Virus record (IMG/VR): IMGVR_UViG_2831870349_000001
Reading direction: 5' to 3' (one strand)
Length of the DNA stretch: 64,000 bases
Origin: a virus
Taxonomy: Duplodnaviria > Caudoviricetes
Positions within the stretch are counted from its first letter, which is position 1, and each line of letters opens with the position of its first letter. Positions 1-64,000 of this stretch are shown here, piece by piece. The position numbers were made by a program, and so were the translations under genes. A model generated the notes under the pieces. The model was not told the origin of the DNA. It was given only the letters and a program-made list of their open reading frames with translations, and searched no databases.

Positions 1-53
1 TCCCATGCCATAAATCAATTATATTCCTTCTGAAGGTAACCGTCACAGGTTAA

Positions 54-73
54 ATTATTGATCGATCAATATT
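54..73. promoter_or_regulatory. Dispersed palindrome copy 1 (ATTATTGATCGATCAATATT)
   Basis: 19/20 match to the perfect palindrome at 26520. Confidence 0.8.
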
Positions 74-349
74 TCAGCGCTTCTGCATCGCCTTATTCAT
101 GGCGTCGATATCTTTTTGATTGTTCCGTTCCATCGTTTGCTGATTGAGCGGCGCCCCTGGGCCTGAAATTGCCTGTTGCATCAGAAGCACAGCATCTTTG
201 AGTGTTGGACGGTGCATGTGCGGCCCGAGAATGGCCGACGCGATCAGGCCCGTCGCCCAGGTCGCAATCTTGCGCTTGGACCAGCGTTCGCCGCGCTTCA
301 GGAGCCGCGCGGCCCAGCGTTCAATAAAATCTGGATTGATCATATTCAT
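74..349 (-). CDS. Hypothetical membrane-anchored protein
   Basis: ATG overlaps the upstream TAA (TAATG); one hydrophobic segment. Confidence 0.6.
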   Translation of the reverse strand: MNMINPDFIERWAARLLKRGERWSKRKIATWATGLIASAILGPHMHRPTLKDAVLLMQQAISGPGAPLNQQTMERNNQKDIDAMNKAMQKR

Positions 350-1065
350 TACCTGGGTGAAACGTAGCCGCCTTCGAATAACAATGGGCCTCGGCAGTGA
401 GCGCATGTCATTTCGCGGCGATCCTCGTTAGCGATCAGGACGATCGAACCATTGCAGATCGGGCATAAACCGATATGCATATTTCGCCAGCGATATCTCT
501 CCCCAGCTAACTCCTTCTCGTCGAGAGAGCCAACCCGGCCGAGGAGCGGCTTCCCTATGCCCTCATAGATCGCCCACAAAAAGGCGCCGCAGAGCGGGAT
601 CCCGAGTATCGACCAGATGCCTCCAACGTAAACAAGGAAGGGTCCAATAAGTCCTGCCCACCAGAATATCCAGATTGGGACGATGGTGAAACCTCCGGAT
701 CTTTCCTTCGTCGCTTCCCGAATCGAACGTGTCGCCTGCTCGTCAATCTGCTGAGGTGTGGCCTGGTTGAACTTTACGGCTCCCGGACGCCACGCGCTAA
801 CAGTCTTCTCAAGGGGGTCTGCTGGCGAGACAAGAAGCGCGGTCGGTGCGTGAACGACAATGAGTGGAGAACCCGTGAGGGGCGCGTTACATTGCTTGCA
901 AATCTCAGTTCCGGCATCGTTCAGCAGTCCGCAGGTTGAGCAATGGTTATCCTGTGGGGTAACGGCTGGCGCAGCGGCCTTGGCCGCCGGCTTCCCATAT
1001 TTCTGACACCGCGCGCAGTCGAGATCGAACGCCGTCATGATATAGCCGCAGTCGGGACATTCCAT
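349..1065 (-). CDS. Zinc-ribbon membrane protein
   Basis: Several CxxC pairs (CPDC/CARC, CSTC/CKQC, CPIC/CAHC) and two TM segments. Confidence 0.75.
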   Translation of the reverse strand: MECPDCGYIMTAFDLDCARCQKYGKPAAKAAAPAVTPQDNHCSTCGLLNDAGTEICKQCNAPLTGSPLIVVHAPTALLVSPADPLEKTVSAWRPGAVKFNQATPQQIDEQATRSIREATKERSGGFTIVPIWIFWWAGLIGPFLVYVGGIWSILGIPLCGAFLWAIYEGIGKPLLGRVGSLDEKELAGERYRWRNMHIGLCPICNGSIVLIANEDRREMTCAHCRGPLLFEGGYVSPR

Positions 1066-1082
1066 ACGGTCGACCTCTGATA

Positions 1083-1481
1083 TTACCTCACTGCAAGCTT
1101 GCATAGGATGTGGCGAATTTGGGCCGCGTCAAGCCCTGGCTGAAGCGGAAGATGATCTCCCCATAATCCATGATCACATTCGTAATCCAGGCAGGCGCCC
1201 GCCCAGAGCAAATGGTGGGCGATCTCGTGCCGGATACCGTGAGCGATGGTGGTCGGCGCGTAGTGAAAGTTAATCACGATGCATCCACGATCAGTAGGAG
1301 TGTAAAAAGCAGCCCCATATCTAGGATTTCTGTCTGCGACCATTTCGATCCCAAGCCCACGCGCCACTCTGATGCCTGACATGACTTCGTCGGCGACATA
1401 GCCGTCATACAACATTTCGAGCTTCCGATGCAGGTTCTTCCCGATACAATCCAGGTCAATCCCGTATACATCCATGTGCAA
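1083..1481 (-). CDS. ImmA/IrrE-family metallopeptidase (anti-repressor)
   Basis: HEIAH zinc motif; directly downstream of the XRE repressor. Confidence 0.75.
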   Translation of the reverse strand: MHMDVYGIDLDCIGKNLHRKLEMLYDGYVADEVMSGIRVARGLGIEMVADRNPRYGAAFYTPTDRGCIVINFHYAPTTIAHGIRHEIAHHLLWAGACLDYECDHGLWGDHLPLQPGLDAAQIRHILCKLAVR

Positions 1482-1484
1482 CGC

Positions 1485-1937
1485 TTACTCACCCTCCGTA
1501 CCGTCCTCAAAGTCATCATCGAATTTTGAGCGGTGTCCGATTGCCGTATCTGAATCGCTTTCCAAGATTGCCCTGAGGACATTCTTCGCCAGCGGAATTT
1601 TGTCTTGGCGTCCACTAAGCTGTTCGAAGAGATGATCGAGTTCAGCGTCACGCTTTCGGGTAATTATTCGCTGTTCAACTTTAAAGCCAGCAGCATCTAA
1701 ACCGGAAGCTATAAGGGCCTGAACAAAATCTACATCTGAGCCGGGCGGGGCCAGCGCCCTAGCGAGTTTTTCGACAACTTTTTTTGAAGGCGCCCGAGCG
1801 CCTCGTTCCAGGGCAGATGCGTAGCCTTGGGTGATATTAGCCATATCGGCCAAATCATCTTGGGATAACTTTTCAGGGTATTGGCGACGCTGCTCGGCCA
1901 ACCATAGGCTGAACGTGCTTGCGTTTTCCTTGCTCAT
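1485..1937 (-). CDS. XRE-family HTH prophage repressor
   Basis: LSQDDLADMANITQGYASALERGARAPS HTH; divergent from the Cro-like gene. Confidence 0.9.
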   Translation of the reverse strand: MSKENASTFSLWLAEQRRQYPEKLSQDDLADMANITQGYASALERGARAPSKKVVEKLARALAPPGSDVDFVQALIASGLDAAGFKVEQRIITRKRDAELDHLFEQLSGRQDKIPLAKNVLRAILESDSDTAIGHRSKFDDDFEDGTEGE

Positions 1938-2002
1938 AAAGTCAATCTCAATTTCTAAACAGGCTATCATTTTGTCTCCTAATGGAGATAGACACAGTAT
2001 AA

Positions 2003-2076
2003 AACAATTTGTTGCAAAAATAAAGCGACAAATTGTTTTAAAACATATTGCTATCCCCAATACAATATGTTATAAT
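2003..2076 (+). promoter_or_regulatory. Lytic promoter with ACAAWTTGT-type operators
   Basis: TTGCTA(2048)-17bp-TATAAT(2071); AACAATTTGTT 2003, GACAAATTGTT 2027, weaker copies at 2042 and 2061. Confidence 0.75.
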
Positions 2077-2082
2077 CCCTCC

Positions 2083-2340
2083 ATGCCTAAGCAATTAGAA
2101 GTCTATTCGGAATTGCGAAAGCTCCGCGACGCCATGAATAACGGCAAGGGGTGCAGCGCACAAGAATTTGCCAACATGGTGGCCGCCATCCTTGGAGAGA
2201 AGGAGCGCAGCGGCGGATCCATCATCGCGATCGAGAACCGTGGCGTAAAAGATTATTACGTGATCCGTGCCCTCGCGTCGATCCATGGGATGACGAATGA
2301 GGAGATGGCAGAATTGGTGAACCCTGACAAAATTAAATAA
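2083..2340 (+). CDS. Cro-like HTH regulator
   Basis: Small XRE-like HTH (CSAQEFANMV...IIAIENRG) divergent from the repressor. Confidence 0.75.
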   Translation: MPKQLEVYSELRKLRDAMNNGKGCSAQEFANMVAAILGEKERSGGSIIAIENRGVKDYYVIRALASIHGMTNEEMAELVNPDKIK

Positions 2341-2387
2341 CAAATTGTTCTAAAAATCTTGCTATTTTTAGAACAATTTGTTATAAT
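2338..2387 (+). promoter_or_regulatory. Second early promoter within an operator inverted repeat
   Basis: TTGCTA(2359)-17bp-TATAAT(2382), flanked by AACAAATTGTT and AACAATTTGTT. Confidence 0.75.
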
Positions 2388-2421
2388 ATCCTCAGTCCAC
2401 TCTACTGAGGAGCAAAAAAAG

Positions 2422-2802
2422 ATGTCCGCCGCCGCATATTTCCGCAATCTGGTCGAGGTGAATAACGAAGTTGCCGCCTTTGAGCGCCGAACCCGGGAGA
2501 TCGAAGCCTCGCACCGCGCGCAGCTCCTCAGCGAGCAGGTGGCGGCAATCCAGAGCGACTACGAAATCACGGTCTCGGACGATCACATGCTGCTGACGCA
2601 CATGATGGAGCAGGACGACTTCGCGAAGGTCTTCCGGGTTCCCGGCACAACCGACGTGGACCGCGACCGAACCCAGGTCGGTCACCGCACCCCGTTCCTG
2701 GCGCGCGCCTTCGAAGTCGTGATCGAGCAGCGGATCGAGGCGAATCGCCGGGAGCGCCTGGCGGCTCAGAAAATGAACGCCAGCCGAAAGGCGGCGGCGT
2801 AA
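2422..2802 (+). CDS. Hypothetical phage protein
   Basis: GAGGAG RBS; operonic. Confidence 0.7.
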   Translation: MSAAAYFRNLVEVNNEVAAFERRTREIEASHRAQLLSEQVAAIQSDYEITVSDDHMLLTHMMEQDDFAKVFRVPGTTDVDRDRTQVGHRTPFLARAFEVVIEQRIEANRRERLAAQKMNASRKAAA

Positions 2803-3116
2803 TGGGAACGGCTGCTCAGGCGCTTGGCGTGATGGTCCCGGCGGGCGTCACGGAGTTTGACGCGGACCTCGATCTGCTCGCGATCCTCATCTTCCATGGG
2901 GCGTTGACGCAAGACGAGGCGATGGAGGAGCGGGAGGCGCTGTCGCTTCGCATGAACGCCTACTTCGCCGATCAGATGAACGCCTACTTCGCCGATCAGA
3001 TGAACGCCGACGGCGGCGAGTGCGATCTGGTTCTTCGGTTCTCGTCGGGACATTGCGGTACGGACGAGGAAGCCGCTGCTGAACCATTCTTTTGTGAACT
3101 GCCGCTCGCGGCTTAA
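2802..3116 (+). CDS. Hypothetical protein with internal 24-bp duplication
   Basis: TAATG coupling; MNAYFADQ repeated. Confidence 0.65.
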   Translation: MGTAAQALGVMVPAGVTEFDADLDLLAILIFHGALTQDEAMEEREALSLRMNAYFADQMNAYFADQMNADGGECDLVLRFSSGHCGTDEEAAAEPFFCELPLAA

Positions 3117-3167
3117 TTGATTTTGTAATTATCTTCTGATTGATTTTGAGAGTGTGGGGAGACGTCA

Positions 3168-3389
3168 ATGAAGCAGCCTTTGCGGGTTACATTGTCAACG
3201 GCGGACGGGCGGGTGATCATGGAGAGTTCCGCTCCGGGCGAGCGAATCATCCACGATCGCCTGGAATACCAGATCGCGCTCGCCAGGGAGCTTTTCGCGG
3301 CGCGCGGGATCCGCTTCACTGCGGAAGACCGCGCCATCATGACACGAAATCACGAGCAGAGGATGCAGGCGGCGGCGAAGGCCGCATAG
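3168..3389 (+). CDS. Hypothetical protein
   Basis: GGAG RBS; operonic. Confidence 0.55.
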   Translation: MKQPLRVTLSTADGRVIMESSAPGERIIHDRLEYQIALARELFAARGIRFTAEDRAIMTRNHEQRMQAAAKAA

Positions 3390-3446
3390 CGCGAGTGGAG
3401 ACGAAGGGCGAATTGCACATTTGAGTTCGCAGTTTGGGAGGGTTTG

Positions 3447-3680
3447 ATGGCAAAGCAAGCGACGACCGGGCAGTCTCTGACCCGTCAGGAGCGGAACATG
3501 CTTCGGATGGCGGCGACAGGCCTGATCAACAGAGAAATCGCCAGCCGCGAGGGCGTCTCCAAGCGAACGGTGGACTTTCACCTCTACAACACTTACGAGA
3601 AGCTGGGCGTTTCGAACCGGATCCAGGCGATCAATATTGCGCGCAGCCGTGGGCTGCTGGAGATCTCAGCAGCGGCGTAG
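3447..3680 (+). CDS. LuxR-type HTH regulator (stand-alone)
   Basis: LTRQE...GLINREIA...SKRTVDFHL..YEKLGVSNR GerE/LuxR signature. Confidence 0.92.
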   Translation: MAKQATTGQSLTRQERNMLRMAATGLINREIASREGVSKRTVDFHLYNTYEKLGVSNRIQAINIARSRGLLEISAAA

Positions 3681-3728
3681 GGTTGGTTTTAGGATTGGTT
3701 AGAGGATTAGTTAGAGGATTAGTTACGG
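3681..3728. repeat. Four imperfect 12-bp tandem repeats (GATTRGTTAGAG)
   Basis: Read directly; intergenic, upstream of the annealase. Confidence 0.8.
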
Positions 3729-3798
3729 GCCCGACAAAACAAAACGACCCGGTCAAGCGCTGTGGCAACAGCTCCCGGGTCGTAAGGATCATACGAAA

Positions 3799-4629
3799 AT
3801 GACTATACCCCAAAATTCCAATTGCAATACAAATACTGTCCAAAAACCGGTATTTGACCCCAATAAGCACCTGATCGCGGTTCAGGGCGGCCGGAAATAT
3901 CTTCCCGTGTCCGCCCGCGTCCAGTGGTTCCGATCCGAGCATCCGGACTGGACAATCGAGACCAACCCGCTCACCATCGACAACGACAAGCAGTTCGCCA
4001 TCTTCCAGGCGAAGATCTTCAACGCCGACGGCCGCCTGATGGCGATGGGCACGAAGAAGGAAGACATCAAGGGCTTCGGCGACTATATCGAGAAGGCCGA
4101 GACCGGAAGCGTCGGCCGCGCACTGGCGCTTTGCGGCTACGGTACGCAGTTCGCACCCGAGCTTGACGAAGTCGCCGGCGGCCGCTTCGCTGACACTCCA
4201 CAAGGGAGCCGGCATGGCGACGCTGCCCAGGCGGGACGCTACGGCGACTCGTCGCGCGGCGGACAGGGCCGTGGACAGCGCTCAGGTCATCCCGCCGCAC
4301 GCCCCGCTTCGGAGTTTACGCGACAGGATGAGCAGCCAGAGAGCAGCGAGACCACCGAGGCTCCTGCCGTGAGCACGTCCTGCGCCTCCTGCGACCGAAC
4401 GCTCAGCAAATCCCAGGCGGACTTCTCCAAACACAATTACGGCGACGCGCTTTGCCCGGCCTGCCAGCGCGAACGCGGCGCGGCCGAGTCGCCCTCGCCG
4501 GCCGCCACGTTTGCGACGCGCCCCGCGCAATCCTCGACACGTCCCGCGCAATCCTCGACGCGACCACAGGACCGCGAGTTTGAGAGCCAGCGCCGCGAGC
4601 GCCTGGAGCGGGAAGGGGGCCGCGCGTGA
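3799..4629 (+). CDS. Sak/Rad52-like single-strand annealing recombinase with C-terminal zinc finger
   Basis: YLPVSARVQWFR...EKAETGSVGRALALCGYG motif; CxxC...CxxC tail. Confidence 0.7.
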   Translation: MTIPQNSNCNTNTVQKPVFDPNKHLIAVQGGRKYLPVSARVQWFRSEHPDWTIETNPLTIDNDKQFAIFQAKIFNADGRLMAMGTKKEDIKGFGDYIEKAETGSVGRALALCGYGTQFAPELDEVAGGRFADTPQGSRHGDAAQAGRYGDSSRGGQGRGQRSGHPAARPASEFTRQDEQPESSETTEAPAVSTSCASCDRTLSKSQADFSKHNYGDALCPACQRERGAAESPSPAATFATRPAQSSTRPAQSSTRPQDREFESQRRERLEREGGRA

Positions 4630-4994
4630 ACGCCACTTCCAAAATTCTCAACGTCATGATGGCGATCGGCAAGGCGACGGCGGGCATGGTCATCGCGGAA
4701 ACATCGCTCTGCCTCGGTCGCGGCTCCATGGACGAGTGCCTGACCGCCTACGAGAAGGTTCTCGCGCTCAAACTGATGCTCCACCATCTGCACCTGGAAA
4801 AGCATCGCGAAGAGAAGAGCGGCGCCGCCCCGACCGCGCACGAAGTCGTCCACTCTGCCCAAAACGAGCAACAAAGAAATGATGAGCAGCGGATCAACGA
4901 CGAAGCGTTCGCGGCGCTCATGTGGCCAGATCTCGCCGCCGGCGTGGATACGGTTTACGTGCTGCCAAAGCGCCTGCTTCATTCCCAGAATTAA
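4626..4994 (+). CDS. Hypothetical protein
   Basis: GTGA overlap with the upstream gene. Confidence 0.55.
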   Translation: MNATSKILNVMMAIGKATAGMVIAETSLCLGRGSMDECLTAYEKVLALKLMLHHLHLEKHREEKSGAAPTAHEVVHSAQNEQQRNDEQRINDEAFAALMWPDLAAGVDTVYVLPKRLLHSQN

Positions 4995-5018
4995 CGCACC
5001 GGCCGAGCGGCCGAGAAA

Positions 5019-5540
5019 ATGGAGATCGCGATGGAGTTCCTGGATCCCTCACTCGAAAAATCGGATTTATCGGAGACCGATTTTTCAAAATCGAATGCGC
5101 CAAAGACCGAGTCGCCGCATCTGGTCATGGTTCGCTCAATTCAGAGCTCGCCGGATGTTTTCGCGCATATCGCGTTCAGCGACCGCGTGATGTACTGTCT
5201 GGCGGGATGCTCGCTCGCGCTTTCGGCCGCTTGTGGCCTCGCCGGCGGCGCACTCTTCTACTGGCTCGCGGCGGGGTTCCTGATCCAGGCGCTGATCTTC
5301 GCCGTGGCGCCGTGGGAGAACCGGTCGCACAAAGCGCGCCTCGCCGCCTGGCGCGAGGAGCAGTCGGCGCTGACGCTGATGGTTGAGATCGCGGAGCCGG
5401 TCTCCGAAGAGGATGCGCAGAAAGTTGCGGGCCCCGTCTTCGTCGAACTTCCGACCTCCTGCCGCCGTCCCGAAGTCTCCGCGATCCGCTCGTTCAAATG
5501 CGGCACCCGTCCGGCTGGCAAGAACGGAGACTGGCGATAA
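5019..5540 (+). CDS. Hypothetical membrane protein
   Basis: Two TM segments; operonic. Confidence 0.6.
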   Translation: MEIAMEFLDPSLEKSDLSETDFSKSNAPKTESPHLVMVRSIQSSPDVFAHIAFSDRVMYCLAGCSLALSAACGLAGGALFYWLAAGFLIQALIFAVAPWENRSHKARLAAWREEQSALTLMVEIAEPVSEEDAQKVAGPVFVELPTSCRRPEVSAIRSFKCGTRPAGKNGDWR

Positions 5541-5542
5541 CC

Positions 5543-8026
5543 ATGCTTGCTGAAATCGATACTAAAATTCAGACAGTCGGTCAACTCGCGCCAAGAGAGG
5601 CCGGCGAAGGCGAGGATCTGAAGATCTCCGACAAACTGCGCGTTCTGGCGAACGGGATGCAGGCGGCCATCGATGTCAAGCTTGCCCCTCGCCTTGCCAA
5701 CACACCCAAGCGTATCCGTGAGGCGGAGGATGCCGAGCGCGACGCGAAGCGGATGCAGCGCGTCCAGGCATCACTGCAATATCTGGCGGATGCCCACGAC
5801 GCTGGCACGGTTCCTCTGGTCGTCTCCCGAATCAAGACGAAGTCGGTCATCGAAAACATTCTCTTCAATACGAAGTTCCCGGACTGGATCGGATCCAGCA
5901 GCGAGCAGGGGCGACTACTCGCTGCTGGCATCGCGACCGCAGCGGATTTTGATGAAGCGAAGAAGATTCTGGAGGCCGCCGCCGAGGACGCCGGCGGGGA
6001 ATCGAAAGAAGCACTGAAGTTGCGCAAGCTGATGCGCGGGCTGGTCGGCGTCAACATCCCCGGCTACTTCCCGACGCCGGACGGATTGGTGACGCGCCTT
6101 TTGGAGCTTGCCGAGATCGAAGCGGGAATGAGGACGTGCGAGCCCCAGGCAGGCAGCGGCCATATCGCCGACCGGATCCGCGCCGAACATCCCGACGTCC
6201 CGCTCACGGTGATTGAGATCAACCTTCAGCTTCGCGAGATCTTATCGGCCAAAGGTTATCCGATTGCGGGGTCCGATTTCCTCGAATGGCGCTCGGAAGA
6301 GCTCTTCGATCGATTTGTCTGCAATCCACCGTTCGAGCGCGGCGTCGATATCGATCATGTCCGTCACGCGTATGAGTTGCTGGCGCCGGGCGGGCGCCTT
6401 GTATCCGTGATGTCCGACGGCGCGTTCTTTCGGTCCGATAAGAAGGCATCGCTCTTCCAGCAGTGGTTCCGGGTCAATGACGGCGAGGCGTTCGAAGTTC
6501 CCCACGGCTCCTTCCTGGAGAGCGATAAGAAGACGGCCGTCAGCACGAAGATCATCGTTCTGAATAAGCCGGCGGCTCCTGTCTTGACACTGGTCACATC
6601 CGTGGGAGAAGCGCGCATCGAAAATAATTCGTCAGGCTCTGAGAATTATTCATCGATCAATAATGCTGTCGGCCCTGACACGCAAGATATTCCGCTTGAG
6701 AATCTCCTTCCCAATCCTTTTCAGCCGCGTGACATATTCGCTCAAAAACCGCTGGAGGACCTGGCGCGCAGCCTGACCATAAACAAGCAACTCCAGCCGA
6801 TTGTCGTCCGCCATGCCGCAAAAGACGCCGGCAAGTTCGAGATCGCCTGCGGCGAGCGGCGCTTCCGCGCGGCGAAGATCGCGGGACTTGCTTCATTGCG
6901 CGCTGAAGTCGCTGTCTACGATGATTTGCAGATGGCGCGTATCGCGACGGCCGAAAACGATGAGCGTGAGCCTCTCAATCCCCTGGAGCGCGCTCGTGGA
7001 TATGCGAACCGCGTGAAACTCGGTCAGACACAGGCGGAAATTGAGGCGGAGACTGGCGTCGATCAATCTTCCATCAGTCAAACGCTGAACTTACTCACGC
7101 TTCCTGAAAGTGTCCAGGATCATCTTCGCCACGGGCGCATCTCCGCCACGCACGGTTTCAAATTGCTGAAGCTGCGTAAGCTACAGGGGACCGAAGCGTC
7201 GATGATCAAGTTCGCTGGAGACGCTTTCGCCGCGTCCTGGTCCGTCAGCAAATTGGATCAGGTAATTACCGATCATATCGCCGACCTTCAGCGCTCGGCC
7301 GCGTCTCCCTACTTCAATGTGGTGGCGCCAACAATTTCGGCCACCGTCTTCTCTGAGCCGGGACCGATCCCCGCCGCCGAAGTCGAAGCGCCTCCGGCGC
7401 CGGCAATGTCAGAACGATCCCCAAATAGCAACGAGGAGGAAATTGATGGCAGTCATGAGATGGTCGCACAGGACGTATTTTCGTCCGGAGATCCCGTGCC
7501 GGTGGTGGCCGCTGCTGGAGCGACTGAGCATGCAGCGCACGAAGACGCGCCAGCTTCATCATCTGCGGACGACGCGCCTTGCGAAGTACGATCATCTGCA
7601 CCACATGACACAGTGGACGCACAGGCAGCCTCAGTACCGGAGGCCGCTACACCGACCGGGCCGGTCGAGGTGCTGATCGGAGAGGATATCCCCTCGATTT
7701 GCCACCATTGTCCGCTCAGCGCGGCGACGATGGTGAACATTCGTGACGGCGTTCGAGCATCGATGCAGGGGGCGCAGGCTGCCGATCAGACCGATGACCG
7801 CACCGTGACACTCTCAAAGGACAGCACGGACGCGCTCTGGGAAATGGGTCTGACGGCGGATCAGGCAATTGCGGAGCTGCTCGAATACCGCCTTGTCCCA
7901 AAGGCCAAGAATGCGCTTCGCATGCTTACGGACGCCTATAACGAAAACCATGCTGAAAATATCAATCTGTCCGAGCGCCTGAGCTCCATCGTGCTGACAC
8001 GCGCCACACAGTCGGAGGGCTTCTAA
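5543..8026 (+). CDS. N6-adenine methyltransferase fused to ParB/Spo0J domain
   Basis: YFPTP, EPQAGSG (SAM binding) and NPPF (catalytic) motifs, then NPFQPR, LQPIVVR, GERRFRAA, ENDERE-LNPLE and an HTH. Confidence 0.9.
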   Translation: MLAEIDTKIQTVGQLAPREAGEGEDLKISDKLRVLANGMQAAIDVKLAPRLANTPKRIREAEDAERDAKRMQRVQASLQYLADAHDAGTVPLVVSRIKTKSVIENILFNTKFPDWIGSSSEQGRLLAAGIATAADFDEAKKILEAAAEDAGGESKEALKLRKLMRGLVGVNIPGYFPTPDGLVTRLLELAEIEAGMRTCEPQAGSGHIADRIRAEHPDVPLTVIEINLQLREILSAKGYPIAGSDFLEWRSEELFDRFVCNPPFERGVDIDHVRHAYELLAPGGRLVSVMSDGAFFRSDKKASLFQQWFRVNDGEAFEVPHGSFLESDKKTAVSTKIIVLNKPAAPVLTLVTSVGEARIENNSSGSENYSSINNAVGPDTQDIPLENLLPNPFQPRDIFAQKPLEDLARSLTINKQLQPIVVRHAAKDAGKFEIACGERRFRAAKIAGLASLRAEVAVYDDLQMARIATAENDEREPLNPLERARGYANRVKLGQTQAEIEAETGVDQSSISQTLNLLTLPESVQDHLRHGRISATHGFKLLKLRKLQGTEASMIKFAGDAFAASWSVSKLDQVITDHIADLQRSAASPYFNVVAPTISATVFSEPGPIPAAEVEAPPAPAMSERSPNSNEEEIDGSHEMVAQDVFSSGDPVPVVAAAGATEHAAHEDAPASSSADDAPCEVRSSAPHDTVDAQAASVPEAATPTGPVEVLIGEDIPSICHHCPLSAATMVNIRDGVRASMQGAQAADQTDDRTVTLSKDSTDALWEMGLTADQAIAELLEYRLVPKAKNALRMLTDAYNENHAENINLSERLSSIVLTRATQSEGF
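6645..6664. promoter_or_regulatory. Dispersed palindrome copy 2 (ATTATTCATCGATCAATAAT), in the MTase-ParB linker
   Basis: 19/20 match; encodes NYSSINN. Confidence 0.8.
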
Positions 8027-8030
8027 ATCC

Positions 8031-9905
8031 ATGACTCCTAAGAAGCCATTTGTTTGCGTGGATCTCTTTTGCGGGGCCGGCGGGATCAGTCAAGGTCTGC
8101 GCAATGCCGCCAAGAAGGTTGGCTATACGGCGGCGCTTCTCGCGATCAACCACTGGCCAGTCGCGATCGATTCGCATACGCTCAATCATCCAGAGGCCAC
8201 ACATATTTGCGCTCCGGTGGACGGCGCCAATCCTCGCGAGCTTGTCCCAGGCGGGATTGTCCATCTTCTTTGCGCGGCGCCGGAATGCACCCATCACTCC
8301 AATGCGCGCGGGGGTAAGCCCAAGAGCGAACAAAAGCGATCAAGCGCCTGGGACATCCTTCGATGGGCAGACGCGCTGTATGTTCACCACATCTTGATTG
8401 AGAACGTGCCGGAATTCCAGAAATGGGGGCCGCTTCATCCCTGCACTTGTGGGGTGGAGGAAGGCGCTGAGCACCTGAAATCCTGCTTGATCGGGAAGCC
8501 GATCAAAGAAGAGGAAGGCCGCTTCTTCCGAAACTTTATCCGCAACTTGGAGGAGCTTGGCTATACCGTCGAATTCAAGGTGCTTACCTGCTGCGAATAT
8601 GGCGATCCAACCAGCCGCAAACGCCTGTTCATCCAGGCCCGGCTCGGCGGTATCGCGCCTGCCTGGCCGGAAATTACGCACGTTCCCGCCGCTGAAGTCG
8701 CGTCGCGTCCAGGGAAGAAGGCTCAGCTTGTCGCCCGTGACATCATCGACTGGAAACTGAAGGGCACATCGATCTACGATCGGCCGGCTCAGGGCAAAAA
8801 AAACCTCGTTGCCGCGACGATGAAGCGCATCCACGCCGGTGTTTACAAATTCGCGGGATTGCCATTCCTTGTTCCGAATTTCGGGGAGCGAGAAGGGCAG
8901 CAGCCGCGTACGCACTCGATTTATTCGCCATTGTCCGCCGTCACCAGCCACGGCGCCGGAGCGATCTGCCAGCCGTTTCTCGTCGTGCTCCAGAACCATC
9001 GTGATGGTTACAGCCTGGAGAAACCGTTCCCAACGATCATGACGCGCCGGCAGTTCGGTGTCGCCGAGCCCTACATCGCGCCGATCACGCACACGGGATC
9101 CGGGAATCGATGCCGGGGCGTGGATAAGCCGCTCTTCACCGTTACTGGAGCCAAACGTGGGGAACTGGCGTTACTGGAGCCCTATATGGTGGTCAATCGC
9201 AAGAATGCGGACGCACATCCGATGGATGTTCCCATGCGCGCGCTGACGACCGGTAACATCATGGGAGTTGCGGAGCCTCAGATCGTAACCGACTCGGTTA
9301 ACGCCTTCCTCGTGAAATATTACGAAGGAAGTGACGCCGCCTCGCTCGACGCCCCGCTGCCAGCGGTCACCTCGAATTATGAACATCTGGCGCTGATCGA
9401 AACTGTTCCTGAATGGAACGAGACGATGCCGGCGTTCATGACGAAATATCATGGCTCGCACCAGGGGCGAAACGACGGTGATGGGCGCGTACTTTCGGTT
9501 GGCTCGCCGCTCCCTGCTCTCGACACTTCGAATTGCCTGGGTATCGCTGAGCCTAATCTTGTAATCCGACAACATACGCCATTCCTGATCAATTATAACG
9601 GGACCGGCGGCGCGCATTCGGTGGACGAGCCGCTGCTCTCCGCGACGGGGAACGACCGGTTCGCCCTGGTGGCGCCCGAATATCATCACTTGATCGACAA
9701 AGGCGACGTCGTCGGCTACCTCGACATTCTTTACCGGATGCTCCAGCCGCACGAGCTCGCTGGCGGCCAGGGATTTCCGAAGTCGTATATTTTCACCGGG
9801 ACGCGCGAGGCGCAAATCAAGCAGATTGGCAATGCGGTTCCTGTTGCGACCGCAGAGGCGCTTTGCACAACGATCTTCAAGACGTTGATGGCGGTGGCTG
9901 TATGA
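8031..9905 (+). CDS. C5 cytosine DNA methyltransferase with long repetitive variable region
   Basis: DLFCGAGG, PECTHHS, ENVPEF, RKRLF, QGFP and QIGNAVP motifs. Confidence 0.93.
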   Translation: MTPKKPFVCVDLFCGAGGISQGLRNAAKKVGYTAALLAINHWPVAIDSHTLNHPEATHICAPVDGANPRELVPGGIVHLLCAAPECTHHSNARGGKPKSEQKRSSAWDILRWADALYVHHILIENVPEFQKWGPLHPCTCGVEEGAEHLKSCLIGKPIKEEEGRFFRNFIRNLEELGYTVEFKVLTCCEYGDPTSRKRLFIQARLGGIAPAWPEITHVPAAEVASRPGKKAQLVARDIIDWKLKGTSIYDRPAQGKKNLVAATMKRIHAGVYKFAGLPFLVPNFGEREGQQPRTHSIYSPLSAVTSHGAGAICQPFLVVLQNHRDGYSLEKPFPTIMTRRQFGVAEPYIAPITHTGSGNRCRGVDKPLFTVTGAKRGELALLEPYMVVNRKNADAHPMDVPMRALTTGNIMGVAEPQIVTDSVNAFLVKYYEGSDAASLDAPLPAVTSNYEHLALIETVPEWNETMPAFMTKYHGSHQGRNDGDGRVLSVGSPLPALDTSNCLGIAEPNLVIRQHTPFLINYNGTGGAHSVDEPLLSATGNDRFALVAPEYHHLIDKGDVVGYLDILYRMLQPHELAGGQGFPKSYIFTGTREAQIKQIGNAVPVATAEALCTTIFKTLMAVAV

Positions 9906-10792
9906 AATCAGATCTCATGAACGCAGACGCCAAATGCCGACGCCCTGTCCTGAGATATCACGGTGGGAAATGGCGTCTTGCGTCGTGGATCATCAGCCAA
10001 ATGCCGCCTCATCGCGTTTACGTCGAGCCGTATTGCGGAGCCGCGTCCGTCCTTCTCCAGAAGCCGCGCGCCTTCGGCGAGGTGATCAACGATCTGGACG
10101 GGGAGGTCGTCAATCTGTTCCGCGTGCTGCGCGAACCGGCGGCCGCGAAGGATCTGATCAATGCGATCCGCCTGACGCCGTTCGCGCGCGCCGAATTCGA
10201 CACCGCTTACGATCGCAATATCCTGGATCCCGTGGAGCGCGCTCGCCGCCTGATGGTCCGGTCTTTCATGGGTTTTTCGTCCAGTGCGTCGGGCAAGGGT
10301 AGCAAAACAGGATTTCGATCCTATGCCTACCGCTCCTACATGACGCCGGCGGCGGACTGGGCGGGATTGCCGGCCGCGCTGCCAGCCGTGGTGCAGCGGC
10401 TGCGCGGCGTGACGATCGAGAACCGGAGTGCGATTGAACTCGTTCAATCGCACTCCACTCCCGAGACGCTGCTTTATTGCGATCCTCCCTATGTGCGCAG
10501 CACCAGGTCTTCGCTACGCTGGCCAGGGGAGAAAGCGTACGCGCATGAGATGACCGATGACGATCACCGAACCATGGCGGCGGCCCTGAGCTCGAGCGCG
10601 GCAATGGTGATCGTGAGCGGATATCGATGCGACCTTTACGATGAGATCTTCAACAACTGGATCCGATGTGACCGCGCCGGCGTGATCGCGAGCAATACCG
10701 GAAGCGCAACGCGCATGGAATCTCTGTGGCTTAATCCTGCTGCGGCCCAGGCCCGTGGTCAGCAATCTTTAGAGCTCGAGGTGAGAGCGTGA
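9902..10792 (+). CDS. Dam/D12-class DNA adenine methyltransferase
   Basis: LRYHGGKW, YVEPYCGAASV, EVINDLD and DPPY motifs. Confidence 0.93.
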   Translation: MKSDLMNADAKCRRPVLRYHGGKWRLASWIISQMPPHRVYVEPYCGAASVLLQKPRAFGEVINDLDGEVVNLFRVLREPAAAKDLINAIRLTPFARAEFDTAYDRNILDPVERARRLMVRSFMGFSSSASGKGSKTGFRSYAYRSYMTPAADWAGLPAALPAVVQRLRGVTIENRSAIELVQSHSTPETLLYCDPPYVRSTRSSLRWPGEKAYAHEMTDDDHRTMAAALSSSAAMVIVSGYRCDLYDEIFNNWIRCDRAGVIASNTGSATRMESLWLNPAAAQARGQQSLELEVRA

Positions 10793-11268
10793 GAACCGCC
10801 GCGCTTTTCACGCCGGCGGAGAGCGGACTGGTCCGCGTCTCAGATCACTGGTACCGAGCCAAAAGCTGCGATGTGAATGTAGTTCCGCTCTTCCAGCGGC
10901 ATTATAGCTGCCCGAAGCCTAAGGATACGCACTATACCTCCGGAATCGCGGGGCCCGGCGAGGACATGACACTGATCACCGCGACCGGTGACGCGCTATT
11001 CGTCTGGCGCAGCGAGGAGTTTCGCAAAGACGACCAGTGGGGCGTGGAGTGCAGCGTATTCCGCAATGAAGGATCCGTGCAGTCCAGTTTGATGATCCGC
11101 GAGGCAGTGGAAGCGGCGGTAGTGAAATGGAAACCGCAACGGTTCTTCACCTTCGTCAACGCGGAGAAAGTACAGAGCGCAAACCCTGGATACTGCTTCA
11201 AGATGGCCGGATGGAGTTTCTGCGGTTTCACGAAAGCAGGCCTTCATATTCTCGAATATAGGAATTAA
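10789..11268 (+). CDS. Mom-like GNAT-fold DNA modification protein
   Basis: RHYS, CSVFRNEG..SS.MIREA, FTFV and NPGYCFKMAGW motifs; coupled to the MTases. Confidence 0.6.
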   Translation: MRTAALFTPAESGLVRVSDHWYRAKSCDVNVVPLFQRHYSCPKPKDTHYTSGIAGPGEDMTLITATGDALFVWRSEEFRKDDQWGVECSVFRNEGSVQSSLMIREAVEAAVVKWKPQRFFTFVNAEKVQSANPGYCFKMAGWSFCGFTKAGLHILEYRN

Positions 11269-11489
11269 AGAAATCTTGAATTTGCGATTTCAGGCGGGGC
11301 GGCGGCCTGGATAAATCTAAACGAGCAGCGCCAGACCGGGGGATTGAGGCGCCCCGGCGAGCAGATGGAACGCCGGCGGATTCTAGTAACACTCGCGGGC
11401 CGCAAGAAGTGGGAGCCTCGCCGGGGATGCGGCCCGCGAGAACAGATTTCGGACACGAGTCTTGATTTTGGTGATAGGACGACATCGAC

Positions 11490-11957
11490 ATGGCAGGCAT
11501 CGACATTCGAGACATCGATAAGTACGGGACGAAGGCGGCGGAGCAGATCCGCGCACAGATGGGCGTCGCCGCTATTCCACTCCCTGCCAGCAAGTCGGGA
11601 AGCGCGCGCACGGATCCTACAGGCGCTCAGACGGACGTGGATAAGAAGCCTAAATACCGCAATGAACCGGTGGAAATCGACGGCTATACATTCGCATCCA
11701 AGCGTGAGGGTAATCGCTACCGACTGCTGAAAGCGATGCAGATCGCGGGCAGTATTTCGGGACTGGAGATGCAGGTCCCATATCGCTTTTTCGAAGGCGA
11801 GCGGCTGATCTTCGAATACATCGCCGACTTCCGCTACACCTGGATCGAGAGCGGACAGAAGAGAGTGGAAGATGCGAAGGGTATTCGAACAGCCGTCTTC
11901 ATGCTGAAGAAGCGCCTGATTGAAGCGCGACACGGCATCACGATCGAGGAGGTCTAA
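11490..11957 (+). CDS. DUF1064-family PD-(D/E)xK endonuclease
   Basis: KYRN...DGYTFASKRE, LEMQV, YIADFRY, VEDAKG. Confidence 0.88.
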   Translation: MAGIDIRDIDKYGTKAAEQIRAQMGVAAIPLPASKSGSARTDPTGAQTDVDKKPKYRNEPVEIDGYTFASKREGNRYRLLKAMQIAGSISGLEMQVPYRFFEGERLIFEYIADFRYTWIESGQKRVEDAKGIRTAVFMLKKRLIEARHGITIEEV

Positions 11958-11958
11958 G

Positions 11959-12348
11959 GTGACCCGAAAGCCCTGGCCATGCGAGGAAATCGTCAACTGG
12001 ACGGAGCGGTATCTGCGCACCCGCGACAGCGATCTCGTGCTTTGGCCGTGGATCGATTTCGAGAAGCAGCCCGCGTGTACGATCGGCAGACAGCCCGGGG
12101 CGAAGGGCGCGGTGGTTCCTGGGACCGTGACGCCCGAAGACTGGACGCGCCAGCTGCTGCGCCACTGGGCGCGCACGGTCGACGCCTACACGAGAGGCGA
12201 CTTCGACCCGGCAACGTTTGAGGGCAAGGTGATCGCGCTGAACGCGCTTCCGGCGGAGCGTCTGCTCTTTGCGTATCGTCGGGTCGTGGAAGATAAGAGA
12301 CGGAGCGCGCCGGCGGCGGCTCAGGAAAGGGAACTCGTTTACGGCTGA
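11959..12348 (+). CDS. Hypothetical protein
   Basis: GAGGAGG RBS; operonic. Confidence 0.6.
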   Translation: MTRKPWPCEEIVNWTERYLRTRDSDLVLWPWIDFEKQPACTIGRQPGAKGAVVPGTVTPEDWTRQLLRHWARTVDAYTRGDFDPATFEGKVIALNALPAERLLFAYRRVVEDKRRSAPAAAQERELVYG

Positions 12349-12447
12349 AGCGCCGTGCAGCAAATCACTGTACAATCCTGTGCCCAGAGACCTCTGCCCG
12401 ATGGGAATGTACAGGGCCGGAAAGTGAAATATCGCTTGCTTGCTTAG

Positions 12448-12882
12448 ATGACGCAAGCATATCCAAATGCCGAAGGTCCTGCGTTGAAGGAGATTTTATT
12501 GAGCGAAATCATCACCCGCCGCTATTACCGCGCGGCGAAGCATCGCACCTGGCACATCGCCGGCGAGGACGGCCTGCCGGTCTGCGGCGTCCAGACAAAG
12601 CCGGGCGGAACGCATAAGACGGATTTGACGCTGGTCGATCGCGGATGGGCCTGTCGCAAATGCCATCACCGCGTGAGCGCGAAGCCATTCGTTCCGCGTC
12701 CGCCGATCTCGGAAGCGCCGCCGTCGTCGGTCTTCCTGACACAGCCGCGCAAGCGCAGCGCGGACCTCGCGACGACGGGGCAGCAGTGTTACCTGCTTCG
12801 CTACGGACATGCGACGGCGATGCAGGCGGCGGGGATGACAGTCTCTGAGGCGTCCGCGATCATCGACGCGGCGGGAGCGTGA
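12448..12882 (+). CDS. Hypothetical zinc-finger protein
   Basis: H...VCG...CRKC. Confidence 0.55.
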   Translation: MTQAYPNAEGPALKEILLSEIITRRYYRAAKHRTWHIAGEDGLPVCGVQTKPGGTHKTDLTLVDRGWACRKCHHRVSAKPFVPRPPISEAPPSSVFLTQPRKRSADLATTGQQCYLLRYGHATAMQAAGMTVSEASAIIDAAGA

Positions 12883-12883
12883 T

Positions 12884-13309
12884 ATGTCAAAGGCAGTCAT
12901 CAATATCGGATATTTCTGCGCGAACCTACATTCAGTCGTGAATGCTCATCTCAACGGCTTCAGCGCGCAGCTTCTGGCGGAAAGCTATGGGGACCAGATT
13001 GAGCGGTTTCCGGAGGGCGGAATCGCCTTCACGTGTGAGGATCATTCGCATCGAGCCATTTACGTGACGATCAGTACGGAAGCCCCGGTGAGTTTGGAAA
13101 GCGACGAGCAAGTCGACCGGCATGCGCGCTGGCTTGCAGATGAGTATTATCGCCGCCGAATCCCACTCAACGACAATGAGCCAACGGGTTTTGATGATTG
13201 CGGACCCATGCTGCAGTGGAGCTATCGCAACCGAGCCCGCCTGTTCCTGGGCGTCCCAGAGGTGCGATGGGAGGAGGCGCTAGAGAATTCCCGGAGGCGG
13301 TCGCCATGA
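12884..13309 (+). CDS. Hypothetical protein
   Basis: Operonic. Confidence 0.6.
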   Translation: MSKAVINIGYFCANLHSVVNAHLNGFSAQLLAESYGDQIERFPEGGIAFTCEDHSHRAIYVTISTEAPVSLESDEQVDRHARWLADEYYRRRIPLNDNEPTGFDDCGPMLQWSYRNRARLFLGVPEVRWEEALENSRRRSP

Positions 13310-13782
13310 CGCCTACGGTCTACACGATGGGCTACGAGGGACGCAAGCCGGCGGACCTATTGATGATCGCGGAGCGCCTGGACGCGACGATTGTGGACAT
13401 CCGGTACCGCGCCTGGAGCGCGCATCCGCAATGGCGGCATGGAGCCCTTCGCGAGTTTCTCGGCGATCGTTATGCGCGCTGCGTGCAGCTTGGCAATAAG
13501 CGCTACCGGGAGCCCGCGAACGCGGACGGAAGCCGCCAGATCGAATTGGTCGACGCCGCCGCCGGAGCGCAGTATGTCCTTGAGCATCCGCATTCCGTGA
13601 TTTTGATGTGTGGGTGCCGGAACGCGGAGACATGCCACCGATCCAACGTTGCGCGATTATTGATCGATCAATACGATCAGCGAGTTTTTGAAATCATGTG
13701 GGCGCGCGGGGCTAACGCCTCTGGGATTCTCTGGGCGGCTTACGACTGGGCGGAAGTCGATTCGTGGGCGGGAAAGGATTGA
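13306..13782 (+). CDS. DUF488-family protein
   Basis: VYTMGYEG, IVDIR, LGN, LMCGC...CHRS. Confidence 0.85.
   Translation: MTPTVYTMGYEGRKPADLLMIAERLDATIVDIRYRAWSAHPQWRHGALREFLGDRYARCVQLGNKRYREPANADGSRQIELVDAAAGAQYVLEHPHSVILMCGCRNAETCHRSNVARLLIDQYDQRVFEIMWARGANASGILWAAYDWAEVDSWAGKD
13656..13675. promoter_or_regulatory. Dispersed palindrome copy 3 (ATTATTGATCGATCAATACG)
   Basis: 18/20 match, inside the DUF488 gene. Confidence 0.75.
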
Positions 13783-13783
13783 T

Positions 13784-14383
13784 ATGATCGCGGCTTTGTA
13801 TACGGATGGCGGTGTCATCCGCAAGAACCCATCTCTGATCGGCGGAACCTGGGCATGGGCACAGGTGGACGCGAGCGGCGAGCGCATTCACAGCGAATGC
13901 GGCGTGGTGAAGCCCTTTATGAAGGATGAGCTTGGCTTCTATCTTCCGGTCACGAACAACAATACCGAGATGATTGCGCTGACGAAAGGCCTTCTCTCGC
14001 TTCCCGAAGGCTGGAGTGGTACCGTTTACTGCGACAGTAAGATCGCGCTCGGCTGGACGTTCTGGGAGTACAACGCCGAAAACGTGCCGGCGCCGCTGAT
14101 CGCAAAGGCCCGCCTTGCCGTCACGCGCCTCGGACAGATCGAGACTGTTCTGCTGGACGGGCATCCAACGGCCGCGCACCTCGCCGCGAACAAAGGCAAG
14201 CGCGGCGGTCCGGTGAGCGTTCATAACCAGCACTGCGACGAAGAGTGTGGGCGGATCGGGCGCGAATACTTGCTTGCGAACGGAGATCTGCTGGAAGCGA
14301 TGGGGTTAAAGCCTGAGGCAACACGTGACACTGTCCGCAAACGGCGCGTTCTTACTGCTGTTGCTTCGACGGACATGACTTGA
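13784..14383 (+). CDS. RNase HI-like protein
   Basis: YTDGG, TNNNTE, YCDS, GH, N..CD catalytic residues. Confidence 0.85.
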   Translation: MIAALYTDGGVIRKNPSLIGGTWAWAQVDASGERIHSECGVVKPFMKDELGFYLPVTNNNTEMIALTKGLLSLPEGWSGTVYCDSKIALGWTFWEYNAENVPAPLIAKARLAVTRLGQIETVLLDGHPTAAHLAANKGKRGGPVSVHNQHCDEECGRIGREYLLANGDLLEAMGLKPEATRDTVRKRRVLTAVASTDMT

Positions 14384-14393
14384 TATTGACGAC

Positions 14394-14415
14394 GCCGGCC
14401 TAGCCCGGCCTTTTT
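14394..14415 (+). terminator. Intrinsic terminator
   Basis: GCCGG-loop-CCGGC followed by a T run. Confidence 0.5.
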
Positions 14416-14437
14416 GACGGAAAGGAAATTTGAAATT

Positions 14438-14857
14438 ATGTTCGACGATTCATTCACAAAAGAGCAGATCGCGGAGGCGCGCGACGGCTGTCAGCAGGCA
14501 CTGGAGGCCATGCTGTATTCCAAGAATATCGCGGAATCGATGCGCGCCGCCGGCGAAGCGGCTGACGCAGCGGCTGACCGCCAGTACTGCGCCTTTCTTC
14601 ACCGATCGCAATTATTCGAGCGACATTTGCAGGGCGAAGCCGATCTCGCCGAGCTGATCGAGGCGGAGCAAGAGAGCCGCGCCTGCACCGAGGCGTTCCA
14701 CCTGGCGATGATTGAAGTTCGAACGATTCATCGGCAAGGTTACGAGCACAGCAGCAGTCTGATCTCCCGTCAGATCGAGGAGTTGCAGCGGCAACTGGAC
14801 TCGATCAACGCGCTTGTCCCGCGCCGCGAAGCTCCCAACCCGCCCCACATACACTGA
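14438..14857 (+). CDS. Hypothetical protein
   Basis: ORF with AAGGA RBS. Confidence 0.6.
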   Translation: MFDDSFTKEQIAEARDGCQQALEAMLYSKNIAESMRAAGEAADAAADRQYCAFLHRSQLFERHLQGEADLAELIEAEQESRACTEAFHLAMIEVRTIHRQGYEHSSSLISRQIEELQRQLDSINALVPRREAPNPPHIH

Positions 14858-14884
14858 CCTTTGCCGCCGGAGAGGAACAAGACC

Positions 14885-15220
14885 ATGAAAATCATGCGCG
14901 TAAAACTTGAGAACGGCGAGATGTTCGACATCCCCGCCGAGGTCGTCGCCAGGCACCGCGCGGACAGCTACGCCATCGACGAAGGCGAGCGCGGGTCACT
15001 CGCCTACCAGAAGATGTTCGATGAGGAGTTCGCCTATACGCTGGGCAGCAATAGTGAGCTGAGCGACTGGTCCAGCAACAACATGAACTGGTCGGACCTC
15101 AGTCTTCATGCCCGGCGCGTCGAGGTCGAAAAACCGAAGCCCGATTATGAGGACCTGTGGGCCGGGGCCGAGCGCGAGTATCTGGAAGCGCCGCAGAGCG
15201 CGAAGGCGGTGCGCGCGTGA
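14885..15220 (+). CDS. Hypothetical phage protein
   Basis: GAGG RBS; W...NMNWSD motif. Confidence 0.7.
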   Translation: MKIMRVKLENGEMFDIPAEVVARHRADSYAIDEGERGSLAYQKMFDEEFAYTLGSNSELSDWSSNNMNWSDLSLHARRVEVEKPKPDYEDLWAGAEREYLEAPQSAKAVRA

Positions 15221-15284
15221 TATCTGAAATCGGATTATCCAAGCTTCCCAAGGATGAGCCAAGCTTCCCAAGGATGAGCCAATT

Positions 15285-16049
15285 TTGGTGATTGAATGGG
15301 ATAACTGCCCTCCTGATGCGATCGCCAGTTATTATTTGCGCCTGCCGATCCGGAAGGGAGACGTTCGCGAGGATCGTGAGGATTTTGCGAACGGGTTCCT
15401 GCGGTTGCCGATCGGCGAAACGAAATGCAGTGGCCCTATCGAAGGCCACTACTTACGTGAACTGACCTCATACGCTGAGAAATATGAGGTGCTTACGCCG
15501 TTTCGTGAAGGCTGCCATATTGAGTGGGATGCATTAACATTGAACCTACGGGCGTACGCGGTCTTCGAAGACCATGTGTCCAGGATCTTCCCGAATGCAT
15601 CCCGGCGCGATACGCCCGCAGGCGAGAGCGAATACCTCGTGCGCATGACGGGAACGCAGGCGCGGGTCATGGATCACGCGCTCGACCTTTACGATTCCGT
15701 TCAGCGAGGAGAGATTGCCGAAGTCGAGGAGGCGATCTCCTATTCCATCCGGGACACGGTGCTGAGCACCGATCCGGACACTCCGGAAGCGATCGCGACG
15801 CGGCGAGCACAGTTCAATAATATGGCCGTCCTTCGAAGTCTGCTTCAGGGAATGCGTCTGCTGATCCCGCGACAAGATGACGGCGATCCGCGCACGATGG
15901 CCGCGCGCCGGGCAAGCGAGATGCGCCAGGCGATAAGGCAACAGTTCTGGTCCGAGCACCCCGAGCGATATGGCGACGCCTGGGACATTGTGATCGAAAG
16001 CGATCAGCCGCTCATTTCTATCGAACGAATTCGAAAGGACACGATATGA
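15285..16049 (+). CDS. Hypothetical protein
   Basis: Long ORF, coupled to the next gene. Confidence 0.6.
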   Translation: MVIEWDNCPPDAIASYYLRLPIRKGDVREDREDFANGFLRLPIGETKCSGPIEGHYLRELTSYAEKYEVLTPFREGCHIEWDALTLNLRAYAVFEDHVSRIFPNASRRDTPAGESEYLVRMTGTQARVMDHALDLYDSVQRGEIAEVEEAISYSIRDTVLSTDPDTPEAIATRRAQFNNMAVLRSLLQGMRLLIPRQDDGDPRTMAARRASEMRQAIRQQFWSEHPERYGDAWDIVIESDQPLISIERIRKDTI

Positions 16050-16381
16050 CATTTATTACCACACCCACTGGAACGGTGCTCCTCCAGGCGCTCTACTCCG
16101 GCAGCGACGAGACCGAGATCGTCGGCGCCTATGTCGAGGGACACATCGCCCCCGAGCAGTTCCAGGACATTCTGAGCGCCGCGCTCCACGACCGGAGCGC
16201 GAGCAGCGATTTCTGCCTGATGGAAGAGGCGGATTGCACCGTGGCCCTCGCGGCGACGTCCGCGCACGACTATTTCTGGGACGAGGATGATGAGGCGAAT
16301 GACCTGGTCACCTTCCATATCGTTCCCTCAGACCATCCGGAGGCATATCCCGTCACGGTGGCCTGGTGGGGGATCGATTAG
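16046..16381 (+). CDS. Hypothetical acidic protein
   Basis: ATGA overlap. Confidence 0.6.
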   Translation: MTFITTPTGTVLLQALYSGSDETEIVGAYVEGHIAPEQFQDILSAALHDRSASSDFCLMEEADCTVALAATSAHDYFWDEDDEANDLVTFHIVPSDHPEAYPVTVAWWGID

Positions 16382-16391
16382 GAGGCCGGCG

Positions 16392-16670
16392 ATGGATCAG
16401 CTTGATCTCTTCGCAGATCCCGCGCCGGATGTCGCCACGGTCAACGGTTGGTTGAAGGCGCCACGGTTATTACCCGGGGCACCGCCGATCCCGACACTGA
16501 TCAAGGTTGCTGGAGACGATCACGACTATGCGCCGGCGCGCTTCACGCTGGCCGGTGGCTGCGGCCTCGGGAGATGGCCTTCGCGGGATGCCTGCGTGCT
16601 GCGGCCGGACGGGCAGCGTATGACGCTCTATGACGCCGTGAACGCGCGGCTGGCGACTTTGATACGGTGA
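16392..16670 (+). CDS. Hypothetical protein
   Basis: AGGAGG RBS. Confidence 0.6.
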   Translation: MDQLDLFADPAPDVATVNGWLKAPRLLPGAPPIPTLIKVAGDDHDYAPARFTLAGGCGLGRWPSRDACVLRPDGQRMTLYDAVNARLATLIR

Positions 16671-16683
16671 ACGAGAGGACGAT

Positions 16684-17043
16684 TTGACATTGAAGAAATC
16701 ATCGGGTGGCGACGCGAAATTCAGTTGTGGCTGCCTTCTTCTGGTGATCGCGCTCGGCGTAGCTGGCGGCCTTGTCCGCAATGCGCACCGAGAAACGATT
16801 ACCGCTAAAGTGGTCGACAAGGCCATCAAGCGCTCTGACCGTGACCATGACAAATACCTGATCTACACGGATCACGAGACGTTGGAAGACGAAGACTCGC
16901 TCCTGAATGGCAAGTTCAATTCCAGCGATGTCTACGGACAGATTACCGCCGGACACACCTATCGATTTGAGGTCATCGGATGGCGAAATCCATTCTTCTC
17001 GATATATCGCAATATCATTTCGGTGCAGGAAGTTGCTAACTAA
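16684..17043 (+). CDS. Membrane-anchored phage protein (DUF1523-like)
   Basis: TM segment, then KYLIYTD...DSLL.GKFNSSD...GWR.PFFS.YRNII. Confidence 0.7.
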   Translation: MTLKKSSGGDAKFSCGCLLLVIALGVAGGLVRNAHRETITAKVVDKAIKRSDRDHDKYLIYTDHETLEDEDSLLNGKFNSSDVYGQITAGHTYRFEVIGWRNPFFSIYRNIISVQEVAN

Positions 17044-17108
17044 TCAAGTGTCATCGCCGTGAATCGGCCGGCGGCGATGCAGACCGAAAGGCCGCGAAGG
17101 AGAAACAA

Positions 17109-17774
17109 ATGGCAAATAGCATCGAAGTGTCGGCAGTTGCACAAGTCTGCCATGAAGCCAATCGCGGTTTGTGTGAGGCTATCGGCGACACTAGCCAGGT
17201 CAGTTGGAACGATGCCGAGGAATGGCAGCGGCAATCGGCGGTTGCAGGCGTTCGAGCTTATCTCGATAATCCAGGCATTACATCAGCTCAAATGCACGAA
17301 AATTGGTGCGAATACAAGATCGCCGACGGTTGGGTTTATGGAGAAGTCAAGGACGCGGAGAAGAAGACACACCCCTGCCTCGTGCCATATGCCGATCTTC
17401 CCGAAGTCCAGCAATATAAAGATAAAGTCTTTTGCGCAATCGTCGGCGCGCTTCTACCGATAAACCAAAACGCTACCATATTGCCTCCTGAAAAGCCAAT
17501 AACGACCGATCCCATTCCCGGCCTCACCGAAGGCCGGGTCGTTCACTACATTCTGCCGGATGGTCCAAGCGCTGGGCAAATTCGCCCCGCAATGGTCGTC
17601 CGCGTTTGGAACCGCAATTCCATAGACAAGACGTCTCGCGGCTGTGTGCAGCTTCAAGTCTTCACCGACGGGCCAAATGACGCGCTTATGAACGTCGAGT
17701 GGCGCACCAGCGTTCTCTTCGACGACAGTCCGACGCCAGCGCCAGGCACCTGGAACTGGCCGGCTCGCGCATAA
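17109..17774 (+). CDS. RyR-domain phage protein with extra C-terminal domain
   Basis: HENW...K.ADGWVYG..KD.EKKTHPCLVPY.DLP....KD. Confidence 0.88.
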   Translation: MANSIEVSAVAQVCHEANRGLCEAIGDTSQVSWNDAEEWQRQSAVAGVRAYLDNPGITSAQMHENWCEYKIADGWVYGEVKDAEKKTHPCLVPYADLPEVQQYKDKVFCAIVGALLPINQNATILPPEKPITTDPIPGLTEGRVVHYILPDGPSAGQIRPAMVVRVWNRNSIDKTSRGCVQLQVFTDGPNDALMNVEWRTSVLFDDSPTPAPGTWNWPARA

Positions 17775-17832
17775 GCGGGCGAACGCCGGAGCGGCCGCCG
17801 CTGCTCCGGCAAGACGTCCTGGATCGCAACAT

Positions 17833-18480
17833 ATGAATCAGAAAGAGGACGGGAGAGTCATGGACTTTGGACAGCAGGCGGATATCGATCTGGCGGAGGC
17901 GAACGCAGCCATTGAGCAACGGGATCAAGCATTGGAGCAGGCGCAGCAGAAAATCCGAGACCTGGAAGCCCAGATCGAGGATAATCGGCGCACGCACACA
18001 AAGGACTTCAACGCCATCTGGGAGATCGTCTACCCTGGCCATCCTGGTCTGTGGGACTATCCGGGCATGGTCGTCCGGCATATTAAGGCGTTTCTGGAAG
18101 AGAAGCAGATCCTGATCGACGATCTGGTGCGCATGCTGCGTGATGAGCGTGCCCTGCGGACGCCGCCGGAGATCCCAATTGATAAGCTCGACGAAACCGC
18201 GCACGTACTGCTTGCAATTCACGGCTTCACACCAGAGAATATCCAGCGCATGCATCCGCGCGACTACGAGGGCTATCTCACCGATGCGGACCGCCTGCTC
18301 TGCGACTATGTCCTGCTGACCCGCGCCGAGCACAACGAGCTGCTTCGCCACGCGCGCACTCCGGACGGCGTCAGGAAACGCATGGCGGATATGGCGGACG
18401 CCCTGCTCGCATTGAACGTCGGCGAGGCGCTGGAAGCGGCGCTGGACCAGCCGACGACTACGGAAGGAACGGTGGGTTGA
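17833..18480 (+). CDS. Coiled-coil hypothetical protein
   Basis: Heptad-rich N terminus. Confidence 0.6.
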   Translation: MNQKEDGRVMDFGQQADIDLAEANAAIEQRDQALEQAQQKIRDLEAQIEDNRRTHTKDFNAIWEIVYPGHPGLWDYPGMVVRHIKAFLEEKQILIDDLVRMLRDERALRTPPEIPIDKLDETAHVLLAIHGFTPENIQRMHPRDYEGYLTDADRLLCDYVLLTRAEHNELLRHARTPDGVRKRMADMADALLALNVGEALEAALDQPTTTEGTVG

Positions 18481-18800
18481 TGGCGCTCAGAACTCAATCG
18501 GAGATCGACCTGGCCGAGGCCCGGAAGAAGATCGAAAGCCTTAACGCCGAAATCACCTCTCTTCAGATGCAAATCCTCGACGCTGCGGACGAGGACGAGG
18601 ATGACCCGGATGCGGTGCGAGGCGGCGTCGACCACGTTCGCCTGTCCGAGAATTTCACGCTGATGTGCGATCACTGCGGCGACTCGTACCGGGTCAACAG
18701 TCCGGTCGAGATCAGTATCATGGTCGCCACCATGCGCGCCTACGGGAAACTGCATCGTTCTTGTCCGGCCAACCGGAAGGAGCCGCGCCGTGATCATTAA
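18480..18800 (+). CDS. Hypothetical protein (CxxC)
   Basis: Operonic. Confidence 0.55.
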   Translation: MALRTQSEIDLAEARKKIESLNAEITSLQMQILDAADEDEDDPDAVRGGVDHVRLSENFTLMCDHCGDSYRVNSPVEISIMVATMRAYGKLHRSCPANRKEPRRDH

Positions 18801-19308
18801 CCCGCCAGTCAAACCCCGCTTCATCCCTGCGACTTCGCTCTGGAACCCGTGGGCAATGCTGATGGCGCTCGAAGAAAAGCGCAACGAGACGCGCCACTGG
18901 TCAACCACGTACCGAGGGCCGATTGTCATCCACGCCGCCCAGCGGTTCCAACCGGGCGAGCGCCTGAAGTGCGCCGAACAACCGTTCAAGGAAGTCTTCC
19001 TCGCGACGATTCTGAAGGACGTGGATTGGGACGCGCTCGGCGGACGGACAGCGGCCGCCTACGACAAGGTCATTCGGGATCTGATGCCCTGCTCCGCGCT
19101 TCTCTGCATCGTGAATATTGTGGACTGCCGCGAGACGACCTCGAAGGCGGCGGCGCGCCACCGATACGGCGACTACGAGGAGGCGTTCGGCGACTATAAC
19201 CCTGGTCGATACGCCTTCGTGACCGAAATGGTGCGCGTGTTCGAGGAGCCGATCCCCTACAGCGGCAAGCAGGGCTGGTTCCATGTCCCAGAGGAACTCG
19301 TGCTTTGA
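18790..19308 (+). CDS. ASCH-domain protein
   Basis: SLWNPWA...KRNETRHW.T.YRGP..IHAA, G.QG.F. Confidence 0.9.
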   Translation: MIINPPVKPRFIPATSLWNPWAMLMALEEKRNETRHWSTTYRGPIVIHAAQRFQPGERLKCAEQPFKEVFLATILKDVDWDALGGRTAAAYDKVIRDLMPCSALLCIVNIVDCRETTSKAAARHRYGDYEEAFGDYNPGRYAFVTEMVRVFEEPIPYSGKQGWFHVPEELVL

Positions 19309-19436
19309 AGTTTTTCTTAACGGCGCTCTTTGCTGGTAAGCGCCTGACGGCGCGGATCCAGCATCGGCGCGGTGGCCGGCGTTCCCGGTCCATACGGTGA
19401 GCCCCGATAAACCTCTTTATTTTACGGAGACTGAAG

Positions 19437-20240
19437 ATGACGACCGCCGACGTTATGGCGCTTCTGCGCGCCCGTTACCCGAAAAACGAATACGCCTTCA
19501 TGGAGCAAGTACGCAGTTCCACCGGCAACAGCTTCGCCCGCAGCGCCGATGCGCTGGTAATGTCGTTCTGGCAAAGCCGTGGAATTCATCTTTCTGGGAT
19601 CGAAGTTAAGACATTCCGTAATGACTGGCTCCGCGAACTGAAGAAACCTGAGAAAGCCGACGAGATCGCCCGTTACTGCGATTATTGGTGGGTCGTCGCT
19701 GGCGACGACCAAATCGTAAAGGATGCGGAACTGCCGGCGACATGGGGGCTGATGGTCGTTCAGAACGGCAAGCTTGTGATCAAAGTCAAGGCGCCTAAAA
19801 TGGATCCACTGCCGATGTCCCGGCCCATGCTAGCCGGCATTCTACGACAGGCGCAAAACTTCTCGCCGGCGACACAAGATTTGTACGCTGTGGAAAGCGC
19901 GGCGCGCGAGCAGGGAAGGCTGCTGGGATTCGAGCGTGCGGAAAAAGACTGGAAAGAGAAGTGCTCAGGTATCGAGGAAGGCCACAAGCAGCTTCAGAGC
20001 AGCCTTGACGCGTTCGAACAAGTCTCGGGTATCCGGATCGACCATTACAACGGGCATCGGATCGGCGAAATCGTACGGACACTAAGCCTTATCGACGGCA
20101 AGGTCATGCGTCGAAACCTTACCCGCGCCCACGAGGATATACGCGCGGCGGCGCGTGCGATGAATGATGCTCTTACAGCGCTCGAAAACATGGCGGCGAT
20201 GCAGCCGCTCGTAGCGGACCAACCAACGAAGATTTCCTAA
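19437..20240 (+). CDS. MmcB-like PD-(D/E)xK nuclease
   Basis: ADAL...GIEVK..R.DW..EL..PEK....YCDYWW. Confidence 0.8.
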   Translation: MTTADVMALLRARYPKNEYAFMEQVRSSTGNSFARSADALVMSFWQSRGIHLSGIEVKTFRNDWLRELKKPEKADEIARYCDYWWVVAGDDQIVKDAELPATWGLMVVQNGKLVIKVKAPKMDPLPMSRPMLAGILRQAQNFSPATQDLYAVESAAREQGRLLGFERAEKDWKEKCSGIEEGHKQLQSSLDAFEQVSGIRIDHYNGHRIGEIVRTLSLIDGKVMRRNLTRAHEDIRAAARAMNDALTALENMAAMQPLVADQPTKIS

Positions 20241-20267
20241 TATCAGTCCAGCAGACAGGCATAACTA

Positions 20268-21428
20268 ATGGCGCGCAAGATTTTTATCACGAACGATATG
20301 AGCGAGGACGACTCGCTAACCGAAATCATTGAGACCGAGGAGTGCCCGATGGCGGCGCTCTTCTGGCCATGGTTTCTGACGTTCTTCGACGACTGGGGAC
20401 GCGCGCCGGCATCGGCCGCGCGCGTCAAGGCTCGGATCGTGCCGATGAATCCGCTGGTAGGTATCCCCGAGATTGCATCTTTCATTGAGATCTACGCGCG
20501 CCAGGGGCTCATAGGCCTCTACGAAGTCGACAATAAAAAGTACATGGCCATCCATCCGGACAAATGGTTCTCCTTCCAGACTCATATCCGGACCGCCAAG
20601 CGTATGTGCGATCAGTCCAAGTTTCCGGCGAACCCCGCATGGCCCGCGCTTCCGAGCGCAAAGGGTGTAAGTGGAGCGCAGAATTCCGAGGATGATGACG
20701 ACAGCGCGCAAGTGCGCGCATTTGCGCGCGATGACGCGCACTTGCCGTCAAATGATAACCCACGCGGGCGTTGTTCTCCTTCTCCTTCACTTTCGAATCA
20801 GGAATCTCTCACTCTCTCTATGGGGGATGAGGCAGGCGCTTCTCATGGGGAGAACGGATCTCAGTCCGAAGCGCCGCAGGAAGAGACTTCCAGGATTGGG
20901 CTTGGCGATCGACCGGGATCCGCCGATGAGGCGTGGCCGGGGATGCCAGGAGAGACTGCTGCGCCGCCGCCGAGGTCGCCCGTCCGCGCCGCTTCAGGAG
21001 TACCGCGGCACGAGCCGCAGGCGTTCGAGAGTTTTCGGTTGAAGTATCCCCGGCAGCAGGCGCCTCACCAGATCGCCGCCGCCTGGGATCAGGTGCAGCC
21101 ATCGCACGAGCAGATCGCGCAGATCGAGATGCACCTGGCGCCGTTCTCGGCGAGGCCGCCGACGCAAAGCGAGATGCGCTGTATCAAAGCGCCGGCGAAG
21201 TGGCTGACGGATTTCGATTTCGTCAGCAACGTTCCGTTCAACGCGCTCGACATTGAGCGCAGCAAGACCGACTCACAGAACAAGGCGGAGAAAGGCAAGA
21301 CCAGTGGGAAACCAGGTGATTTCAAATCCAGCAGTAACGGCAGACACGACCCAGGCCGAGGTTGCGGAGCAAGTCCAGCGCCGCGCCGCGACCATTTCGC
21401 CCATCTCCGGCCAGAAGCGTCACCGTGA
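20268..21428 (+). CDS. Phage replication initiator
   Basis: N-terminal winged-helix-like region (DDWGR), internal GCGCGCA repeats, F..F...YPR C-terminal domain; adjacent to the DnaC-like ATPase. Confidence 0.75.
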   Translation: MARKIFITNDMSEDDSLTEIIETEECPMAALFWPWFLTFFDDWGRAPASAARVKARIVPMNPLVGIPEIASFIEIYARQGLIGLYEVDNKKYMAIHPDKWFSFQTHIRTAKRMCDQSKFPANPAWPALPSAKGVSGAQNSEDDDDSAQVRAFARDDAHLPSNDNPRGRCSPSPSLSNQESLTLSMGDEAGASHGENGSQSEAPQEETSRIGLGDRPGSADEAWPGMPGETAAPPPRSPVRAASGVPRHEPQAFESFRLKYPRQQAPHQIAAAWDQVQPSHEQIAQIEMHLAPFSARPPTQSEMRCIKAPAKWLTDFDFVSNVPFNALDIERSKTDSQNKAEKGKTSGKPGDFKSSSNGRHDPGRGCGASPAPRRDHFAHLRPEASP

Positions 21429-22326
21429 CGGCCTGTGCGTCGGGACTTACACTCGGCCCCAAAGAACGCTCAAGGACTATGAAGACGAGATCTATGCGAT
21501 GGCGGACAAGGGCATGATCAAGCCATTTGCTGCGGACAAGCTTGTCTACCACACCCGGATTGTCCATCAAAGTAACCTCGGAATCAGGCGCAAAGGCGAT
21601 GATGATATTCAAAGACGTCGTGAGCAGCGGGTCGCGGGGCTCGTGCATACGGCGATGGAGGACGCACGGATTCCGCCTCACTTCCGCAAGGCCAATTTCG
21701 AGGCGACGGAGTTTTTGGGGCCGCTGCGGATCGACGACGGGAACCGCCTCGCGCATGGTCTCTGCAAGCGCCTCGCCGAGGAGTGGACACCCGGGCACAA
21801 GGGCCTGACGCTGACGGGACGGAGCGGTGTGGGGAAGACTTATCTCGCGTTCGCAACACTTTGCTCGATCATCCGCCGGCATGGCCGCGACGTGAACGCC
21901 CGGTATATCACCGAGCAGGAGCTGCTGCGCTACTACCGCGATTCGTTCAGCCGGACCGAGGGCCAGACGGATGTGCCGAGCACGACCCAGCTTCGTAAAT
22001 GGTTCGTGGAGCGGCCACAGTTTTTGGTCCTCGACGATCTGGGCGCGGAGCCAGTGAGCACCAGAGGCGAATGGGCGCGCGGACAGATCATGGAGCTGCT
22101 GGAGCATCGGTGGCGCATGCAGAAAACGACGTTCGTGACCACCAATCTCTCGGTGGACGAGCTGACGGATCGATATGACGAGCGGATCGTCAGCCGGCTT
22201 TACGGTCGCTGTCCGCTCATCTCTATCGCCGGCAGCGACCACCGCCAGCAGGTGCTTCCCGACAGCGAGGATCCGTTTTGGGATCCGAACTTCACCGATG
22301 ACGGCCGCCCGAAGGCGACGCGTTGA
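21304..22326 (+). CDS. DnaC/IstB-like ATPase (helicase loader); start uncertain
   Basis: GRSGVGKT, LVLDDLGAE, TTNL, RIVSRL. Confidence 0.9.
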   Translation: MGNQVISNPAVTADTTQAEVAEQVQRRAATISPISGQKRHRDGLCVGTYTRPQRTLKDYEDEIYAMADKGMIKPFAADKLVYHTRIVHQSNLGIRRKGDDDIQRRREQRVAGLVHTAMEDARIPPHFRKANFEATEFLGPLRIDDGNRLAHGLCKRLAEEWTPGHKGLTLTGRSGVGKTYLAFATLCSIIRRHGRDVNARYITEQELLRYYRDSFSRTEGQTDVPSTTQLRKWFVERPQFLVLDDLGAEPVSTRGEWARGQIMELLEHRWRMQKTTFVTTNLSVDELTDRYDERIVSRLYGRCPLISIAGSDHRQQVLPDSEDPFWDPNFTDDGRPKATR

Positions 22327-22339
22327 AAAGGATACCAAA

Positions 22340-22783
22340 TTGACCAAAGAAGAGTTTTTGGCGCGGTGCGCGATGATCTACGACCTGGGCCTTGCGGCGC
22401 CGGAGACGCTGACGTCGCTGGAGCGCGGCGCGGACGTGCTGAACCGACTGGCCGACAGCGCGGCGCGCGGGGCCATCCGGATCGAATCCGACGCGCCAGG
22501 ACAAGCGCATGCTAAGCAGCGCTGGATCGCGGCGCAACTGGTCATCGAGGAGGGAAACCGCATTCAGGCGGCGAGGCAGGATCGATTCACTTTGATGACG
22601 CTCGCGAGTGATCCGGTTGGATATGGGGCGGTTCGGATCGCCGCCATTTTGAACCACTCTTGCCAGCAGTGCGCCACGGATCCATTACTTATGCATACGA
22701 GGTCGGGACTCTGCGCGCACCGCGATCAGCTAAACGAGAAAGTCATGATGATAGAGAATGAGGTGATGATTGAACCTTCTTGA
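22340..22783 (+). CDS. Hypothetical protein
   Basis: AAGGA RBS, TTG start. Confidence 0.55.
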   Translation: MTKEEFLARCAMIYDLGLAAPETLTSLERGADVLNRLADSAARGAIRIESDAPGQAHAKQRWIAAQLVIEEGNRIQAARQDRFTLMTLASDPVGYGAVRIAAILNHSCQQCATDPLLMHTRSGLCAHRDQLNEKVMMIENEVMIEPS

Positions 22784-23318
22784 AGCCAGGGCGCACGCCG
22801 GCGTTCAGCGCCTGATTTTTAACGTGCGCCTGATCCTGGTGCCGATGTACGTTTTGCTCTCGCTCTCCGTGGTGGCGTTTCTACTGATGTTCGTTAAGAC
22901 GCTCTGGGGACTGATGCGCCACTTCCATAATCTGGATGCGGAGCTGACGATGCTAAACGTGCTCTCACAGCTCGACCAGGTCATGGTGGCGAACCTGATC
23001 GTTATGATCATCCAGGGGTCGTATTCCACCTTCGTCGAAGAACTGAAGATCCCCAGCGGCGAGAAGAAGCCGAGCTGGCTCAGCCACATGAGCGCGGGAC
23101 TGCTCAAGGTGAAAATGAGTATGTCCCTGATGGGTGTCAGCGCGGTCGGACTGCTGCCCGTCTTCCTGGAGCCGAGCAAATATAGTAGCCACGAAGTCGT
23201 CGTCAAAGTCGCGGTGCACATCGTGCTCATGGTTTCCACGCTCGTTCTCTGGGCGGTTACGCGCGAGGAAGTTATTCACAAGCCCGAAGGTTTACTCGAA
23301 GGTCATACACATGAATAA
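22770..23318 (+). CDS. YqhA/UPF0114-family membrane protein
   Basis: R..L.P.Y, L..LD..MVANL..MI...SY..FV, W...MSAG.LKVK. Confidence 0.88.
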   Translation: MNLLEARAHAGVQRLIFNVRLILVPMYVLLSLSVVAFLLMFVKTLWGLMRHFHNLDAELTMLNVLSQLDQVMVANLIVMIIQGSYSTFVEELKIPSGEKKPSWLSHMSAGLLKVKMSMSLMGVSAVGLLPVFLEPSKYSSHEVVVKVAVHIVLMVSTLVLWAVTREEVIHKPEGLLEGHTHE

Positions 23319-23964
23319 AAATTCGAATAATGGTGCGTTTACAGGTTTTTCCTACGGGTTGATTGGTTTCTTCCTGCTGGTCGTTGTGCTGATTGTCGTC
23401 GTCGTCTGTGTCTCTCGCGGCACGGAGCAGGGAGCCTATCCCCCGCCGCAGCCGCTCTATTACCACACGTATGGCAGCCTCTTCTACGACGATCAGCGAT
23501 ACCTCTACACGCGCACGCCGAACAATCAGTACTATCGCTATGAAGTCAATAACCGGCCATACACGATGCCGGGGCGGCCGCCAAGCGCCATGGCTCCGAT
23601 CAGCCTTCCGAGGTCAGGGGCGTGGGGAGCGGTGTCCGCCGCGCCGTCGGCGCCGATACCGATGGATCAGAAAGTATCGATCAACGTTCCGAAGGATCCG
23701 ACTAAGGAGCCGCTGACGGACGAGGAACTCGCGGAGAAGGGTGAGAAGGCCGATCTGGATCCGCAGGACAAGGAGACGTCGGAGGGGGAGACGCCGCCTG
23801 GCGAGGGAGATAAAACTCCGACGGAAGCGCCCGAAGCAACGCCACCGCCGGACGTAGCGCCAAATGAAACCTCAAGTGAATCGGACGCCCCGTCCTCCAG
23901 CGATTCCTCATCGCCGTCGAGTGAGAGCGGGGCCACTAGCGATAGCGGAAGCTCATCGGAGTAG
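23311..23964 (+). CDS. Membrane-anchored protein with Tyr-rich core and acidic low-complexity tail
   Basis: One TM segment; composition. Confidence 0.65.
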   Translation: MNKNSNNGAFTGFSYGLIGFFLLVVVLIVVVVCVSRGTEQGAYPPPQPLYYHTYGSLFYDDQRYLYTRTPNNQYYRYEVNNRPYTMPGRPPSAMAPISLPRSGAWGAVSAAPSAPIPMDQKVSINVPKDPTKEPLTDEELAEKGEKADLDPQDKETSEGETPPGEGDKTPTEAPEATPPPDVAPNETSSESDAPSSSDSSSPSSESGATSDSGSSSE

Positions 23965-23978
23965 GGAAGGAGATCCTG

Positions 23979-24176
23979 ATGGTCGAGAAAGCAAAACGTC
24001 GCTTTTGTGAATGCGCCGAGATCAAATGCATCTGCGATGACGACGAAATCGAGACGACAATCGACGGCCAAGGCAAGATCGGTATGTGCTGCGGATGCGG
24101 CGCCAGCTACTCGCCGAGCCGAACGAAAATCGTAAACGGCGTTGAGTACGGGCCTTGTTGCCTGGGGGATTGGTAA
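23979..24176 (+). CDS. Small Cys-rich protein
   Basis: AGGAG RBS; many Cys residues. Confidence 0.55.
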   Translation: MVEKAKRRFCECAEIKCICDDDEIETTIDGQGKIGMCCGCGASYSPSRTKIVNGVEYGPCCLGDW

Positions 24177-24881
24177 ATGAGCGATCTGACGACGGAGCAG
24201 GCGGCGGACTTTCAACCGCGTGAGAAATTATACCATCGCGAATTCGGTCTATGCTCTCTTGAGTTAATTGATAATGATCCCGATGATGCCCCGTACTCGC
24301 ATAAAGTTAATTGGTATGACGAGAGGCCGGGTTACGTTGATCCGAAAGACCTTTCGCGCGTGCCGTGGCCTGATCCACTCCAAGCCCTGCGCGCCGTCGC
24401 GGCGGCGGAACGAGTGCGGGCGGAAGCTGCGGTGGCACAAAATCAATTGTTAAGAACGGCGATGGCCGTCGCAATTGGCCCTCTCAACGTAATCCAGGCA
24501 AATGCTTCCATGATTGTTCGGCGCTTTGATGAGGCGGATGTGGACCCGGTGGAGTGCTGCAAAAAGATACAGCAGTGGCGATTGAAGGCGCACGACGGAT
24601 TGATGACAGCTCTGCGGCAAACGGTTGATGCTGATGAGGCGCCTCAGACGGAGCAGGATGCGACAGCAAACCAGGATATGGTAATTGGGCGCGGGCTGGC
24701 GCAGGTGTTCAGCGTAAAACCGAAAGCGCCGCAAACCTTCATGGGTGTGCCTATCGTAATCGATGAAACATTGCCAACTGGAACAATCTCGGTTACAGAT
24801 CCTGTAAGTGGGCGCCGAGAGGTTTGGCGAATAATATCTTCGACGCACCCGTTCCCGACTTGCGAGGAGCGTGACGAATGA
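24177..24881 (+). CDS. Hypothetical protein
   Basis: Operonic. Confidence 0.6.
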   Translation: MSDLTTEQAADFQPREKLYHREFGLCSLELIDNDPDDAPYSHKVNWYDERPGYVDPKDLSRVPWPDPLQALRAVAAAERVRAEAAVAQNQLLRTAMAVAIGPLNVIQANASMIVRRFDEADVDPVECCKKIQQWRLKAHDGLMTALRQTVDADEAPQTEQDATANQDMVIGRGLAQVFSVKPKAPQTFMGVPIVIDETLPTGTISVTDPVSGRREVWRIISSTHPFPTCEERDE

Positions 24882-25378
24882 TGCTAGAAAACGAACATCC
24901 CGCCGAGCAGAGCAGCGCGGAACTCTCCGAATGCCGCCAATACCGATATGTCCTGCGCCGTGTCTGGGACGCTTCCAAAGCGCCGGTCATGTTTATTGGC
25001 TTGAACCCGTCTACTGCGGACGAGACCGAAGACGACGCCACCATTTGCAAATGCCGCGCCTACGCTAAGCGATGGGGCTTCGGCGGCCTTTTCATGGTGA
25101 ATGTCTTTGCCTTCCGTGCGCGCCATCCGGAGGCGATGAAGGGCGCAGCGGATCCCATCGGACCAATAAATGATGAAGTGCTGCTCTCCCAGGCGGCTCT
25201 GGCGGGAATGATCATCGCCGCATGGGGAGCGCACGGTGCGCACCGCAACGGGGCGCACCGTGTCCAAACGTTACTGACTTCCAACGGGTATCGCCTGCAC
25301 TATCTGGACCTGACGAAAGATGGTGAGCCGCGCCACCCGCTTTATCTGCCAGGCGACCTAACGCCGAAGCCGCTCTGA
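24878..25378 (+). CDS. DUF1643-family protein
   Basis: YRY.L.R.W, FIGLNPSTAD..DD.T, AAWG, PRHPLY. Confidence 0.92.
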   Translation: MMLENEHPAEQSSAELSECRQYRYVLRRVWDASKAPVMFIGLNPSTADETEDDATICKCRAYAKRWGFGGLFMVNVFAFRARHPEAMKGAADPIGPINDEVLLSQAALAGMIIAAWGAHGAHRNGAHRVQTLLTSNGYRLHYLDLTKDGEPRHPLYLPGDLTPKPL

Positions 25379-25393
25379 CGGAAACCGAAATCT

Positions 25394-25900
25394 ATGTTGC
25401 TCATCATGAAAGAAATCACCCCTGGGAGTCGTCCAACGCCGGAGCAGATCGAGGAGGCGACGCAGACCGGCGAACTGCCAGTGCCGCCGCCCTACGTCGA
25501 ACGCGCGGACGTTTTCGACAAGTGGTATCTCTATCTCGTCTACAAACGAACGAAGGCCGGCGAGTTCGACGTGCGGCCATCGCTGGGCGAGCTGATGCAG
25601 TCGGGCCTGAAACGAAGTTTCTGCTTCTCCGAGCGTAAAAAGACCGAGCGCATCATGGGCAAGCCGAAACCCGTGGCCGTGCGCGGCGCCAGCACGCCGC
25701 ATCCACTCGTTTATGTGAGCGCCTACGAAGTCTTCAAAGTGCATTATCTCTACCATACGAACCGCCGAAACGTAGAGCGGCGATTCATGACGCGGCCGTC
25801 GGTAGACGAACTGGCGCGGACCAGCAACATCCCGGAACGTACATGCGAAGAGTACCGAGAGCGTTACGAGGGTGAGTTCGAGGCGATGATGGCGGCCTAA
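25394..25900 (+). CDS. Putative late-gene transcriptional regulator
   Basis: C-terminal HTH-like segment (SVDELARTSNIPERTC); last early gene before the late promoter. Confidence 0.45.
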   Translation: MLLIMKEITPGSRPTPEQIEEATQTGELPVPPPYVERADVFDKWYLYLVYKRTKAGEFDVRPSLGELMQSGLKRSFCFSERKKTERIMGKPKPVAVRGASTPHPLVYVSAYEVFKVHYLYHTNRRNVERRFMTRPSVDELARTSNIPERTCEEYRERYEGEFEAMMAA

Positions 25901-25937
25901 TATACGTTATGTAATGTAATATAAAGTACGCCTATGC

Positions 25938-25970
25938 TGTTGAAAATGTGGGTGACCCACATTTTCAACA
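25938..25970. repeat. Perfect inverted repeat, 16-bp arms with 1-nt centre
   Basis: TGTTGAAAATGTGGGT-G-ACCCACATTTTCAACA. Confidence 0.9.
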
Positions 25971-25990
25971 TACCAAATGAGCTTACACTA

Positions 25991-26019
25991 TAGACAGATA
26001 CGAACAGGCGTGTGATAAT
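25991..26019 (+). promoter_or_regulatory. Putative late promoter
   Basis: TAGACA-17bp-GATAAT with a TG extension. Confidence 0.6.
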
Positions 26020-26026
26020 GAAATCA

Positions 26027-26285
26027 CTCCAGCATTAGGACGGCCCTTCACCCACGCGGAAGGCTCGCCGTTCCTGGAGGAAACCGTGACAGTCACCCAA
26101 CAAAAAGGGGCGGCGACAATTTCCGAACCGTGGCGAGGTCACGTAACTAGGATCAGTGCGCCGCCCCGCTAGATTTAGATCAATGGATATTAAGATTTAA
26201 CCGAATACCCCATCAGGAGCGCGAACGCCGACGTCTCCGTACAGAGAAATCCTAACCAGGGCGTGACAGCGGGAGAGACTGCACT
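26027..26285 (+). ncRNA. Structured late-leader RNA (several hairpins)
   Basis: CTCCAG..CTGGAG multi-stem; GGGGCGGCG..CGCCGCCCC stem; no credible ORF. Confidence 0.45.
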
Positions 26286-26289
26286 TTAT

Positions 26290-26368
26290 CCTTGGGTAGC
26301 TCAGCCTGGTAGAGCGCACGGCCTTGAAAACCGTGAGGTCGGGGGTTCAAATCCTTCCCCTCGGACCA
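26290..26368 (+). tRNA. Atypical tRNA with 9-nt anticodon loop CCTTGAAAA (Phe-GAA-like body, or Ser-TGA reading)
   Basis: TAGCTCAGCCTGGTAGAGC D-arm, CACGG/CCGTG stem, GGTTCAAATCC T-arm, encoded CCA. Confidence 0.8.
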
Positions 26369-26440
26369 GCGCCTTGCATGAAAAGTGCAATCCGGAGTGA
26401 CGGACTTCGCGGGCCGTTCCTGGTAACCGGAATCATTTAT

Positions 26441-26517
26441 GCCTGCGTAGCTCAATATAGTAGAGCGCCCGATTTGTCATCGGGAAGATGGTTGCTCACA
26501 GCGGCCCGCGGGCCCCA
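26441..26517 (+). tRNA. Degenerate tRNA-Thr(TGT)-like gene
   Basis: GCCTGCG/CGCGGGC acceptor, GCTC/GAGC D-stem, CCCGA/TCGGG anticodon stem, GGTTG/CGGCC T-stem with non-canonical loop, CCA. Confidence 0.65.
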
Positions 26518-26519
26518 GA

Positions 26520-26539
26520 ATTATTGATCGATCAATAAT
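26520..26539. promoter_or_regulatory. Dispersed palindrome copy 4 (perfect ATTATTGATCGATCAATAAT)
   Basis: Perfect 20-bp palindrome, 2 nt after the tRNA CCA. Confidence 0.85.
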
Positions 26540-26711
26540 CGATCCGTTCACCTTCCTTCACTGCACAATCACATATCAGACGTCGAGAGAGCTAGACGTA
26601 AAATTGGCTGCTGCTGGACGCACTTTACGGTTATACGCCGTAAGTGTGTCCTTTTTGTTTGTCCTTGCTCATTTCATCCCCGATCTTCTTCCTTGCATCT
26701 GTGAGGCTCTC

Positions 26712-27188
26712 ATGACAGCAAATCAAATCGTGCAAGCGCATCCCAATATCACCGCTGAGGGAATGGCGCTCTTTATGAAGCTTCCCGTGGACCGCGCGCG
26801 CAAAGTCCTCGCCGCCGCAAAAGCCTGGAACGCGGCGCCAATGACGCGGCGCCTGGAGGGCATGCGCCGGATCGCAGCCAAAGAAGTCAGCCTTCACGTC
26901 GAGAGCGTGGCCACCTCGCGCAGCTACCAGAAGCACGTTCGCCGCTACACCGAAGTTGAGGCCGAGCGGCATGATCTTTGCCGGCGAAGCGCGCCCGACC
27001 CGATGATGAAGCTCGATGTCAAGGACCACACGACACTGATCGACGGTTTTGACGACGTGACTGTCGCTCCGTGCGTTCTCGGTAAGCAGGTAGCAGACAA
27101 ATCGCGCGTTCAGTTTTTCTGCGACCACAACGGCGTCATCGGGGACCTGATCACCCGCGCGAAGGCCGAGCGCAAGGCGGCCGTATGA
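26712..27188 (+). CDS. Hypothetical protein
   Basis: GAGG RBS. Confidence 0.6.
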   Translation: MTANQIVQAHPNITAEGMALFMKLPVDRARKVLAAAKAWNAAPMTRRLEGMRRIAAKEVSLHVESVATSRSYQKHVRRYTEVEAERHDLCRRSAPDPMMKLDVKDHTTLIDGFDDVTVAPCVLGKQVADKSRVQFFCDHNGVIGDLITRAKAERKAAV

Positions 27189-27298
27189 GCGTCTTCTCTG
27201 CAACTATCGGCATTCTCGCCGCCGTCATGCTGCTGGCCGTCCTCTGGTGCGCCTGGCCGCGCGGCGGCGGATCTTGATTTCAAATCGCGTGCACTACC

Positions 27299-27493
27299 AT
27301 GAACTCTGCTGTCTGGATGCGCTTTGTCCGCGACGGAGTGAGGCCGGAGACGGCGGCGATCCTGCTCGGATGCACGACGGAGTACGCGGCGGCGGAGATG
27401 AAGCGAGTCGAGAAGCGCGAGGCGGATCGCCAGGCGCGGGACGAGGCGGACCATCAACTGCAAAGCACCTGGAATAAACTTCGTAAACGGTAG
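27299..27493 (+). CDS. Small hypothetical protein
   Basis: Operonic. Confidence 0.5.
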   Translation: MNSAVWMRFVRDGVRPETAAILLGCTTEYAAAEMKRVEKREADRQARDEADHQLQSTWNKLRKR

Positions 27494-27500
27494 GAATATT

Positions 27501-27851
27501 ATGAACGCACGAACATTGCACGCAATTACGGCGCTGGGCGCACTGGCCGGTGTGATGCCGAGACGGTTGCTGATCGATCAGCCGCGAAGTTATAACAAGG
27601 TCTCCACTCGTCTTGTCAGGCGAATGCCATCGCAGAACAAATGGCCTTTTACTGGCGCGACGGGATTTTCGCTGGAGTCGCTTCGCGGCGCCCACGCCAA
27701 GCGGCTTTCGCGACAAGTTCGGAACCTGCGGCATGCCGCGCGCGGCGGATACGGCAAACTGGACCAGAGAACCGACGCACAGAAGCGCCAGGACGCCGAG
27801 GGTTTCTACGGCTACGGCGTCAATCCCCTAGTCGCTGCCGGCTCTGACTGA
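27501..27851 (+). CDS. Basic hypothetical protein
   Basis: AGGA RBS. Confidence 0.55.
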   Translation: MNARTLHAITALGALAGVMPRRLLIDQPRSYNKVSTRLVRRMPSQNKWPFTGATGFSLESLRGAHAKRLSRQVRNLRHAARGGYGKLDQRTDAQKRQDAEGFYGYGVNPLVAAGSD

Positions 27852-27912
27852 ACGTCTGATGTGCGGCGCGCGCGGCGGATAGGGATTGAGACGCGATGAA
27901 AATGTACTCGCT

Positions 27913-27975
27913 GCTCCGTGGGCGCTCCTGACGCCTGCGGAGTAAACATTTCAGGAGACGCCTCAGGAGGGCGTC
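27913..27975 (+). promoter_or_regulatory. Kissing-hairpin leader motif, copy A
   Basis: Loop CTCCTGA complementary to loop TCAGGAG, which holds the SD. Confidence 0.7.
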
Positions 27976-27979
27976 AAAT

Positions 27980-28531
27980 ATGCCAAGTTATCCTGGAGAC
28001 GACGGATCTCTCATTCTACATTTCGGTTCTGGCGATATTGCGATCTGTCCTAGCAAAGGTCTTGACCGCGAATGTGAAGACGAAATCGCATTCATAGTCC
28101 ATGAGCCGGGAGAAGTCGGACGCTATTACGGTGAATGGAAAGGAAAGTCCACGTCAGAACTCAACACGCCGGTTCGGATGATCTTCGATACCGTTGACGC
28201 GCTGGATGTTGTGGTCGAACAGCTGACGACACTGCGTTTCAAGATGACTGGAGATGAGCAGCCAACGTGCCAAGTACAGGCAGGTTTCGCCTGGACGGAC
28301 ATGGCGGCGAGCGCATACCGCGCCTACGCTGCATCAACCGGCAACAAGAACTTTCGCGGTGAGCCTATGCCAGCGTTTGATGACCTGCCAGTCGCCATTC
28401 AAACAGCGTGGGAGGCGGCTGTTCGGCATGTCGGCAACGCGATTGAGAACCCCCGTGCTTTGAATTCCACTAAAGAGCAAAGCTGGCAACACTGGGTTCG
28501 TCCACAGGATAAGGAAGCAAACCATGTGTAA
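27980..28531 (+). CDS. Hypothetical two-domain protein
   Basis: AGGAGG RBS; MPAFDDLP...AW motif. Confidence 0.7.
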   Translation: MPSYPGDDGSLILHFGSGDIAICPSKGLDRECEDEIAFIVHEPGEVGRYYGEWKGKSTSELNTPVRMIFDTVDALDVVVEQLTTLRFKMTGDEQPTCQVQAGFAWTDMAASAYRAYAASTGNKNFRGEPMPAFDDLPVAIQTAWEAAVRHVGNAIENPRALNSTKEQSWQHWVRPQDKEANHV

Positions 28532-28805
28532 GTGCACCCCCGGGATCCGGACCCCGTTTTGCGGCAAGCCTGGCTGTACGTGGACCGATGATCCTGAGGA
28601 GGTCGATCCTAAATCGCTGGCTGCTGAGAAAGCCGACTTCCTGCGCGCCGAAATGCAGAAAATCATCACTGTAGCTCGCGACTGCAAAAGCACGGGCCTC
28701 CTGTATAACCGCGAGCTTTCGGAAGCTATTACCTGTGCGGAGACGGCGTATCTCTGGTTGGAGCAGTTACCCGGCGGGAGTAAGTCGCTAGAGTTTGGCG
28801 GCTGA
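28524..28805 (+). CDS. Hypothetical protein
   Basis: AAGGA RBS; RELS.AIT..ETA..W helical motif. Confidence 0.6.
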   Translation: MCKCTPGIRTPFCGKPGCTWTDDPEEVDPKSLAAEKADFLRAEMQKIITVARDCKSTGLLYNRELSEAITCAETAYLWLEQLPGGSKSLEFGG

Positions 28806-28843
28806 GACGTTCACCCTCATCAGAATCTACCCCCATATAGCAC

Positions 28844-29503
28844 ATGCTAGCCACCAAACGACAAATCGAGCGCGCGATGCTGTCGCGGCCGCTTCCGCCA
28901 TCTCGCCTGTCGGACGAAGGGCGGATGGTGACGCGGTTCGAACCGGCCGAGGACCTTGCCGAGTGGGTCATGCGCGCGATCATCGACGAGGATGGGCCGC
29001 TCGCCAATCCCGCACACCAGCATCTGCGGACGGCGTCGATCGGGTTCCTCTGGACGAATGCGCCGAACTTTCGCGGCGGCCATGCGGTCGCCGGCATGAC
29101 CGAGAAGCCGATCTGCCAGGGCAATCGCTGGCAAAAGGCGCGCCACGATCTTCAGCTGTCCGCATGGTTTCCCCGAAATCTCGATTTCCTGATCACCTTG
29201 GATGCTGTGTTCGCCGCCGAGAACCCCGACGTCAATTTTTGCGCGCTGGTCGAGCACGAACTTTACCATATTGCTCACGCCAAAGATCAATTCCGGATTA
29301 AGAAATTCAGCAAATCGACCGGCAAACCGATCCTGGCGCTCCGAGGCCATGATGTCGAGGAGTTTGTCGGTGTCGCCGAGCGGTACGGCGCCGGGGCGTG
29401 CGCCGGCGCGACGGCGGAGCTGGTGCGCGTCTCGAACCTGCCGCCGCTGATCGGTGAGGCGTCGATTCGGGCCGCGTGCGGCAATTGTCTGCGAATGGTT
29501 TAG
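28844..29503 (+). CDS. Putative phage metallopeptidase
   Basis: ALVEHELYHI, HDVEEFVGV.ERYG. Confidence 0.88.
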   Translation: MLATKRQIERAMLSRPLPPSRLSDEGRMVTRFEPAEDLAEWVMRAIIDEDGPLANPAHQHLRTASIGFLWTNAPNFRGGHAVAGMTEKPICQGNRWQKARHDLQLSAWFPRNLDFLITLDAVFAAENPDVNFCALVEHELYHIAHAKDQFRIKKFSKSTGKPILALRGHDVEEFVGVAERYGAGACAGATAELVRVSNLPPLIGEASIRAACGNCLRMV

Positions 29504-29510
29504 GTGTGCG

Positions 29511-30155
29511 ATGGGACGACCTAGGAAAGATGCGGCGAAGCCGCCGGTGGCGGCCAAGGGGGGTGTGGCGAAAGCCGACTCGCCGAAGGTGTCGGCTTCC
29601 ACCGTGCCAGGTCCCAAAACGCTGCCATCAGATATCGTTACTTATATCATCGACCGGTTGGCGCAGTACGCTGGGCCAACAGAGATACGCTCCGAGATTA
29701 TGGATTTGTTCGGACGGGATGTGCCGAAGGCGACGATCAATCGCTACAACCCTAACACGGTGCAGGGCGAAAAGGAAATGGCGGAAGCGCTGAAGGCTTT
29801 GTTTTTCGAGCGACGAGCTCGGTACCTGGACCGCCTTGACGACATCCCGATCGCGAATCCCGCTGTGCGGCTCCAAAAGATCCAGTCAGTTGTCGATCGC
29901 TGCGAAATCAACGGGAACGACGTCCTTCTCCTCCAGGCGGCAAAGCAGGCGGCGGAAGAGCGCGGCGGCGCTTATACGAACCGGCGCGAACTGACAGGCA
30001 AGGATGGCGGCGCGATCGCTCTCAAGAACGAACCGCCGGTGGAGCTCTCAAAGCTCAGCGAGGAGAGGTTCAAATTGCTTGAAAGCATCTATGCCGAAGC
30101 CGGCTCTGGAGATCTGGACACCGGCACAAATCCGAGCGGAGCGACGTCGGCGTGA
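29511..30155 (+). CDS. Terminase small subunit (DUF2280-like)
   Basis: IPIAN..VRL, QAA.E.GG.YTNRRELTGKDGG; upstream of the large subunit. Confidence 0.85.
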   Translation: MGRPRKDAAKPPVAAKGGVAKADSPKVSASTVPGPKTLPSDIVTYIIDRLAQYAGPTEIRSEIMDLFGRDVPKATINRYNPNTVQGEKEMAEALKALFFERRARYLDRLDDIPIANPAVRLQKIQSVVDRCEINGNDVLLLQAAKQAAEERGGAYTNRRELTGKDGGAIALKNEPPVELSKLSEERFKLLESIYAEAGSGDLDTGTNPSGATSA

Positions 30156-31665
30156 TATAGCCGCATGCCGCGCGCATCTGCGTGACTTTGTTCAGCATTC
30201 ATGGCACATCATTGAGCCGGGAATGCCGCTGATCAACAACTGGCATGTGGACTGTATCTGTGATCATCTGGAGGCGGTGACTTTAGGTCACATCCGTGAC
30301 CTGCTCATTAATATCCCACCCGGGCATATGAAGTCGCTCCTAGTTAGTGTCTTCTGGCCGGCATGGGAATGGATCCAAAATCCGCGCGAACGCTCTCTAT
30401 TCTCGTCCTACGCCGTGGATCTTGCAATCCGTGATAGCGTTCGTTGCCGAGACCTGATCACTTCCGACTGGTACCAGGAGTGGTTCGAGCCGGACTGGAA
30501 AATGAAGGGCGACCAGAACGTTAAGTCCTGGTTTCAGAACGATAAGACCGGTTTTCGGTTTTCGATGTCCGTCGGCGGCCGCGCTACTGGTTTTCGCGGA
30601 AACAAGATCGTGGTCGACGACCCTTTGAACGCCAAGGAAATGCATTCGAAGGCGACCCGCGACGAGTGCATCTTCTGGTGGGACAAAGTGATGCCCACGC
30701 GGATCAATGATCCGCGTGGCGGCAAGCGCGTCGTGATCATGCAGCGTTTGCATGAAGAAGATCTGTCCGGACATATACTTGCGAAGGGCGGCTTCGAGCA
30801 TCTTTGCCTGCCGTCGGAATTTGAGCCGGAGCGCCGTTCGCGTACATTCATCTTCTCCAAGGATAATGATCTTAATGATGGCGAAGACGAAATGCGCACT
30901 GAATTCTGGTCAGATCCGCGGACTGAGCATGGGGATCTCTTGTTCCCGGAGATGTTCACGAAGCAAGTACTCAGTCAGCTGAAAAAGGATCTGGGCGAAA
31001 CGGATTTTGCCGGGCAGCATCAGCAGTCGCCGCGACCCGCCGCCGGCATCATCTTCAAAAGCCATTGGTGGCGCTACTGGGTTCCCAAAGGTCTGCTCGG
31101 CAAACTCCCGCCGATTACCATTGTCCTGGAGGACGGCTCATTCTTTGACAGCCCCGTCATCGAGATCCCTGAGGGATTTGAAACACTCCTCCAGTCCTGG
31201 GATATGTCGTTCAAAGACAGCAAGGGCGCGGACTTCGTCGCCGGGCAGGTCTGGGCTCAGGTCAAAGCCGATTGCTTCCTGCTCGATCAAGTTTGTGAAC
31301 GCATGGATTTCACGGCCACGATCGCGGCCGTTCGCGCGATGACGGAGAAGTGGCCGCTGGCGCTCGCGAAACTCGTTGAGGATAAGGCAAACGGACCTGC
31401 GGTAATTTCCTCGCTGAAAAAAGAGATCCCGGGGCTCATCCCTATCGAACCCGAAGGTGATAAAGTCTCCCGCGCTCATGCCGTCACTCCGATGTGCGAG
31501 TCCGGAAATGTGTATCTTCCGCACCCTGCGCTTTATCCATGGATCAAGGTAACCCTCGACCGGCTGACAGCATTCCCAAACGCCGCCAAAGACGACGATG
31601 TAGACGCACTCACGCAGGCGCTCCGGCGCATGAGCAAAAAGAAACGCGTTTTCAAGTTGATGTAG
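30091..31665 (+). CDS. terL: Terminase large subunit
   Basis: INIPPGHMKS Walker A, IVVDDP Walker B, WDMSFKD/EDKANG/DDDVDA nuclease motifs. Confidence 0.95.
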   Translation: MPKPALEIWTPAQIRAERRRRDIAACRAHLRDFVQHSWHIIEPGMPLINNWHVDCICDHLEAVTLGHIRDLLINIPPGHMKSLLVSVFWPAWEWIQNPRERSLFSSYAVDLAIRDSVRCRDLITSDWYQEWFEPDWKMKGDQNVKSWFQNDKTGFRFSMSVGGRATGFRGNKIVVDDPLNAKEMHSKATRDECIFWWDKVMPTRINDPRGGKRVVIMQRLHEEDLSGHILAKGGFEHLCLPSEFEPERRSRTFIFSKDNDLNDGEDEMRTEFWSDPRTEHGDLLFPEMFTKQVLSQLKKDLGETDFAGQHQQSPRPAAGIIFKSHWWRYWVPKGLLGKLPPITIVLEDGSFFDSPVIEIPEGFETLLQSWDMSFKDSKGADFVAGQVWAQVKADCFLLDQVCERMDFTATIAAVRAMTEKWPLALAKLVEDKANGPAVISSLKKEIPGLIPIEPEGDKVSRAHAVTPMCESGNVYLPHPALYPWIKVTLDRLTAFPNAAKDDDVDALTQALRRMSKKKRVFKLM

Positions 31666-31683
31666 ACCTGGACAAGTACACCT

Positions 31684-31812
31684 ATGACGCCATTCAAATT
31701 GTTCGAATATGCGACGGCTGTCGCCGGCGGCGTCGCCGAACTGGGCGTCGTCCTGATCGTGCTCGCGCTGGGCTCTCTGGCCGCGATCGCGTACTTCAAG
31801 AAGCCGGAATAA
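31684..31812 (+). CDS. Small single-TM protein (42 aa)
   Basis: Fills the terL-portal gap; hydrophobic segment with basic tail. Confidence 0.5.
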   Translation: MTPFKLFEYATAVAGGVAELGVVLIVLALGSLAAIAYFKKPE

Positions 31813-31821
31813 CAATCCCTT

Positions 31822-33180
31822 ATGGCAGTCTTCAAGGCCGGAAAACTAAATACCGGGAAGCTGCCGGGCCTCCGCCAGCAGATCCGTCGGGGTTTGAACG
31901 CGGTCCTGTCCATTAAGGATGGCGGCGTGACGGCCGAAGGCGACGCCGGATGGAGTGTGCTCTCCGGGCGCAATCATCAGTATTACCGGGGCAGCGTCCG
32001 CAACTGGCAAAACGAGGCGGGACCGCTCTGGGAAAACCCGGCGATCTCGATCGGAATCCAATATATCTTCAACAAGGTCGCGGAGCCGCGCCTTCAAGTC
32101 GTCTCGGATCCCGACGGAACGCCCACGCCGATCCCCGGGCACGCACTGATTCAGCTGCTTCGCAGGCCCAACGGCGAATACAGCTGGCGCGCGATGCTCC
32201 AGGCCTGCGCTGCGTCCTATAAGCTGGACGGAAACGCCTATATCGTCAAGGTGCGCGGGTCCGGTGGGTACGGGTCCGTTCAGCAGCTCTGGTATATCGC
32301 GCACTGGCAGATGGAGCCTCTGGCGCCGCTCGGGAACGGGCCGACCGAGTTCTACAAGCGCACGCTCCCAAATGGTAAGACGGAAGTCTATGCGCGCGCC
32401 AACGTCATCCACTTCAAGAACGGTCTCGATCTGGAGAACAACCGGAAGGGCTACGCCCCCTTCCGCGCTGAGTTCCGCGAAGTCGTCTCCGACAACGAGA
32501 TCGCGACGTTCACCGCGTCGATCCTGAAAAACCTCGGCGTCGCGATCATGATCTCCCCCGTCGGCGACGACGCCGAGATGGACACGGATACGGTCGACGA
32601 GCTGAAAGACAAGGTCCGGGTAGGTATTTCGGCGGACAACCGGGGCGGCCTGGTCATGCCCTCGATTCCCGTACGCGCCGATCGCATAGGATCCACCCCG
32701 CAGGAAATGGCGCTCGACACCATCGGGGACCGTCCGGAGTCGCGGATCTTCGCCACGCTCGGCATCGAGCCGATGGCGGTCGGACTTCCCTCCGGCAACA
32801 CGAAGTACGCGAACAAAAAAGAGGCGCGCGAGGCGTCCTACGAAAACGGCATCATCCCGATGCTTTCCGTGTTCGGGGAGACACTCACGGATGAATTGCT
32901 GCCCGATTTTCACGCCGGGCAAAAGAGTGCGCCGGACGAGGTCGTCGCGTTCAACTACGACAAAGTCCGTGACCTTCAGCCGGACCTCGACGCCAAGCAC
33001 AAACGCTTCTGGGGCGACTTCAAGAACGGTATCGGCAAACTGAGCGAAGCGCGCGCCGGTCTTGGTTACGAGAAGGACGAGCAGATTGACGGATATTATT
33101 TCGAGTTGATGCCGGCAAAAACCGCAACGCCCGACGGATCCCAGGGCGTCAGCGACGATCCTGACGCCGCCGACAAGTAG
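31822..33180 (+). CDS. HK97-family portal protein
   Basis: LLRRPN, L.GNAY, VIHFK, G..P motifs; position. Confidence 0.93.
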   Translation: MAVFKAGKLNTGKLPGLRQQIRRGLNAVLSIKDGGVTAEGDAGWSVLSGRNHQYYRGSVRNWQNEAGPLWENPAISIGIQYIFNKVAEPRLQVVSDPDGTPTPIPGHALIQLLRRPNGEYSWRAMLQACAASYKLDGNAYIVKVRGSGGYGSVQQLWYIAHWQMEPLAPLGNGPTEFYKRTLPNGKTEVYARANVIHFKNGLDLENNRKGYAPFRAEFREVVSDNEIATFTASILKNLGVAIMISPVGDDAEMDTDTVDELKDKVRVGISADNRGGLVMPSIPVRADRIGSTPQEMALDTIGDRPESRIFATLGIEPMAVGLPSGNTKYANKKEAREASYENGIIPMLSVFGETLTDELLPDFHAGQKSAPDEVVAFNYDKVRDLQPDLDAKHKRFWGDFKNGIGKLSEARAGLGYEKDEQIDGYYFELMPAKTATPDGSQGVSDDPDAADK

Positions 33181-33279
33181 ATCTATCGTAAGAGTAGATC
33201 TGCCGAGAGAATAGATCTGTCGTAAGAATAGATCTGTCGTAAGAATAGATCTGTCGTAAGAATAGATCTGTCGTGAGAT
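33178..33279. repeat. Six 17-bp tandem repeats (TAGATCTGTCGTAAGAA)
   Basis: Read directly; intergenic between portal and protease. Confidence 0.92.
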
Positions 33280-33325
33280 CGGAACTCTTTGATTCTCACG
33301 ACATTCCCCCGACGAAAGCCTTCCC

Positions 33326-34765
33326 ATGAGTGACATCACAGTCGTGAATAATCTCACGCGCGTTGACAAATTCTTCAATCTGAAGGCTGCCAACACGTCC
33401 ATCGAAGACAACTATATCGATTCCGTGCCTTCGGTCATGGGCGTGATGGATGAAGGCGCGGATGTGATCTTCCCGGGCGCGTTCACGAAGAGCGGGGCGC
33501 TGGAAAGCTTCCTGAAGCGTGGATTCGTCCCTACCGACCACAAATGGGAGTGGACGGAGATCGTCGCGATGCCGATTTCCGCGAAGGAGGACGGCAACAA
33601 GCTCGTCAGCCGCGCGGTCTTCCACACCACGCAGAAGGCGCAGGACGCCCGCACGATCTGCATGGAGCGCCTGGCGCAGGGACTTTGGATCGGCGAGTCC
33701 GTCGGCTTTGGCATGTACGCCGGCGATTACAAATGGTTTGCCTCCGGACAGGCGCTGCTGACCTGGGCTGAGGCGAATGGATACGACCTGTCCCTTTTTG
33801 ATGCGGATGGGATCAAGTCCTGGAAGACGACGTGCCGGGGCATCATCAATATCCCCGAGCTTTATGAATATAGCATTGTCCCGGTCGGCATGAACCGCTG
33901 GGCGGAGGCGGTCGACGTGAAATCAGACAATCAAAAATCCGGACAGATCACCCTTGCCGCCTTGCCGGCCTTGCTCAAGGAGCTCTCCGACGCCGGCGCG
34001 CCGATCACGCTGCCTGACGGAACCGTGCTCGTCCCGAAATCGGCGCCGGCGCCGGGCGGAGCGCGCGAACTGGTGGCGATCGCCAAAGACGGCAAGGTGA
34101 CGCTGAAGGGCGAGTACCTGGGCGATATCGAGATCGATATGACGCTGAGCGCCGCCTACGATCTGTGCTACACGATGTACTACATCGTCGCCGCGCAGCT
34201 GCGCGGCAACTGGTCCTGGGACGATGTCGCCGGAGACTATGTCCGCGTGCGCCCTCCGCTCGCCGATGCGCTGGTCGCCATTGAAGGCGCCGCAGGTGAG
34301 TTCACGGACGTACTGCTCCGTGTGATCGAAGCCATTATGTCCGGCGTCGAAGGCGCGCAGGACGCCGAAGAAGTCGAGGTCGAACTCGAAGCGATGGCGG
34401 GCGGCCCCGACGTCAAACAATTGTCCGATTCCCTGCATGCCGGGGAATCGTTTCAAAAACAGCTGGGAACGGTGCGTGCTGCCGTGAAGAGCTGCTCCGA
34501 TCGCGCGAAGGCGATCCATCTCATCCGCGTCAAGGAAGGGCGGGCGCTGTCGGAAACCAACCGGCAGAAGCTCACCTCGCACCGCGACGCGCTGGCGGAC
34601 TGCGTCAAGGCGATCGACGATCTGCTGGAGGAGACAAAGAACAACGCGGAAGAGGCGACTGAAAAGTCACTTGAAGTAAGTGAAAAGCTTGCTCCGGCCG
34701 CGTCCGTTCTCAAGGCTCGGCGTGATTTCCTGATCCAGGAGCTGGCGGGAGTCCTCGGCGAGTAA
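33326..34765 (+). CDS. HK97-family prohead protease with C-terminal extension
   Basis: D.GADVI.PGAF, DH, ESVGF, LYEYSIVPVGMN, KEGR.LS..N. Confidence 0.9.
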   Translation: MSDITVVNNLTRVDKFFNLKAANTSIEDNYIDSVPSVMGVMDEGADVIFPGAFTKSGALESFLKRGFVPTDHKWEWTEIVAMPISAKEDGNKLVSRAVFHTTQKAQDARTICMERLAQGLWIGESVGFGMYAGDYKWFASGQALLTWAEANGYDLSLFDADGIKSWKTTCRGIINIPELYEYSIVPVGMNRWAEAVDVKSDNQKSGQITLAALPALLKELSDAGAPITLPDGTVLVPKSAPAPGGARELVAIAKDGKVTLKGEYLGDIEIDMTLSAAYDLCYTMYYIVAAQLRGNWSWDDVAGDYVRVRPPLADALVAIEGAAGEFTDVLLRVIEAIMSGVEGAQDAEEVEVELEAMAGGPDVKQLSDSLHAGESFQKQLGTVRAAVKSCSDRAKAIHLIRVKEGRALSETNRQKLTSHRDALADCVKAIDDLLEETKNNAEEATEKSLEVSEKLAPAASVLKARRDFLIQELAGVLGE

Positions 34766-34977
34766 AGTCTCGGCAGAAAAATTCACAAAACCAGCGAACC
34801 ATTCTTGATATGGTCCGCAGCACTCACATTTCCCGATAGACAGCACAAAATAGCAGCCTTTGACCGAAGGAGCCCGGCGCGGATAGCGCGCCTGGGCTCC
34901 TTTTGTTTTGGGCTGCTTTTTCATGTGCCTGTCTTCGCATTTCCCGGCGGCGCTCACGGCGCCGCGAGACACAATCC

Positions 34978-36375
34978 ATGAAAACACTGCAAGAGAAGAT
35001 GGCGGCGCGCGAGCTGCTGGTCAAGCAGGTCAAAGACCTGTTCGCGAAGGCTGAGCAGACCACCGAGGACCTGGACGCTATCGAAAAAGCCAACGACGAG
35101 ATCAAGGCGCTGGACGCCGAGATCGTCCGCTTGAAGAGCATTGAAGATATCCGCAAGGCGAACGCCGAGCGGGAAGCCGAGATCGCGACTCTGGGCCAGC
35201 GCCCGGAACTTGGCAACAGCGCGCCGACCTTCGCGGAAAAGACCGGCATCGTCCCCGTGGAGTTTAAACTCTCCCGCCCTGAGAACTTCCTCAAGATCAC
35301 GAACGATCTGGAGAAGGCGCAGACCAAGGCGTATCGCATGGGCCACTTCCTGCTGGCGACCCTTGGCAACAACGCCAAGTCCCAGGCGTGGTGCGCGAAG
35401 AACGGGATCGAGCTTCGCTCCCAGAGCGAGACCGATAACGCCGCCGGCGGCTTCCTGGTGCCGGCTGAGTTCGACAACGATTTGATCGTCCTCCGCGAAA
35501 TCTACGGCGTCTTCCGCAAGTATGCGAAGAAGTCGACCATGCGCAGCGACACCAAGATGGTTCCGCGCCGCACCGGCGGCCTGAAGGCGTACTGGGTCAC
35601 CGACGGGCAAGGAATCACCGAGAGCCAAAAAGGCTGGGACATGGTGACCTTGATCGCGAAGAAGCTCGCGTGCCTTGCGCTCTATTCGAGCGAGCTGAAC
35701 GAAGACGCGATCATCGACATTACGAACGACCTGGCCGGCGAGATCGCGTACGCGTTCGCGCTGACCGAGGACTTCGCGGGCTTCGTCGGCGACGCCACGA
35801 GCGCTTACGGCGGCATCACGGGCGTCACGAATAAGTTCCTGGGTCTCAGCGCAACCGTCGCCAATATCGCCGGCCTCTATGTGGCGAGCGGCGCCGGCTA
35901 CGCGAATAACTGGGACAGCATCACGCTGAAGGACTTTGGCAAGCTGAAGGGTCTCTGCCCGCAGTACGCGCTCCAGAAGGACGCGGCCTGGTACTGCTCC
36001 CAGGCGTTCTACTCGGACGTCATGGAAGCACTGATGCTCGCCGCCGGCGGCGTCACCGCGATGGAAGTGGCGATGGGCCGCAAGGAGCTGACGTTCATGG
36101 GCTATCCCGTGCGCATCAGCCAGGCGATGCCCCAGTCCTCGGCGCAGAACCAGATCCCGGTCTTCTTCGGAGACCTGAGCCTGGCCGCGCTGTTTGGCGA
36201 TCGCCGCGAGACCACGATCGCCACGTCGAGCGAGTACCGCTTCGCGAACGACCAGCTTGCCATCAAGGGCACTGAGCGCGTCGATATCATCGTGCATGAC
36301 ATCGGCAACGCGGACGCCGTCGCGGCCAACCGCAAGGTCGGCCCGCTCGTCGCGATGATCACGCCGAACGCGTAA
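34978..36375 (+). CDS. HK97-fold major capsid protein
   Basis: Coiled-coil delta domain, GGFLVP, S.EL.ED, L.G.PV, FGD.S. Confidence 0.95.
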   Translation: MKTLQEKMAARELLVKQVKDLFAKAEQTTEDLDAIEKANDEIKALDAEIVRLKSIEDIRKANAEREAEIATLGQRPELGNSAPTFAEKTGIVPVEFKLSRPENFLKITNDLEKAQTKAYRMGHFLLATLGNNAKSQAWCAKNGIELRSQSETDNAAGGFLVPAEFDNDLIVLREIYGVFRKYAKKSTMRSDTKMVPRRTGGLKAYWVTDGQGITESQKGWDMVTLIAKKLACLALYSSELNEDAIIDITNDLAGEIAYAFALTEDFAGFVGDATSAYGGITGVTNKFLGLSATVANIAGLYVASGAGYANNWDSITLKDFGKLKGLCPQYALQKDAAWYCSQAFYSDVMEALMLAAGGVTAMEVAMGRKELTFMGYPVRISQAMPQSSAQNQIPVFFGDLSLAALFGDRRETTIATSSEYRFANDQLAIKGTERVDIIVHDIGNADAVAANRKVGPLVAMITPNA

Positions 36376-36517
36376 TCATCGGCCCCGTCCTCGTCCTAAA
36401 CAGACCTCGCCTTTGACCAAAATCCTCCGCTCCATCCGCCCACGCGCACCGCCCACGGCGGTGCGCGTGGGCGGCGGGGCGGATTATCTACGGCGCGCCT
36501 GCTGGCGCCGGGAGAGA

Positions 36518-36973
36518 ATGAATATGATCGGTACTCACAACTTTAAGAAGGTCGTCGCAATCGCGCCGGCGTCCTTCACCAACGGCGCGACCGCGTCGGG
36601 GATCATCGATACCGCCGGTTTCGACGCGATGACGCTGGATCTAATCACGTCGCCGGCCAATAACGCCACCAACTCGCCGACGGTCCTCAAGCTCCAGGAA
36701 GCGGATGTGACCAACGCCACATCGTTCACCGACATTCCCCAGTTTGTCGGCGGCGGCGCGGGCGGCTTCGCCATCCCGAATGAGAAGACCGTGGCTAGCA
36801 CCGCCCCGTTTGCCTCGTTCAACGTGGACCTTCGGAGTCGCAAGCGCTATATCCAGGTCGTGGACGTTCCGCAGACCACGCAGATCGTCAGCGCGATCGC
36901 GCAGCTCGGCCGCGCGGAGCAGACGCCCGTCGGCGCGGCGTCGCAGAACGTTGCTGTCGTTGTTACTGGCTAA
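36518..36973 (+). CDS. Capsid decoration/cement-like protein
   Basis: IDTAGF...LQEAD...F.D...KRYI beta-sandwich directly after the capsid gene. Confidence 0.65.
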   Translation: MNMIGTHNFKKVVAIAPASFTNGATASGIIDTAGFDAMTLDLITSPANNATNSPTVLKLQEADVTNATSFTDIPQFVGGGAGGFAIPNEKTVASTAPFASFNVDLRSRKRYIQVVDVPQTTQIVSAIAQLGRAEQTPVGAASQNVAVVVTG

Positions 36974-37070
36974 CTGGTCTGCTGAAATCAAATGCAGGCT
37001 AAGACCAATACAGTCTTAGCCTGCGCTTAAAAGCGCATTCATTTTCCAGGTTCCTCGGGAGGGAGCAATT

Positions 37071-37406
37071 ATGGACGATCAAACTACAACGGCCTCTAAA
37101 GAGCCAAAAGATTTTAACAGCGATGGTCCCGTTCAAGAAAACATCACAACTCAGGCAGTCGCAAAGCGAGCCTTAGAAGTGATGAAGTGGGCAGGATGTG
37201 CATGCGGATGGTATGACCACACCGCTGAGGGCGGTCCAACAGTCGAAAAAATGGAGAGCGATCTCCTATTTCTAGAAGCCGTGGCTGATGGTGACGACGA
37301 AAAGACCATTCACAAAAAAATAGTTGCCCTGCGCGCTAAGCAATTAGGAGATGACTTTAAAGTCCTTCTTTATAAAGCTGAGTTGCCGACAAGTTATGAC
37401 AGATAG
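37071..37406 (+). CDS. Moron hypothetical protein (lower GC)
   Basis: GGGAGG RBS in a hairpin loop. Confidence 0.6.
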   Translation: MDDQTTTASKEPKDFNSDGPVQENITTQAVAKRALEVMKWAGCACGWYDHTAEGGPTVEKMESDLLFLEAVADGDDEKTIHKKIVALRAKQLGDDFKVLLYKAELPTSYDR

Positions 37407-37442
37407 GCGAAAGCCAAAAAATAGGCTTCGGCCAAACCATAG

Positions 37443-37505
37443 CCCTGCGAGCGCTCCCGACGCTCGCAGGGTGAAATTGTATCGGGGGCGTCTCGGGAGG
37501 GCGTC
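37443..37505 (+). promoter_or_regulatory. Kissing-hairpin leader motif, copy B
   Basis: Loop CTCCCGA complementary to loop TCGGGAG (compensatory change relative to copy A). Confidence 0.7.
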
Positions 37506-37510
37506 AGCAG

Positions 37511-38257
37511 ATGGCATTAACAGAGCAAGAAGTCGCGGAGATCAATTCTCTGCTCGCTGAGTCGGGCAAGAGAGCCGCGCGCAAGATTTTCCTGGAAGTG
37601 GAAGCGAAGAGACTCCTCGAGGAATCGATGGCGGCCAACGAAGAACTAAACAATCTGCGTTTTGACTATTGTCCCGCACAGCAGCGGATTAATGAAATTC
37701 TTCGCGACGCTTCAATTCGTGAATCTGCGTGCCCAGGCGAAGTTCCGGGGCGTGTTGTAGAAAACGCCATCGCATGTGGGGACGACAACCAGGCGCTTGC
37801 TGAAGACGAACGCCCGCTGAATCGCTATGCAGTGGATTATGAGTTTGGGGCAGCAAAGTTCTACACACGATCTATCGACATAGACGAAGCGCGGCTCGAA
37901 TTTTATGACTGCGCCAACGAATGCTTCGGTATTCGTAAGTCGATTGGAGACGTAAAAATCAACCTTGAGGCGGAGAACGTCCACCTGCCTGTCCAGGATG
38001 CGAAACAGATCTCCTATTTCACTCACGCACTTCTATACGGCCAAACTTCAGGTATCGGAGACGAAGTCATTTTCGACCGGCGTTATAAGACGGCAAGCGG
38101 TGAGGGGTGGAAACTTCAAAACGAGAGCGGAGAGCGTTGCACCTGCGCGACGCGTGGCAGCGCCGAACTTGCCTGCGAAGTGCATCACTTCTGGGTTGAA
38201 AATCATAACCACGTCTGCCCATGCACCAATCCGTCGTGGGAGGCGCCGCACAAATGA
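37511..38257 (+). CDS. Moron hypothetical protein
   Basis: ORF with RBS; Cys/His-rich C terminus. Confidence 0.6.
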   Translation: MALTEQEVAEINSLLAESGKRAARKIFLEVEAKRLLEESMAANEELNNLRFDYCPAQQRINEILRDASIRESACPGEVPGRVVENAIACGDDNQALAEDERPLNRYAVDYEFGAAKFYTRSIDIDEARLEFYDCANECFGIRKSIGDVKINLEAENVHLPVQDAKQISYFTHALLYGQTSGIGDEVIFDRRYKTASGEGWKLQNESGERCTCATRGSAELACEVHHFWVENHNHVCPCTNPSWEAPHK

Positions 38258-39771
38258 ATCCTCAAAACCTCCTTTTGAATCTAGGCTCTGGGGATCTTCC
38301 ACTTCGCGGCCACATCAATATCGACCGCAAATACGAAAAGGATGTCCTTCACGTGGACGAAGACACCATTCTCTGGCGCGGCGAAGTCTACCCACTGGCT
38401 TTCGATGATGAAAGCGTCTGCGGCGTGCGCGCCTCACACGTGTTGGAGCATTTCAGCCATCGCGAGACGATGGCGGTCCTGGCCGACTGGGTTCGCGTCT
38501 TGAAGCCGGGCGGGCTTCTCTGTGTCGCCGTCCCGAACTTCGAATGGATCGCAAGGCGCTACCTCGAATCCCTCACCAATTCCGCCGCCGCCGCGCTTCC
38601 GCTGGAAGGGTATCTGATGGGCGGGCATGTGGATGATAATGATCACCACGGCGCCATTTTTGATGAGCAGAGCCTGCGCGCGGCAATGGAGCATCTGGGA
38701 CTGGTCAACATCTACACATGGGATTCCGAAGTCGCGGACTGCGCCTCGCTTCCCGTTTCGCTGAACCTGGTGGGGATGAAACCTCTTCCGGCGGATTATT
38801 CATCGATCAATAATCCTGCTCCTGGACGAATAGAGAACCCACACGGGTTTGCTGTGGGCGATCAAGTTTGGGACAATTCCGGCGACTGTGGAAACGGCTT
38901 TGGCGATGTCTTGGAGATCTACGAAAAGCACCCCAATTGCGTCAAAGTGTATTGGGAGAATGAAGGCAATCTTTGTGTGGTCCATTGCTCAATTCTAGAT
39001 CATGTCGCTGATGTTAAGACAGTTCCACAGGACAGCGTGAAAGCATCATCAGGTCCGGATTTGCGCTTTGCCTCCATCGTCATCAAGCCCGGCGACGTCG
39101 CGGCCGTGGCTACCGTACCGCGCCTTGGCTTCACGGACACGCAGTTCTGCATTATCCGCGCCGTCTGCGCCCATCCGATCAGCTTCGAGCAGAGCGGCGG
39201 CGTATTCTGGGACCAGGGGATGACACGCGTCTTCGAAAGCCATATGGACGACGGGACGAAGTATCTCCTGGCGATCGATTATGATTCGCTTTTCACCGCT
39301 GAGGATGTGCGGACGCTGTATGGCGTCATGGAAGCGCGGCCCGACATTGACGCGCTTTGCCCGGTCCAGATCCGGCGCGAGAACGATCATTCGCTCTTTA
39401 CCGTGGAAGGCGACGACGGCAAGAGCGCAACCGAGATCGATTATTCACGTTTCGAGACGGACGTTCTGAAGATCCGAACCGGCCATTTTGGCCTGACGAT
39501 GATCCGCGTGGACGCGCTGCGCCGCCTGCCGCGTCCCTGGTTCCATGCCCGGCCCGACGACGCCGGCCGCTGGGGCGACGGGCGCGTGGACAGCGACGTC
39601 GCCTTCTGGCTCCAGTGGGCCGAGGCGGGCAACTCGCTGTACCTGGCGAACCGTGTCCCGATCGGTCACCTCCAGCTCATGGCAACCTGGCCGAGTGAGG
39701 AACTTGGTTTGAAGACTCAGTATGTCAGTGACTGGCTGAAGACAGGGAAGCCGGCGGGCGCGTGGCAATGA
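38254..39771 (+). CDS. Class I SAM methyltransferase fused to GT-A glycosyltransferase-like domain
   Basis: LNLGSG, ASHVLEH, VLKPGG; C-terminal YLLAIDYD (DxD), GHFGLTMI, D..FW, GH. Confidence 0.8.
   Translation: MNPQNLLLNLGSGDLPLRGHINIDRKYEKDVLHVDEDTILWRGEVYPLAFDDESVCGVRASHVLEHFSHRETMAVLADWVRVLKPGGLLCVAVPNFEWIARRYLESLTNSAAAALPLEGYLMGGHVDDNDHHGAIFDEQSLRAAMEHLGLVNIYTWDSEVADCASLPVSLNLVGMKPLPADYSSINNPAPGRIENPHGFAVGDQVWDNSGDCGNGFGDVLEIYEKHPNCVKVYWENEGNLCVVHCSILDHVADVKTVPQDSVKASSGPDLRFASIVIKPGDVAAVATVPRLGFTDTQFCIIRAVCAHPISFEQSGGVFWDQGMTRVFESHMDDGTKYLLAIDYDSLFTAEDVRTLYGVMEARPDIDALCPVQIRRENDHSLFTVEGDDGKSATEIDYSRFETDVLKIRTGHFGLTMIRVDALRRLPRPWFHARPDDAGRWGDGRVDSDVAFWLQWAEAGNSLYLANRVPIGHLQLMATWPSEELGLKTQYVSDWLKTGKPAGAWQ
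38795..38814. promoter_or_regulatory. Dispersed palindrome copy 5 (ATTATTCATCGATCAATAAT)
   Basis: Identical to copy 2, with GG/CC flanks; encodes DYSSINN. Confidence 0.8.
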
Positions 39772-40163
39772 AAATCCCTCACAATCACGCACGGGCACTT
39801 CAAAAGTATCGGTGGGAAACGATCCCGCTTCAGATCGTGAAGATTGATCAGAACGCTCACGATGCATTGATGCCGTTCCTACTTTCGGAAAGGGACGTTC
39901 GCGAGCATCCGGATTGGCCGCAGTGGTTTCCCTACAAGCTCGCCGAGCCGCACCAGCGCCAGGCGATGGTAAACCATGGGCAGACGCTCCGGCGTCTTGC
40001 CGAGCGCGGCGGCCTCGGCCACCGAGAACTTTACCATATTCTGCGCGACGAGCGGTTCCGCCATACCGGCCACCCTGGCGCCGTCTCCGACGAAGTCGCC
40101 GCGCTTTATCTGCAAGAACTGATTGAGGGCTATGAGCCCTCAATCGAAGGACATCAGCCATGA
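39768..40163 (+). CDS. Hypothetical phage protein
   Basis: QA..NHGQTL.RLAERGGL...E motif. Confidence 0.7.
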   Translation: MKIPHNHARALQKYRWETIPLQIVKIDQNAHDALMPFLLSERDVREHPDWPQWFPYKLAEPHQRQAMVNHGQTLRRLAERGGLGHRELYHILRDERFRHTGHPGAVSDEVAALYLQELIEGYEPSIEGHQP

Positions 40164-40345
40164 TCATCAAACTGAACGAAAAATGGGACGGGAAGAACCG
40201 GGGCGATGTGGTGGAAGTCGGCGCCGGCGTCGGGCAGCTTCTGGTCGGACGCGGCGCGGCGGAGGAACTGCCTGCGCCGGCCGGCAAGTCCGTGAAGGCG
40301 CCGCCCGTCGACAAGATGGTGCGCGGGCCTCAGGAAACAAAGTAA
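40160..40345 (+). CDS. Small head-associated protein
   Basis: GDVVEV......LV.RG.A, P..K motif typical after capsid genes. Confidence 0.65.
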   Translation: MIIKLNEKWDGKNRGDVVEVGAGVGQLLVGRGAAEELPAPAGKSVKAPPVDKMVRGPQETK

Positions 40346-40377
40346 AAGCGGCGAAAAGCCATAGAGGAGACGAAATA

Positions 40378-40998
40378 ATGGACACCGGGTACCCCGACGC
40401 CTCCGACTTCCGCAAGTTCCTGCTGGGCGCAGGGCAGCGTATTCCCGATGATCTGGATGTGGAAACGAAGATCTTCTCGGCCATCACGGAGTGGGAGGAC
40501 GGGACCGGTTTCGCGCCGTTCCTCGCGGACGACACCACGGTCGGCTCGCGCTCCTTTGATCCGCCCAGGACCTCGCGCGATCTGGACCTTGGCGCCGGTC
40601 TCGTGGAGCTAACCTCGCTGACCGTCGCGGGAACGCCGTTTGTTCTGGGGCGAGATTTCTACGCGTATCCGCAGAACGCGCTCGCGAAGGGTAAGCCGAT
40701 CACGTACCTGCGTTTTTACTCGCGGCCCGGGTCGTCGATCATGCAATCGATCGTTGTGACGGGCAAATGGGGCTTCACGACGGCGCTGCGCGCGAACGTA
40801 CGCAATGCGATCCTGTGTAAGGCGGCGCTGCTATCGGCGCCGGAACTCGAATTCTCCATTACGAACGGTGTGGCCGTGGCGGAAGACATCAAATTCGCAA
40901 GCGGTAATTTCAAGCCCATCGGCACTCTAATCGAAGAATGGAGACGGATCTTCAAAGAGACGCTTCATGGTGGCGGCTACCGACGCATTAGTGTCTAG
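40378..40998 (+). CDS. Head-tail connector/adaptor protein
   Basis: I.VTGKWGF, V..AIL..A; position. Confidence 0.7.
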   Translation: MDTGYPDASDFRKFLLGAGQRIPDDLDVETKIFSAITEWEDGTGFAPFLADDTTVGSRSFDPPRTSRDLDLGAGLVELTSLTVAGTPFVLGRDFYAYPQNALAKGKPITYLRFYSRPGSSIMQSIVVTGKWGFTTALRANVRNAILCKAALLSAPELEFSITNGVAVAEDIKFASGNFKPIGTLIEEWRRIFKETLHGGGYRRISV

Positions 40999-41013
40999 CT
41001 AGCGGAGAGACTG

Positions 41014-41748
41014 ATGCTAAACCCGCCCGTCGTCAACAGATTAGGCGCAAATATTGCCCGGCAAAAACTGCACCATATCGTCGCATACGGATCTATGGCG
41101 ACGGTCGGCGCTGTCAAGACGCACGCGAAGCGCAAACCGATCGCGCTGACGTCCGTGGCGCAGCACTTCTCCAGCCGGGACGGCGGCGGACCGATCATCG
41201 ATCCTGCAATCTACGAAGTCCCTTCCCTCGATTTCCTGATCAATGGCGTGCAGATCGATCCCCAGCCGCTACAAACATTGATCTGGCATGGCGGGACGAA
41301 TAAAGTGCATCGGGTCGATGCCGATCTGATCGCGGATACCCTGATCACTTATCACCTGGTCGCTTGCCGAGCGCTACTCGCCGTCGATGCCAACAATAAC
41401 CCGTTGTCTCCCTGCGAGACGGTTCACCACTGGACGCCGCAGACGCAGGCCCAGCGCACGGACTCGGTCACCAAGAAGCTGAAGGACACAGGCTTTACGG
41501 ACGCCGGCAAGGTTATCGCCTATCTGGAGCCGTTCACCGATACCGAGAAACTGATGGCGGGCGGCTCCATGGACACGCGCGAAGTGCGAGTCTTCACGAG
41601 CATTCCCCTAGCGCTCAAGGATGTGATCGTGCGCGCCGACGGCACGGCCTGGGCGATGAATGGGCCCAGCGAAGTTTTTCCGTCCACGGGAGATCAGCGC
41701 GGTATCGCGCGCCATCTCGCGCAGGTTCCCGCCGGCGTCAGCTTCTGA
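41014..41748 (+). CDS. Putative head closure protein
   Basis: Position in the neck module. Confidence 0.45.
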   Translation: MLNPPVVNRLGANIARQKLHHIVAYGSMATVGAVKTHAKRKPIALTSVAQHFSSRDGGGPIIDPAIYEVPSLDFLINGVQIDPQPLQTLIWHGGTNKVHRVDADLIADTLITYHLVACRALLAVDANNNPLSPCETVHHWTPQTQAQRTDSVTKKLKDTGFTDAGKVIAYLEPFTDTEKLMAGGSMDTREVRVFTSIPLALKDVIVRADGTAWAMNGPSEVFPSTGDQRGIARHLAQVPAGVSF

Positions 41749-41771
41749 GCGTGCTTCGGATTGGATTCCAT

Positions 41772-42269
41772 ATGGCCATCGCTTTCAACGTCTCCGGCGC
41801 GATCAATTTGTTCGCGGCCATTATCGTCGATGTGCTGACGATCGCCGGCGAGACCGTGACGGCGCTTCCTCAGATCACCTCCGTCCAGCAGGTGGAGTTC
41901 GAAGGGGCAAGTCTGCCGCTGACGGTCCTGGAGTACGGCGACGCGGTGAGCGAGCAGCAGGGAACAGGGGAGCTCATCAGCGTTCCGATCACTGTTCATC
42001 ATATTCGCGCACTGGAAGCCGGGACCGGAAACGCGGCGGATACGATCCTGGCGCGCCTCCAGGCGATCGCGCAGCGAGTGCGATCGGATTACCGGCTCCA
42101 AAGTGTGACGGTGATGGGCTCGCCCTATATTGAAGGCGTCGAGGAGATCAGTATGGCGCTCGGCGATAAGAGCGAGATGCAGAAGATGCTAAACGGCACC
42201 GACCAGCAGGAGAGTCTGGCCGCCGCATCGCTCGGTGTCGTGGTCAAGTGGTTCGAATACTGGACGTGA
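41772..42269 (+). CDS. Putative tail terminator
   Basis: Position; acidic; P...V pattern. Confidence 0.5.
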   Translation: MAIAFNVSGAINLFAAIIVDVLTIAGETVTALPQITSVQQVEFEGASLPLTVLEYGDAVSEQQGTGELISVPITVHHIRALEAGTGNAADTILARLQAIAQRVRSDYRLQSVTVMGSPYIEGVEEISMALGDKSEMQKMLNGTDQQESLAAASLGVVVKWFEYWT

Positions 42270-42397
42270 TTACTCCCCGTGAAACCTAAGGACCGGCTTT
42301 CGGTTTTTTTTGAATATTGTTGTAGACCCTCGCGACCTTGCTGGAAATTCCAGCAAGGTCGCTTTCTTGTGGAGCCCAGGCTCCGGAGCATAGACCC

Positions 42398-42706
42398 ATG
42401 ATGAAAGACTGCGTGTGCGGAACGCCGCACCGGCTGCCCGATGTCCCGAGCTTAATTCCCTCAAGCTACGGATGCGCATTTTGCGGAGCCCAGTACGCAA
42501 ACGGGGAGTTCGTCAAATCGAGCGCGCCGGCTGCGACGGTGGAAATCGATCCGAACTCCCCTCTGACCGGCGGAGCGCCGCTCAGCACTCCTGTGCAGAT
42601 CAACAGCACTGCGGTACCGACCAACAACTCCGCGCAGTCCACCAGTCCGAATCTATCCACCAGTCCAGATCAATCCGCCAAGCCCGCTGCGGGAAAGGAA
42701 AACTAA
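42398..42706 (+). CDS. Zinc-ribbon hypothetical protein
   Basis: CVC...CAFC, S/T/P-rich tail. Confidence 0.5.
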   Translation: MMKDCVCGTPHRLPDVPSLIPSSYGCAFCGAQYANGEFVKSSAPAATVEIDPNSPLTGGAPLSTPVQINSTAVPTNNSAQSTSPNLSTSPDQSAKPAAGKEN

Positions 42707-42709
42707 GCC

Positions 42710-43180
42710 ATGCCTGGACCAGTACTAGCGCATCAAAAGCGCCATCAGATGCGGGATGTGACGGTTATGTCCTGCACCGGCTTCTCAGGCGGCACAGCGG
42801 GGACAACAATCGCCTTCATCGCACTCGCGGAAACGTGTACGATCAAGCCTCCCAAGCGTATGTATGGCGATACCACGTCGAGCGCAGATACGGTGGAATC
42901 GTCACGCCCGCTTCGGTGGGGAACAGGATCGGTGACGCTGGTCGGTTTTTCGGACTATGACGCGAACCAATTCACGGCGATCTTTGTTCAGGGCGCTTAC
43001 GCGACATTCCAATTCACATCGTCGACGACCGGTGAATCCTGGCAGCTCCTTTGCCGCTGCGAGGACCTCGATATCGCGCTCGGAAAAGATCAGACCAAAA
43101 ACACGCTGACCCTCACGGTCGAAGGCGCGCCGTTCTACGCGGCGAGCGGCAGCACGCTCGCGATCGTCTCGCTCGACTAA
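42710..43180 (+). CDS. Putative major tail (tube) protein
   Basis: Size, beta-rich Thr/Ser/Gly composition, precedes the chaperone. Confidence 0.65.
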   Translation: MPGPVLAHQKRHQMRDVTVMSCTGFSGGTAGTTIAFIALAETCTIKPPKRMYGDTTSSADTVESSRPLRWGTGSVTLVGFSDYDANQFTAIFVQGAYATFQFTSSTTGESWQLLCRCEDLDIALGKDQTKNTLTLTVEGAPFYAASGSTLAIVSLD

Positions 43181-43222
43181 AGCCCACGGCTATAAAATCC
43201 CTATCAAGGACGGTTACGAACA

Positions 43223-43681
43223 ATGTATCTGACTAAAGAGCAGTTATTGGCCTACAAAAGCCCTGAGCCACTTGAGGAGGATTTTCTCGTGGAGGAGCTT
43301 GGAGGTAGCGCTCATATCCGTGGCGTTACTAAGAAAGACGAGCTTGAGGCCGTGAATGCGGAAATAGAGCACTTGAAGAGGTTGCCAATTCCCGTGACGC
43401 ACCCGGTTACCGGGCAAGTCTACAAGCCGGACCACGGCGATATCAAAGCGGCGTGCTGGGTGTCTGCGTGCGTCACGGAACCAAAATTGACAGCGCTTGA
43501 ATGGCTTCAGTTCGCGGCGGAAGGATTCGCATTTCTGGGCGCCCTCCATGTCCGGGCCTGGGTTTGCTCACGCCTTATTTCTGATCCGCTAAAGCCTGGA
43601 GATGAGGAAGTTCCTGACGGTATCGGCGCTGCCAAGGCTGAGATCAACGAAGGGGAAGAGGGCGGCGACCCTTTGGAGTAA
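43223..43681 (+). CDS. Tail assembly chaperone (gpG-like)
   Basis: V.ELGG...IR.., ...EPKL; slippery site at the 3' end. Confidence 0.8.
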   Translation: MYLTKEQLLAYKSPEPLEEDFLVEELGGSAHIRGVTKKDELEAVNAEIEHLKRLPIPVTHPVTGQVYKPDHGDIKAACWVSACVTEPKLTALEWLQFAAEGFAFLGALHVRAWVCSRLISDPLKPGDEEVPDGIGAAKAEINEGEEGGDPLE

Positions 43682-43842
43682 GGTGGCGCGCTTTCTGCCT
43701 GAAGACGCTCCACACGACTCCAGAGGCATACAATCGAATGAATCCAGGTATCCCGCTAACGGAAATGTATCGTAACCTCGCAATGGAAGAAATTTTGATT
43801 GAGAGTAAGTCACAGACTTGGGATGATGTATTTGATCAATAG
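43669..43842 (+). CDS. -1 frameshift extension (gpGT-like)
   Basis: C CCT TTG heptamer; -1 frame open for about 57 codons to TAG 43842. Confidence 0.75.
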   Translation, partial: PFGVRWRAFCLKTLHTTPEAYNRMNPGIPLTEMYRNLAMEEILIESKSQTWDDVFDQ

Positions 43843-43858
43843 CGCCAGGATGAAGTAA

Positions 43859-44476
43859 ATGGCATTCGTGACCAATGCGGGGGCTCTTGCCGCTCGAAAA
43901 CGTATCCTGGCCGGTAATATCGAAGCTCGTTTCCGAACGGCTGCAAAACTGCATGCAACCGAAATGAAAAGAGTGGCGGAAAATCTCTCGCATGGCAGCC
44001 TTACGAAAAAGGACTTGAGAGATAAAGGCAATCCGTACGCCACTCGTCTGCCGGCTGGCAGCGCAGGATTTCCTGACTACCTGATCAATATTGGTGGCGG
44101 CGATTTCGCGAACTCGTGGCGGACGCGGGTTCAGCAGTCGGGAAACCGGTGGACGGTATCAATTTGGAACGATTCTCAACACGCGAAGTTCATGGTCGGC
44201 ACCGTCCGGGAGCGCAAGCGCGATATCATGCGCGTCGTCGTCCTGAAAACGACGAAATCGTTCCACGATGCTGTCGATAAAGAAATCAAACGCGGGATTG
44301 CGGAGAACAATCGCTCTTCCGCTCCGGTGAGCGGGTCTACGGGCAGTTTTGGCGCAATGGGAGAAGGTTCGGCGAGCGTAGGCGGATACAGCGCCTTTAG
44401 CGCTGTATCGATAGGTGTCACTGCGGGATTATTCGCGGCCGCTGGCGCGGTGTATGATGGGGTGTCGGAGAATTGA
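43859..44476 (+). CDS. HK97-gp10-like tail completion protein
   Basis: G.F.NSW, V.I.N...HA.F..GT. Confidence 0.55.
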   Translation: MAFVTNAGALAARKRILAGNIEARFRTAAKLHATEMKRVAENLSHGSLTKKDLRDKGNPYATRLPAGSAGFPDYLINIGGGDFANSWRTRVQQSGNRWTVSIWNDSQHAKFMVGTVRERKRDIMRVVVLKTTKSFHDAVDKEIKRGIAENNRSSAPVSGSTGSFGAMGEGSASVGGYSAFSAVSIGVTAGLFAAAGAVYDGVSEN

Positions 44477-44495
44477 TCGTCGCCGATGGCGCAGC

Positions 44496-44532
44496 AGAAG
44501 GACCGCTCTCCATTCGGGAGAGCGGTCCTTCT
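44496..44532. terminator. Strong hairpin between convergent genes
   Basis: AGAAGGACCGCTCTCC-ATTCG-GGAGAGCGGTCCTTCT. Confidence 0.65.
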
Positions 44533-44568
44533 ATGATGGACGGTCCTTGCCGGCCGCACCACGGCGTG

Positions 44569-45090
44569 CTAAGGAGTAGGATCGACAGGCATGAGAGTGA
44601 AAAAGGCGTCTGCTCTCAAGAGCATTTCTTCTACACTATCGAACTCGTAGATTTCGCCGAGGATCATTTTTGATCCGCTACGAGTTATCGAATCAATGAC
44701 TGCCGCCTGCCATGCTGGACGACAACGCCATAACTTAAGGAGCATTGCCGTTGGGGCCGAAACACGGACAGCCACCAATTGAGCCGATACATCACTTGTG
44801 AAGCCAAGTCTGACTCTTATAGAAACAAATTCAGGGATGATTTGGATTGCGTAGAAATATCCTTGTAGATCTGACGGGGCCATTTCCTTTTGGTGCTCCA
44901 CTCCACAACCACGTAACTTTCGCACCAGTGCCGCATCTTCGTTCGTAAGAGCGGAAACTGCTTGCCCGCGCGATCCCAGCGTGCGCGGTAAGGTAATGAT
45001 TTGGAACCCAGATTTCTTGATGAATTTGAGTAGACTAGATCTGTCAAGTCCCAATTCTTCAGCAAGTCGGAATATTGGTATGTGCATCAT
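44569..45090 (-). CDS. HTH plus degenerate GIY-YIG/T5orf172-like domain
   Basis: LAEELGLDRSSL; GYFYAIQ...VRLGFT.D. Confidence 0.6.
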   Translation of the reverse strand: MMHIPIFRLAEELGLDRSSLLKFIKKSGFQIITLPRTLGSRGQAVSALTNEDAALVRKLRGCGVEHQKEMAPSDLQGYFYAIQIIPEFVSIRVRLGFTSDVSAQLVAVRVSAPTAMLLKLWRCRPAWQAAVIDSITRSGSKMILGEIYEFDSVEEMLLRADAFFTLMPVDPTP

Positions 45091-45094
45091 CGAG

Positions 45095-45967
45095 TTACCC
45101 TGCTTTCTGGTGAAGTGTCCAAAGGTTAAACGCCCGGCTTTCAATTGCCAACGCCGGTGGGCAGTCGATCCCAAGCCCAATGAGTTCGATCCGCGCCGCC
45201 TCGCGGTAAGGCTGACGGCCTTTATCATCCATTCCGGACCAATCCTGTTTCTTCGTGCGACGCGAAAGAGTTCTCGATTCGTGAGACACAACGACTTCGC
45301 AAACGATGTCGCCGAGGCGGCCTTTTTCTTCGTCTGTTTTTTTCTCCGGAGAAAGAGGATCAAAAAACGAAGAATCTGGAGAGAGAGTATCTTGCGCGTT
45401 AGCGCGCGATTCCGGCGCTATTTCTTCAATTCTTTTTTCTCTTTCTTTTTTGTTTTCTTTTAGATTATCTATTATGGGGACACCTCCGTCCCTAGCGTGG
45501 TGACGTACGTGTCCCGATGACAGGACCCACGTGTCCCTAGGGTCGGGATCTGTAGATCCCGAGGAGAGGACCTGTGGATCACTAAGGACCTGTGGATCAC
45601 TAAGGACCTGTGGATCACTAAGGACCTGTGGATCACTAGGGACCTGTGGATCACTAGGGACCTGTGGATCACTAGGGACCTGCACCGTGCAGTACGTAAT
45701 ATAGATATGCCGTTGATTGCGACGGTCCTTGTGAACAATGCTTCGGATCATTTGGCGTTTCTCGATTTCGGACAGCAGTCTCTTGACATGGCGGTCACTG
45801 ACGCCGATTCGCTTCGCGAGATAGGCGTTCGACGCCCAGCAGTAACCGTGCCCGGAAGCGAGCGAGGAGACAAGGCCGAACAAGAGTTTCTCGTTCGGCT
45901 GCAAGTCCGTTCGCGCAAGGACGGAATCCGGGACCATGATGAAGGTTTCGTCGGCCTGTTCGGACAT
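45095..45967 (-). CDS. Winged-HTH replication-initiator-like protein with internal iterons
   Basis: L...EKLLF..V.SL...GYCWASNAYLA...G.S.R.V...L; QV(P/L)SDP x6. Confidence 0.8.
   Translation of the reverse strand: MSEQADETFIMVPDSVLARTDLQPNEKLLFGLVSSLASGHGYCWASNAYLAKRIGVSDRHVKRLLSEIEKRQMIRSIVHKDRRNQRHIYITYCTVQVPSDPQVPSDPQVPSDPQVLSDPQVLSDPQVLSDPQVLSSGSTDPDPRDTWVLSSGHVRHHARDGGVPIIDNLKENKKEREKRIEEIAPESRANAQDTLSPDSSFFDPLSPEKKTDEEKGRLGDIVCEVVVSHESRTLSRRTKKQDWSGMDDKGRQPYREAARIELIGLGIDCPPALAIESRAFNLWTLHQKAG
45568..45682. repeat. Six-plus 18-bp tandem repeats GGACCTGTGGATCACTAR
   Basis: Read directly; next to a T-rich tract at 45421-45475. Confidence 0.93.
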
Positions 45968-45969
45968 GG

Positions 45970-46503
45970 TTAATCCTGCTGCTCGGTCCAGAATTTGGGG
46001 TTGTCCACGATGTGCTCGACCATGCGCGCGATCCGGTGATCGACGGTATCATAACGAGATCCATTAAAACCTTCGTAGTCGTCGTGATGATCGAAATCGC
46101 GCTCAAAGCTCCATTCCGTATTCCAGAGGATCGCGTGCGTCATTTCATGCGCCAGCACCCGGATCTGCTCCTTGGCGGACAGCCTCGCGTCGTAGATAAT
46201 GAGGGTCGCTCGGAGCTTATTCGTGTTGTGTTCGGATGCGTTGATCTCCGGGATTTTCCAGCATATCCCGCGTGTCTTATCGACCAAATGCGCGATCTCT
46301 GGCTGCGCCGCACACCAGAAAGAAACCGTCTTCACCATCAAGGCGACGATGTGAGCCGCCCTCACCCAGTTTCTGACGTCCGAGCGGTCTCCCTTCACGA
46401 GACTTTTAATCTTGAGTGCGACAGCAGATGCAATGTCCTGCTTCTCGCGTCGCGAAATCGTACGGAAAGTCGGCTGGTTTTGAGGATCATTTTGCAGGAC
46501 CAT
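45970..46503 (-). CDS. IrrE/ImmA-like HExxH metallopeptidase
   Basis: LS..EQ..VLAHEMTHA. Confidence 0.7.
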   Translation of the reverse strand: MVLQNDPQNQPTFRTISRREKQDIASAVALKIKSLVKGDRSDVRNWVRAAHIVALMVKTVSFWCAAQPEIAHLVDKTRGICWKIPEINASEHNTNKLRATLIIYDARLSAKEQIRVLAHEMTHAILWNTEWSFERDFDHHDDYEGFNGSRYDTVDHRIARMVEHIVDNPKFWTEQQD

Positions 46504-46919
46504 TAGTTCACCGCCTTCTGGGCGCGGCTCATCTCAAGCCGGCGCTGAACCGCGTCGATGACGGCGGCGGCGAGATGATGGCGACGGCTCGGGCAGCGCG
46601 CGGACCATTCCAGTCCGTCGTCACCTTTCTTGCAATAGACGGTGAAGCGCGATCCATCGATCGTAACATCCATGGCGCTTTGGAGAAACTTACCGGAGAA
46701 GTCCGTGAGCGTTCCCCACTCGTTGCGAACGAAGGACGCGCGGCTGATGATGTCTTGAACGGAATAAAAGGTCGCGGAGATTGCGGCGCCGTCGGCGGCG
46801 GCGATACGCGCGCTCTGGCGGTCCTGCTCGCGGATCCAGGATAGCTCGGCGAAATTCTTTGGGGCGGCGGCTGCAACTTTTTGTGCGCCTGTTGTGTCAA
46901 AATACATTGTGAGAGTCAT
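46503..46919 (-). CDS. Hypothetical protein
   Basis: Coupled (TAATG) to the next gene; follows a consensus promoter. Confidence 0.6.
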   Translation of the reverse strand: MTLTMYFDTTGAQKVAAAAPKNFAELSWIREQDRQSARIAAADGAAISATFYSVQDIISRASFVRNEWGTLTDFSGKFLQSAMDVTIDGSRFTVYCKKGDDGLEWSARCPSRRHHLAAAVIDAVQRRLEMSRAQKAVN

Positions 46920-46988
46920 CCTTTCGCACTGCGCCGATCGTTACTTTTTCCAGGAGAGACGGTCGGCGTTTTTCTTTGAACTTAATAT

Positions 46989-47017
46989 ATTGTAACACAT
47001 GTCGCATTATTTGTCAA
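46989..47017 (-). promoter_or_regulatory. Near-consensus sigma70 promoter for the inverted island
   Basis: TTGACA-17bp-TACAAT on the minus strand. Confidence 0.8.
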
Positions 47018-47062
47018 GTATAAAGATGCACACGTTGCAATATATTATGCTATAATGAATCC

Positions 47063-47515
47063 ATGGTACTTATAGGAATGCCGGATGCGGCGACAAAGGC
47101 CGGAGTTTCGCGCTCAAGTATAAAAAGGGCTTTGGAGAATGCAGGAGTAAACCTTCACAAGATCAATGAGCGAGCATGGGCAGTCGAAGAGACAGACTTA
47201 CAAGCCTATCTTGAACGGCGAGGTGGGTCGTTGGAGCGCGGGCGGCCCGCAGGGTCACCTAATCGCTTGAGAAAGGGACATGCCCCATCACATCTGCGTG
47301 ACGCGTTCTGTGAATGGTGCGACTTGACTGAGGAATCCAGTGTTGTGGAAGTGGGCGGAGAAGACAAGCCTATTCGTTGGCTGCTTGGTCGTCTGTGGAA
47401 CTGTACAGATGTATTGGCGGCGGTGTATTGCCAAAACCTAGAGATCCCAGTAGGCTCGACTTACGCGGTTGCGGTACGCGATGTGATGTCTAAACTGGGC
47501 GAAGAAGCAGAATAA
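47063..47515 (+). CDS. Excisionase/MerR-like HTH regulator with RGRP hook
   Basis: DAATKAGVSRSSI; RGRPAGS; TG-n-TATAAT just upstream. Confidence 0.65.
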   Translation: MVLIGMPDAATKAGVSRSSIKRALENAGVNLHKINERAWAVEETDLQAYLERRGGSLERGRPAGSPNRLRKGHAPSHLRDAFCEWCDLTEESSVVEVGGEDKPIRWLLGRLWNCTDVLAAVYCQNLEIPVGSTYAVAVRDVMSKLGEEAE

Positions 47516-47604
47516 CGGCAGCCAAAGTTCGTAGGCTCTCCTAAAATGACGAATTTTTGAAGCTTCTCCCAGAATAGCGCGATACTGACACCAATACAAG
47601 AAAA

Positions 47605-47638
47605 CGAGCCTCGGCAACTGCCGAGGCTCTTGTTGTTT
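47605..47638 (+). terminator. Intrinsic terminator
   Basis: GAGCCTCGGCA-AC-TGCCGAGGCTC followed by TTGTTGTTT. Confidence 0.65.
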
Positions 47639-47709
47639 CCGATTGATTAATTCCCAGGCGCCAGGACTCAAAGGATTGCGTTCAGTTCTCCTGTGAAAGT
47701 GTATTCCAT

Positions 47710-49821
47710 ATGTCATTCGAGACGATGCTGACGCGCGCAATTCTTCAGGACGATTTCAGCCCGGTCCTGCGGAAAATTGCAAATAATCAAGACGAATTCG
47801 CCGGCAAGACCGCTCGCCTGAATGCCATGGGGAATGTTTTCCTGGGCGCAGGGTCAGCCGCTCTCGCGTTTGGCGTGAAGTCCATCAAAGTTGCAGGCCA
47901 GCTCGATGAGATCAAGAAGGCAATGGCGGCGGTCGAAGGCGCCCAAAAGGCTGCGTTTGATCTCGACTTCGCCCAGAAGTACGGTCTGGCTTCCAAGGCG
48001 ACATACCTCGAAATCAGTCAGGCCGCCCAGTCGCTCGTTCTTCATCAGATGAGTGTCAAGGATAATCTGAAGGACATCGCCGACCTTGCGGCGGCAACCG
48101 GGAAGCCTCTTCAGGAAGTGGCGAATCTGTGGGAGCGTCTCCAGACTGGGCGAACGGGATCCGCGCTCGGACAGCAAGGCTTCCCTCGCCTTGGCATCAG
48201 TACAGCGGCAGTCTTTGAGGCGGCCGGGTTACCGTATAAGCCAGGACAAACCGTTCAAGGCAAAATTACCCCGGAGCAGGCGTTTGCGGCGATCCGTTCG
48301 ATTATGGCCAAGCGCGGGGATACCGGTCTCGACGAGAAACTATCACGGACGACATTATCCGGCAGCTCCTCCATGATCGAAGACTCGATCACCGGTCTTC
48401 AGGCGAATCTAGGAGCGGCGAAGCTAACCACAACGATCGCAATTCTCAACAAGGTTGCGGATTCCATCAATAATGTGTCTGACGCAATAAAAAACGTTCC
48501 TGGCGCTGGAGACAAATTCCTCGGTATGGCCGCCGGACTGATCGCGGTGGGGACCGCGCTCAAAATCGCGAGCTCTCTTCGTGATTTCAGGACATCCGCC
48601 AACCTCGCGAAGATTGCCGCCGATTCCTCCGGCAAAGGATTCAAAGGTCTTGCCGGAGCCAAAAAACTTGCAGAAATCGCCGCGAAGGACGAGAACAAAG
48701 CAGAGATCGATAAGCTCGGCACTCTGGATAAAGAAAAAGGCGAACTCGGCAGCACCATTACGAGATGGCAGGCTCTCAAGAACCTGCTTGCCTCTATGCC
48801 TGGAAAGATCGGCTTCATGGGCGCGGCGGAGGGGGCGACCGGCCGAATCGCGAAAATGGGCGGCTTCGGGCTCAAAGGAACCGGCGCCCTCGTTCCCGGT
48901 CTCATCGGCGGGGCGATACTCGCAACTCCTGCGATCATGGCGGCCGTCGGCGCATACAAAATCCTCGGCGAGCAGATGGCCGAGAACGACGCAAAGCTGC
49001 GCGGGGACGGCGTCACGGATCTATCCGCCCAGATCAACCGTATGGCCGACCTGCGCAAGAAGTTGCGCGATCATCCTAATGATCCGAAGCTTCTGCGTGA
49101 GATGGCCCAGACGCATGACATGTTCATGCGTCTGGGCGGCGCGCCGCAGCGCGCCGCGATGAAAGCCAAGGCAGCCGCTGAGGCGAAGACTGCTGGCGAC
49201 ATGTCGAAAGCCGATGCCGCCACTCGCGCCAAGGAAGCCGCCGGCGAGGCCGCGAACAAATACGAACTGCCGGCGGACCTCCAATACAACATCAAGCACG
49301 ATGAGCGCGAGCTCGCGCTCCTGAAGGACCAGCACGCCACCCAGCAGCAAATGAACGCCGCGAAGGCGACCGAGATCGCGCACCTCATGAAGGCGCATGA
49401 CCTGCTGCTGGCGAACGCCAAGCTCGCCACCGACGATCGAGCGAAATACAAGCTGCTGGACGAGGCGGAAGAGTTCCAACAAAAAGCGCGAATCGCCAAG
49501 ATCGCCGACAAACGCGATTTGATGGATCGAACGATCGCGACGATCATCGGCGGCGGCGGAATTTCCGACGACGAGGTCCTGAAGCGCACAGGTATTGGCC
49601 GGCGCTTCTTCCGTTCCCTCGGCGGCCCGGGGGCGAAGACGGCGGATCCCATGAAGGCTGCGCTCCTCCAGGCGGCGAAGCGACCAACCATCATTAACAT
49701 TTCCCTTGACGGCAAGGTTCGACAAACGCTCAAGCAGGAGACGGCTGACGAAGTGCTGGCGGTTCTCGCCACGATGTTCGGCGGCAGCACGACCGGCGGT
49801 CGCCTGGGCGCACAGCATTAA
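47710..49821 (+). CDS. Tape measure protein
   Basis: Ala/Gly/Lys-rich helical sequence, D.FS..L.KI start, DLAAA.GK, I.I.LDGK end. Confidence 0.85.
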   Translation: MSFETMLTRAILQDDFSPVLRKIANNQDEFAGKTARLNAMGNVFLGAGSAALAFGVKSIKVAGQLDEIKKAMAAVEGAQKAAFDLDFAQKYGLASKATYLEISQAAQSLVLHQMSVKDNLKDIADLAAATGKPLQEVANLWERLQTGRTGSALGQQGFPRLGISTAAVFEAAGLPYKPGQTVQGKITPEQAFAAIRSIMAKRGDTGLDEKLSRTTLSGSSSMIEDSITGLQANLGAAKLTTTIAILNKVADSINNVSDAIKNVPGAGDKFLGMAAGLIAVGTALKIASSLRDFRTSANLAKIAADSSGKGFKGLAGAKKLAEIAAKDENKAEIDKLGTLDKEKGELGSTITRWQALKNLLASMPGKIGFMGAAEGATGRIAKMGGFGLKGTGALVPGLIGGAILATPAIMAAVGAYKILGEQMAENDAKLRGDGVTDLSAQINRMADLRKKLRDHPNDPKLLREMAQTHDMFMRLGGAPQRAAMKAKAAAEAKTAGDMSKADAATRAKEAAGEAANKYELPADLQYNIKHDERELALLKDQHATQQQMNAAKATEIAHLMKAHDLLLANAKLATDDRAKYKLLDEAEEFQQKARIAKIADKRDLMDRTIATIIGGGGISDDEVLKRTGIGRRFFRSLGGPGAKTADPMKAALLQAAKRPTIINISLDGKVRQTLKQETADEVLAVLATMFGGSTTGGRLGAQH

Positions 49822-49881
49822 ATTTGGCGCACACCAATTCATTACTAATTCATTATCGCCGCCTCCAGGAGCGCGTTTCTT

Positions 49882-52005
49882 ATGGCCCTCCTCATCCAGC
49901 TCGATATCGCCGGCAGTTTCGTGACCGAGGAGGGCTTCAGCGTCGTCCATGGTATGTCCTCTCCGGTCAAAATGGTGACGAAGAATGCCTGGATCCTGCC
50001 GAGCGGGCAAGGCGCCATCTTGAAGCCTATCAATTTTGAGGCGACCTGGCCGGCGGCGGCCGGCAAGACGAAACTAACCGACTTCACACTCGACAATACC
50101 GCCTGGGAGCAGATCAAACGCGGTGATAACAACGCGCTCTTCATGTCGAGTAAGGGAAACGCCTCCGGCACGCTGGTCTCGCCTCAGTTCGATCCGAACC
50201 AGGCCCTGTTCCTCGAAACCTTTGTTTACGGCGTTTCCGGGCAGCCGCTTGATGACTACCTGGTCTGCCAGTTCGGGCAATGGTTCAATCTCCATATCCA
50301 CGCCGACGGCACGGCGGATGTCGAGGACCTTCGGCCAGGGGCGCTACAGCAATTCCTGGCTGAGGATGTTCCGCTCGCCTCTGGCGGTCAGGACCTGATC
50401 GGCAAGCTGCTTCAGATCGCGATCATCCCATGGCGGCGCGGGCGGATCCTCTTTGTCACAAACCAGGGATCCTATTTTGAGGTCTCCTCTGGTACGCGTC
50501 CCGACACGAGCGACGCGCTGAAGGGGGCGCGAACACCCGGCGAGGACGTCTATTATGTCACGACGGAATCGGCGCAGGTCACGCTGACGCCTAATCCCGC
50601 CGTGCGCGCGTTGCTGACGATCAATACCTTGCGCAATATCGCAAATTCCGGCACGGTGGGCATTGTTCCGACCGCGACGCCGTACGCGCCAGTCGCCGGA
50701 CCGATCGAGGCGCGCGTCCAGGCGGAGATGCAGGACGGCTGCGCAGCCGTGCTCTCACTCAAGGACGGCGCCGGGAACGCCTATGCGCCGACTCCCATGA
50801 ACCGTCCCGAGCAGATCGCCTGGACCGTGACGATGACGGCGCCCAAGTCTACAGTGACGCCGCAGCTCTTCGGCGTCGATATCCGATTTGACCGCGGACT
50901 TGGTAATCGCGTCTACACGACGAATAATATCGGCTCTCCGCAGTCGGCGAATCTCACGCTCTCACGCGATCGCGGGCAAAAGTCCTTCAGTTTTACGCTC
51001 GACAACCCGAACGACCGCTGGACGAGCGTCAAGGACCTGTGGAACCGAAAGGTGAGGGTCTACCTTCAGCAGGATGGCGTGGACGCGGCCATGGCCGAGA
51101 TCTTCTCGGGATACTCGGACCCAGTGGAGTTTATCGACGGCCGGGACAGCAAGATCACCGTACCGTGCAGCGGCCGGCGCAAGATGCTGCGCTACTCGCT
51201 TCTCTCCGACTCGCAGCGCTTCGACGCGATGACGCACGCGAGCGCGGTTTACCGCATCCTCTACGACGCCGGCGTTGACCCGGCGGATATTATCGTCGAA
51301 GAGGATGGCGTGACGCTCGACGAGGCGGACTTCGGCGAAGAGCCGCTGTGGCGCCCAGCGAACGGCCAGAGCCGCGACGAGTTTATCCAGCACATCTGCG
51401 ATACCTTCAGCGGATATGTGTTCGACGATATCGGCGGACGGTTTTATTACTGCAGCCGCGACTACTTCACCCGCGCGGCGCTCGCCGGAACGATCTCTAT
51501 CCCGACGATCTACCAGCAGACGCCGATCGACACGCTCACGCAGATGCCGATCGCGGCCGCGCGCGGACCAAACCCCGCTATCATGGTAGCGCTTGCAAAC
51601 AGCGTCAAGCAGTCCGACGCCACGGAGCCGCTCGCGAACGACTTCTGGGTGCTGGGACGAGACGGGAAAACCGGAGAGATCGTCGCGGCGCACTACGTGG
51701 ACACGGATTCGATCAGTAACCGGACGGCGTTCAATTATGTCGGGGAGCGCCGCGTCTTTATTTACGCGACGGCGGCGATCGCATCGGTCGATTCCGCGCA
51801 GCGCACGCTCGGCGTGCTGGCCGCGCGCCTCTCGCAGCCGATCCGCCCGGTCTCCTTCGATCTACCCGACTATCAGATGTCTATTCCAATTGATGGACCG
51901 GTGAACATTGAGGGCTTCGGCCTCGCCCTGATCACGGAGATCGGCGGCGCGGAGTGGACCAATGACCGCTGGCGCCGGACATCCTACTCTGCCGAGCTTT
52001 TGTAG
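49882..52005 (+). CDS. Tail/baseplate hub-like protein
   Basis: SFTLDNP...F.GY pattern; follows the tape measure gene. Confidence 0.65.
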   Translation: MALLIQLDIAGSFVTEEGFSVVHGMSSPVKMVTKNAWILPSGQGAILKPINFEATWPAAAGKTKLTDFTLDNTAWEQIKRGDNNALFMSSKGNASGTLVSPQFDPNQALFLETFVYGVSGQPLDDYLVCQFGQWFNLHIHADGTADVEDLRPGALQQFLAEDVPLASGGQDLIGKLLQIAIIPWRRGRILFVTNQGSYFEVSSGTRPDTSDALKGARTPGEDVYYVTTESAQVTLTPNPAVRALLTINTLRNIANSGTVGIVPTATPYAPVAGPIEARVQAEMQDGCAAVLSLKDGAGNAYAPTPMNRPEQIAWTVTMTAPKSTVTPQLFGVDIRFDRGLGNRVYTTNNIGSPQSANLTLSRDRGQKSFSFTLDNPNDRWTSVKDLWNRKVRVYLQQDGVDAAMAEIFSGYSDPVEFIDGRDSKITVPCSGRRKMLRYSLLSDSQRFDAMTHASAVYRILYDAGVDPADIIVEEDGVTLDEADFGEEPLWRPANGQSRDEFIQHICDTFSGYVFDDIGGRFYYCSRDYFTRAALAGTISIPTIYQQTPIDTLTQMPIAAARGPNPAIMVALANSVKQSDATEPLANDFWVLGRDGKTGEIVAAHYVDTDSISNRTAFNYVGERRVFIYATAAIASVDSAQRTLGVLAARLSQPIRPVSFDLPDYQMSIPIDGPVNIEGFGLALITEIGGAEWTNDRWRRTSYSAELL

Positions 52006-52072
52006 GAGAGAGTTTTGATCTATATAGACAGGTATCCATAGTGAAAGATATCGATATTGACAGGCATCGATT

Positions 52073-52345
52073 ATGATCTACATTGACCCAGCGACAGCCA
52101 ACCGTCTGAACCGCAACATTCACCGTCAGGGGCCGCAGCATCCGGAGGCGCGCCGCGTCGTCGCGCGCGCAACCACGGCGGATATGAACCCGGTGACCGG
52201 GGCACACACGATCATGCACGGCGGGACGGACGGATCCCAGCGCCGGCAGACGACATCGCTCAATATCATTCTCTCGACCGGCGATCTCGGGAAGGCGTTT
52301 CACTGGGGCGTGGTGGGGTTTGGCTGGGGCGAGGGTGTTTTGTGA
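52073..52345 (+). CDS. Small tail protein
   Basis: Ends F.WGV.GFGWG.G. Confidence 0.5.
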   Translation: MIYIDPATANRLNRNIHRQGPQHPEARRVVARATTADMNPVTGAHTIMHGGTDGSQRRQTTSLNIILSTGDLGKAFHWGVVGFGWGEGVL

Positions 52346-52430
52346 GAAGGACTTGGACGAATCATATCGCACGGAGATCGATCATATCGCACGGGGACGG
52401 ATAGTAACGCACTGGGATGGATATTAAAAG

Positions 52431-55400
52431 ATGGCGATTATTCCACTCAATGATATCGTGACGTGGGAAGTGGAGTTCCAGTGGTCCGCCGCCGCGATCG
52501 GCTCCAATGCGAAGAAGGCGGAGCTCGATTTCGTTATTCTCAGCGTTAACCCGCCCTACACCTTCTTCATTCTCAGATACTTTCCCTATACAAACCAGTG
52601 CTTTATCGATTATTTCGGCCGCACCGTCGGCGGGGGGGAGATCACGCCTTCCGGCGCCGTGCGGCTCTCCTGGCAGGGACAGGACGTCTTCGACACGGCT
52701 TACGGAATCGATTCCTTTGGCCTGGTGCAGCAGCGGCATCGCCGGCTCGGCTACGGAGACCTCAGCATTAACGGCGTCACCTACCCGATGCCTGCGGTCT
52801 GGGACATGCCGGCTCCTCTCTTCTATTGCACACAGCTCTCGTGTGAGGGAAGCGCGAAGGTAGTCTCCTTTGGCCCCGAAGGCAGGATGATCAATTTTCG
52901 ATCCGCCTACGCGCAGTCCTACAGCTTTGCCGGCGTTTCGATTACCTCGTCGGCGGATGGGAGCTCCGGCTCCTTCTCGGGCGCCCCGCTGCCGATCATT
53001 GGAAATAATGACCCGCCGATCATCGTGCCTCAGACCTATCAGAACGGCAAGAATAACTACGCGCAGGGCGGAGGCGCCGGATACGTCATTGGCGGCGACC
53101 TGGAGCAGGGCGGCGTCCAGACCGTCGCCTTCTCGCCGTACGGCGTGCTGTATTCGTACGGGGTCACAAATCTCGATCTCGCGGTTATGGCCAGGGATTT
53201 TCTGGGGGAGCCCATTGAAGGCATGCCGGCGACGCTCGGCATGGCGCTGTATAACGGTACGGATAATAACCGCTACAACCGCGTCACCTTTCCGGACGCG
53301 CTCCATCCCGCATTGCCCAATCTGCCTGTATATACGGACGCCACAGGAAAAGCGCATATCCCGTCGTTTCTCGATCCATCCGGCATCACGGACGACGGCG
53401 GCGGCGGAAACCTGACGTACTATGGCGGATACCAGAAGCTCGCGGTCTTTTGCGCGGAGCACACGATCATTGCCGGCAAGAACGGTCTGCCGGGAATGGG
53501 GTGGCTGCACGATCACAACCTGGACTATGCCTACAACAATAACGATTATACGCATTCCATGAGCCGTGACCTCCAGGGGCACATCGTGATGCGCACAGAC
53601 GCGATGCTCGATATCTCGCGCGCTCCGTCGTTTTCGATTGACAACGGGACAACGCTTTGGAAAGGGCAGGCGGTTTCCGGGATCAACAACCCCGCCAAGG
53701 CCGCCGCCTGGCAAATCCAGACCATCGCCGGCGCGATGCAGTTCTCGTACCCGAAGTCAGCAGTCGCGAATGGCTATACCTACTCCGTACAGCGAGACCT
53801 CTTCGGGGACGTCGCGCGCCGGCGGGCTTTTCGCTGTTTTCGCTGGATGAAGGTACGCATCGCGGCGTCCACGGCGACGACAATCCGCCTGACTCTGCAA
53901 AACGACTCCGGCACGCTGTATTCGCCCGGCATCGCCTACAGCTGGACGATCACACTGGGCGCCGGAGAGAATACGCTCGATCTCGACCTGGTGCGCGGGG
54001 ATCAATATCCGTTCCACAACTATGTCGACCACCAGAAACTTCGCGGTACGATCCCCGCGATCACGCGCGACCCGTTTTACGCAACGTTCGACCAGATCGG
54101 TGAGCACCGCATCCGCTCCTATTCGGCGGGGCCAGACGCGGACTGGATCAAGGCGGAAGCGCGCACGCTGATCATCGATCAAATCACGCCGGGCGTTACC
54201 TACACACTGCGCGAGATCACGCTCCATGACCGCACCGACGGCAAGCGAACCGCGCAGCGCGCGGACGGGGGCATGATGGAGCCGGGCGGCTCGGCGTCCA
54301 TGACGGCGTACGAAAAGCCTGCTGTTCAAAACGTCCTGCGCGTGCTCGCGAATGGACGGCCCATCGCCTCCATCCCCGCCAGCGGCGACAACGGTCTATC
54401 CGCCGCCATTCCGACATTCGCCGACCTCGCCGCGCGCTGGATCGACACGCTCGATCAGGGCGCGGGCATCTGGAACGTGACGACGCTGAGCCCTTCGGCG
54501 AGCAAGATTCCGCTCGCCAGCATGGGGACGCCGACGCCAGTAACGGAAGTCGATGTCGCTGAGACGGGTTTTATCATCAACGCACGCGTTTCGACGCAGA
54601 CATTTGAGTTCGTCGCGGGCTTTGATGTGACGGTCTCCGCGCATGTCCCGGTCCTATTTGAGTTCGGGACACTGGTCGAAGGCGTCGTGCTCGACGCCAA
54701 TACAAGGAGCGCGCTCTCTGGAAAGTCCGTCGGTCTCGGGCTTGGCAGTCCGCCGGCGATCGAGCGAACCGTCACGACCGATGATGATGGCTACTTCGCT
54801 CTTCCCGGCGTGCGGCATCCCTACTCCTGGAACACCGGAAACATCGCGGCGGGCGCTCCGGTATTCCAGCCCGTTCCCTACGTCGTCCAGGAGACCGAGG
54901 ACCCTGTGCAGACGCTTCTGATGATTGAGGCGGCGAACGGTAACGAGTTCTTCTACTATGTGCTGGCGAACTCCGCGCCCGTCGGCGGCGGCGAACAGGA
55001 CCTCGCCCAGGACCATAGCCACGGACGGATTTACCGGATTTTTTCGGAGCAAGGCACATCGAACCTGACGGTCCACGTTCACGAAGGTCACGACGGGCTT
55101 CAGAACGCGCCGGTGCGCGCCGCGCCGATCACGGACAAAACCACGGGAGCGCTGCGCACCGGCTTCGCCCCTTCGATCTGGATCAAATCGGGGCAGAGTA
55201 CGGCGCTGGCCGCCTACCAGCGCGTCGCCGATAAGCAGGCGGTCCTTGCCAAAAGCGACGACGGACTTTTGACGCTGGGGGATGAAATGGCCCTGTTTTC
55301 CGCGCCTGGCGCGCTGCCGATGATCCTTCAGGACACCTCCTCGGGCGTTACGTTCGTATTTGGGGCGTTCATTGACGGCGCCAGCGCCACGGTGAAGGTT

Positions 55401-55601
55401 CTGCGCCTGGACAGCGCGCAGAACCTGATGACCTGGGCGGATGGAACCACGGAGAAGATCATCGGGACGGGGCTTCTCGCCGCCGGCCGCCCCGCCGCGA
55501 TCATGAACCGCTACGATCCGCGACAGCCGCTGAGCGTCCACTACGGGGACGCCCGCTTCCAGTCCACGGACGGCGGCGAGAACTGGACCCTTTTGACATG
55601 A
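52431..55601 (+). CDS. Large beta-rich tail protein
   Basis: 1056 aa; TTDDDGYF and STDGGENW (BNR) motifs. Confidence 0.7.
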   Translation: MAIIPLNDIVTWEVEFQWSAAAIGSNAKKAELDFVILSVNPPYTFFILRYFPYTNQCFIDYFGRTVGGGEITPSGAVRLSWQGQDVFDTAYGIDSFGLVQQRHRRLGYGDLSINGVTYPMPAVWDMPAPLFYCTQLSCEGSAKVVSFGPEGRMINFRSAYAQSYSFAGVSITSSADGSSGSFSGAPLPIIGNNDPPIIVPQTYQNGKNNYAQGGGAGYVIGGDLEQGGVQTVAFSPYGVLYSYGVTNLDLAVMARDFLGEPIEGMPATLGMALYNGTDNNRYNRVTFPDALHPALPNLPVYTDATGKAHIPSFLDPSGITDDGGGGNLTYYGGYQKLAVFCAEHTIIAGKNGLPGMGWLHDHNLDYAYNNNDYTHSMSRDLQGHIVMRTDAMLDISRAPSFSIDNGTTLWKGQAVSGINNPAKAAAWQIQTIAGAMQFSYPKSAVANGYTYSVQRDLFGDVARRRAFRCFRWMKVRIAASTATTIRLTLQNDSGTLYSPGIAYSWTITLGAGENTLDLDLVRGDQYPFHNYVDHQKLRGTIPAITRDPFYATFDQIGEHRIRSYSAGPDADWIKAEARTLIIDQITPGVTYTLREITLHDRTDGKRTAQRADGGMMEPGGSASMTAYEKPAVQNVLRVLANGRPIASIPASGDNGLSAAIPTFADLAARWIDTLDQGAGIWNVTTLSPSASKIPLASMGTPTPVTEVDVAETGFIINARVSTQTFEFVAGFDVTVSAHVPVLFEFGTLVEGVVLDANTRSALSGKSVGLGLGSPPAIERTVTTDDDGYFALPGVRHPYSWNTGNIAAGAPVFQPVPYVVQETEDPVQTLLMIEAANGNEFFYYVLANSAPVGGGEQDLAQDHSHGRIYRIFSEQGTSNLTVHVHEGHDGLQNAPVRAAPITDKTTGALRTGFAPSIWIKSGQSTALAAYQRVADKQAVLAKSDDGLLTLGDEMALFSAPGALPMILQDTSSGVTFVFGAFIDGASATVKVLRLDSAQNLMTWADGTTEKIIGTGLLAAGRPAAIMNRYDPRQPLSVHYGDARFQSTDGGENWTLLT

Positions 55602-56452
55602 GTCTCTATTTACCCGACATCCCTCTCGACAACCGGGCGAACAAGACGCTCTTTGGGAGCTCCATGCGCGCGATTGACCTTGTGCTGATCAAGGCGCTGG
55701 GCGCGGGCGTGATCTCGGGACTGACCGTGGACAACGCGGGAAACCTGCAAATCGGCGAGGCGGCGATCGGTCACGTGGTCGCCGTTACCGCGCCGATCTC
55801 CGTTATGACGACGTCATCAAATGTCGTCTCCGCCTGCGCCCCATCGGCGCTGAACTATGTGTTTCTCCAGATGCCGCCCATGCCGTCCGCCGTGCCAAGC
55901 GCCGGATCCGCCGCCGGCGTCGTCGGCGTGGACGGTCGGGACGCCGGGCAGATCGTCGTGAACACGAGCGGAGTCGCGCCGGCGAACGCCGCGCTGATCG
56001 CCACCGTGCAAACCGGCGCCGGGAACGCGGTTGTTGCGGTCAATAATGCGCCGACCGGGCGCAATAATCTGATCCTGCCCTCGCAGATCCAGGCCCAGAT
56101 CCAGGCGCTGCGCACGCGCGACCTATTTGTCTCCGGCGCTCTGCCTGTCCAGAATGGCATGATCCTCTGGCGTGTTCCGTCGGCGCTGACGATCACGCAG
56201 CTAAAAGCAAGCATCGTGGTGGCGCCGGTCGGAAGCGCGCAAATCTGGGACGTCAAGCGCAATGGTGTCTCCATCTTCTCGGTCTCGGGGAATCGCCTCT
56301 CGATCGCCGCCGGCGCGACTCAGGGCGCGTCCGCCGTCGCTGACAACGCCGCCACCTGCGCCGAGGGCGACATCATCAGCATTGACGTCACGCAGGCGGG
56401 ATCCACATCGCCCGCCGCCGGTTTCGCCGGCACTCTCTACTTCAAAGCGTAA
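55598..56452 (+). CDS. Tail fibre-like protein
   Basis: GVISGL.V; DV..NG.SI, GD...IDVTQ.GS motifs. Confidence 0.7.
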   Translation: MSLYLPDIPLDNRANKTLFGSSMRAIDLVLIKALGAGVISGLTVDNAGNLQIGEAAIGHVVAVTAPISVMTTSSNVVSACAPSALNYVFLQMPPMPSAVPSAGSAAGVVGVDGRDAGQIVVNTSGVAPANAALIATVQTGAGNAVVAVNNAPTGRNNLILPSQIQAQIQALRTRDLFVSGALPVQNGMILWRVPSALTITQLKASIVVAPVGSAQIWDVKRNGVSIFSVSGNRLSIAAGATQGASAVADNAATCAEGDIISIDVTQAGSTSPAAGFAGTLYFKA

Positions 56453-56523
56453 GCTTTCAAAGCCTGAATTTTCACAACTCGTCACCGGCCTTTCGCGGCC
56501 TCGTCCTCCCTCGGAGAACCCCT

Positions 56524-57078
56524 ATGGAAAACCTCACCGCCCTTGCGGCAATTAATTCGTGCGCCTCCGGCATTGCTGAAAGCGCTCGGTGGAGCGGCCG
56601 TTTTGAAGTCTTCAAATTTGACAATGACGCCCACGCCGCCGCCTGGGAAGCCCGCGAGGCGGAGCCGGTCGAAACCGTTTCAATGGATAATGTGTTCTTG
56701 CTGACTGGTCTGAACGAACTGTTTCGCATTGCCGTCGGTCAGAGCGCCAACACATTTACCCAGGCCAACACGCAAATTGGGGTAGGGGACAGCGCCACCG
56801 CCGCCTCGAACGCACAGACGGACCTTCTGGCGAGCTCTAACAAGACCTACGTCACCAGCGACGCCAGCGGCGGAATCACCGTCGGCGCAAGTGGCGGCAC
56901 AACCAATTCGCTGATCGTGCAGGCGACATTTGGGAGCGCGCAGGGCAACTATGCGTGGAATGAGATGTGCGTCAAGCACGGCGTCAGCGGCTTTGTGCTG
57001 AACCGTGCGGTGGGATCCCTTGGGACCAAGGCAGCGGGCACGACATGGATCGCGCGGGTGACGCTGTCGATTACATAA
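56524..57078 (+). CDS. Tail structural protein
   Basis: IGVGD..TA....QTDL, ATF....N.AWNE, LNR....GTK. Confidence 0.7.
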   Translation: MENLTALAAINSCASGIAESARWSGRFEVFKFDNDAHAAAWEAREAEPVETVSMDNVFLLTGLNELFRIAVGQSANTFTQANTQIGVGDSATAASNAQTDLLASSNKTYVTSDASGGITVGASGGTTNSLIVQATFGSAQGNYAWNEMCVKHGVSGFVLNRAVGSLGTKAAGTTWIARVTLSIT

Positions 57079-57105
57079 TCTGGAGCGTGATCGACAGCGT
57101 CAGAT

Positions 57106-58146
57106 TCAGCTTAACTCTGACACCATACGCGCCTTCTTCAGCTTTGAGCGGTATGGCTTGTCGATCACGTGATACACCAATAAAGTCATAATGACGGCTC
57201 CCAGCACGAGCAACCAAGACGGTGCCGTTCTGCCAGAGCAAGCAAGCAGAAGCATGGTCGGGAAATGGACCAAGTAGAGCGGGTAACTGAGGTCTCCCAG
57301 GTAGCCCGAGATCTTATTTAACCAAGCTGGCAACGTTTTCACCATCATGATCACTACGACTGCGAGCGTATACATATATCCTGAATACACACATACTCCA
57401 AGGTCATAGTGCGAGATTAGAAAGCCGCCGGATACTAACGCCAATATCCATACCCAGGATTCGGATTGGTGGCGATAGATCAAAAACCCGATCAGCCACG
57501 ACCAGAGAAGCATGATCGCTCCAAGCCCATACTTCGAACTGTTTGGTTCAGGCAAATGAAACGCGGCGGGAATCAGATATAACAACGCCGACACTGCCCA
57601 GAGAATGAGCAGGTTTCGTGTCGATGTCCGAGTGAACAGCGGCGCAAACAAGTAAAATAGGCATTCTATACTGAGACTCCATGTGACCTGATTTGTTTGC
57701 AGGTGATCAGTGAGAGTGCCTTGAAGCATGAAAAAGTTTGCGACCACGGTCCATACTGAAGCAGGCGCTTCAAAGAGGCCAACCGCTGAAACTGGCGCCG
57801 GTCCATAAATCGCCCATCCAAGGCAGGCCAATACAATCGACGCAAGGTACACAGGGAAAACACGCTCAATTCTCCTCAGGTAAAAGCCTTTGGGTTGCGT
57901 AGCGGCTGAATGAGCGATCGAGTAACCTGAAATCAACATGAATACCAGAACGGCAGCGTACCCTGGTAAAAATTTGCTGATTTTTACCGCGATATCCGTT
58001 GATGCGCAAAAAAACGGAACATGGTAGAACACGACCATGACCGCTAAATAAAACCTCATGATGGCCAGGACGGACCAGCTGACGCGAGATATCTCACGCT
58101 TTTCAGGATTTACCTGCTCCTCAATCCCTCTGCTCAATGTTTGCAA
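57106..58146 (-). CDS. Acyltransferase-3 (OafA-like) surface polysaccharide O-acyltransferase
   Basis: R..LA..VV.YH, F..ISG, RRIER..P.Y, WSLSIE, GD.SY.LYL.H; low GC; opposite strand. Confidence 0.92.
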   Translation of the reverse strand: MQTLSRGIEEQVNPEKREISRVSWSVLAIMRFYLAVMVVFYHVPFFCASTDIAVKISKFLPGYAAVLVFMLISGYSIAHSAATQPKGFYLRRIERVFPVYLASIVLACLGWAIYGPAPVSAVGLFEAPASVWTVVANFFMLQGTLTDHLQTNQVTWSLSIECLFYLFAPLFTRTSTRNLLILWAVSALLYLIPAAFHLPEPNSSKYGLGAIMLLWSWLIGFLIYRHQSESWVWILALVSGGFLISHYDLGVCVYSGYMYTLAVVVIMMVKTLPAWLNKISGYLGDLSYPLYLVHFPTMLLLACSGRTAPSWLLVLGAVIMTLLVYHVIDKPYRSKLKKARMVSELS

Positions 58147-58243
58147 AATTCGAGTTCCTTTTCGTTGTTATTATAACAGACAATGATCTCGGCAAAAGGT
58201 TGCCGCCTCACAGATATTCAAAAGAAATTAAACAAGGTTAAGT

Positions 58244-58642
58244 ATGAGCACAACAACACTAACGAGGACAGCAGGCGCTTCCGGCAACGCGCTTGCCCCT
58301 CAGGCGCTGGCGAACTCAGCTTCTGTTTCCTTTAACGTCAATCTCTCCGGGGACTACGGCGGCGACCTGTGCGTACAGTTCACAACAGCCAGCGCTGCGC
58401 AATCAGCAGGAGGCATCCAGATCGATGTCCGGCGTCAGTACGGATCGGCCCCCATTACTGCGACGGTGAAGAGGCCGTCCATGCAAGTCTTGACAGCAGG
58501 AGTCGTCAGTACAACGTTTGCTGATGGATTGACGCTTTCGCCTGGTGTTTATCAAATTACACTAACCAATCTGGACACGGCAAACGGTCTGACGGCTGTC
58601 TCAGCGACATTGGACACTTACACCAACCAAACGACGGTTTAG
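58244..58642 (+). CDS. Thr/Ala-rich structural protein
   Basis: AAGG RBS; composition. Confidence 0.6.
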   Translation: MSTTTLTRTAGASGNALAPQALANSASVSFNVNLSGDYGGDLCVQFTTASAAQSAGGIQIDVRRQYGSAPITATVKRPSMQVLTAGVVSTTFADGLTLSPGVYQITLTNLDTANGLTAVSATLDTYTNQTTV

Positions 58643-58712
58643 CGCTAGATCAGTATTTCAGAATGCTTCCTAACGGCGGTTGTCAAACTTCAACTACGGC
58701 GGTTGCTAAACT

Positions 58713-60392
58713 ATGGCCCTTGAAATCATTAGTCGTTTAGGGGCACAGAAACCTGCCTACCCAAACCCCGAGCTTGATCCAGTCAAGGTCAAAGACTATG
58801 GGATTGTTGGGGCATGGGGGTTTACGGAGGCGAGCGGCGTTCCCTCTGACGCTGTGTCCGGCAAAGTGGCGACCATGCACAACATGCTATGGAAGCCCAG
58901 TGCGAAGGGGTCCTGTCCGACCAATAACGGATCGGCATGGGTTGACACGAACCTTTCGAACTTGCCCACGGCGGCGGGGACGATTCTCTGGAGTGTCTAT
59001 CCGAACTTCGTTTATAACGACGGGAATACTCATACATTTTGGTCGTGGAGCACCTCCAATAACGAGTTAACCGCTCATAAATTCGGCGCATCCAGCATTA
59101 TTGATGTCGGATGGAATAGCAGCGCTGGCGGTGACGACCGAGTACATATTGCCGCCAGCAACGCTCTGATCACACCCAATCTTTGGCAGGACTATGCATT
59201 CACATGGTCCCCGGCGGGAAGTTTTTTTTATCGCAACGGTGTATTGATCGCTTCAACGACAACGCCGCCTGTTGCGGTTGCTCCCGCCTCCACATTCCAA
59301 ATCGGCGGACGCTATAATTTCCCTGCATCAGACCTTGGGACGAATAGTCAGACGGAATATCTGTACTACGCAAATCGCCCACTCTCCCAGGGCGAAATCT
59401 CGGCGATTGCTGCGGCGCCCTACTCGATATTCCTTCCTCATCCTGCCCTTCGCTATATCACCGCAATCCCGACACTCATGGTCTCGACGATCAATGTCTC
59501 GGACAGCGCGGTCGGCGACGATCAGGGGCGCGCCGGACTTCTCGCCGGCTTCTCCGACGCCGCCACCGCCTCCGATTCCGTAGCGGTCTTGATCGGCCGC
59601 GTCTCGATTGCCGCCGGCACAACGGGAACGGTCGCGAGCGCCGGCAGTTCATCCGCCGCGCCGCTCGCCGGATCCTGGCAGATCTTTCTTGGCTCCTCCA
59701 GCATCGCGGATTCGTTCGTCGCCAGTGGCTGGAACGTGTCGTATTCCGCAGGGACGTTCACAATCACGGTTCCGCCGGGCACGACGCCCTCAATTGGTCT
59801 GGCGAACTATTTCACCGCCTATTACCAGAGCGTTCCTGGCGCCGCGCCTCTCTACTGCTCCTTCGACACCACGCCCGATACTGGCGTCATCAAGTCGATG
59901 ACCGACAGCGCCGTCGGCGCGGACAGCGCGGCCGGCACGGGGCGCATCGTCACGGTCTCGGACAGCGCGGTTAGTTCGGATACCCAGGGTATGGCGGCCA
60001 CGATTGGAGTGACTGACGCCGGCGTTGGATCTGAGTCTCCGATAGGCCCGTCACAGGGGATCAACGTCGCGGATAGCGCCGTGAGCACAGATACTCAGGT
60101 TGTCGGTGGCTTCCTCGCTGAAGCGCATGAGATGGGGATCGGGTTTGAGACGACGGAGGTAAACGCCTCCGGCGCGGTGACCGACAACGCCTACGGGCAG
60201 TCGATCGGCGTCGCGATCTCGATCTCGTCCGCCAGCGCGAGTATCCCCGTCGCCGATGCGGGCGTCGGGACCGATACGATGGACTTCGCCGCAAGCCCCA
60301 TCATCGCCGTTACGGACACGGCCACCGGAACCGATACCGCGACTGTTCCCGCGCAGAGCGGCGGTAGCTTCGCTGAGGCGTTGCTGAATTAA
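58713..60392 (+). CDS. LamG/ConA-like jelly-roll protein with V.DSA...D repeats (putative receptor-binding/tail protein)
   Basis: W.F.E.SG...D, W....FTW, Y.NG, IGG, Y.R.LS..EI. Confidence 0.8.
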   Translation: MALEIISRLGAQKPAYPNPELDPVKVKDYGIVGAWGFTEASGVPSDAVSGKVATMHNMLWKPSAKGSCPTNNGSAWVDTNLSNLPTAAGTILWSVYPNFVYNDGNTHTFWSWSTSNNELTAHKFGASSIIDVGWNSSAGGDDRVHIAASNALITPNLWQDYAFTWSPAGSFFYRNGVLIASTTTPPVAVAPASTFQIGGRYNFPASDLGTNSQTEYLYYANRPLSQGEISAIAAAPYSIFLPHPALRYITAIPTLMVSTINVSDSAVGDDQGRAGLLAGFSDAATASDSVAVLIGRVSIAAGTTGTVASAGSSSAAPLAGSWQIFLGSSSIADSFVASGWNVSYSAGTFTITVPPGTTPSIGLANYFTAYYQSVPGAAPLYCSFDTTPDTGVIKSMTDSAVGADSAAGTGRIVTVSDSAVSSDTQGMAATIGVTDAGVGSESPIGPSQGINVADSAVSTDTQVVGGFLAEAHEMGIGFETTEVNASGAVTDNAYGQSIGVAISISSASASIPVADAGVGTDTMDFAASPIIAVTDTATGTDTATVPAQSGGSFAEALLN

Positions 60393-60675
60393 GGCGGAGC
60401 TGCATTGCAACGAGACGGGCAGGATTCCCTTGAGCAATTCGAGCGTGGCGGCGCCGAGGGACGGGGAGTTCCCGCGCAGACAGATCAAGGTTAGGGTTTG
60501 AGGGAGATCGCTCTTGTGAAGGGGAACGGGATGCGTAGGGTCTACTGTTATGTAGGGAGGGACGGGAGCGATTGGATTGAATAGAGGAAAATTTACGTAT
60601 ACTCTAATGGGGGCTAGACAGGAAACCGAAAATCCAGTATGATGTAGCTCACTGCAAGCCAAGCGAGCGATATCA

Positions 60676-61026
60676 TTGGTTAACTTTGACCCTGGACTCC
60701 TTCAAGCACACTTTACAAAACACAAACAAGAATTTGGCGTTACAACCGCGACTGAATATGAAGCAAAAGCCGCAGCCTTTATCGAGCGTCAGTTACCTCC
60801 CCCTGCATCGGTTTGTCGGGCCTGTCCGAGCTGTTCTTGTCTAGCCTACGGAAGAATTCATGAGTGCTCGGTCGATGGAGATCGAGTTCGATTCGATACG
60901 ATGACAGAGGAGTTCGCGATCCTGGGGAGAAATGGCTTCATTCGGACCTATATGAAGCCAAATCCACGCTTTAATCGAGTGCCGAACCTTAAATATTACC
61001 ATGATCGCTGTAGACCACAAATTTGA
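60676..61026 (+). CDS. Stand-alone polymorphic-toxin-like RNase (BECR-type)
   Basis: HF.KH..EFG......Y...A..F ... F.I....G.IRTY.KP. Confidence 0.7.
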   Translation: MVNFDPGLLQAHFTKHKQEFGVTTATEYEAKAAAFIERQLPPPASVCRACPSCSCLAYGRIHECSVDGDRVRFDTMTEEFAILGRNGFIRTYMKPNPRFNRVPNLKYYHDRCRPQI

Positions 61027-61471
61027 ATGCCCGGTGTGTTATTATCACGGAATGTTAGAACCTCCTGTGAATGAGGCCATTTGTTTCTGCTGTGGGACCC
61101 AATTTGGGTTTGATGATTACGAGCAGACGCATGATGAGCTTCGCCACGCGTGGATCATGCGTGGGGCGCCATGGTTTGCCGAATGGGATGGTCCGCCACG
61201 GGGATGGAGCGCGCGTACGCAGCTTAAGCAAGCTTGCATCACGCTTACTCGCGAGGAGGAACGAGCCATTGCATTGCAATACCTGTCTTCTGAAGCCGTC
61301 GTGACGCCTCCGGGCTTCGTCATCTTTATTGAATTGAAGCCTGAGCCTTCAGCGTTATCCGCCATGCGGTCAAGTTTCGGAGCGGGAGCAATTCTCAGCG
61401 ATCGATTAGAAATCCACGGTTCAAAGGTTGGTAGAGATGCCCCGGCTTTTGCTATTTGCCGCCTGTCGTAA
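61001..61471 (+). CDS. Cys-rich CPCC-like putative immunity protein
   Basis: CPVC...IC.CCG..FG.DD...LR..W...G..W; overlaps the toxin gene. Confidence 0.7.
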   Translation: MIAVDHKFECPVCYYHGMLEPPVNEAICFCCGTQFGFDDYEQTHDELRHAWIMRGAPWFAEWDGPPRGWSARTQLKQACITLTREEERAIALQYLSSEAVVTPPGFVIFIELKPEPSALSAMRSSFGAGAILSDRLEIHGSKVGRDAPAFAICRLS

Positions 61472-61883
61472 GGCGATACGAGACGGTGACGATAACACCC
61501 TGACAGCCGTAGCTCTCTGGAGCTACATTGATGTTGGAATATTTGAGGGCACTGAAATCCTGGATACTGATGTAGTTCCTCAGGAATGGGCAATTATTTC
61601 TGCGTGGCGGACTATCCCAGAGGACGAGGGGAAGGACTACGAGCAGAAGATTGAACTGGTGGGACCTAAGGGTGATGTACTGCTTGAATTCGTCTCCCCA
61701 TTAGTGCTCACACTTAGATCTGCAAATACAATTTTACGATCTACGAATTTTCCTACTCCACAGGGGAATTACGAGCTAAAGCTGTATTTACGCACTTACT
61801 CGTCAGAATCTCCCGGAGAATGGCAGATCAAAGCGGATTACCCTATTGAGGTTACTCACGTTTCTGTTAAGCAGTCAGAATAA
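61428..61883 (+). CDS. DUF6941-like protein
   Basis: F..C..AIRD..., P.G, F...G.Y.L.L. Confidence 0.6.
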   Translation: MVEMPRLLLFAACRKAIRDGDDNTLTAVALWSYIDVGIFEGTEILDTDVVPQEWAIISAWRTIPEDEGKDYEQKIELVGPKGDVLLEFVSPLVLTLRSANTILRSTNFPTPQGNYELKLYLRTYSSESPGEWQIKADYPIEVTHVSVKQSE

Positions 61884-61894
61884 ACATCAGTGAC

Positions 61895-61930
61895 GCGGCC
61901 CCAGCAATACCAGCTGGGGCCGTTGTTTTT
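61895..61930 (+). terminator. Intrinsic terminator
   Basis: GCGGCCCCAGC..GCTGGGGCCGT followed by TGTTTTT. Confidence 0.7.
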
Positions 61931-61959
61931 AGAACTCACGAAGGACGACTGTTAGGAAT

Positions 61960-62403
61960 ATGCAAGCAAAAGTTTCCAACATTCGTACGAACATCTTGCT
62001 CCGAAACGCCGTGACATGGGGACTGGGCCTGGGACTCACCGTTTTGCTTTGCCTTACGGGAGCAGCGGCAGTGCGTCTCCATGCCTCCGCTCTATTATCG
62101 ACTTTCGTGATCTCGGCAATCGCGGTACTGACAATCGGCGGATCGCTGGCGTTTTTGACCTTTGTCTGCAACCACTCCTGTATTTCCGTGGAGGGCAGCA
62201 GCTCCACCGCAACCGCCGTCAGCGCGATGCTGGCCGCACTGACTCTTCTCACGCTATCGTTCGTGATGAGCCTGATTATGCCGGTCCTTGTCCTGTTCCT
62301 TCTGTCTTCGGCCCAGTCCGACCATCGGCAGGGTAAGACGCTACGCCAAAGCAAGGACAACTTCTTCGGTCATATCGTTCCGCAGCGTTTTAGCTTCGGT
62401 TAA
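61960..62403 (+). CDS. Possible multi-TM membrane protein
   Basis: Hydrophobic ORF with AGGA RBS; a competing minus-strand ORF exists. Confidence 0.35.
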   Translation: MQAKVSNIRTNILLRNAVTWGLGLGLTVLLCLTGAAAVRLHASALLSTFVISAIAVLTIGGSLAFLTFVCNHSCISVEGSSSTATAVSAMLAALTLLTLSFVMSLIMPVLVLFLLSSAQSDHRQGKTLRQSKDNFFGHIVPQRFSFG

Positions 62404-62477
62404 ACGATAGTGATCTTCGGGTAAGCTCCTGGGCTTAGCTCAGCGACAGAGTTCTCACATTTCGAATAATTCGGTTA

Positions 62478-62506
62478 GGGGCTTCACTTCGGTGAAGCCC
62501 TTTTTG
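62478..62506 (+). terminator. Intrinsic terminator
   Basis: GGGCTTCAC-TTCG-GTGAAGCCC-TTTTT. Confidence 0.75.
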
Positions 62507-62594
62507 TTGCCATCCACGATTGTCGTGAGATGGCTTTTTCTTTGAGTCATGCTCACGCCAATACGCGAACATGACTCATACCTGGGTGGTCATC

Positions 62595-62687
62595 ATGGAC
62601 TTCGTTGTAATGATCTTCGCCGTTGTTGGATTTTGCGTGATCGGGATCGCGTTGCGCGGCCAGCGAACCGAAATCAAAAACCGATAA
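62595..62687 (+). CDS. 30-aa single-TM peptide (type I toxin-like)
   Basis: MDFVVMIFAVVGFCVIGIALRGQRTEIKNR; own terminator at 62712-62740. Confidence 0.5.
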   Translation: MDFVVMIFAVVGFCVIGIALRGQRTEIKNR

Positions 62688-62760
62688 CACCGCTCTGGAT
62701 AATTCTTCCTCGGCCGCTCCGCTCCGGAGGCGGCTTTTTTCACGTCTGGAGTATTGCCCC

Positions 62761-64000
62761 ATGCGATCTTCCCCCATGCGATCACTTCGCTCCCTCTATG
62801 CTTTACTCCTGTTTCTGATCGCGCTCGGCGTGTCGTCCGTTGTGCTGGTCGTGGCGACGCCCAAGACCGCCGCCGCAGCGAATTACAGCGAGAATTTTGA
62901 TGGATTGACGGTCGGCAACCAGCCTGCGGGCTGGACCTTGAATACCAATGACAAGGTGGCGACCACGCACCCCGGCAGCTCGCCGAACTCGCTCTCCTTT
63001 GCCAGCGGCACGGCGACAGGGTGGTATGCGACATCGTACGGCGCGTGTACCTGGCACAGCACGGTTTACTACGCCGCCGCCAGCTCACAGACCTATATCA
63101 TCGTCCATTCCGACACAAACGGCAATGCGTACGAAATCACCATTGCTCCCTCGGCCGGCAAGATCGGCGTTCGAAAGATCACGGGACGCGCGGTGACGTC
63201 GGGTCGATATACGACGGTGGGAACGCTGACGACGCTCGGGACGGACGCGGGCTATTCAAATCTCTCGTCGTTAGGGATTTCTGCCGGAACCTCTCTGCCC
63301 ACCGGCAACTATTCCGTCGATGTGGATATCAGCGGCACAACCACGCAGATCATCAAGGCGAGGATCTACGCAAACTCGCCGACGCGCAACGACGCCATGA
63401 CCTGGGATACCACGGTCACCGACTCAAGCTCCGCCTACCAGAACGGTTTTTGCGGCATCGTGGAAACGGGATCGGGCGCCGGCCAGGTGGACGACGTCAA
63501 CATCCTTGACAATGCGCCTGTCCCTGGCTTTACGGTCGCGGCGACCTCCGGCACCGTCTACGCCAACGGCACGACGCAGTCGGTCACGGTCACGCCAAAC
63601 TCCGGTACGACGCTCTCCACCACGGCCTCTTTCACGATATCAGGCGGAACAGGCGCCTCAACGACGCCGATCAGCACGACCTACAATAGTGGCCCAGGCA
63701 CCTATACGCTGACCTACAACCCGGGGACGCTGCCCACCGGCGCGCAGACGTTCACGGACACGACGGACAGCTTCAGCGCGACCTTTACGCCGACCGCACC
63801 GTCGTTTACCCGAAGTCCGACCACGCTGGCGGCGAATAACAGCGCTCAAACTGTGACGATCGTCGGCACAGGAACCAACTTCAACACTGGCAGCACAACG
63901 CAGTTTACGATGACGGGCGGAACAGGCGCATCGATCGTTTCGCAATCGGCGTCGAGCACGACGGCCGCCACGCTCAGTATCAACCCGGGCACGGCCTCCG
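62761..64000 (+). CDS. Secreted Thr/Ser-rich beta-domain adhesin-like protein (truncated by the window end)
   Basis: Frame open to the end; signal peptide MRS..LLLFLIALG..AAA, then YSENFD lectin-like and Ig-like repeats; absent from the ORF track. Confidence 0.8.
   Translation, partial: MRSSPMRSLRSLYALLLFLIALGVSSVVLVVATPKTAAAANYSENFDGLTVGNQPAGWTLNTNDKVATTHPGSSPNSLSFASGTATGWYATSYGACTWHSTVYYAAASSQTYIIVHSDTNGNAYEITIAPSAGKIGVRKITGRAVTSGRYTTVGTLTTLGTDAGYSNLSSLGISAGTSLPTGNYSVDVDISGTTTQIIKARIYANSPTRNDAMTWDTTVTDSSSAYQNGFCGIVETGSGAGQVDDVNILDNAPVPGFTVAATSGTVYANGTTQSVTVTPNSGTTLSTTASFTISGGTGASTTPISTTYNSGPGTYTLTYNPGTLPTGAQTFTDTTDSFSATFTPTAPSFTRSPTTLAANNSAQTVTIVGTGTNFNTGSTTQFTMTGGTGASIVSQSASSTTAATLSINPGTAS

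Follow-up and report, generated by a model that had tools for sequence, protein, structure and literature searches.

Five dispersed copies of a 20-base palindrome, one of them within a gene for a methyltransferase joined to a ParB protein, raise the question of what recognises such sites in an integrated phage genome. Judged from sequence comparisons, they are probably cognate parS-like binding or loading sites of the prophage's orphan ParB CTPase, a reading to which we assign a probability of about 0.7. The prophage is approximately 100 kb in size and integrated, with a serine recombinase at its left end; the window referred to below is the whole stretch of 64,000 nucleotides that was analysed (Table 1).

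Scanning of the window at up to three mismatches returned exactly five copies, as originally predicted, where 0.02 would be expected by chance and none of 100 shuffles gave at least five; the predicted range of 0–2 mismatches and spacing of 6.6–12.9 kb were likewise reproduced. The palindrome is AT-rich and symmetric, its core contains ATCGAT and two GATC, and similarity among the copies is limited to the 20 bases, the flanks being unalignable. It is purely through its own symmetry that one copy is scored as a terminator-like hairpin. Two additional, perfect copies are situated 8.3 and 18.8 kb past the window's right end, giving a total of seven in the prophage, spaced 6.6–33 kb apart over approximately 83 kb. 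A scan of the whole host genome (7,645,051 bases; G000 hereafter) at up to three mismatches identified nine sites, seven of which lie within one 82.8-kb stretch, all of it prophage, with no spread over the chromosome; the other two are at genome positions 69149 (1 mismatch) and 1509212 (2 mismatches). Since the genome-wide counts at 0, 1, 2, 3, 4, 5 and 6 mismatches are 3, 4, 2, 0, 2, 16 and 101, respectively, true copies are cleanly set apart from the background. Three window copies lie inside genes, as had been claimed (MTase-ParB, DUF488 and methyltransferase-like), and all three deviate from the palindrome solely where TGA or TAA would arise: without its G to C change, copy 2 would contain an in-frame TGA, copy 5 carries the identical change, and the frame of copy 3 is held open by TAC replacing TAA.

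Table 1. Positions of the palindrome copies and of associated genes and protein domains (window coordinates unless residues are given).
Feature	Position	Strand or location	Evidence or context
Copy 1, ATTATTGATCGATCAATATT, 1 mismatch	54..73	.	intergenic; touches stop codon of minus-strand ORF 74..406
Copy 2, ATTATTCATCGATCAATAAT, 1 mismatch	6645..6664	.	in MTase-ParB gene, codon phase 2; encodes YSSINN (residues 383-389)
Copy 3, ATTATTGATCGATCAATACG, 2 mismatches	13656..13675	.	3' part of DUF488 gene, codon phase 3; encodes LLIDQY
Copy 4, perfect (0 mismatches)	26520..26539	.	intergenic; starts 3 nt past tRNA-Thr
Copy 5, ATTATTCATCGATCAATAAT, 1 mismatch	38795..38814	.	in 38221..39771, interdomain stretch, codon phase 2; encodes YSSINN
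Extra perfect copies	72322 and 82786 (window-equivalent)		genome scan
MTase-ParB fusion gene, 842 aa from first ATG	5498..8026	+	domain matches; database form begins at residue 16
N6-adenine methyltransferase domain	residues about 40-360	fusion	NPPF
ParB_N	residues 396-487	fusion	NPFQPR, GERRFRA, ENDERE (ENDEREPL)
HTH_ParB	residues 491-591	fusion	PF17762
DUF488 gene holding copy 3	13306..13782	+	start is the Met aligned with the orthologue's start in related phage G009
Methyltransferase-like gene holding copy 5, 516 aa	38221..39771	+	ORF

A related genome of 6.5 Mb, G009, has an 84-kb phage contig that encodes an MTase-ParB fusion 55% identical to that of G000. All five matches at up to three mismatches in G009 are located on this contig, and the predicted co-occurrence of motif and fusion therefore holds for the one other phage that bears the fusion; two more copies at 4–5 mismatches bring its total to seven. 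Four G000/G009 site pairs are syntenic, with 17–19 of 20 site bases identical against 26–37 of 100 in the anchored flanks. The counterpart of copy 4 is identical at 19/20 bases, while that of copy 2 is degenerate (17/20) and occupies the same place in the linker of the fusion gene, where YSSIN forms an identity island within an otherwise diverged linker. Copies 1 and 3 (54 and 13656) have no counterpart in G009, some G009 copies have none in G000, and the methyltransferase-like gene holding copy 5 is without a homologue on the G009 contig. On these comparisons of copies and of phages, the palindromes are shown to be phage-specific, conserved in position and under selection at the DNA level. 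The suggested coupling of loading to the Dam-like enzyme through the GATC core fared poorly: GATC is missing from the cores of two of the seven G009 copies and occurs once in three, and the palindromes of lineages other than G000/G009 contain no GATC at all, leaving the idea weak and unsupported as a general feature.

The putative binding protein, whose gene is located in the early region, consists of the methyltransferase domain, a linker with copy 2, ParB_N, HTH_ParB, a long Ala/Pro/Ser/Glu-rich stretch and a C-terminal domain. Copy 2 stands 7 residues ahead of the Pfam ParB_N match, in agreement with its predicted place in the linker just before the ParB domain. PF02195 was matched at 4e-19 (68.9 bits, cut-off 26.3) and PF17762 at 3.4e-15 (56.5 bits, cut-off 22.6), and E-values to solved Spo0J, ParB and Noc structures ranged from 1e-24 to 1e-28 (8e-28 to those of Spo0J and ParB). 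By these matches the ParB part is canonical, of the Spo0J type, and has each of the three CTP boxes (Box I, GxxRxxA and ENxxR), the CTP motif being intact, as first noted, in the form GERRFRA. ParA is absent not only from the window, as predicted, but from the whole prophage (no PF13614 or PF01656 match); the host parA lies outside the prophage, at 1.538 Mb, and no ParA-binding motif LG(R/K)GL was seen ahead of ParB_N. A ParB clamp requires dimerisation via the C-terminal domain. Pfam gave no match in the fusion to the dimerisation domain PF23552; the C-terminal domain of the fusion, which differs from PF23552, is conserved, helical, approximately 70 aa long and common to three proteins. It is rare: of 401 genomes sampled within the phylum, 3 have it (the three members are kin and not independent), and it has no informative relative in the Atlas. 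Some ParB-fold/methyltransferase fusions have been reported to bind ATP instead of CTP (PMC12704722).

The methyltransferase domain carries SAM motif I (EPQAGSGHIA) and motif IV (NPPF), scores 22.4 bits against Pfam MTS (slightly below the 23-bit cut-off) and has phage homologues annotated as N-6 adenine methylase. Searches of 5.8 billion clusters (word search) and 1.84 billion representatives (HMMER) found only two proteins combining MTase, ParB_N and HTH_ParB (P0001 and P0003), and one further MTase and ParB_N protein without an HTH match (P0048). The same methyltransferase family is repeatedly fused to other modules, namely the beta sliding clamp (P0036, P0119), MutS domain I, ArdC-N and another ParB_N (P0048); these fusions to DNA-tracking or DNA-binding modules suggest that tethering of the methylase to DNA is selected.

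Unfused ParB relatives have palindromes of their own. The 74-kb phage contig C17 of genome G026 encodes a ParB that is 33% identical to that of G000 and has the same rare C-terminal domain, without a methylase. Its palindrome, ACTTTTCGCGCGAAAAGT, differs from that of G000 and is matched 12 times in the G026 genome: six matches are spread over C17, four lie on other contigs resembling mobile elements and two weak ones elsewhere. One copy is inside parB (residues 55–60), 9 residues ahead of ParB_N. In the closest viral relatives, L098 and L099, the ParBs of which also lack the methylase fusion, ATTCCGCGCGAAAT and TTTCCGCGCGGAAA, respectively, occur in parB 10–11 residues ahead of ParB_N; the L098 record holds five copies, 5–8 kb apart, and L099 only the in-gene copy, dispersed ones being absent from its 14.8 kb at up to three mismatches. 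Each of these more distant ParBs of the same clade (G026, L098, L099) is accompanied by a different palindrome, with the in-gene copy 9–11 codons before ParB_N and 5–6 further dispersed copies in two of the three phages (G026 and L098); with G000 included, four distinct palindromes are found in four diverged parB genes, each 7–11 codons before ParB_N. Eight whole phage records from three motif lineages contain 5–7 dispersed copies apiece. In a wider survey, a non-low-complexity 14-bp palindrome was present at least twice in 26 of 80 viral ParB loci and at least three times in 10, compared with 2 and 1, respectively, of 27 methylase-only control loci. Since G026, L098 and L099 possess sites without a fused methylase, the site system is older than the fusion and needs no methylase.

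Canonical parS is TGTTNCACGTGAAACA. It has no match at up to one mismatch in the whole genome, and four matches at two mismatches compared with 14 for the reversed control. The ParB sites of the sister phages share a TTTC.C|G.GAAA frame and are variable at positions 1 and 6, those reported to distinguish parS from NBS (PMC7383237). In the Caulobacter numbering of that study, mapped here through alignments, Q173 is described as preferring adenine-1 and R201 as preferring cytosine-6 (PMC7383237). Q173 was paired with A at site position 1 in all five proteins carrying it (G000, G009, L098, L106 and L148) and P173 with T (G026); R201 was paired with C at position 6 (L106, an NBS-like site) and S or T at 201 with G (G026, L098 and L148). 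At the level of aligned residues and bases, these pairings show that the palindromes co-vary across phages with each phage's encoded ParB. Recognition of the G000 site by the HTH domain is a candidate assignment, with no recognisable parS core, and rests on analogy because the half-site departs from the parS/NBS frame at positions 4–6. The comparative evidence supports the original prediction that the palindromes are putative cognate parS-like sites of the phage ParB domain.

On this reading, and by analogy with ParB, KorB and BisD, the HTH domain would allow ParB dimers to recognise the palindrome; palindrome-bound ParB would close as a CTP-bound clamp and then spread for kilobases, and loading at the seven sites would supply clamps to most of the phage genome. 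The fusion would hold the methylase on the phage's own DNA, favouring fast self-methylation (anti-restriction or self-marking). We infer the binding of ParB to the palindromes, its CTP-dependent sliding and any effect of the fusion on methylation from the protein and site comparisons above. That a CTP-gated ParB clamp, loaded only at phage palindromes, carries the methylase along the DNA is plausible, and we hold it tentatively, at well short of even odds. If true, the phage would methylate itself quickly and selectively, largely sparing the host chromosome, in what would amount to a self-addressed anti-restriction or epigenetic mark. Furthermore, orphan ParBs with 5–7 palindromes every 5–13 kb may be a common and undescribed means of genome coating or addressing in phages.

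ParB may instead bind the palindromes as a local regulator, partition adaptor or compaction factor, with the fused methylase as untargeted as a free one, which we consider unlikely. The nearest ParBs (G026, L098 and L099) have in-gene sites without a methylase, so that ParB and its sites serve some purpose independent of the enzyme; in its long linker and separate C-terminal domain the fusion is reminiscent of BisD, and the relatives KorB, BisD and VirB are described as transcription regulators (PMC11790492; PMC12409273). However, a methylase covalently fused to ParB is necessarily kept wherever ParB is, which would be on phage DNA whatever ParB does. The retention of the fusion at 55% identity in a second phage and the repeated joining of this methylase family to DNA-tracking or DNA-binding modules also speak against an untargeted enzyme.

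It is decidedly unlikely that the palindromes are operators of another phage regulator (stoperator-like, or a global repressor or activator) and that the link to ParB is coincidental. The copy at 82786 would suit an ordinary operator, as it is placed between divergent genes with a promoter-like element (TTGACT-17-TATTAT) 16 nt away; several intergenic copies are at operon boundaries, many proteins of this phage are without an assigned function, and small conserved proteins are possible binders, e.g. that of the 79-aa ORF adjoining this copy, which is 66% identical in G009. Conversely, no promoter-like site was found adjoining the copies at 13656, 26520 or 72322, three copies are deep within genes, and the early promoter region (2040–2400) contains other palindromes but no copy of the motif. 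The stoperator alternative of the original prediction is further disfavoured by the symmetry of the sites and by the CI-like repressor, which has no homologue on the contig of G009, a phage that keeps the motif. Another regulator also fails to explain why four palindromes stand 7–11 codons before ParB_N in four parB genes, or why the bases at site positions 1 and 6 change with ParB residues 173 and 201. Individual candidates were considered separately: the HTH_36 initiator and M78 peptidase were excluded as binders since, like the CI-like repressor, they lack a homologue on the G009 contig (best E at least 1.8). Only five G000 prophage ORFs match G026 C17 (tblastn, 1e-8), namely ParB, a tyrosine integrase, a metallopeptidase, DUF2280 and ORF 47063, the last of which was excluded by its absence from G009.

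That the palindromes are not phage protein sites at all (i.e. host-factor targets, cruciform or terminator-like structures, mobile-repeat remnants or restriction-related sequences with ClaI and Dam cores) is highly improbable: the ATCGAT and GATC of the core, the terminator-like score of one copy and the two copies outside the prophage could be cited in its favour, but a host regulon would be unlikely to comprise just two sites in 7.5 Mb, a mobile element is ruled out by the unshared flanks, neither GATC nor ATCGAT is avoided in the prophage or stands out there (9.4 vs 8.6 GATC per kb), the GATC core is partly lost among G009 copies, and intragenic copies are retained despite their coding cost.

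Regarding known systems, the stoperators of cluster A mycobacteriophages are numerous and asymmetric, follow the direction of transcription and serve as binding sites for the immunity repressor, whereas the present palindromes are symmetric and have no copy in the immunity/early promoter region. B. subtilis spo0J is a known case of a parB gene that contains a parS. The chromosomal ParB/Spo0J-parS and Noc-NBS systems are alike in that ParB_N and HTH match solved structures and sister sites share the frame; they differ from the fusion, which has no ParA-binding motif, no PF23552 and, unlike ParABS, no partner ParA, and from the G000 site, which is 20 bp long, AT-rich, different at core positions 4–6 and marks the phage rather than the origin region. 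The IR sites of N15 are dispersed over its genome. This temperate phage likewise combines a ParB-type protein with several separate palindromes, SopB using four palindromic centromere sites, IR1-4 (PMC7205306); it is, however, a linear plasmid prophage with SopA that needs partition, while the present phage is integrated and without ParA. Fusions to ArdC-N, LPD29 and DarA_C are architectures described for anti-restriction polyvalent proteins, and a Bacillus cereus ParB-methylase is reported to nick DNA non-specifically (PMC5512222). The present methylase family resembles P1 DarB and polyvalent methylases in being fused to these three domains and occurring within giant mobile-element proteins, although the fusion, encoded in the early region, is apparently not a virion-associated polyvalent protein. 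Known phage and prophage ParB-fold/methyltransferase fusions are described by their ParB-CTPase fold, with no cognate DNA site given in the available accounts, whereas in the present case the methylase is followed by a complete Spo0J-like ParB (N domain and HTH_ParB) with candidate cognate sites.

Long-range regulators of the KorB and BisD type have a partner protein that locks the clamp, or receives it, at promoters. Plasmid RK2 has 12 KorB operators. KorB is a ParB-family CTPase clamp reported to slide from palindromic sites scattered over the replicon, some at promoters and others distant from them (PMC11790492), and the likeness lies in a ParB-family protein on a mobile element with palindromes over the whole replicon; KorB differs in its IncC (ParA) and KorA partners, its other C-terminal domain and its lack of an enzyme fusion, whereas the protein described here carries a methyltransferase and belongs to an integrated phage without ParA. 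BisD of ICEclc (Pseudomonas putida) is reported to act at bisS, an 11-bp inverted repeat, where the site stimulates its hydrolysis of CTP, and to spread across about 50 kb (PMC12409273). It, too, is a hybrid, orphan ParB encoded by an integrated element, with a ParB part, a long linker, a separate C-terminal domain and element-specific palindromes; no sequence relation between the C-terminal domains of BisD and the fusion was found, and BisD has two sites rather than seven, activates promoters with BisC and carries no methylase. The proposed palindrome/ParB-methylase system is akin to the KorB and BisD systems, yet it is a distinct variant.

The 20-bp palindrome ATTATT(G/C)ATCGATCAATAAT, which had been put forward as a candidate loading site of the prophage-encoded fusion of an N6-adenine methyltransferase and ParB (MTase-ParB), occurs five times in the window, against 0.02 occurrences expected by chance and none of 100 dinucleotide-preserving shuffles reaching five; these copies are thus considered real. 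Their similarity is confined to the 20 bases, with flanking sequences that could not be aligned. The window corresponds to positions 6,373,955-6,437,954 (minus strand) of a single-contig genome of 7,645,051 bases and 60% G+C (G000), and a motif scan of this whole genome detected nine sites with up to three mismatches, concentrated in the prophage: seven lie within one 82.8-kb stretch and include two perfect copies beyond the window. The genome holds 3, 4, 2, 0, 2, 16 and 101 sites at zero to six mismatches, respectively, and the true copies therefore stand well apart from the background. The largest gap between the seven copies (33.5 kb) spans the tail genes. The two copies outside the prophage, at genome positions 69149 and 1509212 (loci L013 and L014), are both intergenic and are surrounded by hypothetical, XRE-type, AbiEii-like ATPase and NADAR genes; no phage-type ParB homologue was found near either, and the latter copy is located 29 kb from the host parAB genes and ~90 kb from oriC. 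In the IMG/VR viral contigs, the 18-base core was found in a single contig only (L015; locus L178, record G418) as one perfect palindrome at 2071-2090, inside a DUF3102 gene where it encodes YSSMNN. A weakly scoring ParB_N-like gene (24.5 bits, cut-off 26.3) follows ~400 nt downstream of this copy, which makes the contig a lead rather than evidence.

Positions of the palindrome copies and other prophage features (window scale, extended past the window ends where needed)
Feature	Position	Remarks
Capsid-gene fragments of another prophage (P22-type portal)	-3923..-3399 and 96324..96770	flank both prophage ends
Large serine recombinase	just left of window
Palindrome copy	54	1 mismatch; intergenic
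CI-like repressor gene	1485-2060
Two TTGCTA-N17-TATAAT promoter-like elements	2040-2400	face CI-like repressor gene
Perfect 21-nt inverted repeat	2337-2357 / 2364-2384	overlaps rightward promoter-like element
MTase-ParB gene	5498-8026 (+)	first of three consecutive DNA methyltransferase genes (early region)
Palindrome copy	6645	1 mismatch; in MTase-ParB gene
C5 methyltransferase gene	8031-9905	second of the three
D12/Dam-like methyltransferase gene	9863-10792	third of the three
Palindrome copy	13656	2 mismatches; in DUF488 gene
tRNA-Ser(TGA) and tRNA-Thr(TGT) genes	26290-26517	next copy begins 3 nt past tRNA-Thr
Palindrome copy	26520	0 mismatches; intergenic
About seven tandem 17-bp repeats (TAGATCTGTCGTAAGAA)	33161-33295	between portal gene and next gene
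Palindrome copy	38795	1 mismatch; in gene
Reverse-oriented module	44569-46919	amid structural genes
HTH_36 replication-initiator gene	45095..45967 (-)
About eight tandem 18-bp repeats (AGGACCTGTGGATCACTA)	45549-45692	inside HTH_36 gene
Palindrome copy	72322	0 mismatches; intergenic
Palindrome copy	82786	0 mismatches; intergenic
imuB-dnaE2 error-prone polymerase pair, two SRAP genes, tyrosine integrase	88540-93226	genome 6,344,700-6,349,400; near right end, inside prophage

All seven clustered copies lie within a prophage of about 100 kb, which seems to be inserted in the capsid gene of another prophage. The window additionally contains replication genes, terminase, portal, capsid and large tail genes, and the imuB-dnaE2, SRAP and tyrosine integrase genes display 65-85% protein identity to those on a related phage contig. 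The absence of ParA noted for the window was borne out for the prophage, as the ParA families PF13614 and PF01656 gave no match within it. The inverted repeat and promoter-like elements next to the repressor gene are probably immunity operators. Furthermore, the 18-bp repeats are arranged in the manner of an iteron origin, and the reverse-oriented module has no homologue in the related genome G009.

The 842-aa fusion product carries an N6-adenine methyltransferase motif I (EPQAGSGHIA) and NPPF within residues ~40-360, followed by a linker, ParB_N (396-487), HTH_ParB (491-591), a long low-complexity stretch and a conserved C-terminal domain of ~70 aa. ParB_N contains the boxes NPFQPR, GERRFRA and ENDERE, the second of which confirms that the CTP motif (GERRxRA) is intact, and since searches with the ParB part hit solved chains of Spo0J, ParB and Noc (E-values of 1e-24 to 8e-28), this part represents a complete Spo0J-like ParB, beyond the mere ParB/Srx fold. 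Full-length relatives are very rare: P0003, from a metagenome-assembled genome (G009; labelled Capsulimonas sp. by one source), was the only one found, and a search with the ParB and C-terminal parts returned the protein itself (P0002), P0003 and a weak match, P0004, with 32% identity at 34% query coverage. Of 401 genomes drawn from across the phylum, three (G000, G009 and the more distant G026) showed the C-terminal domain, and the C-terminal part of the G026 ParB retrieved only itself. Pattern searches with the whole fusion against genome contigs (140 matches) and with the C-terminal-domain alignment against metagenome contigs (164 matches) yielded no confirmed hit, while the ESM Atlas returned only generic helical look-alikes of this domain; the sole viral-contig match to the alignment (L097) was rejected as an unrelated structural protein in which RMLTDAYN occurs by chance.

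G009, which belongs to the same genus and is 88% complete, encodes P0003 (55% identical to the fusion) on an 84-kb phage contig, C112, whose map is circularly permuted relative to that of the G000 prophage, with ~65-85% nucleotide identity where alignable. The expected co-occurrence of the motif with an MTase-ParB homologue was observed, as all five sites with up to three mismatches in this 6.5-Mb assembly are located on C112, together with two further copies at four and five mismatches (~0.2 expected from the G000 background rate). The syntenic counterparts of copies 6645, 26520, 72322 and 82786 are identical at 17, 19, 17 and 18 of 20 positions, respectively, and 100-nt flanks anchored at syntenic sites are 26-37% identical. 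Copies 54 and 13656 are without a counterpart in G009, and some G009 copies have none in G000, one of these being situated between the portal gene and the next gene, in the intergenic place where G000 carries the tandem 17-bp repeats.

Three window copies (6645, 13656 and 38795) lie inside genes, as originally noted, and the first of these is indeed in the linker of the fusion, seven residues ahead of ParB_N, where the encoded YSSIN forms an island of identity amid a diverged and gapped G000/G009 alignment. A perfect palindrome is open in only one of three reading frames: copies 6645 and 38795 are both in phase 2, carry TCA where the G form would create TGA, and contribute YSSINN to interdomain stretches of two proteins unrelated to each other, while copy 13656 is in phase 3, in the conserved C-terminal helix region of the DUF488 protein, with TAC replacing the TAA of a perfect palindrome. 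At most a single mismatch is present in each of the four intergenic copies. Judged from these reading frames, the palindromes are under selection at the DNA level.

What appears to be decisive evidence on which protein binds the palindromes, with ParB as the candidate, comes from sequence comparison with distant ParBs. The G026 contig C17 (74 kb, phage-like throughout) encodes a ParB of 536 aa with 33% identity and the same C-terminal domain but without a methylase. A blind search of C17 for repeated palindromes identified a different motif, ACTTTTCGCGCGAAAAGT, at 2201, 22809, 32717, 41376, 50355 and 57064; these are six of the 12 sites (up to three mismatches) in G026, the others being four distributed over three short contigs that carry integrase, primase-polymerase or methylase genes and two elsewhere with three mismatches. 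The copy at 32717 lies inside parB (residues 55-60, LFARKG), nine residues ahead of the Pfam ParB_N start. Among the closest viral-contig relatives, locus L098 carries ATTCCGCGCGAAAT in parB at residues 12-16, 11 residues ahead of ParB_N, with five copies in its 40-kb record (2584, 8728, 13779, 18840 and 26761), and locus L099 carries TTTCCGCGCGGAAA at residues 7-12, ten residues ahead of ParB_N, with no second copy within the 14.8 kb examined. Thus, together with the fusion gene, four diverged parB genes hold four different palindromes in the same place. The suggestion that the GATC core couples loading to the Dam-like enzyme found no support as a general feature: G009 cores contain two GATC (two copies), one (three copies) or none (two copies), the sites of other lineages lack GATC, and the D12 methylase has only a weak partial match in G009 (E-value 2e-7 over 92 residues).

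We propose that the palindromes would serve as loading sites of the phage's own ParB clamp. ParB coverage around a site is given as typically 10-15 kb (PMC12409273), and at this reach seven sites would account for most of the genome outside the tail genes, while the methylase, being covalently attached, would be concentrated on phage DNA. This might yield processive or selective self-methylation; as the primary role of the system, this is opposed by the sister ParBs, which have sites without a methylase, while it is favoured by the independent fusion of the same methylase family to the beta clamp and other DNA-binding modules. This family is very large (23,992 representatives at E < 1e-10), and the 44 members scanned included fusions to LPD29 (13), ArdC-N (one), DarA_C (one), MutS domain I (two), a complete DNA polymerase III beta sliding clamp (two; P0036 and P0119) and ParB_N (one; P0048). 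Besides P0036, P0119 and P0048, the proteins with such fusions are P0067, P0113, P0007 and P0117. P0048 matched 28 viral-contig loci, nearly all through the methylase only; at L083 methylase and ParB are separate adjacent genes, and no repeated palindrome of AT-rich or mixed composition was seen in this 23-kb locus.

Among other candidate binders, tblastn recovered no C112 homologue of the CI-like repressor, the iteron-associated HTH_36 initiator or the M78 peptidase (best E-value at least 1.8), although both phages use the same motif. Furthermore, no copy is present in the immunity/early promoter region, where the inverted repeats differ. A promoter-like element is located 16 nt from copy 82786 and none adjoins copies 13656, 26520 and 72322, a mixed promoter proximity like that of the operator classes of KorB. 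Canonical parS is absent from G000 at up to one mismatch and occurs four times at two mismatches, versus 14 for the reversed control. The host parA-parB genes are located at 1.538 Mb, with dnaA and the minimum of the GC skew ~60 kb away, and residue 173, a specificity position, is Q in the host ParB. A sequence conforming to the parS frame, GGTTTCGCGCGAAACC, has five instances in the genome (1768948, 1769841, 1794020, 1795519 and 4281809; four of them 173-200 kb from oriC), but was not called host parS because it is absent from G009 and G026. Tyrosine-recombinase sites were rejected because the palindromes lack a spacer and recombination at sites dispersed in this way would scramble the genome; terminase pac sites, which would not be dispersed, were rejected as well.

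Residues 173, 179, 184 and 201 (Caulobacter numbering) are reported to set the preference for parS or NBS, Q173 going with adenine at site position 1 and R201 with cytosine at position 6 (Jalal et al., PMC7383237). These residues were mapped by HMMER alignment to chain 6t1f and by MAFFT alignments.

Specificity residues of phage ParBs and their half-sites
ParB source	173	179	184	201	Half-site (to centre)
G000	Q	T	T	T	A-T-T-G-A-T-C
G009	Q	T	E	T	as G000
G026	P	T	D	S	T-T-T-T-C-G-C
L098	Q	S	K	S	A-T-T-T-C-G-C
L148	Q	A	Q	T	A-T-T-T-C-G-C
L106	Q	A	K	R	A-T-T-T-C-C-C

Q173 is paired with A at position 1 in five of five cases, the single R201 (viral locus L106) with C at position 6, and S or T at 201 with G at position 6 in G026, L098 and viral locus L148 (3/3). 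Additionally, the helix ISQTLNLL (G000) or VSQTIKLL (G009) is changed at two positions, which are N and R in G026, L098, L148, L106 and L099, and this fits the changed core positions 4-6 of the site. Since the proteins are few and partly related, the covariation is suggestive rather than statistical; the natural covariation at 173 and 201 offers new specificity pairs for the ParB/Noc recognition code.

A 14-bp palindrome (perfect, non-low-complexity, copies more than 500 nt apart with at most one mismatch) was present at least twice in 26 and at least three times in ten of 80 viral-contig HTH-ParB loci, versus two and one, respectively, of 27 methylase-only control loci; one lineage accounts for seven of the ten. 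When whole records were scanned, seven more were each seen to hold five to seven dispersed copies, against 0-1 for reversed-pattern controls: G412 and G413 (a complete 59.7-kb genome with terminal repeats) carry ATTTC(C/G)CG(G/C)GAAAT-type sites, and in G414-G417 copies of TGCAGACGTCTGCA are spread over 32-48 kb. In one clade, a copy lies inside parB 9-11 codons ahead of the ParB N-domain. Lineage-specific 14-bp palindromes, e.g. ATTTCGCGCGAAAT, ATTTCCCGGGAAAT-like and TGCAGACGTCTGCA, were noted in L098, L099, L106, L148, L136-L176 and G411-G417. These comparisons point to a general use of ParB clamps by phages outside partition, and the presence of five to seven cognate palindromes genome-wide in several unrelated HTH-ParB phages may be of wider import.

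ParB-fold/methylase fusions are described in a survey as common and enriched in prophages, their role and DNA targets being open (PMC12704722), and a paper on polyvalent proteins (PMC5512222) belongs to the related literature; the literature searched described neither DNA sites for a ParB-methylase fusion nor genome-wide dispersed sites for orphan phage ParBs. The locus offers a well-defined pair that lends itself to testing, namely a full Spo0J-like ParB joined to an adenine methylase, and seven candidate loading sites; this pair bears on whether a CTP clamp is able to direct an enzyme to a replicon of choice. The finding belongs with the ParB-family clamps that have element-specific palindromes: relatives working from loading sites are KorB on RK2 (PMC11790492), VirB, and BisD on integrated ICEclc, which is likewise built as ParB, linker and C-terminal domain and is reported to use two 23-bp palindromic bisS sites, with site-stimulated CTP hydrolysis and spreading over ~50 kb (PMC12409273).

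What the first reader, a model, noticed from the sequence alone, without database searches (positions are those of the whole stretch)
27913..37505. Repeated kissing-loop RNA leader with compensatory change that covers the Shine-Dalgarno of accessory genes
Seen: copy A (27913-27975) has GCTCCGTGGGCG-[CTCCTGA]-CGCCTGCGGAGT, then GACGCC-[TCAGGAG]-GGCGTC, 4 nt before ATG 27980. Copy B (37443-37505) has CCCTGCGAGCG-[CTCCCGA]-CGCTCGCAGGG, then GGCGTC-[TCGGGAG]-GGCGTC, 5 nt before ATG 37511. The 7-nt loops are exactly complementary in both copies and covary (T-A to C-G). The stems differ in sequence but keep pairing, and cannot extend into a simple duplex. Loop 2 is the SD. Inference: a cis-acting translational control element (protein-, temperature- or ligand-responsive) that damps morons inside the late operon. 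I do not recognise it as a named family.
Basis: partly seen in the sequence, partly recalled or inferred. Interest (0 to 1): 0.82.

Follow-up and report, generated by a model that had tools for sequence, protein, structure and literature searches.

The report
Three-part phage ribosome-site RNA switch
Two gene leaders in a prophage, and about ten more in unrelated phages, each hold a hairpin whose loop mirrors the ribosome-binding site, a spare copy of that site, and a second hairpin showing the real site just before the start codon; this looks like an undescribed RNA device that sets how much of an accessory gene is translated.

Summary
Both copies read exactly as reported. Hairpin 1 keeps its pairing through many two-sided changes. 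No Rfam family matches.

A spare SD-like 7-mer ("unit 1", TCRGGRN) lies directly 5' of hairpin 2 and also complements loop 1.

The same layout is anti-SD loop hairpin, unit 1, SD-loop hairpin, then start codon. It recurs in two related prophages (G011, G023) and in eight IMG/VR contigs of 31-66% GC. Stems differ throughout and the downstream genes are unrelated. A control scan with a non-complementary motif found none.

The variable loop position is matched in 12 of 12 cases with unit 1. With loop 2 it is matched in 11 of 12, plus one G-U pair.

SD hairpins also occur alone behind ordinary terminators, and one terminator carries the anti-SD loop alone.

My best reading, at 0.5, is a portable cis-acting translation switch in which loop 1 pairs with either the decoy or the SD loop. 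Which state is the default, and what triggers a change, are unknown. No RNA data exist. It is a new variant of SD sequestration.

The parts
27913..27943 (+). Copy A hairpin 1: 12-bp stem (3 G-U pairs) with the anti-SD loop CTCCTGA at 27925-27931. No T-run follows it.
   Evidence: Read. Folded. Best CM match 27912-27982, 80.8 bits. Not listed as a + strand terminator.
27951..27957 (+). Copy A unit 1: spare SD-like 7-mer TCAGGAG. It is 7/7 complementary to loop 1, and its last G is the first base of hairpin 2.
27957..27975 (+). Copy A hairpin 2: 6-bp stem with the SD loop TCAGGAG at 27963-27969.
27980..28531 (+). 183-aa accessory gene of unknown function (weak PHROG 20502/31900 matches). It has no counterpart in the G011 or G023 prophages.
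37022..37037 (+). Terminator-like hairpin with a T-rich tail, directly before the SD-only hairpin at 37050.
37050..37066 (+). Third SD-loop hairpin: 5-bp stem, loop TCGGGAG at 37055-37061, 4 nt before ATG 37071 of a 111-aa gene. No unit 1 and no adjacent anti-SD hairpin upstream.
   Evidence: CM match 37022-37073, 18 bits.
37443..37471 (+). Copy B hairpin 1: 11-bp perfect stem with the anti-SD loop CTCCCGA at 37454-37460. It lies 36 nt after the stop of the 111-aa gene.
   Evidence: CM match 37441-37513, 85.1 bits.
37482..37488 (+). Copy B unit 1: TCGGGGG, which pairs 7/7 with loop 1 through one G-U and holds no GGA.
37487..37505 (+). Copy B hairpin 2: 6 pairs (2 G-U) with the SD loop TCGGGAG at 37493-37499.
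37511..38257 (+). 248-aa accessory gene of unknown function, followed by a 516-aa methyltransferase-like gene at 38221-39771.

Best explanation
Each copy is a self-contained, portable translation-initiation module in the mRNA. It has three matched 7-mers:
- an anti-SD (CUCCYGA) held in the loop of a stable upstream hairpin;
- a single-stranded spare copy of the SD (unit 1, UCRGGRN) directly 5' of the second hairpin;
- the real SD (UCRGGAG) in the loop of that second hairpin, 3-11 nt before the start codon.

Loop 1 can pair with only one partner at a time.
- Paired with loop 2 as a 7-bp kissing complex, it hides the SD from the 30S subunit, so the gene is off or damped.
- Paired with unit 1, it leaves the SD loop free, so the gene is on.

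The module therefore sets, and may switch, how much of the accessory gene is translated from the long late transcript.

Shown: the three parts, their conservation, the stem covariation, and the matched change in all three 7-mers.

Inferred: that the pairings form in the RNA, that they affect initiation, which state is the default, and what shifts the balance.
For: **1. Hairpin 1 is an RNA structure.** On 6 sequences, 98.5% of cells pair. 12 of 24 pairs change on both sides, including 10 of the 12 hairpin-1 pairs. 0 of 500 shuffles reach this, and slid registers give 43-51% pairing.

**2. The same layout recurs with different stems.**
- G023 and G011 prophages.
- G071/L169, found by a scan that asked for hairpin 2 only.
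- L014 and L015, found by a scan that asked for the two loops only.
- L193, L199, L204, L197 and L211, found by a three-motif scan.

**3. Hairpin enrichment in the three-motif scan.** It gave 27 unique hits.

| Feature | Observed | Background rate |
|---|---|---|
| Hairpin-1 stem of 5 or more | 8 of 27 | 3.2% |
| Hairpin-2 stem of 4 or more | 13 of 27 | 7.6% |
| Both | 7 of 27 | binomial 4e-13 |

A control scan with the non-complementary motif GAGGRCT gave 17 unique hits, with 0, 1 and 0 for the same three features.

**4. Matched variation at the Y/R position.**
- Among the structured hits of the scan, which left Y and R free, 8 of 8 are Watson-Crick with unit 1. With loop 2, 7 of 8 are Watson-Crick and one is G-U.
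- Among the unstructured hits, 10 of 19 match for each.
- winA, winB, G023 and G011 match in 4 of 4.
- A and B differ at this position within one phage. A single sequence-specific protein or DNA site would not predict that.

**5. Unit 1 goes with the anti-SD loop.**
- It is present in 7 of 7 full instances found by searches that did not ask for it: winA, winB, G023, G011, G071, L014 and L015.
- It is absent in 0 of 8 SD-only hairpins (Fisher 3e-4, computed on 6 against 8).
- L168 is a ninth SD-only hairpin, also without unit 1 (read).
- B's unit 1 keeps its pairing through G-U while losing GGA.

**6. Comparable energies.**

| Pairing | kcal/mol |
|---|---|
| Loop 1 with loop 2 | -9.8 to -11.3 |
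| Loop 1 with unit 1 | -7.9 to -11.3 |
| SD with the 16S tail | -10.8 |

**7. The TC before RGGAG is specific to the phage elements.** It does not pair with the 16S tail (read). Among 95 SD-in-loop hairpins before ORFs in the host genome, 6 carry TCR, and 3 of those 6 are in this prophage.

**8. Kissing complexes that block SDs are known.** Kissing between C-rich hairpin loops and SD regions blocks initiation in S. aureus RNAIII (PMC2837412, passages).
Against: - No experiment or RNA-seq bears on this element. No RNA run is listed for the organism.
- Nested folding cannot score kissing or pseudoknots, so the pairing is inferred from complementarity alone.
- Six of the 7 loop-loop pairs never vary. 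Loop 2 is in any case constrained by being an SD.
- Seven pairs within two 7-nt loops is sterically tight. I recall this as possible from ColE1 RNA I/II.
- SD-loop hairpins occur 9 times without a neighbouring anti-SD loop, behind ordinary terminators.
- One anti-SD-loop hairpin in G073 is a plain terminator with a T-run and has no SD hairpin after it. The parts can therefore work apart.
- The distance from hairpin 1 to unit 1 varies from 6 to 25 nt.
- The sign of the effect is open.
- GGAG starts at -14/-15, just outside the host optimum of -13 to -10.
- Five of the 12 instances come from a pattern that required all three 7-mers.
Confidence: 0.5

Rival explanations
1. The two hairpins belong to different genes. 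Hairpin 1 is the 3'-end element of the upstream gene, acting as a terminator or an exonuclease barrier. Hairpin 2 is a stand-alone SD-presenting start site. RNA fragments ending in hairpin 1 act in trans, like small RNAs with C-rich loops, on every SD-loop hairpin of the phage. Where the two happen to abut, unit 1 is a local decoy that shields the neighbouring SD.
For: - An isolated anti-SD-loop hairpin with a T-run ends a three-gene operon in G073, and that operon begins with an SD-loop hairpin.
- In the window, the 111-aa gene has an SD hairpin at its start (37050) and hairpin 1 of copy B 36 nt after its stop.
- Every genome examined has more SD hairpins than anti-SD hairpins: window 3 against 2, G011 3 against 1, G071 2 against 1, G073 2 against 1.
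- G023 and G071 have T-rich tails after hairpin 1.
- The TC of the SD loop is kept in SD-only sites.
- There is a precedent in RNAIII (PMC2837412).
Against: - Copies A and B, G011 and L014 have no T-run after hairpin 1, and neither A nor B is listed as a + strand terminator.
- In at least 4 full instances the upstream gene has no SD hairpin.
- Adjacency with a fixed order recurs 12 times.
- No RNA ends are known.
Confidence: 0.2
2. The kissing complex is an RNase III processing signal. Hairpin 1 (11-14 bp), the 7-bp loop-loop helix and hairpin 2 (4-7 bp) stack into a helix of about 25 bp. The helix is cut, which separates the head-gene mRNA from the accessory genes and changes the stability or translation of both.
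For: - The stem lengths add up to about two helical turns.
- Loop-loop complexes of RNAIII stack coaxially and are cut by RNase III on both strands (PMC2837412, passages).
- The element follows the major head gene block in the window, G011 and G023.
- Intergenic RNase III sites in phage operons are recalled from T7.
Against: - In L015, L197 and L211, hairpin 1 has only 5 pairs, so the stack would be short.
- The role of unit 1 is not explained.
- I did not look for RNase III in the host.
Confidence: 0.1
3. The 7-mers are protein sites. Unit 1 and loop 2 are a pair of GGA sites for the host CsrA dimer or for a phage RNA-binding protein, and loop 1 is a built-in competitor.
For: - The host has one CsrA gene (PF02599, 91.6 bits).
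- GGA in a hairpin loop overlapping the SD, with a second GGA 12 nt upstream, resembles CsrA targets (recalled).
Against: - B's unit 1 (TCGGGGG) has no GGA yet still pairs with loop 1.
- A protein does not explain why unit 1 appears only together with the anti-SD loop, nor the matched Y/R change within one phage.
- The element occurs in phages of 31-66% GC, which probably have different hosts.
- No protein is shared between the window and G071, G072 or G073, apart from one 309-aa protein with G073.
Confidence: 0.07
4. It is a DNA-level feature. The 7-bp core, once inverted and twice direct, marks the junctions of mobile gene cassettes, or binds a DNA protein, as proposed for the ESAS repeats of Cluster K mycobacteriophages or the PeSL cassettes of T4-type phages.
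For: - The element sits at the borders of variable genes.
- G023 and G071 share a 27-nt identical stretch (unit 1 and hairpin 2) in otherwise unlike DNA.
- The authors of SAS/ESAS favoured DNA binding for ESAS (PMC3203893).
Against: - The stems tolerate G-T on the + strand only. Copy A has 3, and B's hairpin 2 is a direct repeat in DNA.
- The stems covary freely while only the loops are fixed.
- Only 7 bp are shared between the ends of a putative cassette.
- The orientation is always that of the downstream gene.
Confidence: 0.05
5. The complementarity is a by-product: a GC-rich hairpin next to a strong SD, duplicated once within this prophage.
For: The two copies in the window share descent, so on their own they amount to little more than one observation plus one compensatory change.
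Against: - There are ten further instances in unrelated phages with other stems.
- The control scan found none.
- The variable position is matched in 12 of 12 with unit 1 and in 11 of 12 with loop 2.
Confidence: 0.02

Closest known systems
Start-associated sequences (SAS) and extended SAS (ESAS) of Cluster K mycobacteriophages (PMC3203893; passages read)
   Same: - A short conserved SD-containing sequence with symmetric outer bases (GGG-N7-CCC) lies 3-7 bp before start codons.
- It goes with genes that follow long intergenic gaps.
- About half the sites carry an inverted repeat just upstream.
- It is specific to the phages and nearly absent from the host.
- Its function is unknown but thought to concern translation initiation.
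   Different: - The sequence is different (GGGATAGGAGCCC).
- The ESAS arms are conserved in sequence, and their departures do not support RNA pairing.
- Here the arms vary freely and covary, and it is the loop that is fixed.
- No anti-SD loop or decoy is described for SAS/ESAS.
- SAS lies in the non-structural half of the genome, with 11-19 copies per genome.
C-rich (UCCC) hairpin loops of S. aureus RNAIII and related sRNAs that kiss SD regions, e.g. rot mRNA (PMC2837412; passages read)
   Same: - A hairpin loop containing UCCC pairs with a G-rich SD that is itself shown in a hairpin loop.
- The loop-loop helix stacks coaxially.
- It blocks the 30S subunit and is an RNase III substrate.
   Different: - That system acts in trans from a separate regulatory RNA.
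- Here the two hairpins lie 13-40 nt apart on one mRNA, with a decoy between them.
- There is no sequence relation between the two.
c4 antisense RNA of phages P1 and P7 (operon layout from PMC8198154, passages; loop and target details recalled)
   Same: A small structured RNA is made from the same operon, just upstream of its target. Its loops pair with the ribosome-binding region of the next gene. As I recall, heteroimmune phages differ by matched changes in loops and targets.
   Different: - c4 is processed out and acts as a free RNA, and it has its own Rfam family.
- No Rfam family, c4 included, matched here even at E up to 10.
RBS-sequestering hairpins on read-through transcripts of T4 genes e, soc and I-TevI (recalled; no paper read)
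   Same: Phage genes, including a homing endonuclease, are silent on long read-through transcripts because an upstream segment pairs with the SD. Two instances here (L197, L211) precede an HNH endonuclease.
   Different: In T4 the pairing is an ordinary stem, relieved by a promoter inside it. Here it would be a loop-loop contact, and I found no room for a promoter in the SD-only sites.

Membership tests
Any Rfam 15 family (including C4 antisense RNA, RNA thermometers and riboswitches) | Match to the family's covariance model at or near its gathering score | tested here: not met
   At gathering thresholds the whole window gave only two tRNAs. At E up to 10, 27700-28100 gave three hits of 11-13.5 bits against cut-offs of 44-70. 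37250-37650 gave none.
SAS/ESAS of Cluster K mycobacteriophages | 13-bp consensus GGGATAGGAGCCC within two departures | tested here: not met
   Hairpin 2 here is a variable stem around TCRGGAG. The consensus is taken from PMC3203893.
SAS/ESAS of Cluster K mycobacteriophages | Position 3-7 bp before the start codon of genes that follow long intergenic gaps | tested here: met
   The stem ends 4 and 5 nt before the ATG, and the gaps are 128 and 104 nt. In the other instances the stem ends 0-7 nt before the start.
SAS/ESAS of Cluster K mycobacteriophages | Upstream 17-bp inverted repeats that are conserved in sequence and do not keep RNA pairing | tested here: not met
   The hairpin-1 arms differ in every instance yet keep pairing. 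10 of 12 pairs change on both sides.
Intrinsic (Rho-independent) terminator | GC-rich hairpin followed directly by a T-run | tested here: not met
   Neither hairpin 1 is listed on the + strand, and the tails of A and B are not T-runs. The feature is met for G071 and for the isolated G073 hairpin, and partly for G023.
CsrA/RsmA binding site pair | Two GGA motifs, one in a hairpin loop over the SD | tested here: inconclusive
   Loop 2 has GGA in all instances. Unit 1 has GGA in winA, G023, G011, G071 and G072, but not in winB or L015. The host has CsrA. Binding cannot be tested with these tools.
Cis anti-SD sequestration (general kind) | An upstream segment complementary to the SD on the same mRNA | tested here: met
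   7/7 complementarity in 12 of 12 instances, one of them through a G-U pair.
Cis anti-SD sequestration (general kind) | The pairing lowers initiation | not testable with these tools
   No RNA or reporter data exist.

The most novel reading that the evidence does not exclude
This is a new family of portable cis-regulatory RNA modules that phages attach to newly acquired genes. The module is an intramolecular kissing-loop switch with a built-in decoy (anti-SD loop, anti-anti-SD, SD loop). It has spread by horizontal transfer among unrelated phages of 31-66% GC. The same loops may also link all genes that carry an SD hairpin into one trans-acting network, through RNA fragments that end in hairpin 1.
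Probability: 0.35. Interest if true: 0.8.

Novelty: new variant of a known kind. Interest (0 to 1): 0.66.

Why it matters
- Phage genomes are mosaics, and how a newly acquired gene gets a suitable level of expression inside a long late operon is poorly understood. A small, self-folding module that carries its own SD, its own anti-SD and its own decoy would be a general answer to that question.
- It would be a natural example of a three-state RNA part of the kind that synthetic biologists design.
- It also gives a testable RNA-level hypothesis for the start-associated repeats of mycobacteriophages, which have had no explanation since 2011.
- The twelve instances with different stems are enough to seed a covariance model for a new RNA family.

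Tried and rejected
**Searches that found nothing useful**
- Rfam: no family matched.
- Megablast of 27000-38500 against isolated phages: no match.
- tblastn of the major head protein against isolated phages: only matches of about 25% identity or less.
- Major head protein as a single query in IMG/VR: no relative found.
- 183-aa and 248-aa proteins in 61 related genomes: only C-terminal relatives of the 248-aa protein turned up. They lie in overlapped operons without a leader.

**Pattern scans**
15 of 120 hits had both free positions complementary, but none had the architecture. All were GC-rich coding DNA. That collection was therefore not really searched.
- The metagenome scan gave 2 loci (one sequence), on the strand opposite a cold-shock gene and with no start codon.
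- L013/L016 from the first scan lies inside a 209-aa ORF and lacks unit 1. I dropped it.

**Covariance model R1**

| Search | Result |
|---|---|
| Own genome | Only the two copies scored well |
| 71 genomes of the order (the same 71 make up the class) | Matches only in G011 and G023, plus a plain terminator in G019 |
| 151 genomes of the phylum | Only the window's own genome |

R1 is too specific for instances with a short stem or a long linker: L199 and L204 scored under 15 bits, and L015, L197 and L211 gave no match at E up to 5.

**Other negative or failed steps**
- A MAFFT alignment of all 12 instances did not keep the stems in register. The official pair count therefore rests on 6 sequences. 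The rest rests on my own scripts.
- The alternative long duplex is the MFE for winB only, 1 of 6. My forced-pairing constraint in that script was not enforced.
- Leader-peptide attenuation: no conserved small ORF. The distance from the upstream stop to hairpin 1 ranges from -17 to 209 nt.
- RNA-seq: no RNA holder is listed.
I replaced it with the complement motif.
- I did not read the supplementary figures of PMC3203893 (S3, S4). They may hold further SAS/ESAS detail.

Full report
**1. Setting**

The window is a prophage in a 7.6 Mb bacterial chromosome of 60% GC. The gene order in the region, is:

| Position | Feature |
|---|---|
| 26290, 26441 | tRNA-Ser and tRNA-Thr |
| 27913-27975 | copy A |
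| 27980-28531 | 183-aa gene |
| 28524-28805 | 93-aa gene |
| 28844-29503 | phage metallopeptidase (PF18894) |
| 29454-30155 | DUF2280 protein |
| 30004-31665 | large terminase |
| 31822-33180 | portal |
| 33326-34765 | protease |
| 34903-36375 | major head protein |
| 36413-36973 | 186-aa gene |
| 37071-37406 | 111-aa gene |
| 37443-37505 | copy B |
| 37511-38257 | 248-aa gene |
| 38221-39771 | 516-aa methyltransferase-like gene |
| 40123-40998 | head-tail adaptor-like gene |

**2.

- The hairpin-2 arms of copy B are a direct repeat in DNA and pair only through two G-U pairs.
- Hairpin 1 of copy A has three G-U pairs.
- The structures therefore make sense only as RNA (or single strands) of the + strand.

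Between the copies, hairpin 1 has three two-sided compensatory changes and two one-sided G-U changes, with no broken pair. The loops change T:A to C:G.

Chance does not give this.
- An 18-mer of hairpin 2 matches twice against 0.23 expected.
- A scan of the whole genome for two hairpins with complementary 7-nt loops found these two as the only sites with long stems at a start codon. Reversed and complement controls gave 5-10 short-stem hits per strand.
- No Rfam family matches, even at E up to 10.

**3.

- **A third matching 7-mer.** A third 7-mer complementary to loop 1 lies directly 5' of hairpin 2, at 27951-27957 (TCAGGAG) and 37482-37488 (TCGGGGG). I call it unit 1. It carries the same A or G as loop 2 of its own copy.
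- **A third SD-loop hairpin.** A third hairpin with loop TCGGGAG lies at 37050-37066, 4 nt before the ATG of the 111-aa gene. It sits behind a terminator-like hairpin and has neither unit 1 nor an adjacent anti-SD loop upstream.
- **Few other SDs in the prophage.** Most other late genes have no SD at all, including terminase, portal, protease and major head protein. The host itself uses SDs at about a third of its starts.

**4. Relatives**

The major head protein found two syntenic prophages among 71 genomes of the order: G023 at 53% identity and G011 at 43%.

Both carry the full layout after the head genes, with quite different hairpin-1 stems. The loops CTCCCGA and TCGGGAG are unchanged, and unit 1 is present. 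G011 also has two SD-only hairpins, one behind a textbook terminator.

The 183-aa, 111-aa and 248-aa genes have no counterpart in these prophages. The genes behind the element are unrelated to one another. So the element goes with variable, accessory genes.

On a model-based alignment of six sequences:
- 98.5% of cells pair;
- 12 of 24 pairs change on both sides, including 10 of the 12 hairpin-1 pairs;
- 0 of 500 shuffles reach this;
- slid registers give 43-51% pairing.

That alignment is fitted to the model, which favours the structure somewhat.

**5. Beyond the relatives**

Three kinds of IMG/VR scan found further instances.
- A scan that asked for hairpin 2 only gave 5 unique sites. One of them (G071/L169) has the full layout with a 14-bp hairpin 1.
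- A scan that asked for the two loops only gave L014 and L015, and both have unit 1.
- A scan that asked for the three 7-mers, but not for stems or a start codon, gave 27 unique hits.

| Feature | Three-motif scan (27 unique hits) | Background | Control scan, GAGGRCT (17 unique hits) |
|---|---|---|---|
| Hairpin-1 stem of 5 or more | 8 | 3.2% | 0 |
| Hairpin-2 stem of 4 or more | 13 | 7.6% | 1 |
| Both | 7 (binomial 4e-13) | | 0 |

The control scan replaced the anti-SD motif with its non-reversed complement.

The instances come from DNA of 31-66% GC. L199 and L204 carry the element before 31%-identical proteins, with no DNA similarity and different stems. G023 and G071 share only a 27-nt identical core.

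The genes downstream include:
- small proteins of unknown function;
- an HNH endonuclease;
- a tail-module protein;
- a QSregVF_b protein.

G071, G072 and G073 share no proteins with the window's phage, apart from one 309-aa protein with G073.

**6. Matched variation**

The three-motif scan left the Y of loop 1 and the R of unit 1 and loop 2 free.
- In the 8 structured hits, Y:R is Watson-Crick with unit 1 in 8 of 8. With loop 2 it is Watson-Crick in 7 of 8, with one G-U pair.
- In the 19 unstructured hits it is 10 of 19 for each (Fisher 0.02 and 0.10).
- The four instances found without patterns also match, 4 of 4.
- Copies A and B differ at this position within one phage.

Unit 1 is present in 7 of 7 full instances found by searches that did not ask for it. 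It is absent from 8 SD-only hairpins, and from a ninth, L168, by reading.

Unit 1 abuts the 5' arm of hairpin 2, at 0-3 nt in 11 of 12 instances. Its distance from hairpin 1 varies from 6 to 25 nt.

**7. The parts can occur apart**

In provirus G073 an anti-SD-loop hairpin with a T-run is a plain terminator. It ends a three-gene operon that begins with an SD-loop hairpin.

The stems of SD-only hairpins covary too, for instance AT-rich in G071 and GC-rich elsewhere, around a fixed TCGGGAG loop. The TC of that loop does not pair with the 16S tail.

In the host genome 6 of 95 SD-in-loop hairpins carry TCR. Three of the 6 are in this prophage.

**8. Mechanism**

Shown:
- three matched 7-mers in a fixed order;
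- two covarying stems;
- a position at the start codon;
- an association with accessory genes;
- spread among unrelated phages.

Inferred: loop 1 pairs either with loop 2, hiding the SD, or with unit 1, leaving the SD free.

The energies are alike:

| Pairing | kcal/mol |
|---|---|
| Loop 1 with loop 2 | -9.8 to -11.3 |
| Loop 1 with unit 1 | -7.9 to -11.3 |
| SD with the 16S tail | -10.8 |

Unit 1 is never a better partner for loop 1 than loop 2 is. It is weaker in winB, G011, G072 and L015. It is also transcribed first and is single-stranded. A fresh transcript may therefore start in the open state and relax to the closed one, or the two states may simply share the RNA and set a fixed level. 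I cannot decide this.

Other mechanisms I checked:
- Ordinary nested folding gives the two hairpins as the MFE in 5 of 6 instances. The long alternative duplex wins only in copy B.
- No conserved leader peptide exists, and there is no fixed distance to the upstream stop.
- The host has CsrA. Copy B's unit 1 lacks GGA while keeping its pairing, which speaks for RNA-RNA pairing rather than CsrA.

**9. Comparison with known systems**

- **SAS/ESAS.** The nearest described thing is the SAS/ESAS repeat system of Cluster K mycobacteriophages. It shares the position, the symmetric SD-bearing core, the upstream inverted repeat in a subset, and the phage specificity. There, however, the inverted-repeat arms are conserved and do not keep RNA pairing, and no anti-SD loop or decoy is described (PMC3203893, passages).
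- **RNAIII.** The nearest mechanism is the kissing of C-rich UCCC loops of S. aureus RNAIII with SD hairpin loops. That system acts in trans and recruits RNase III (PMC2837412, passages).
- **P1 c4.** Phage P1's c4 RNA is co-transcribed with its target (PMC8198154, passages). The details of its loops are recalled.
- **Literature search.** A full-text search for kissing, anti-SD, hairpin loop and bacteriophage found no description of such an element. 12 papers matched, 11 were listed, and I judged them from the listing only.

**10. Verdict**

This is a real, conserved phage RNA element with three parts, and not a named family. It is best read as a portable cis-acting translation module for accessory genes. 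The sign of its effect and its trigger are unknown. It is a new variant of SD sequestration.

Limits:
- no expression data exist;
- the genome collection was not effectively searched, because the scan was truncated at 120 rows;
- five instances were found with a pattern that required all three motifs.

Noticed in passing
G000 genome-wide, e.g. C1:1347715, 2823638, 6123767 (outside the window): The host has a dispersed repeat family. Each copy is two 17-nt palindromic hairpins with complementary loops (CGTGCCG and CGGCACG), about 30 nt apart, followed by TCGG or TTAG and a short GC hairpin. 43 of the 54 scan hits over both strands belong to it (each locus is hit on both strands). It looks REP- or MITE-like.
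   Followed up: no
L154 (G011:C1:1834500-1854400), + strand positions 3365, 10086, 12912, 14763, 18318: The G011 prophage carries a second repeated intergenic hairpin, with about 5 copies in 20 kb. A CCCCTCCCG arm pairs with a CGGGAAGGG arm and is followed by GGAG-like bases. This is a plain-stem version of anti-SD with SD.
   Followed up: partly
G073:C1 about 37395-37430, - strand (L172, L181): A textbook terminator (11-bp stem and a T-run) has exactly the anti-SD loop CTCCCGA. It ends a three-gene operon whose first gene starts with a TCGGGAG-loop hairpin at about 38314, which overlaps the stop of an 874-aa gene.
   Followed up: partly
window 28844-36375: The packaging and head genes (terminase, portal, protease, major head protein) have no recognisable SD. 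The three genes with TCRGGAG hairpins have the strongest SDs in the region.
   Followed up: partly
window 26290-26368 and 26441-26517: Two prophage tRNA genes, Ser(TGA) and Thr(TGT), lie about 1.4 kb upstream of copy A.
   Followed up: no
window 37511-39771; L154 reverse strand 13027-15505: The 516-aa methyltransferase-like gene is shared with G011 (43% identity). In each phage it follows a different upstream partner gene (248 aa against 295 aa). Both pairs begin with a TCGGGAG-loop hairpin, and both genes are absent from G023.
   Followed up: partly
L014 positions 1-26 and 14250-14278: The 14.4 kb IMG/VR contig repeats the anti-SD hairpin sequence at both ends. It may therefore be a circular or terminally redundant genome that was cut inside the element.
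   Followed up: no
window 12867-12886: A 4-bp hairpin with loop GCGGGAG ends 2 nt before ATG 12884, inside the end of the upstream gene. It may be a chance SD-in-loop hairpin or a weak relative of hairpin 2.
   Followed up: no
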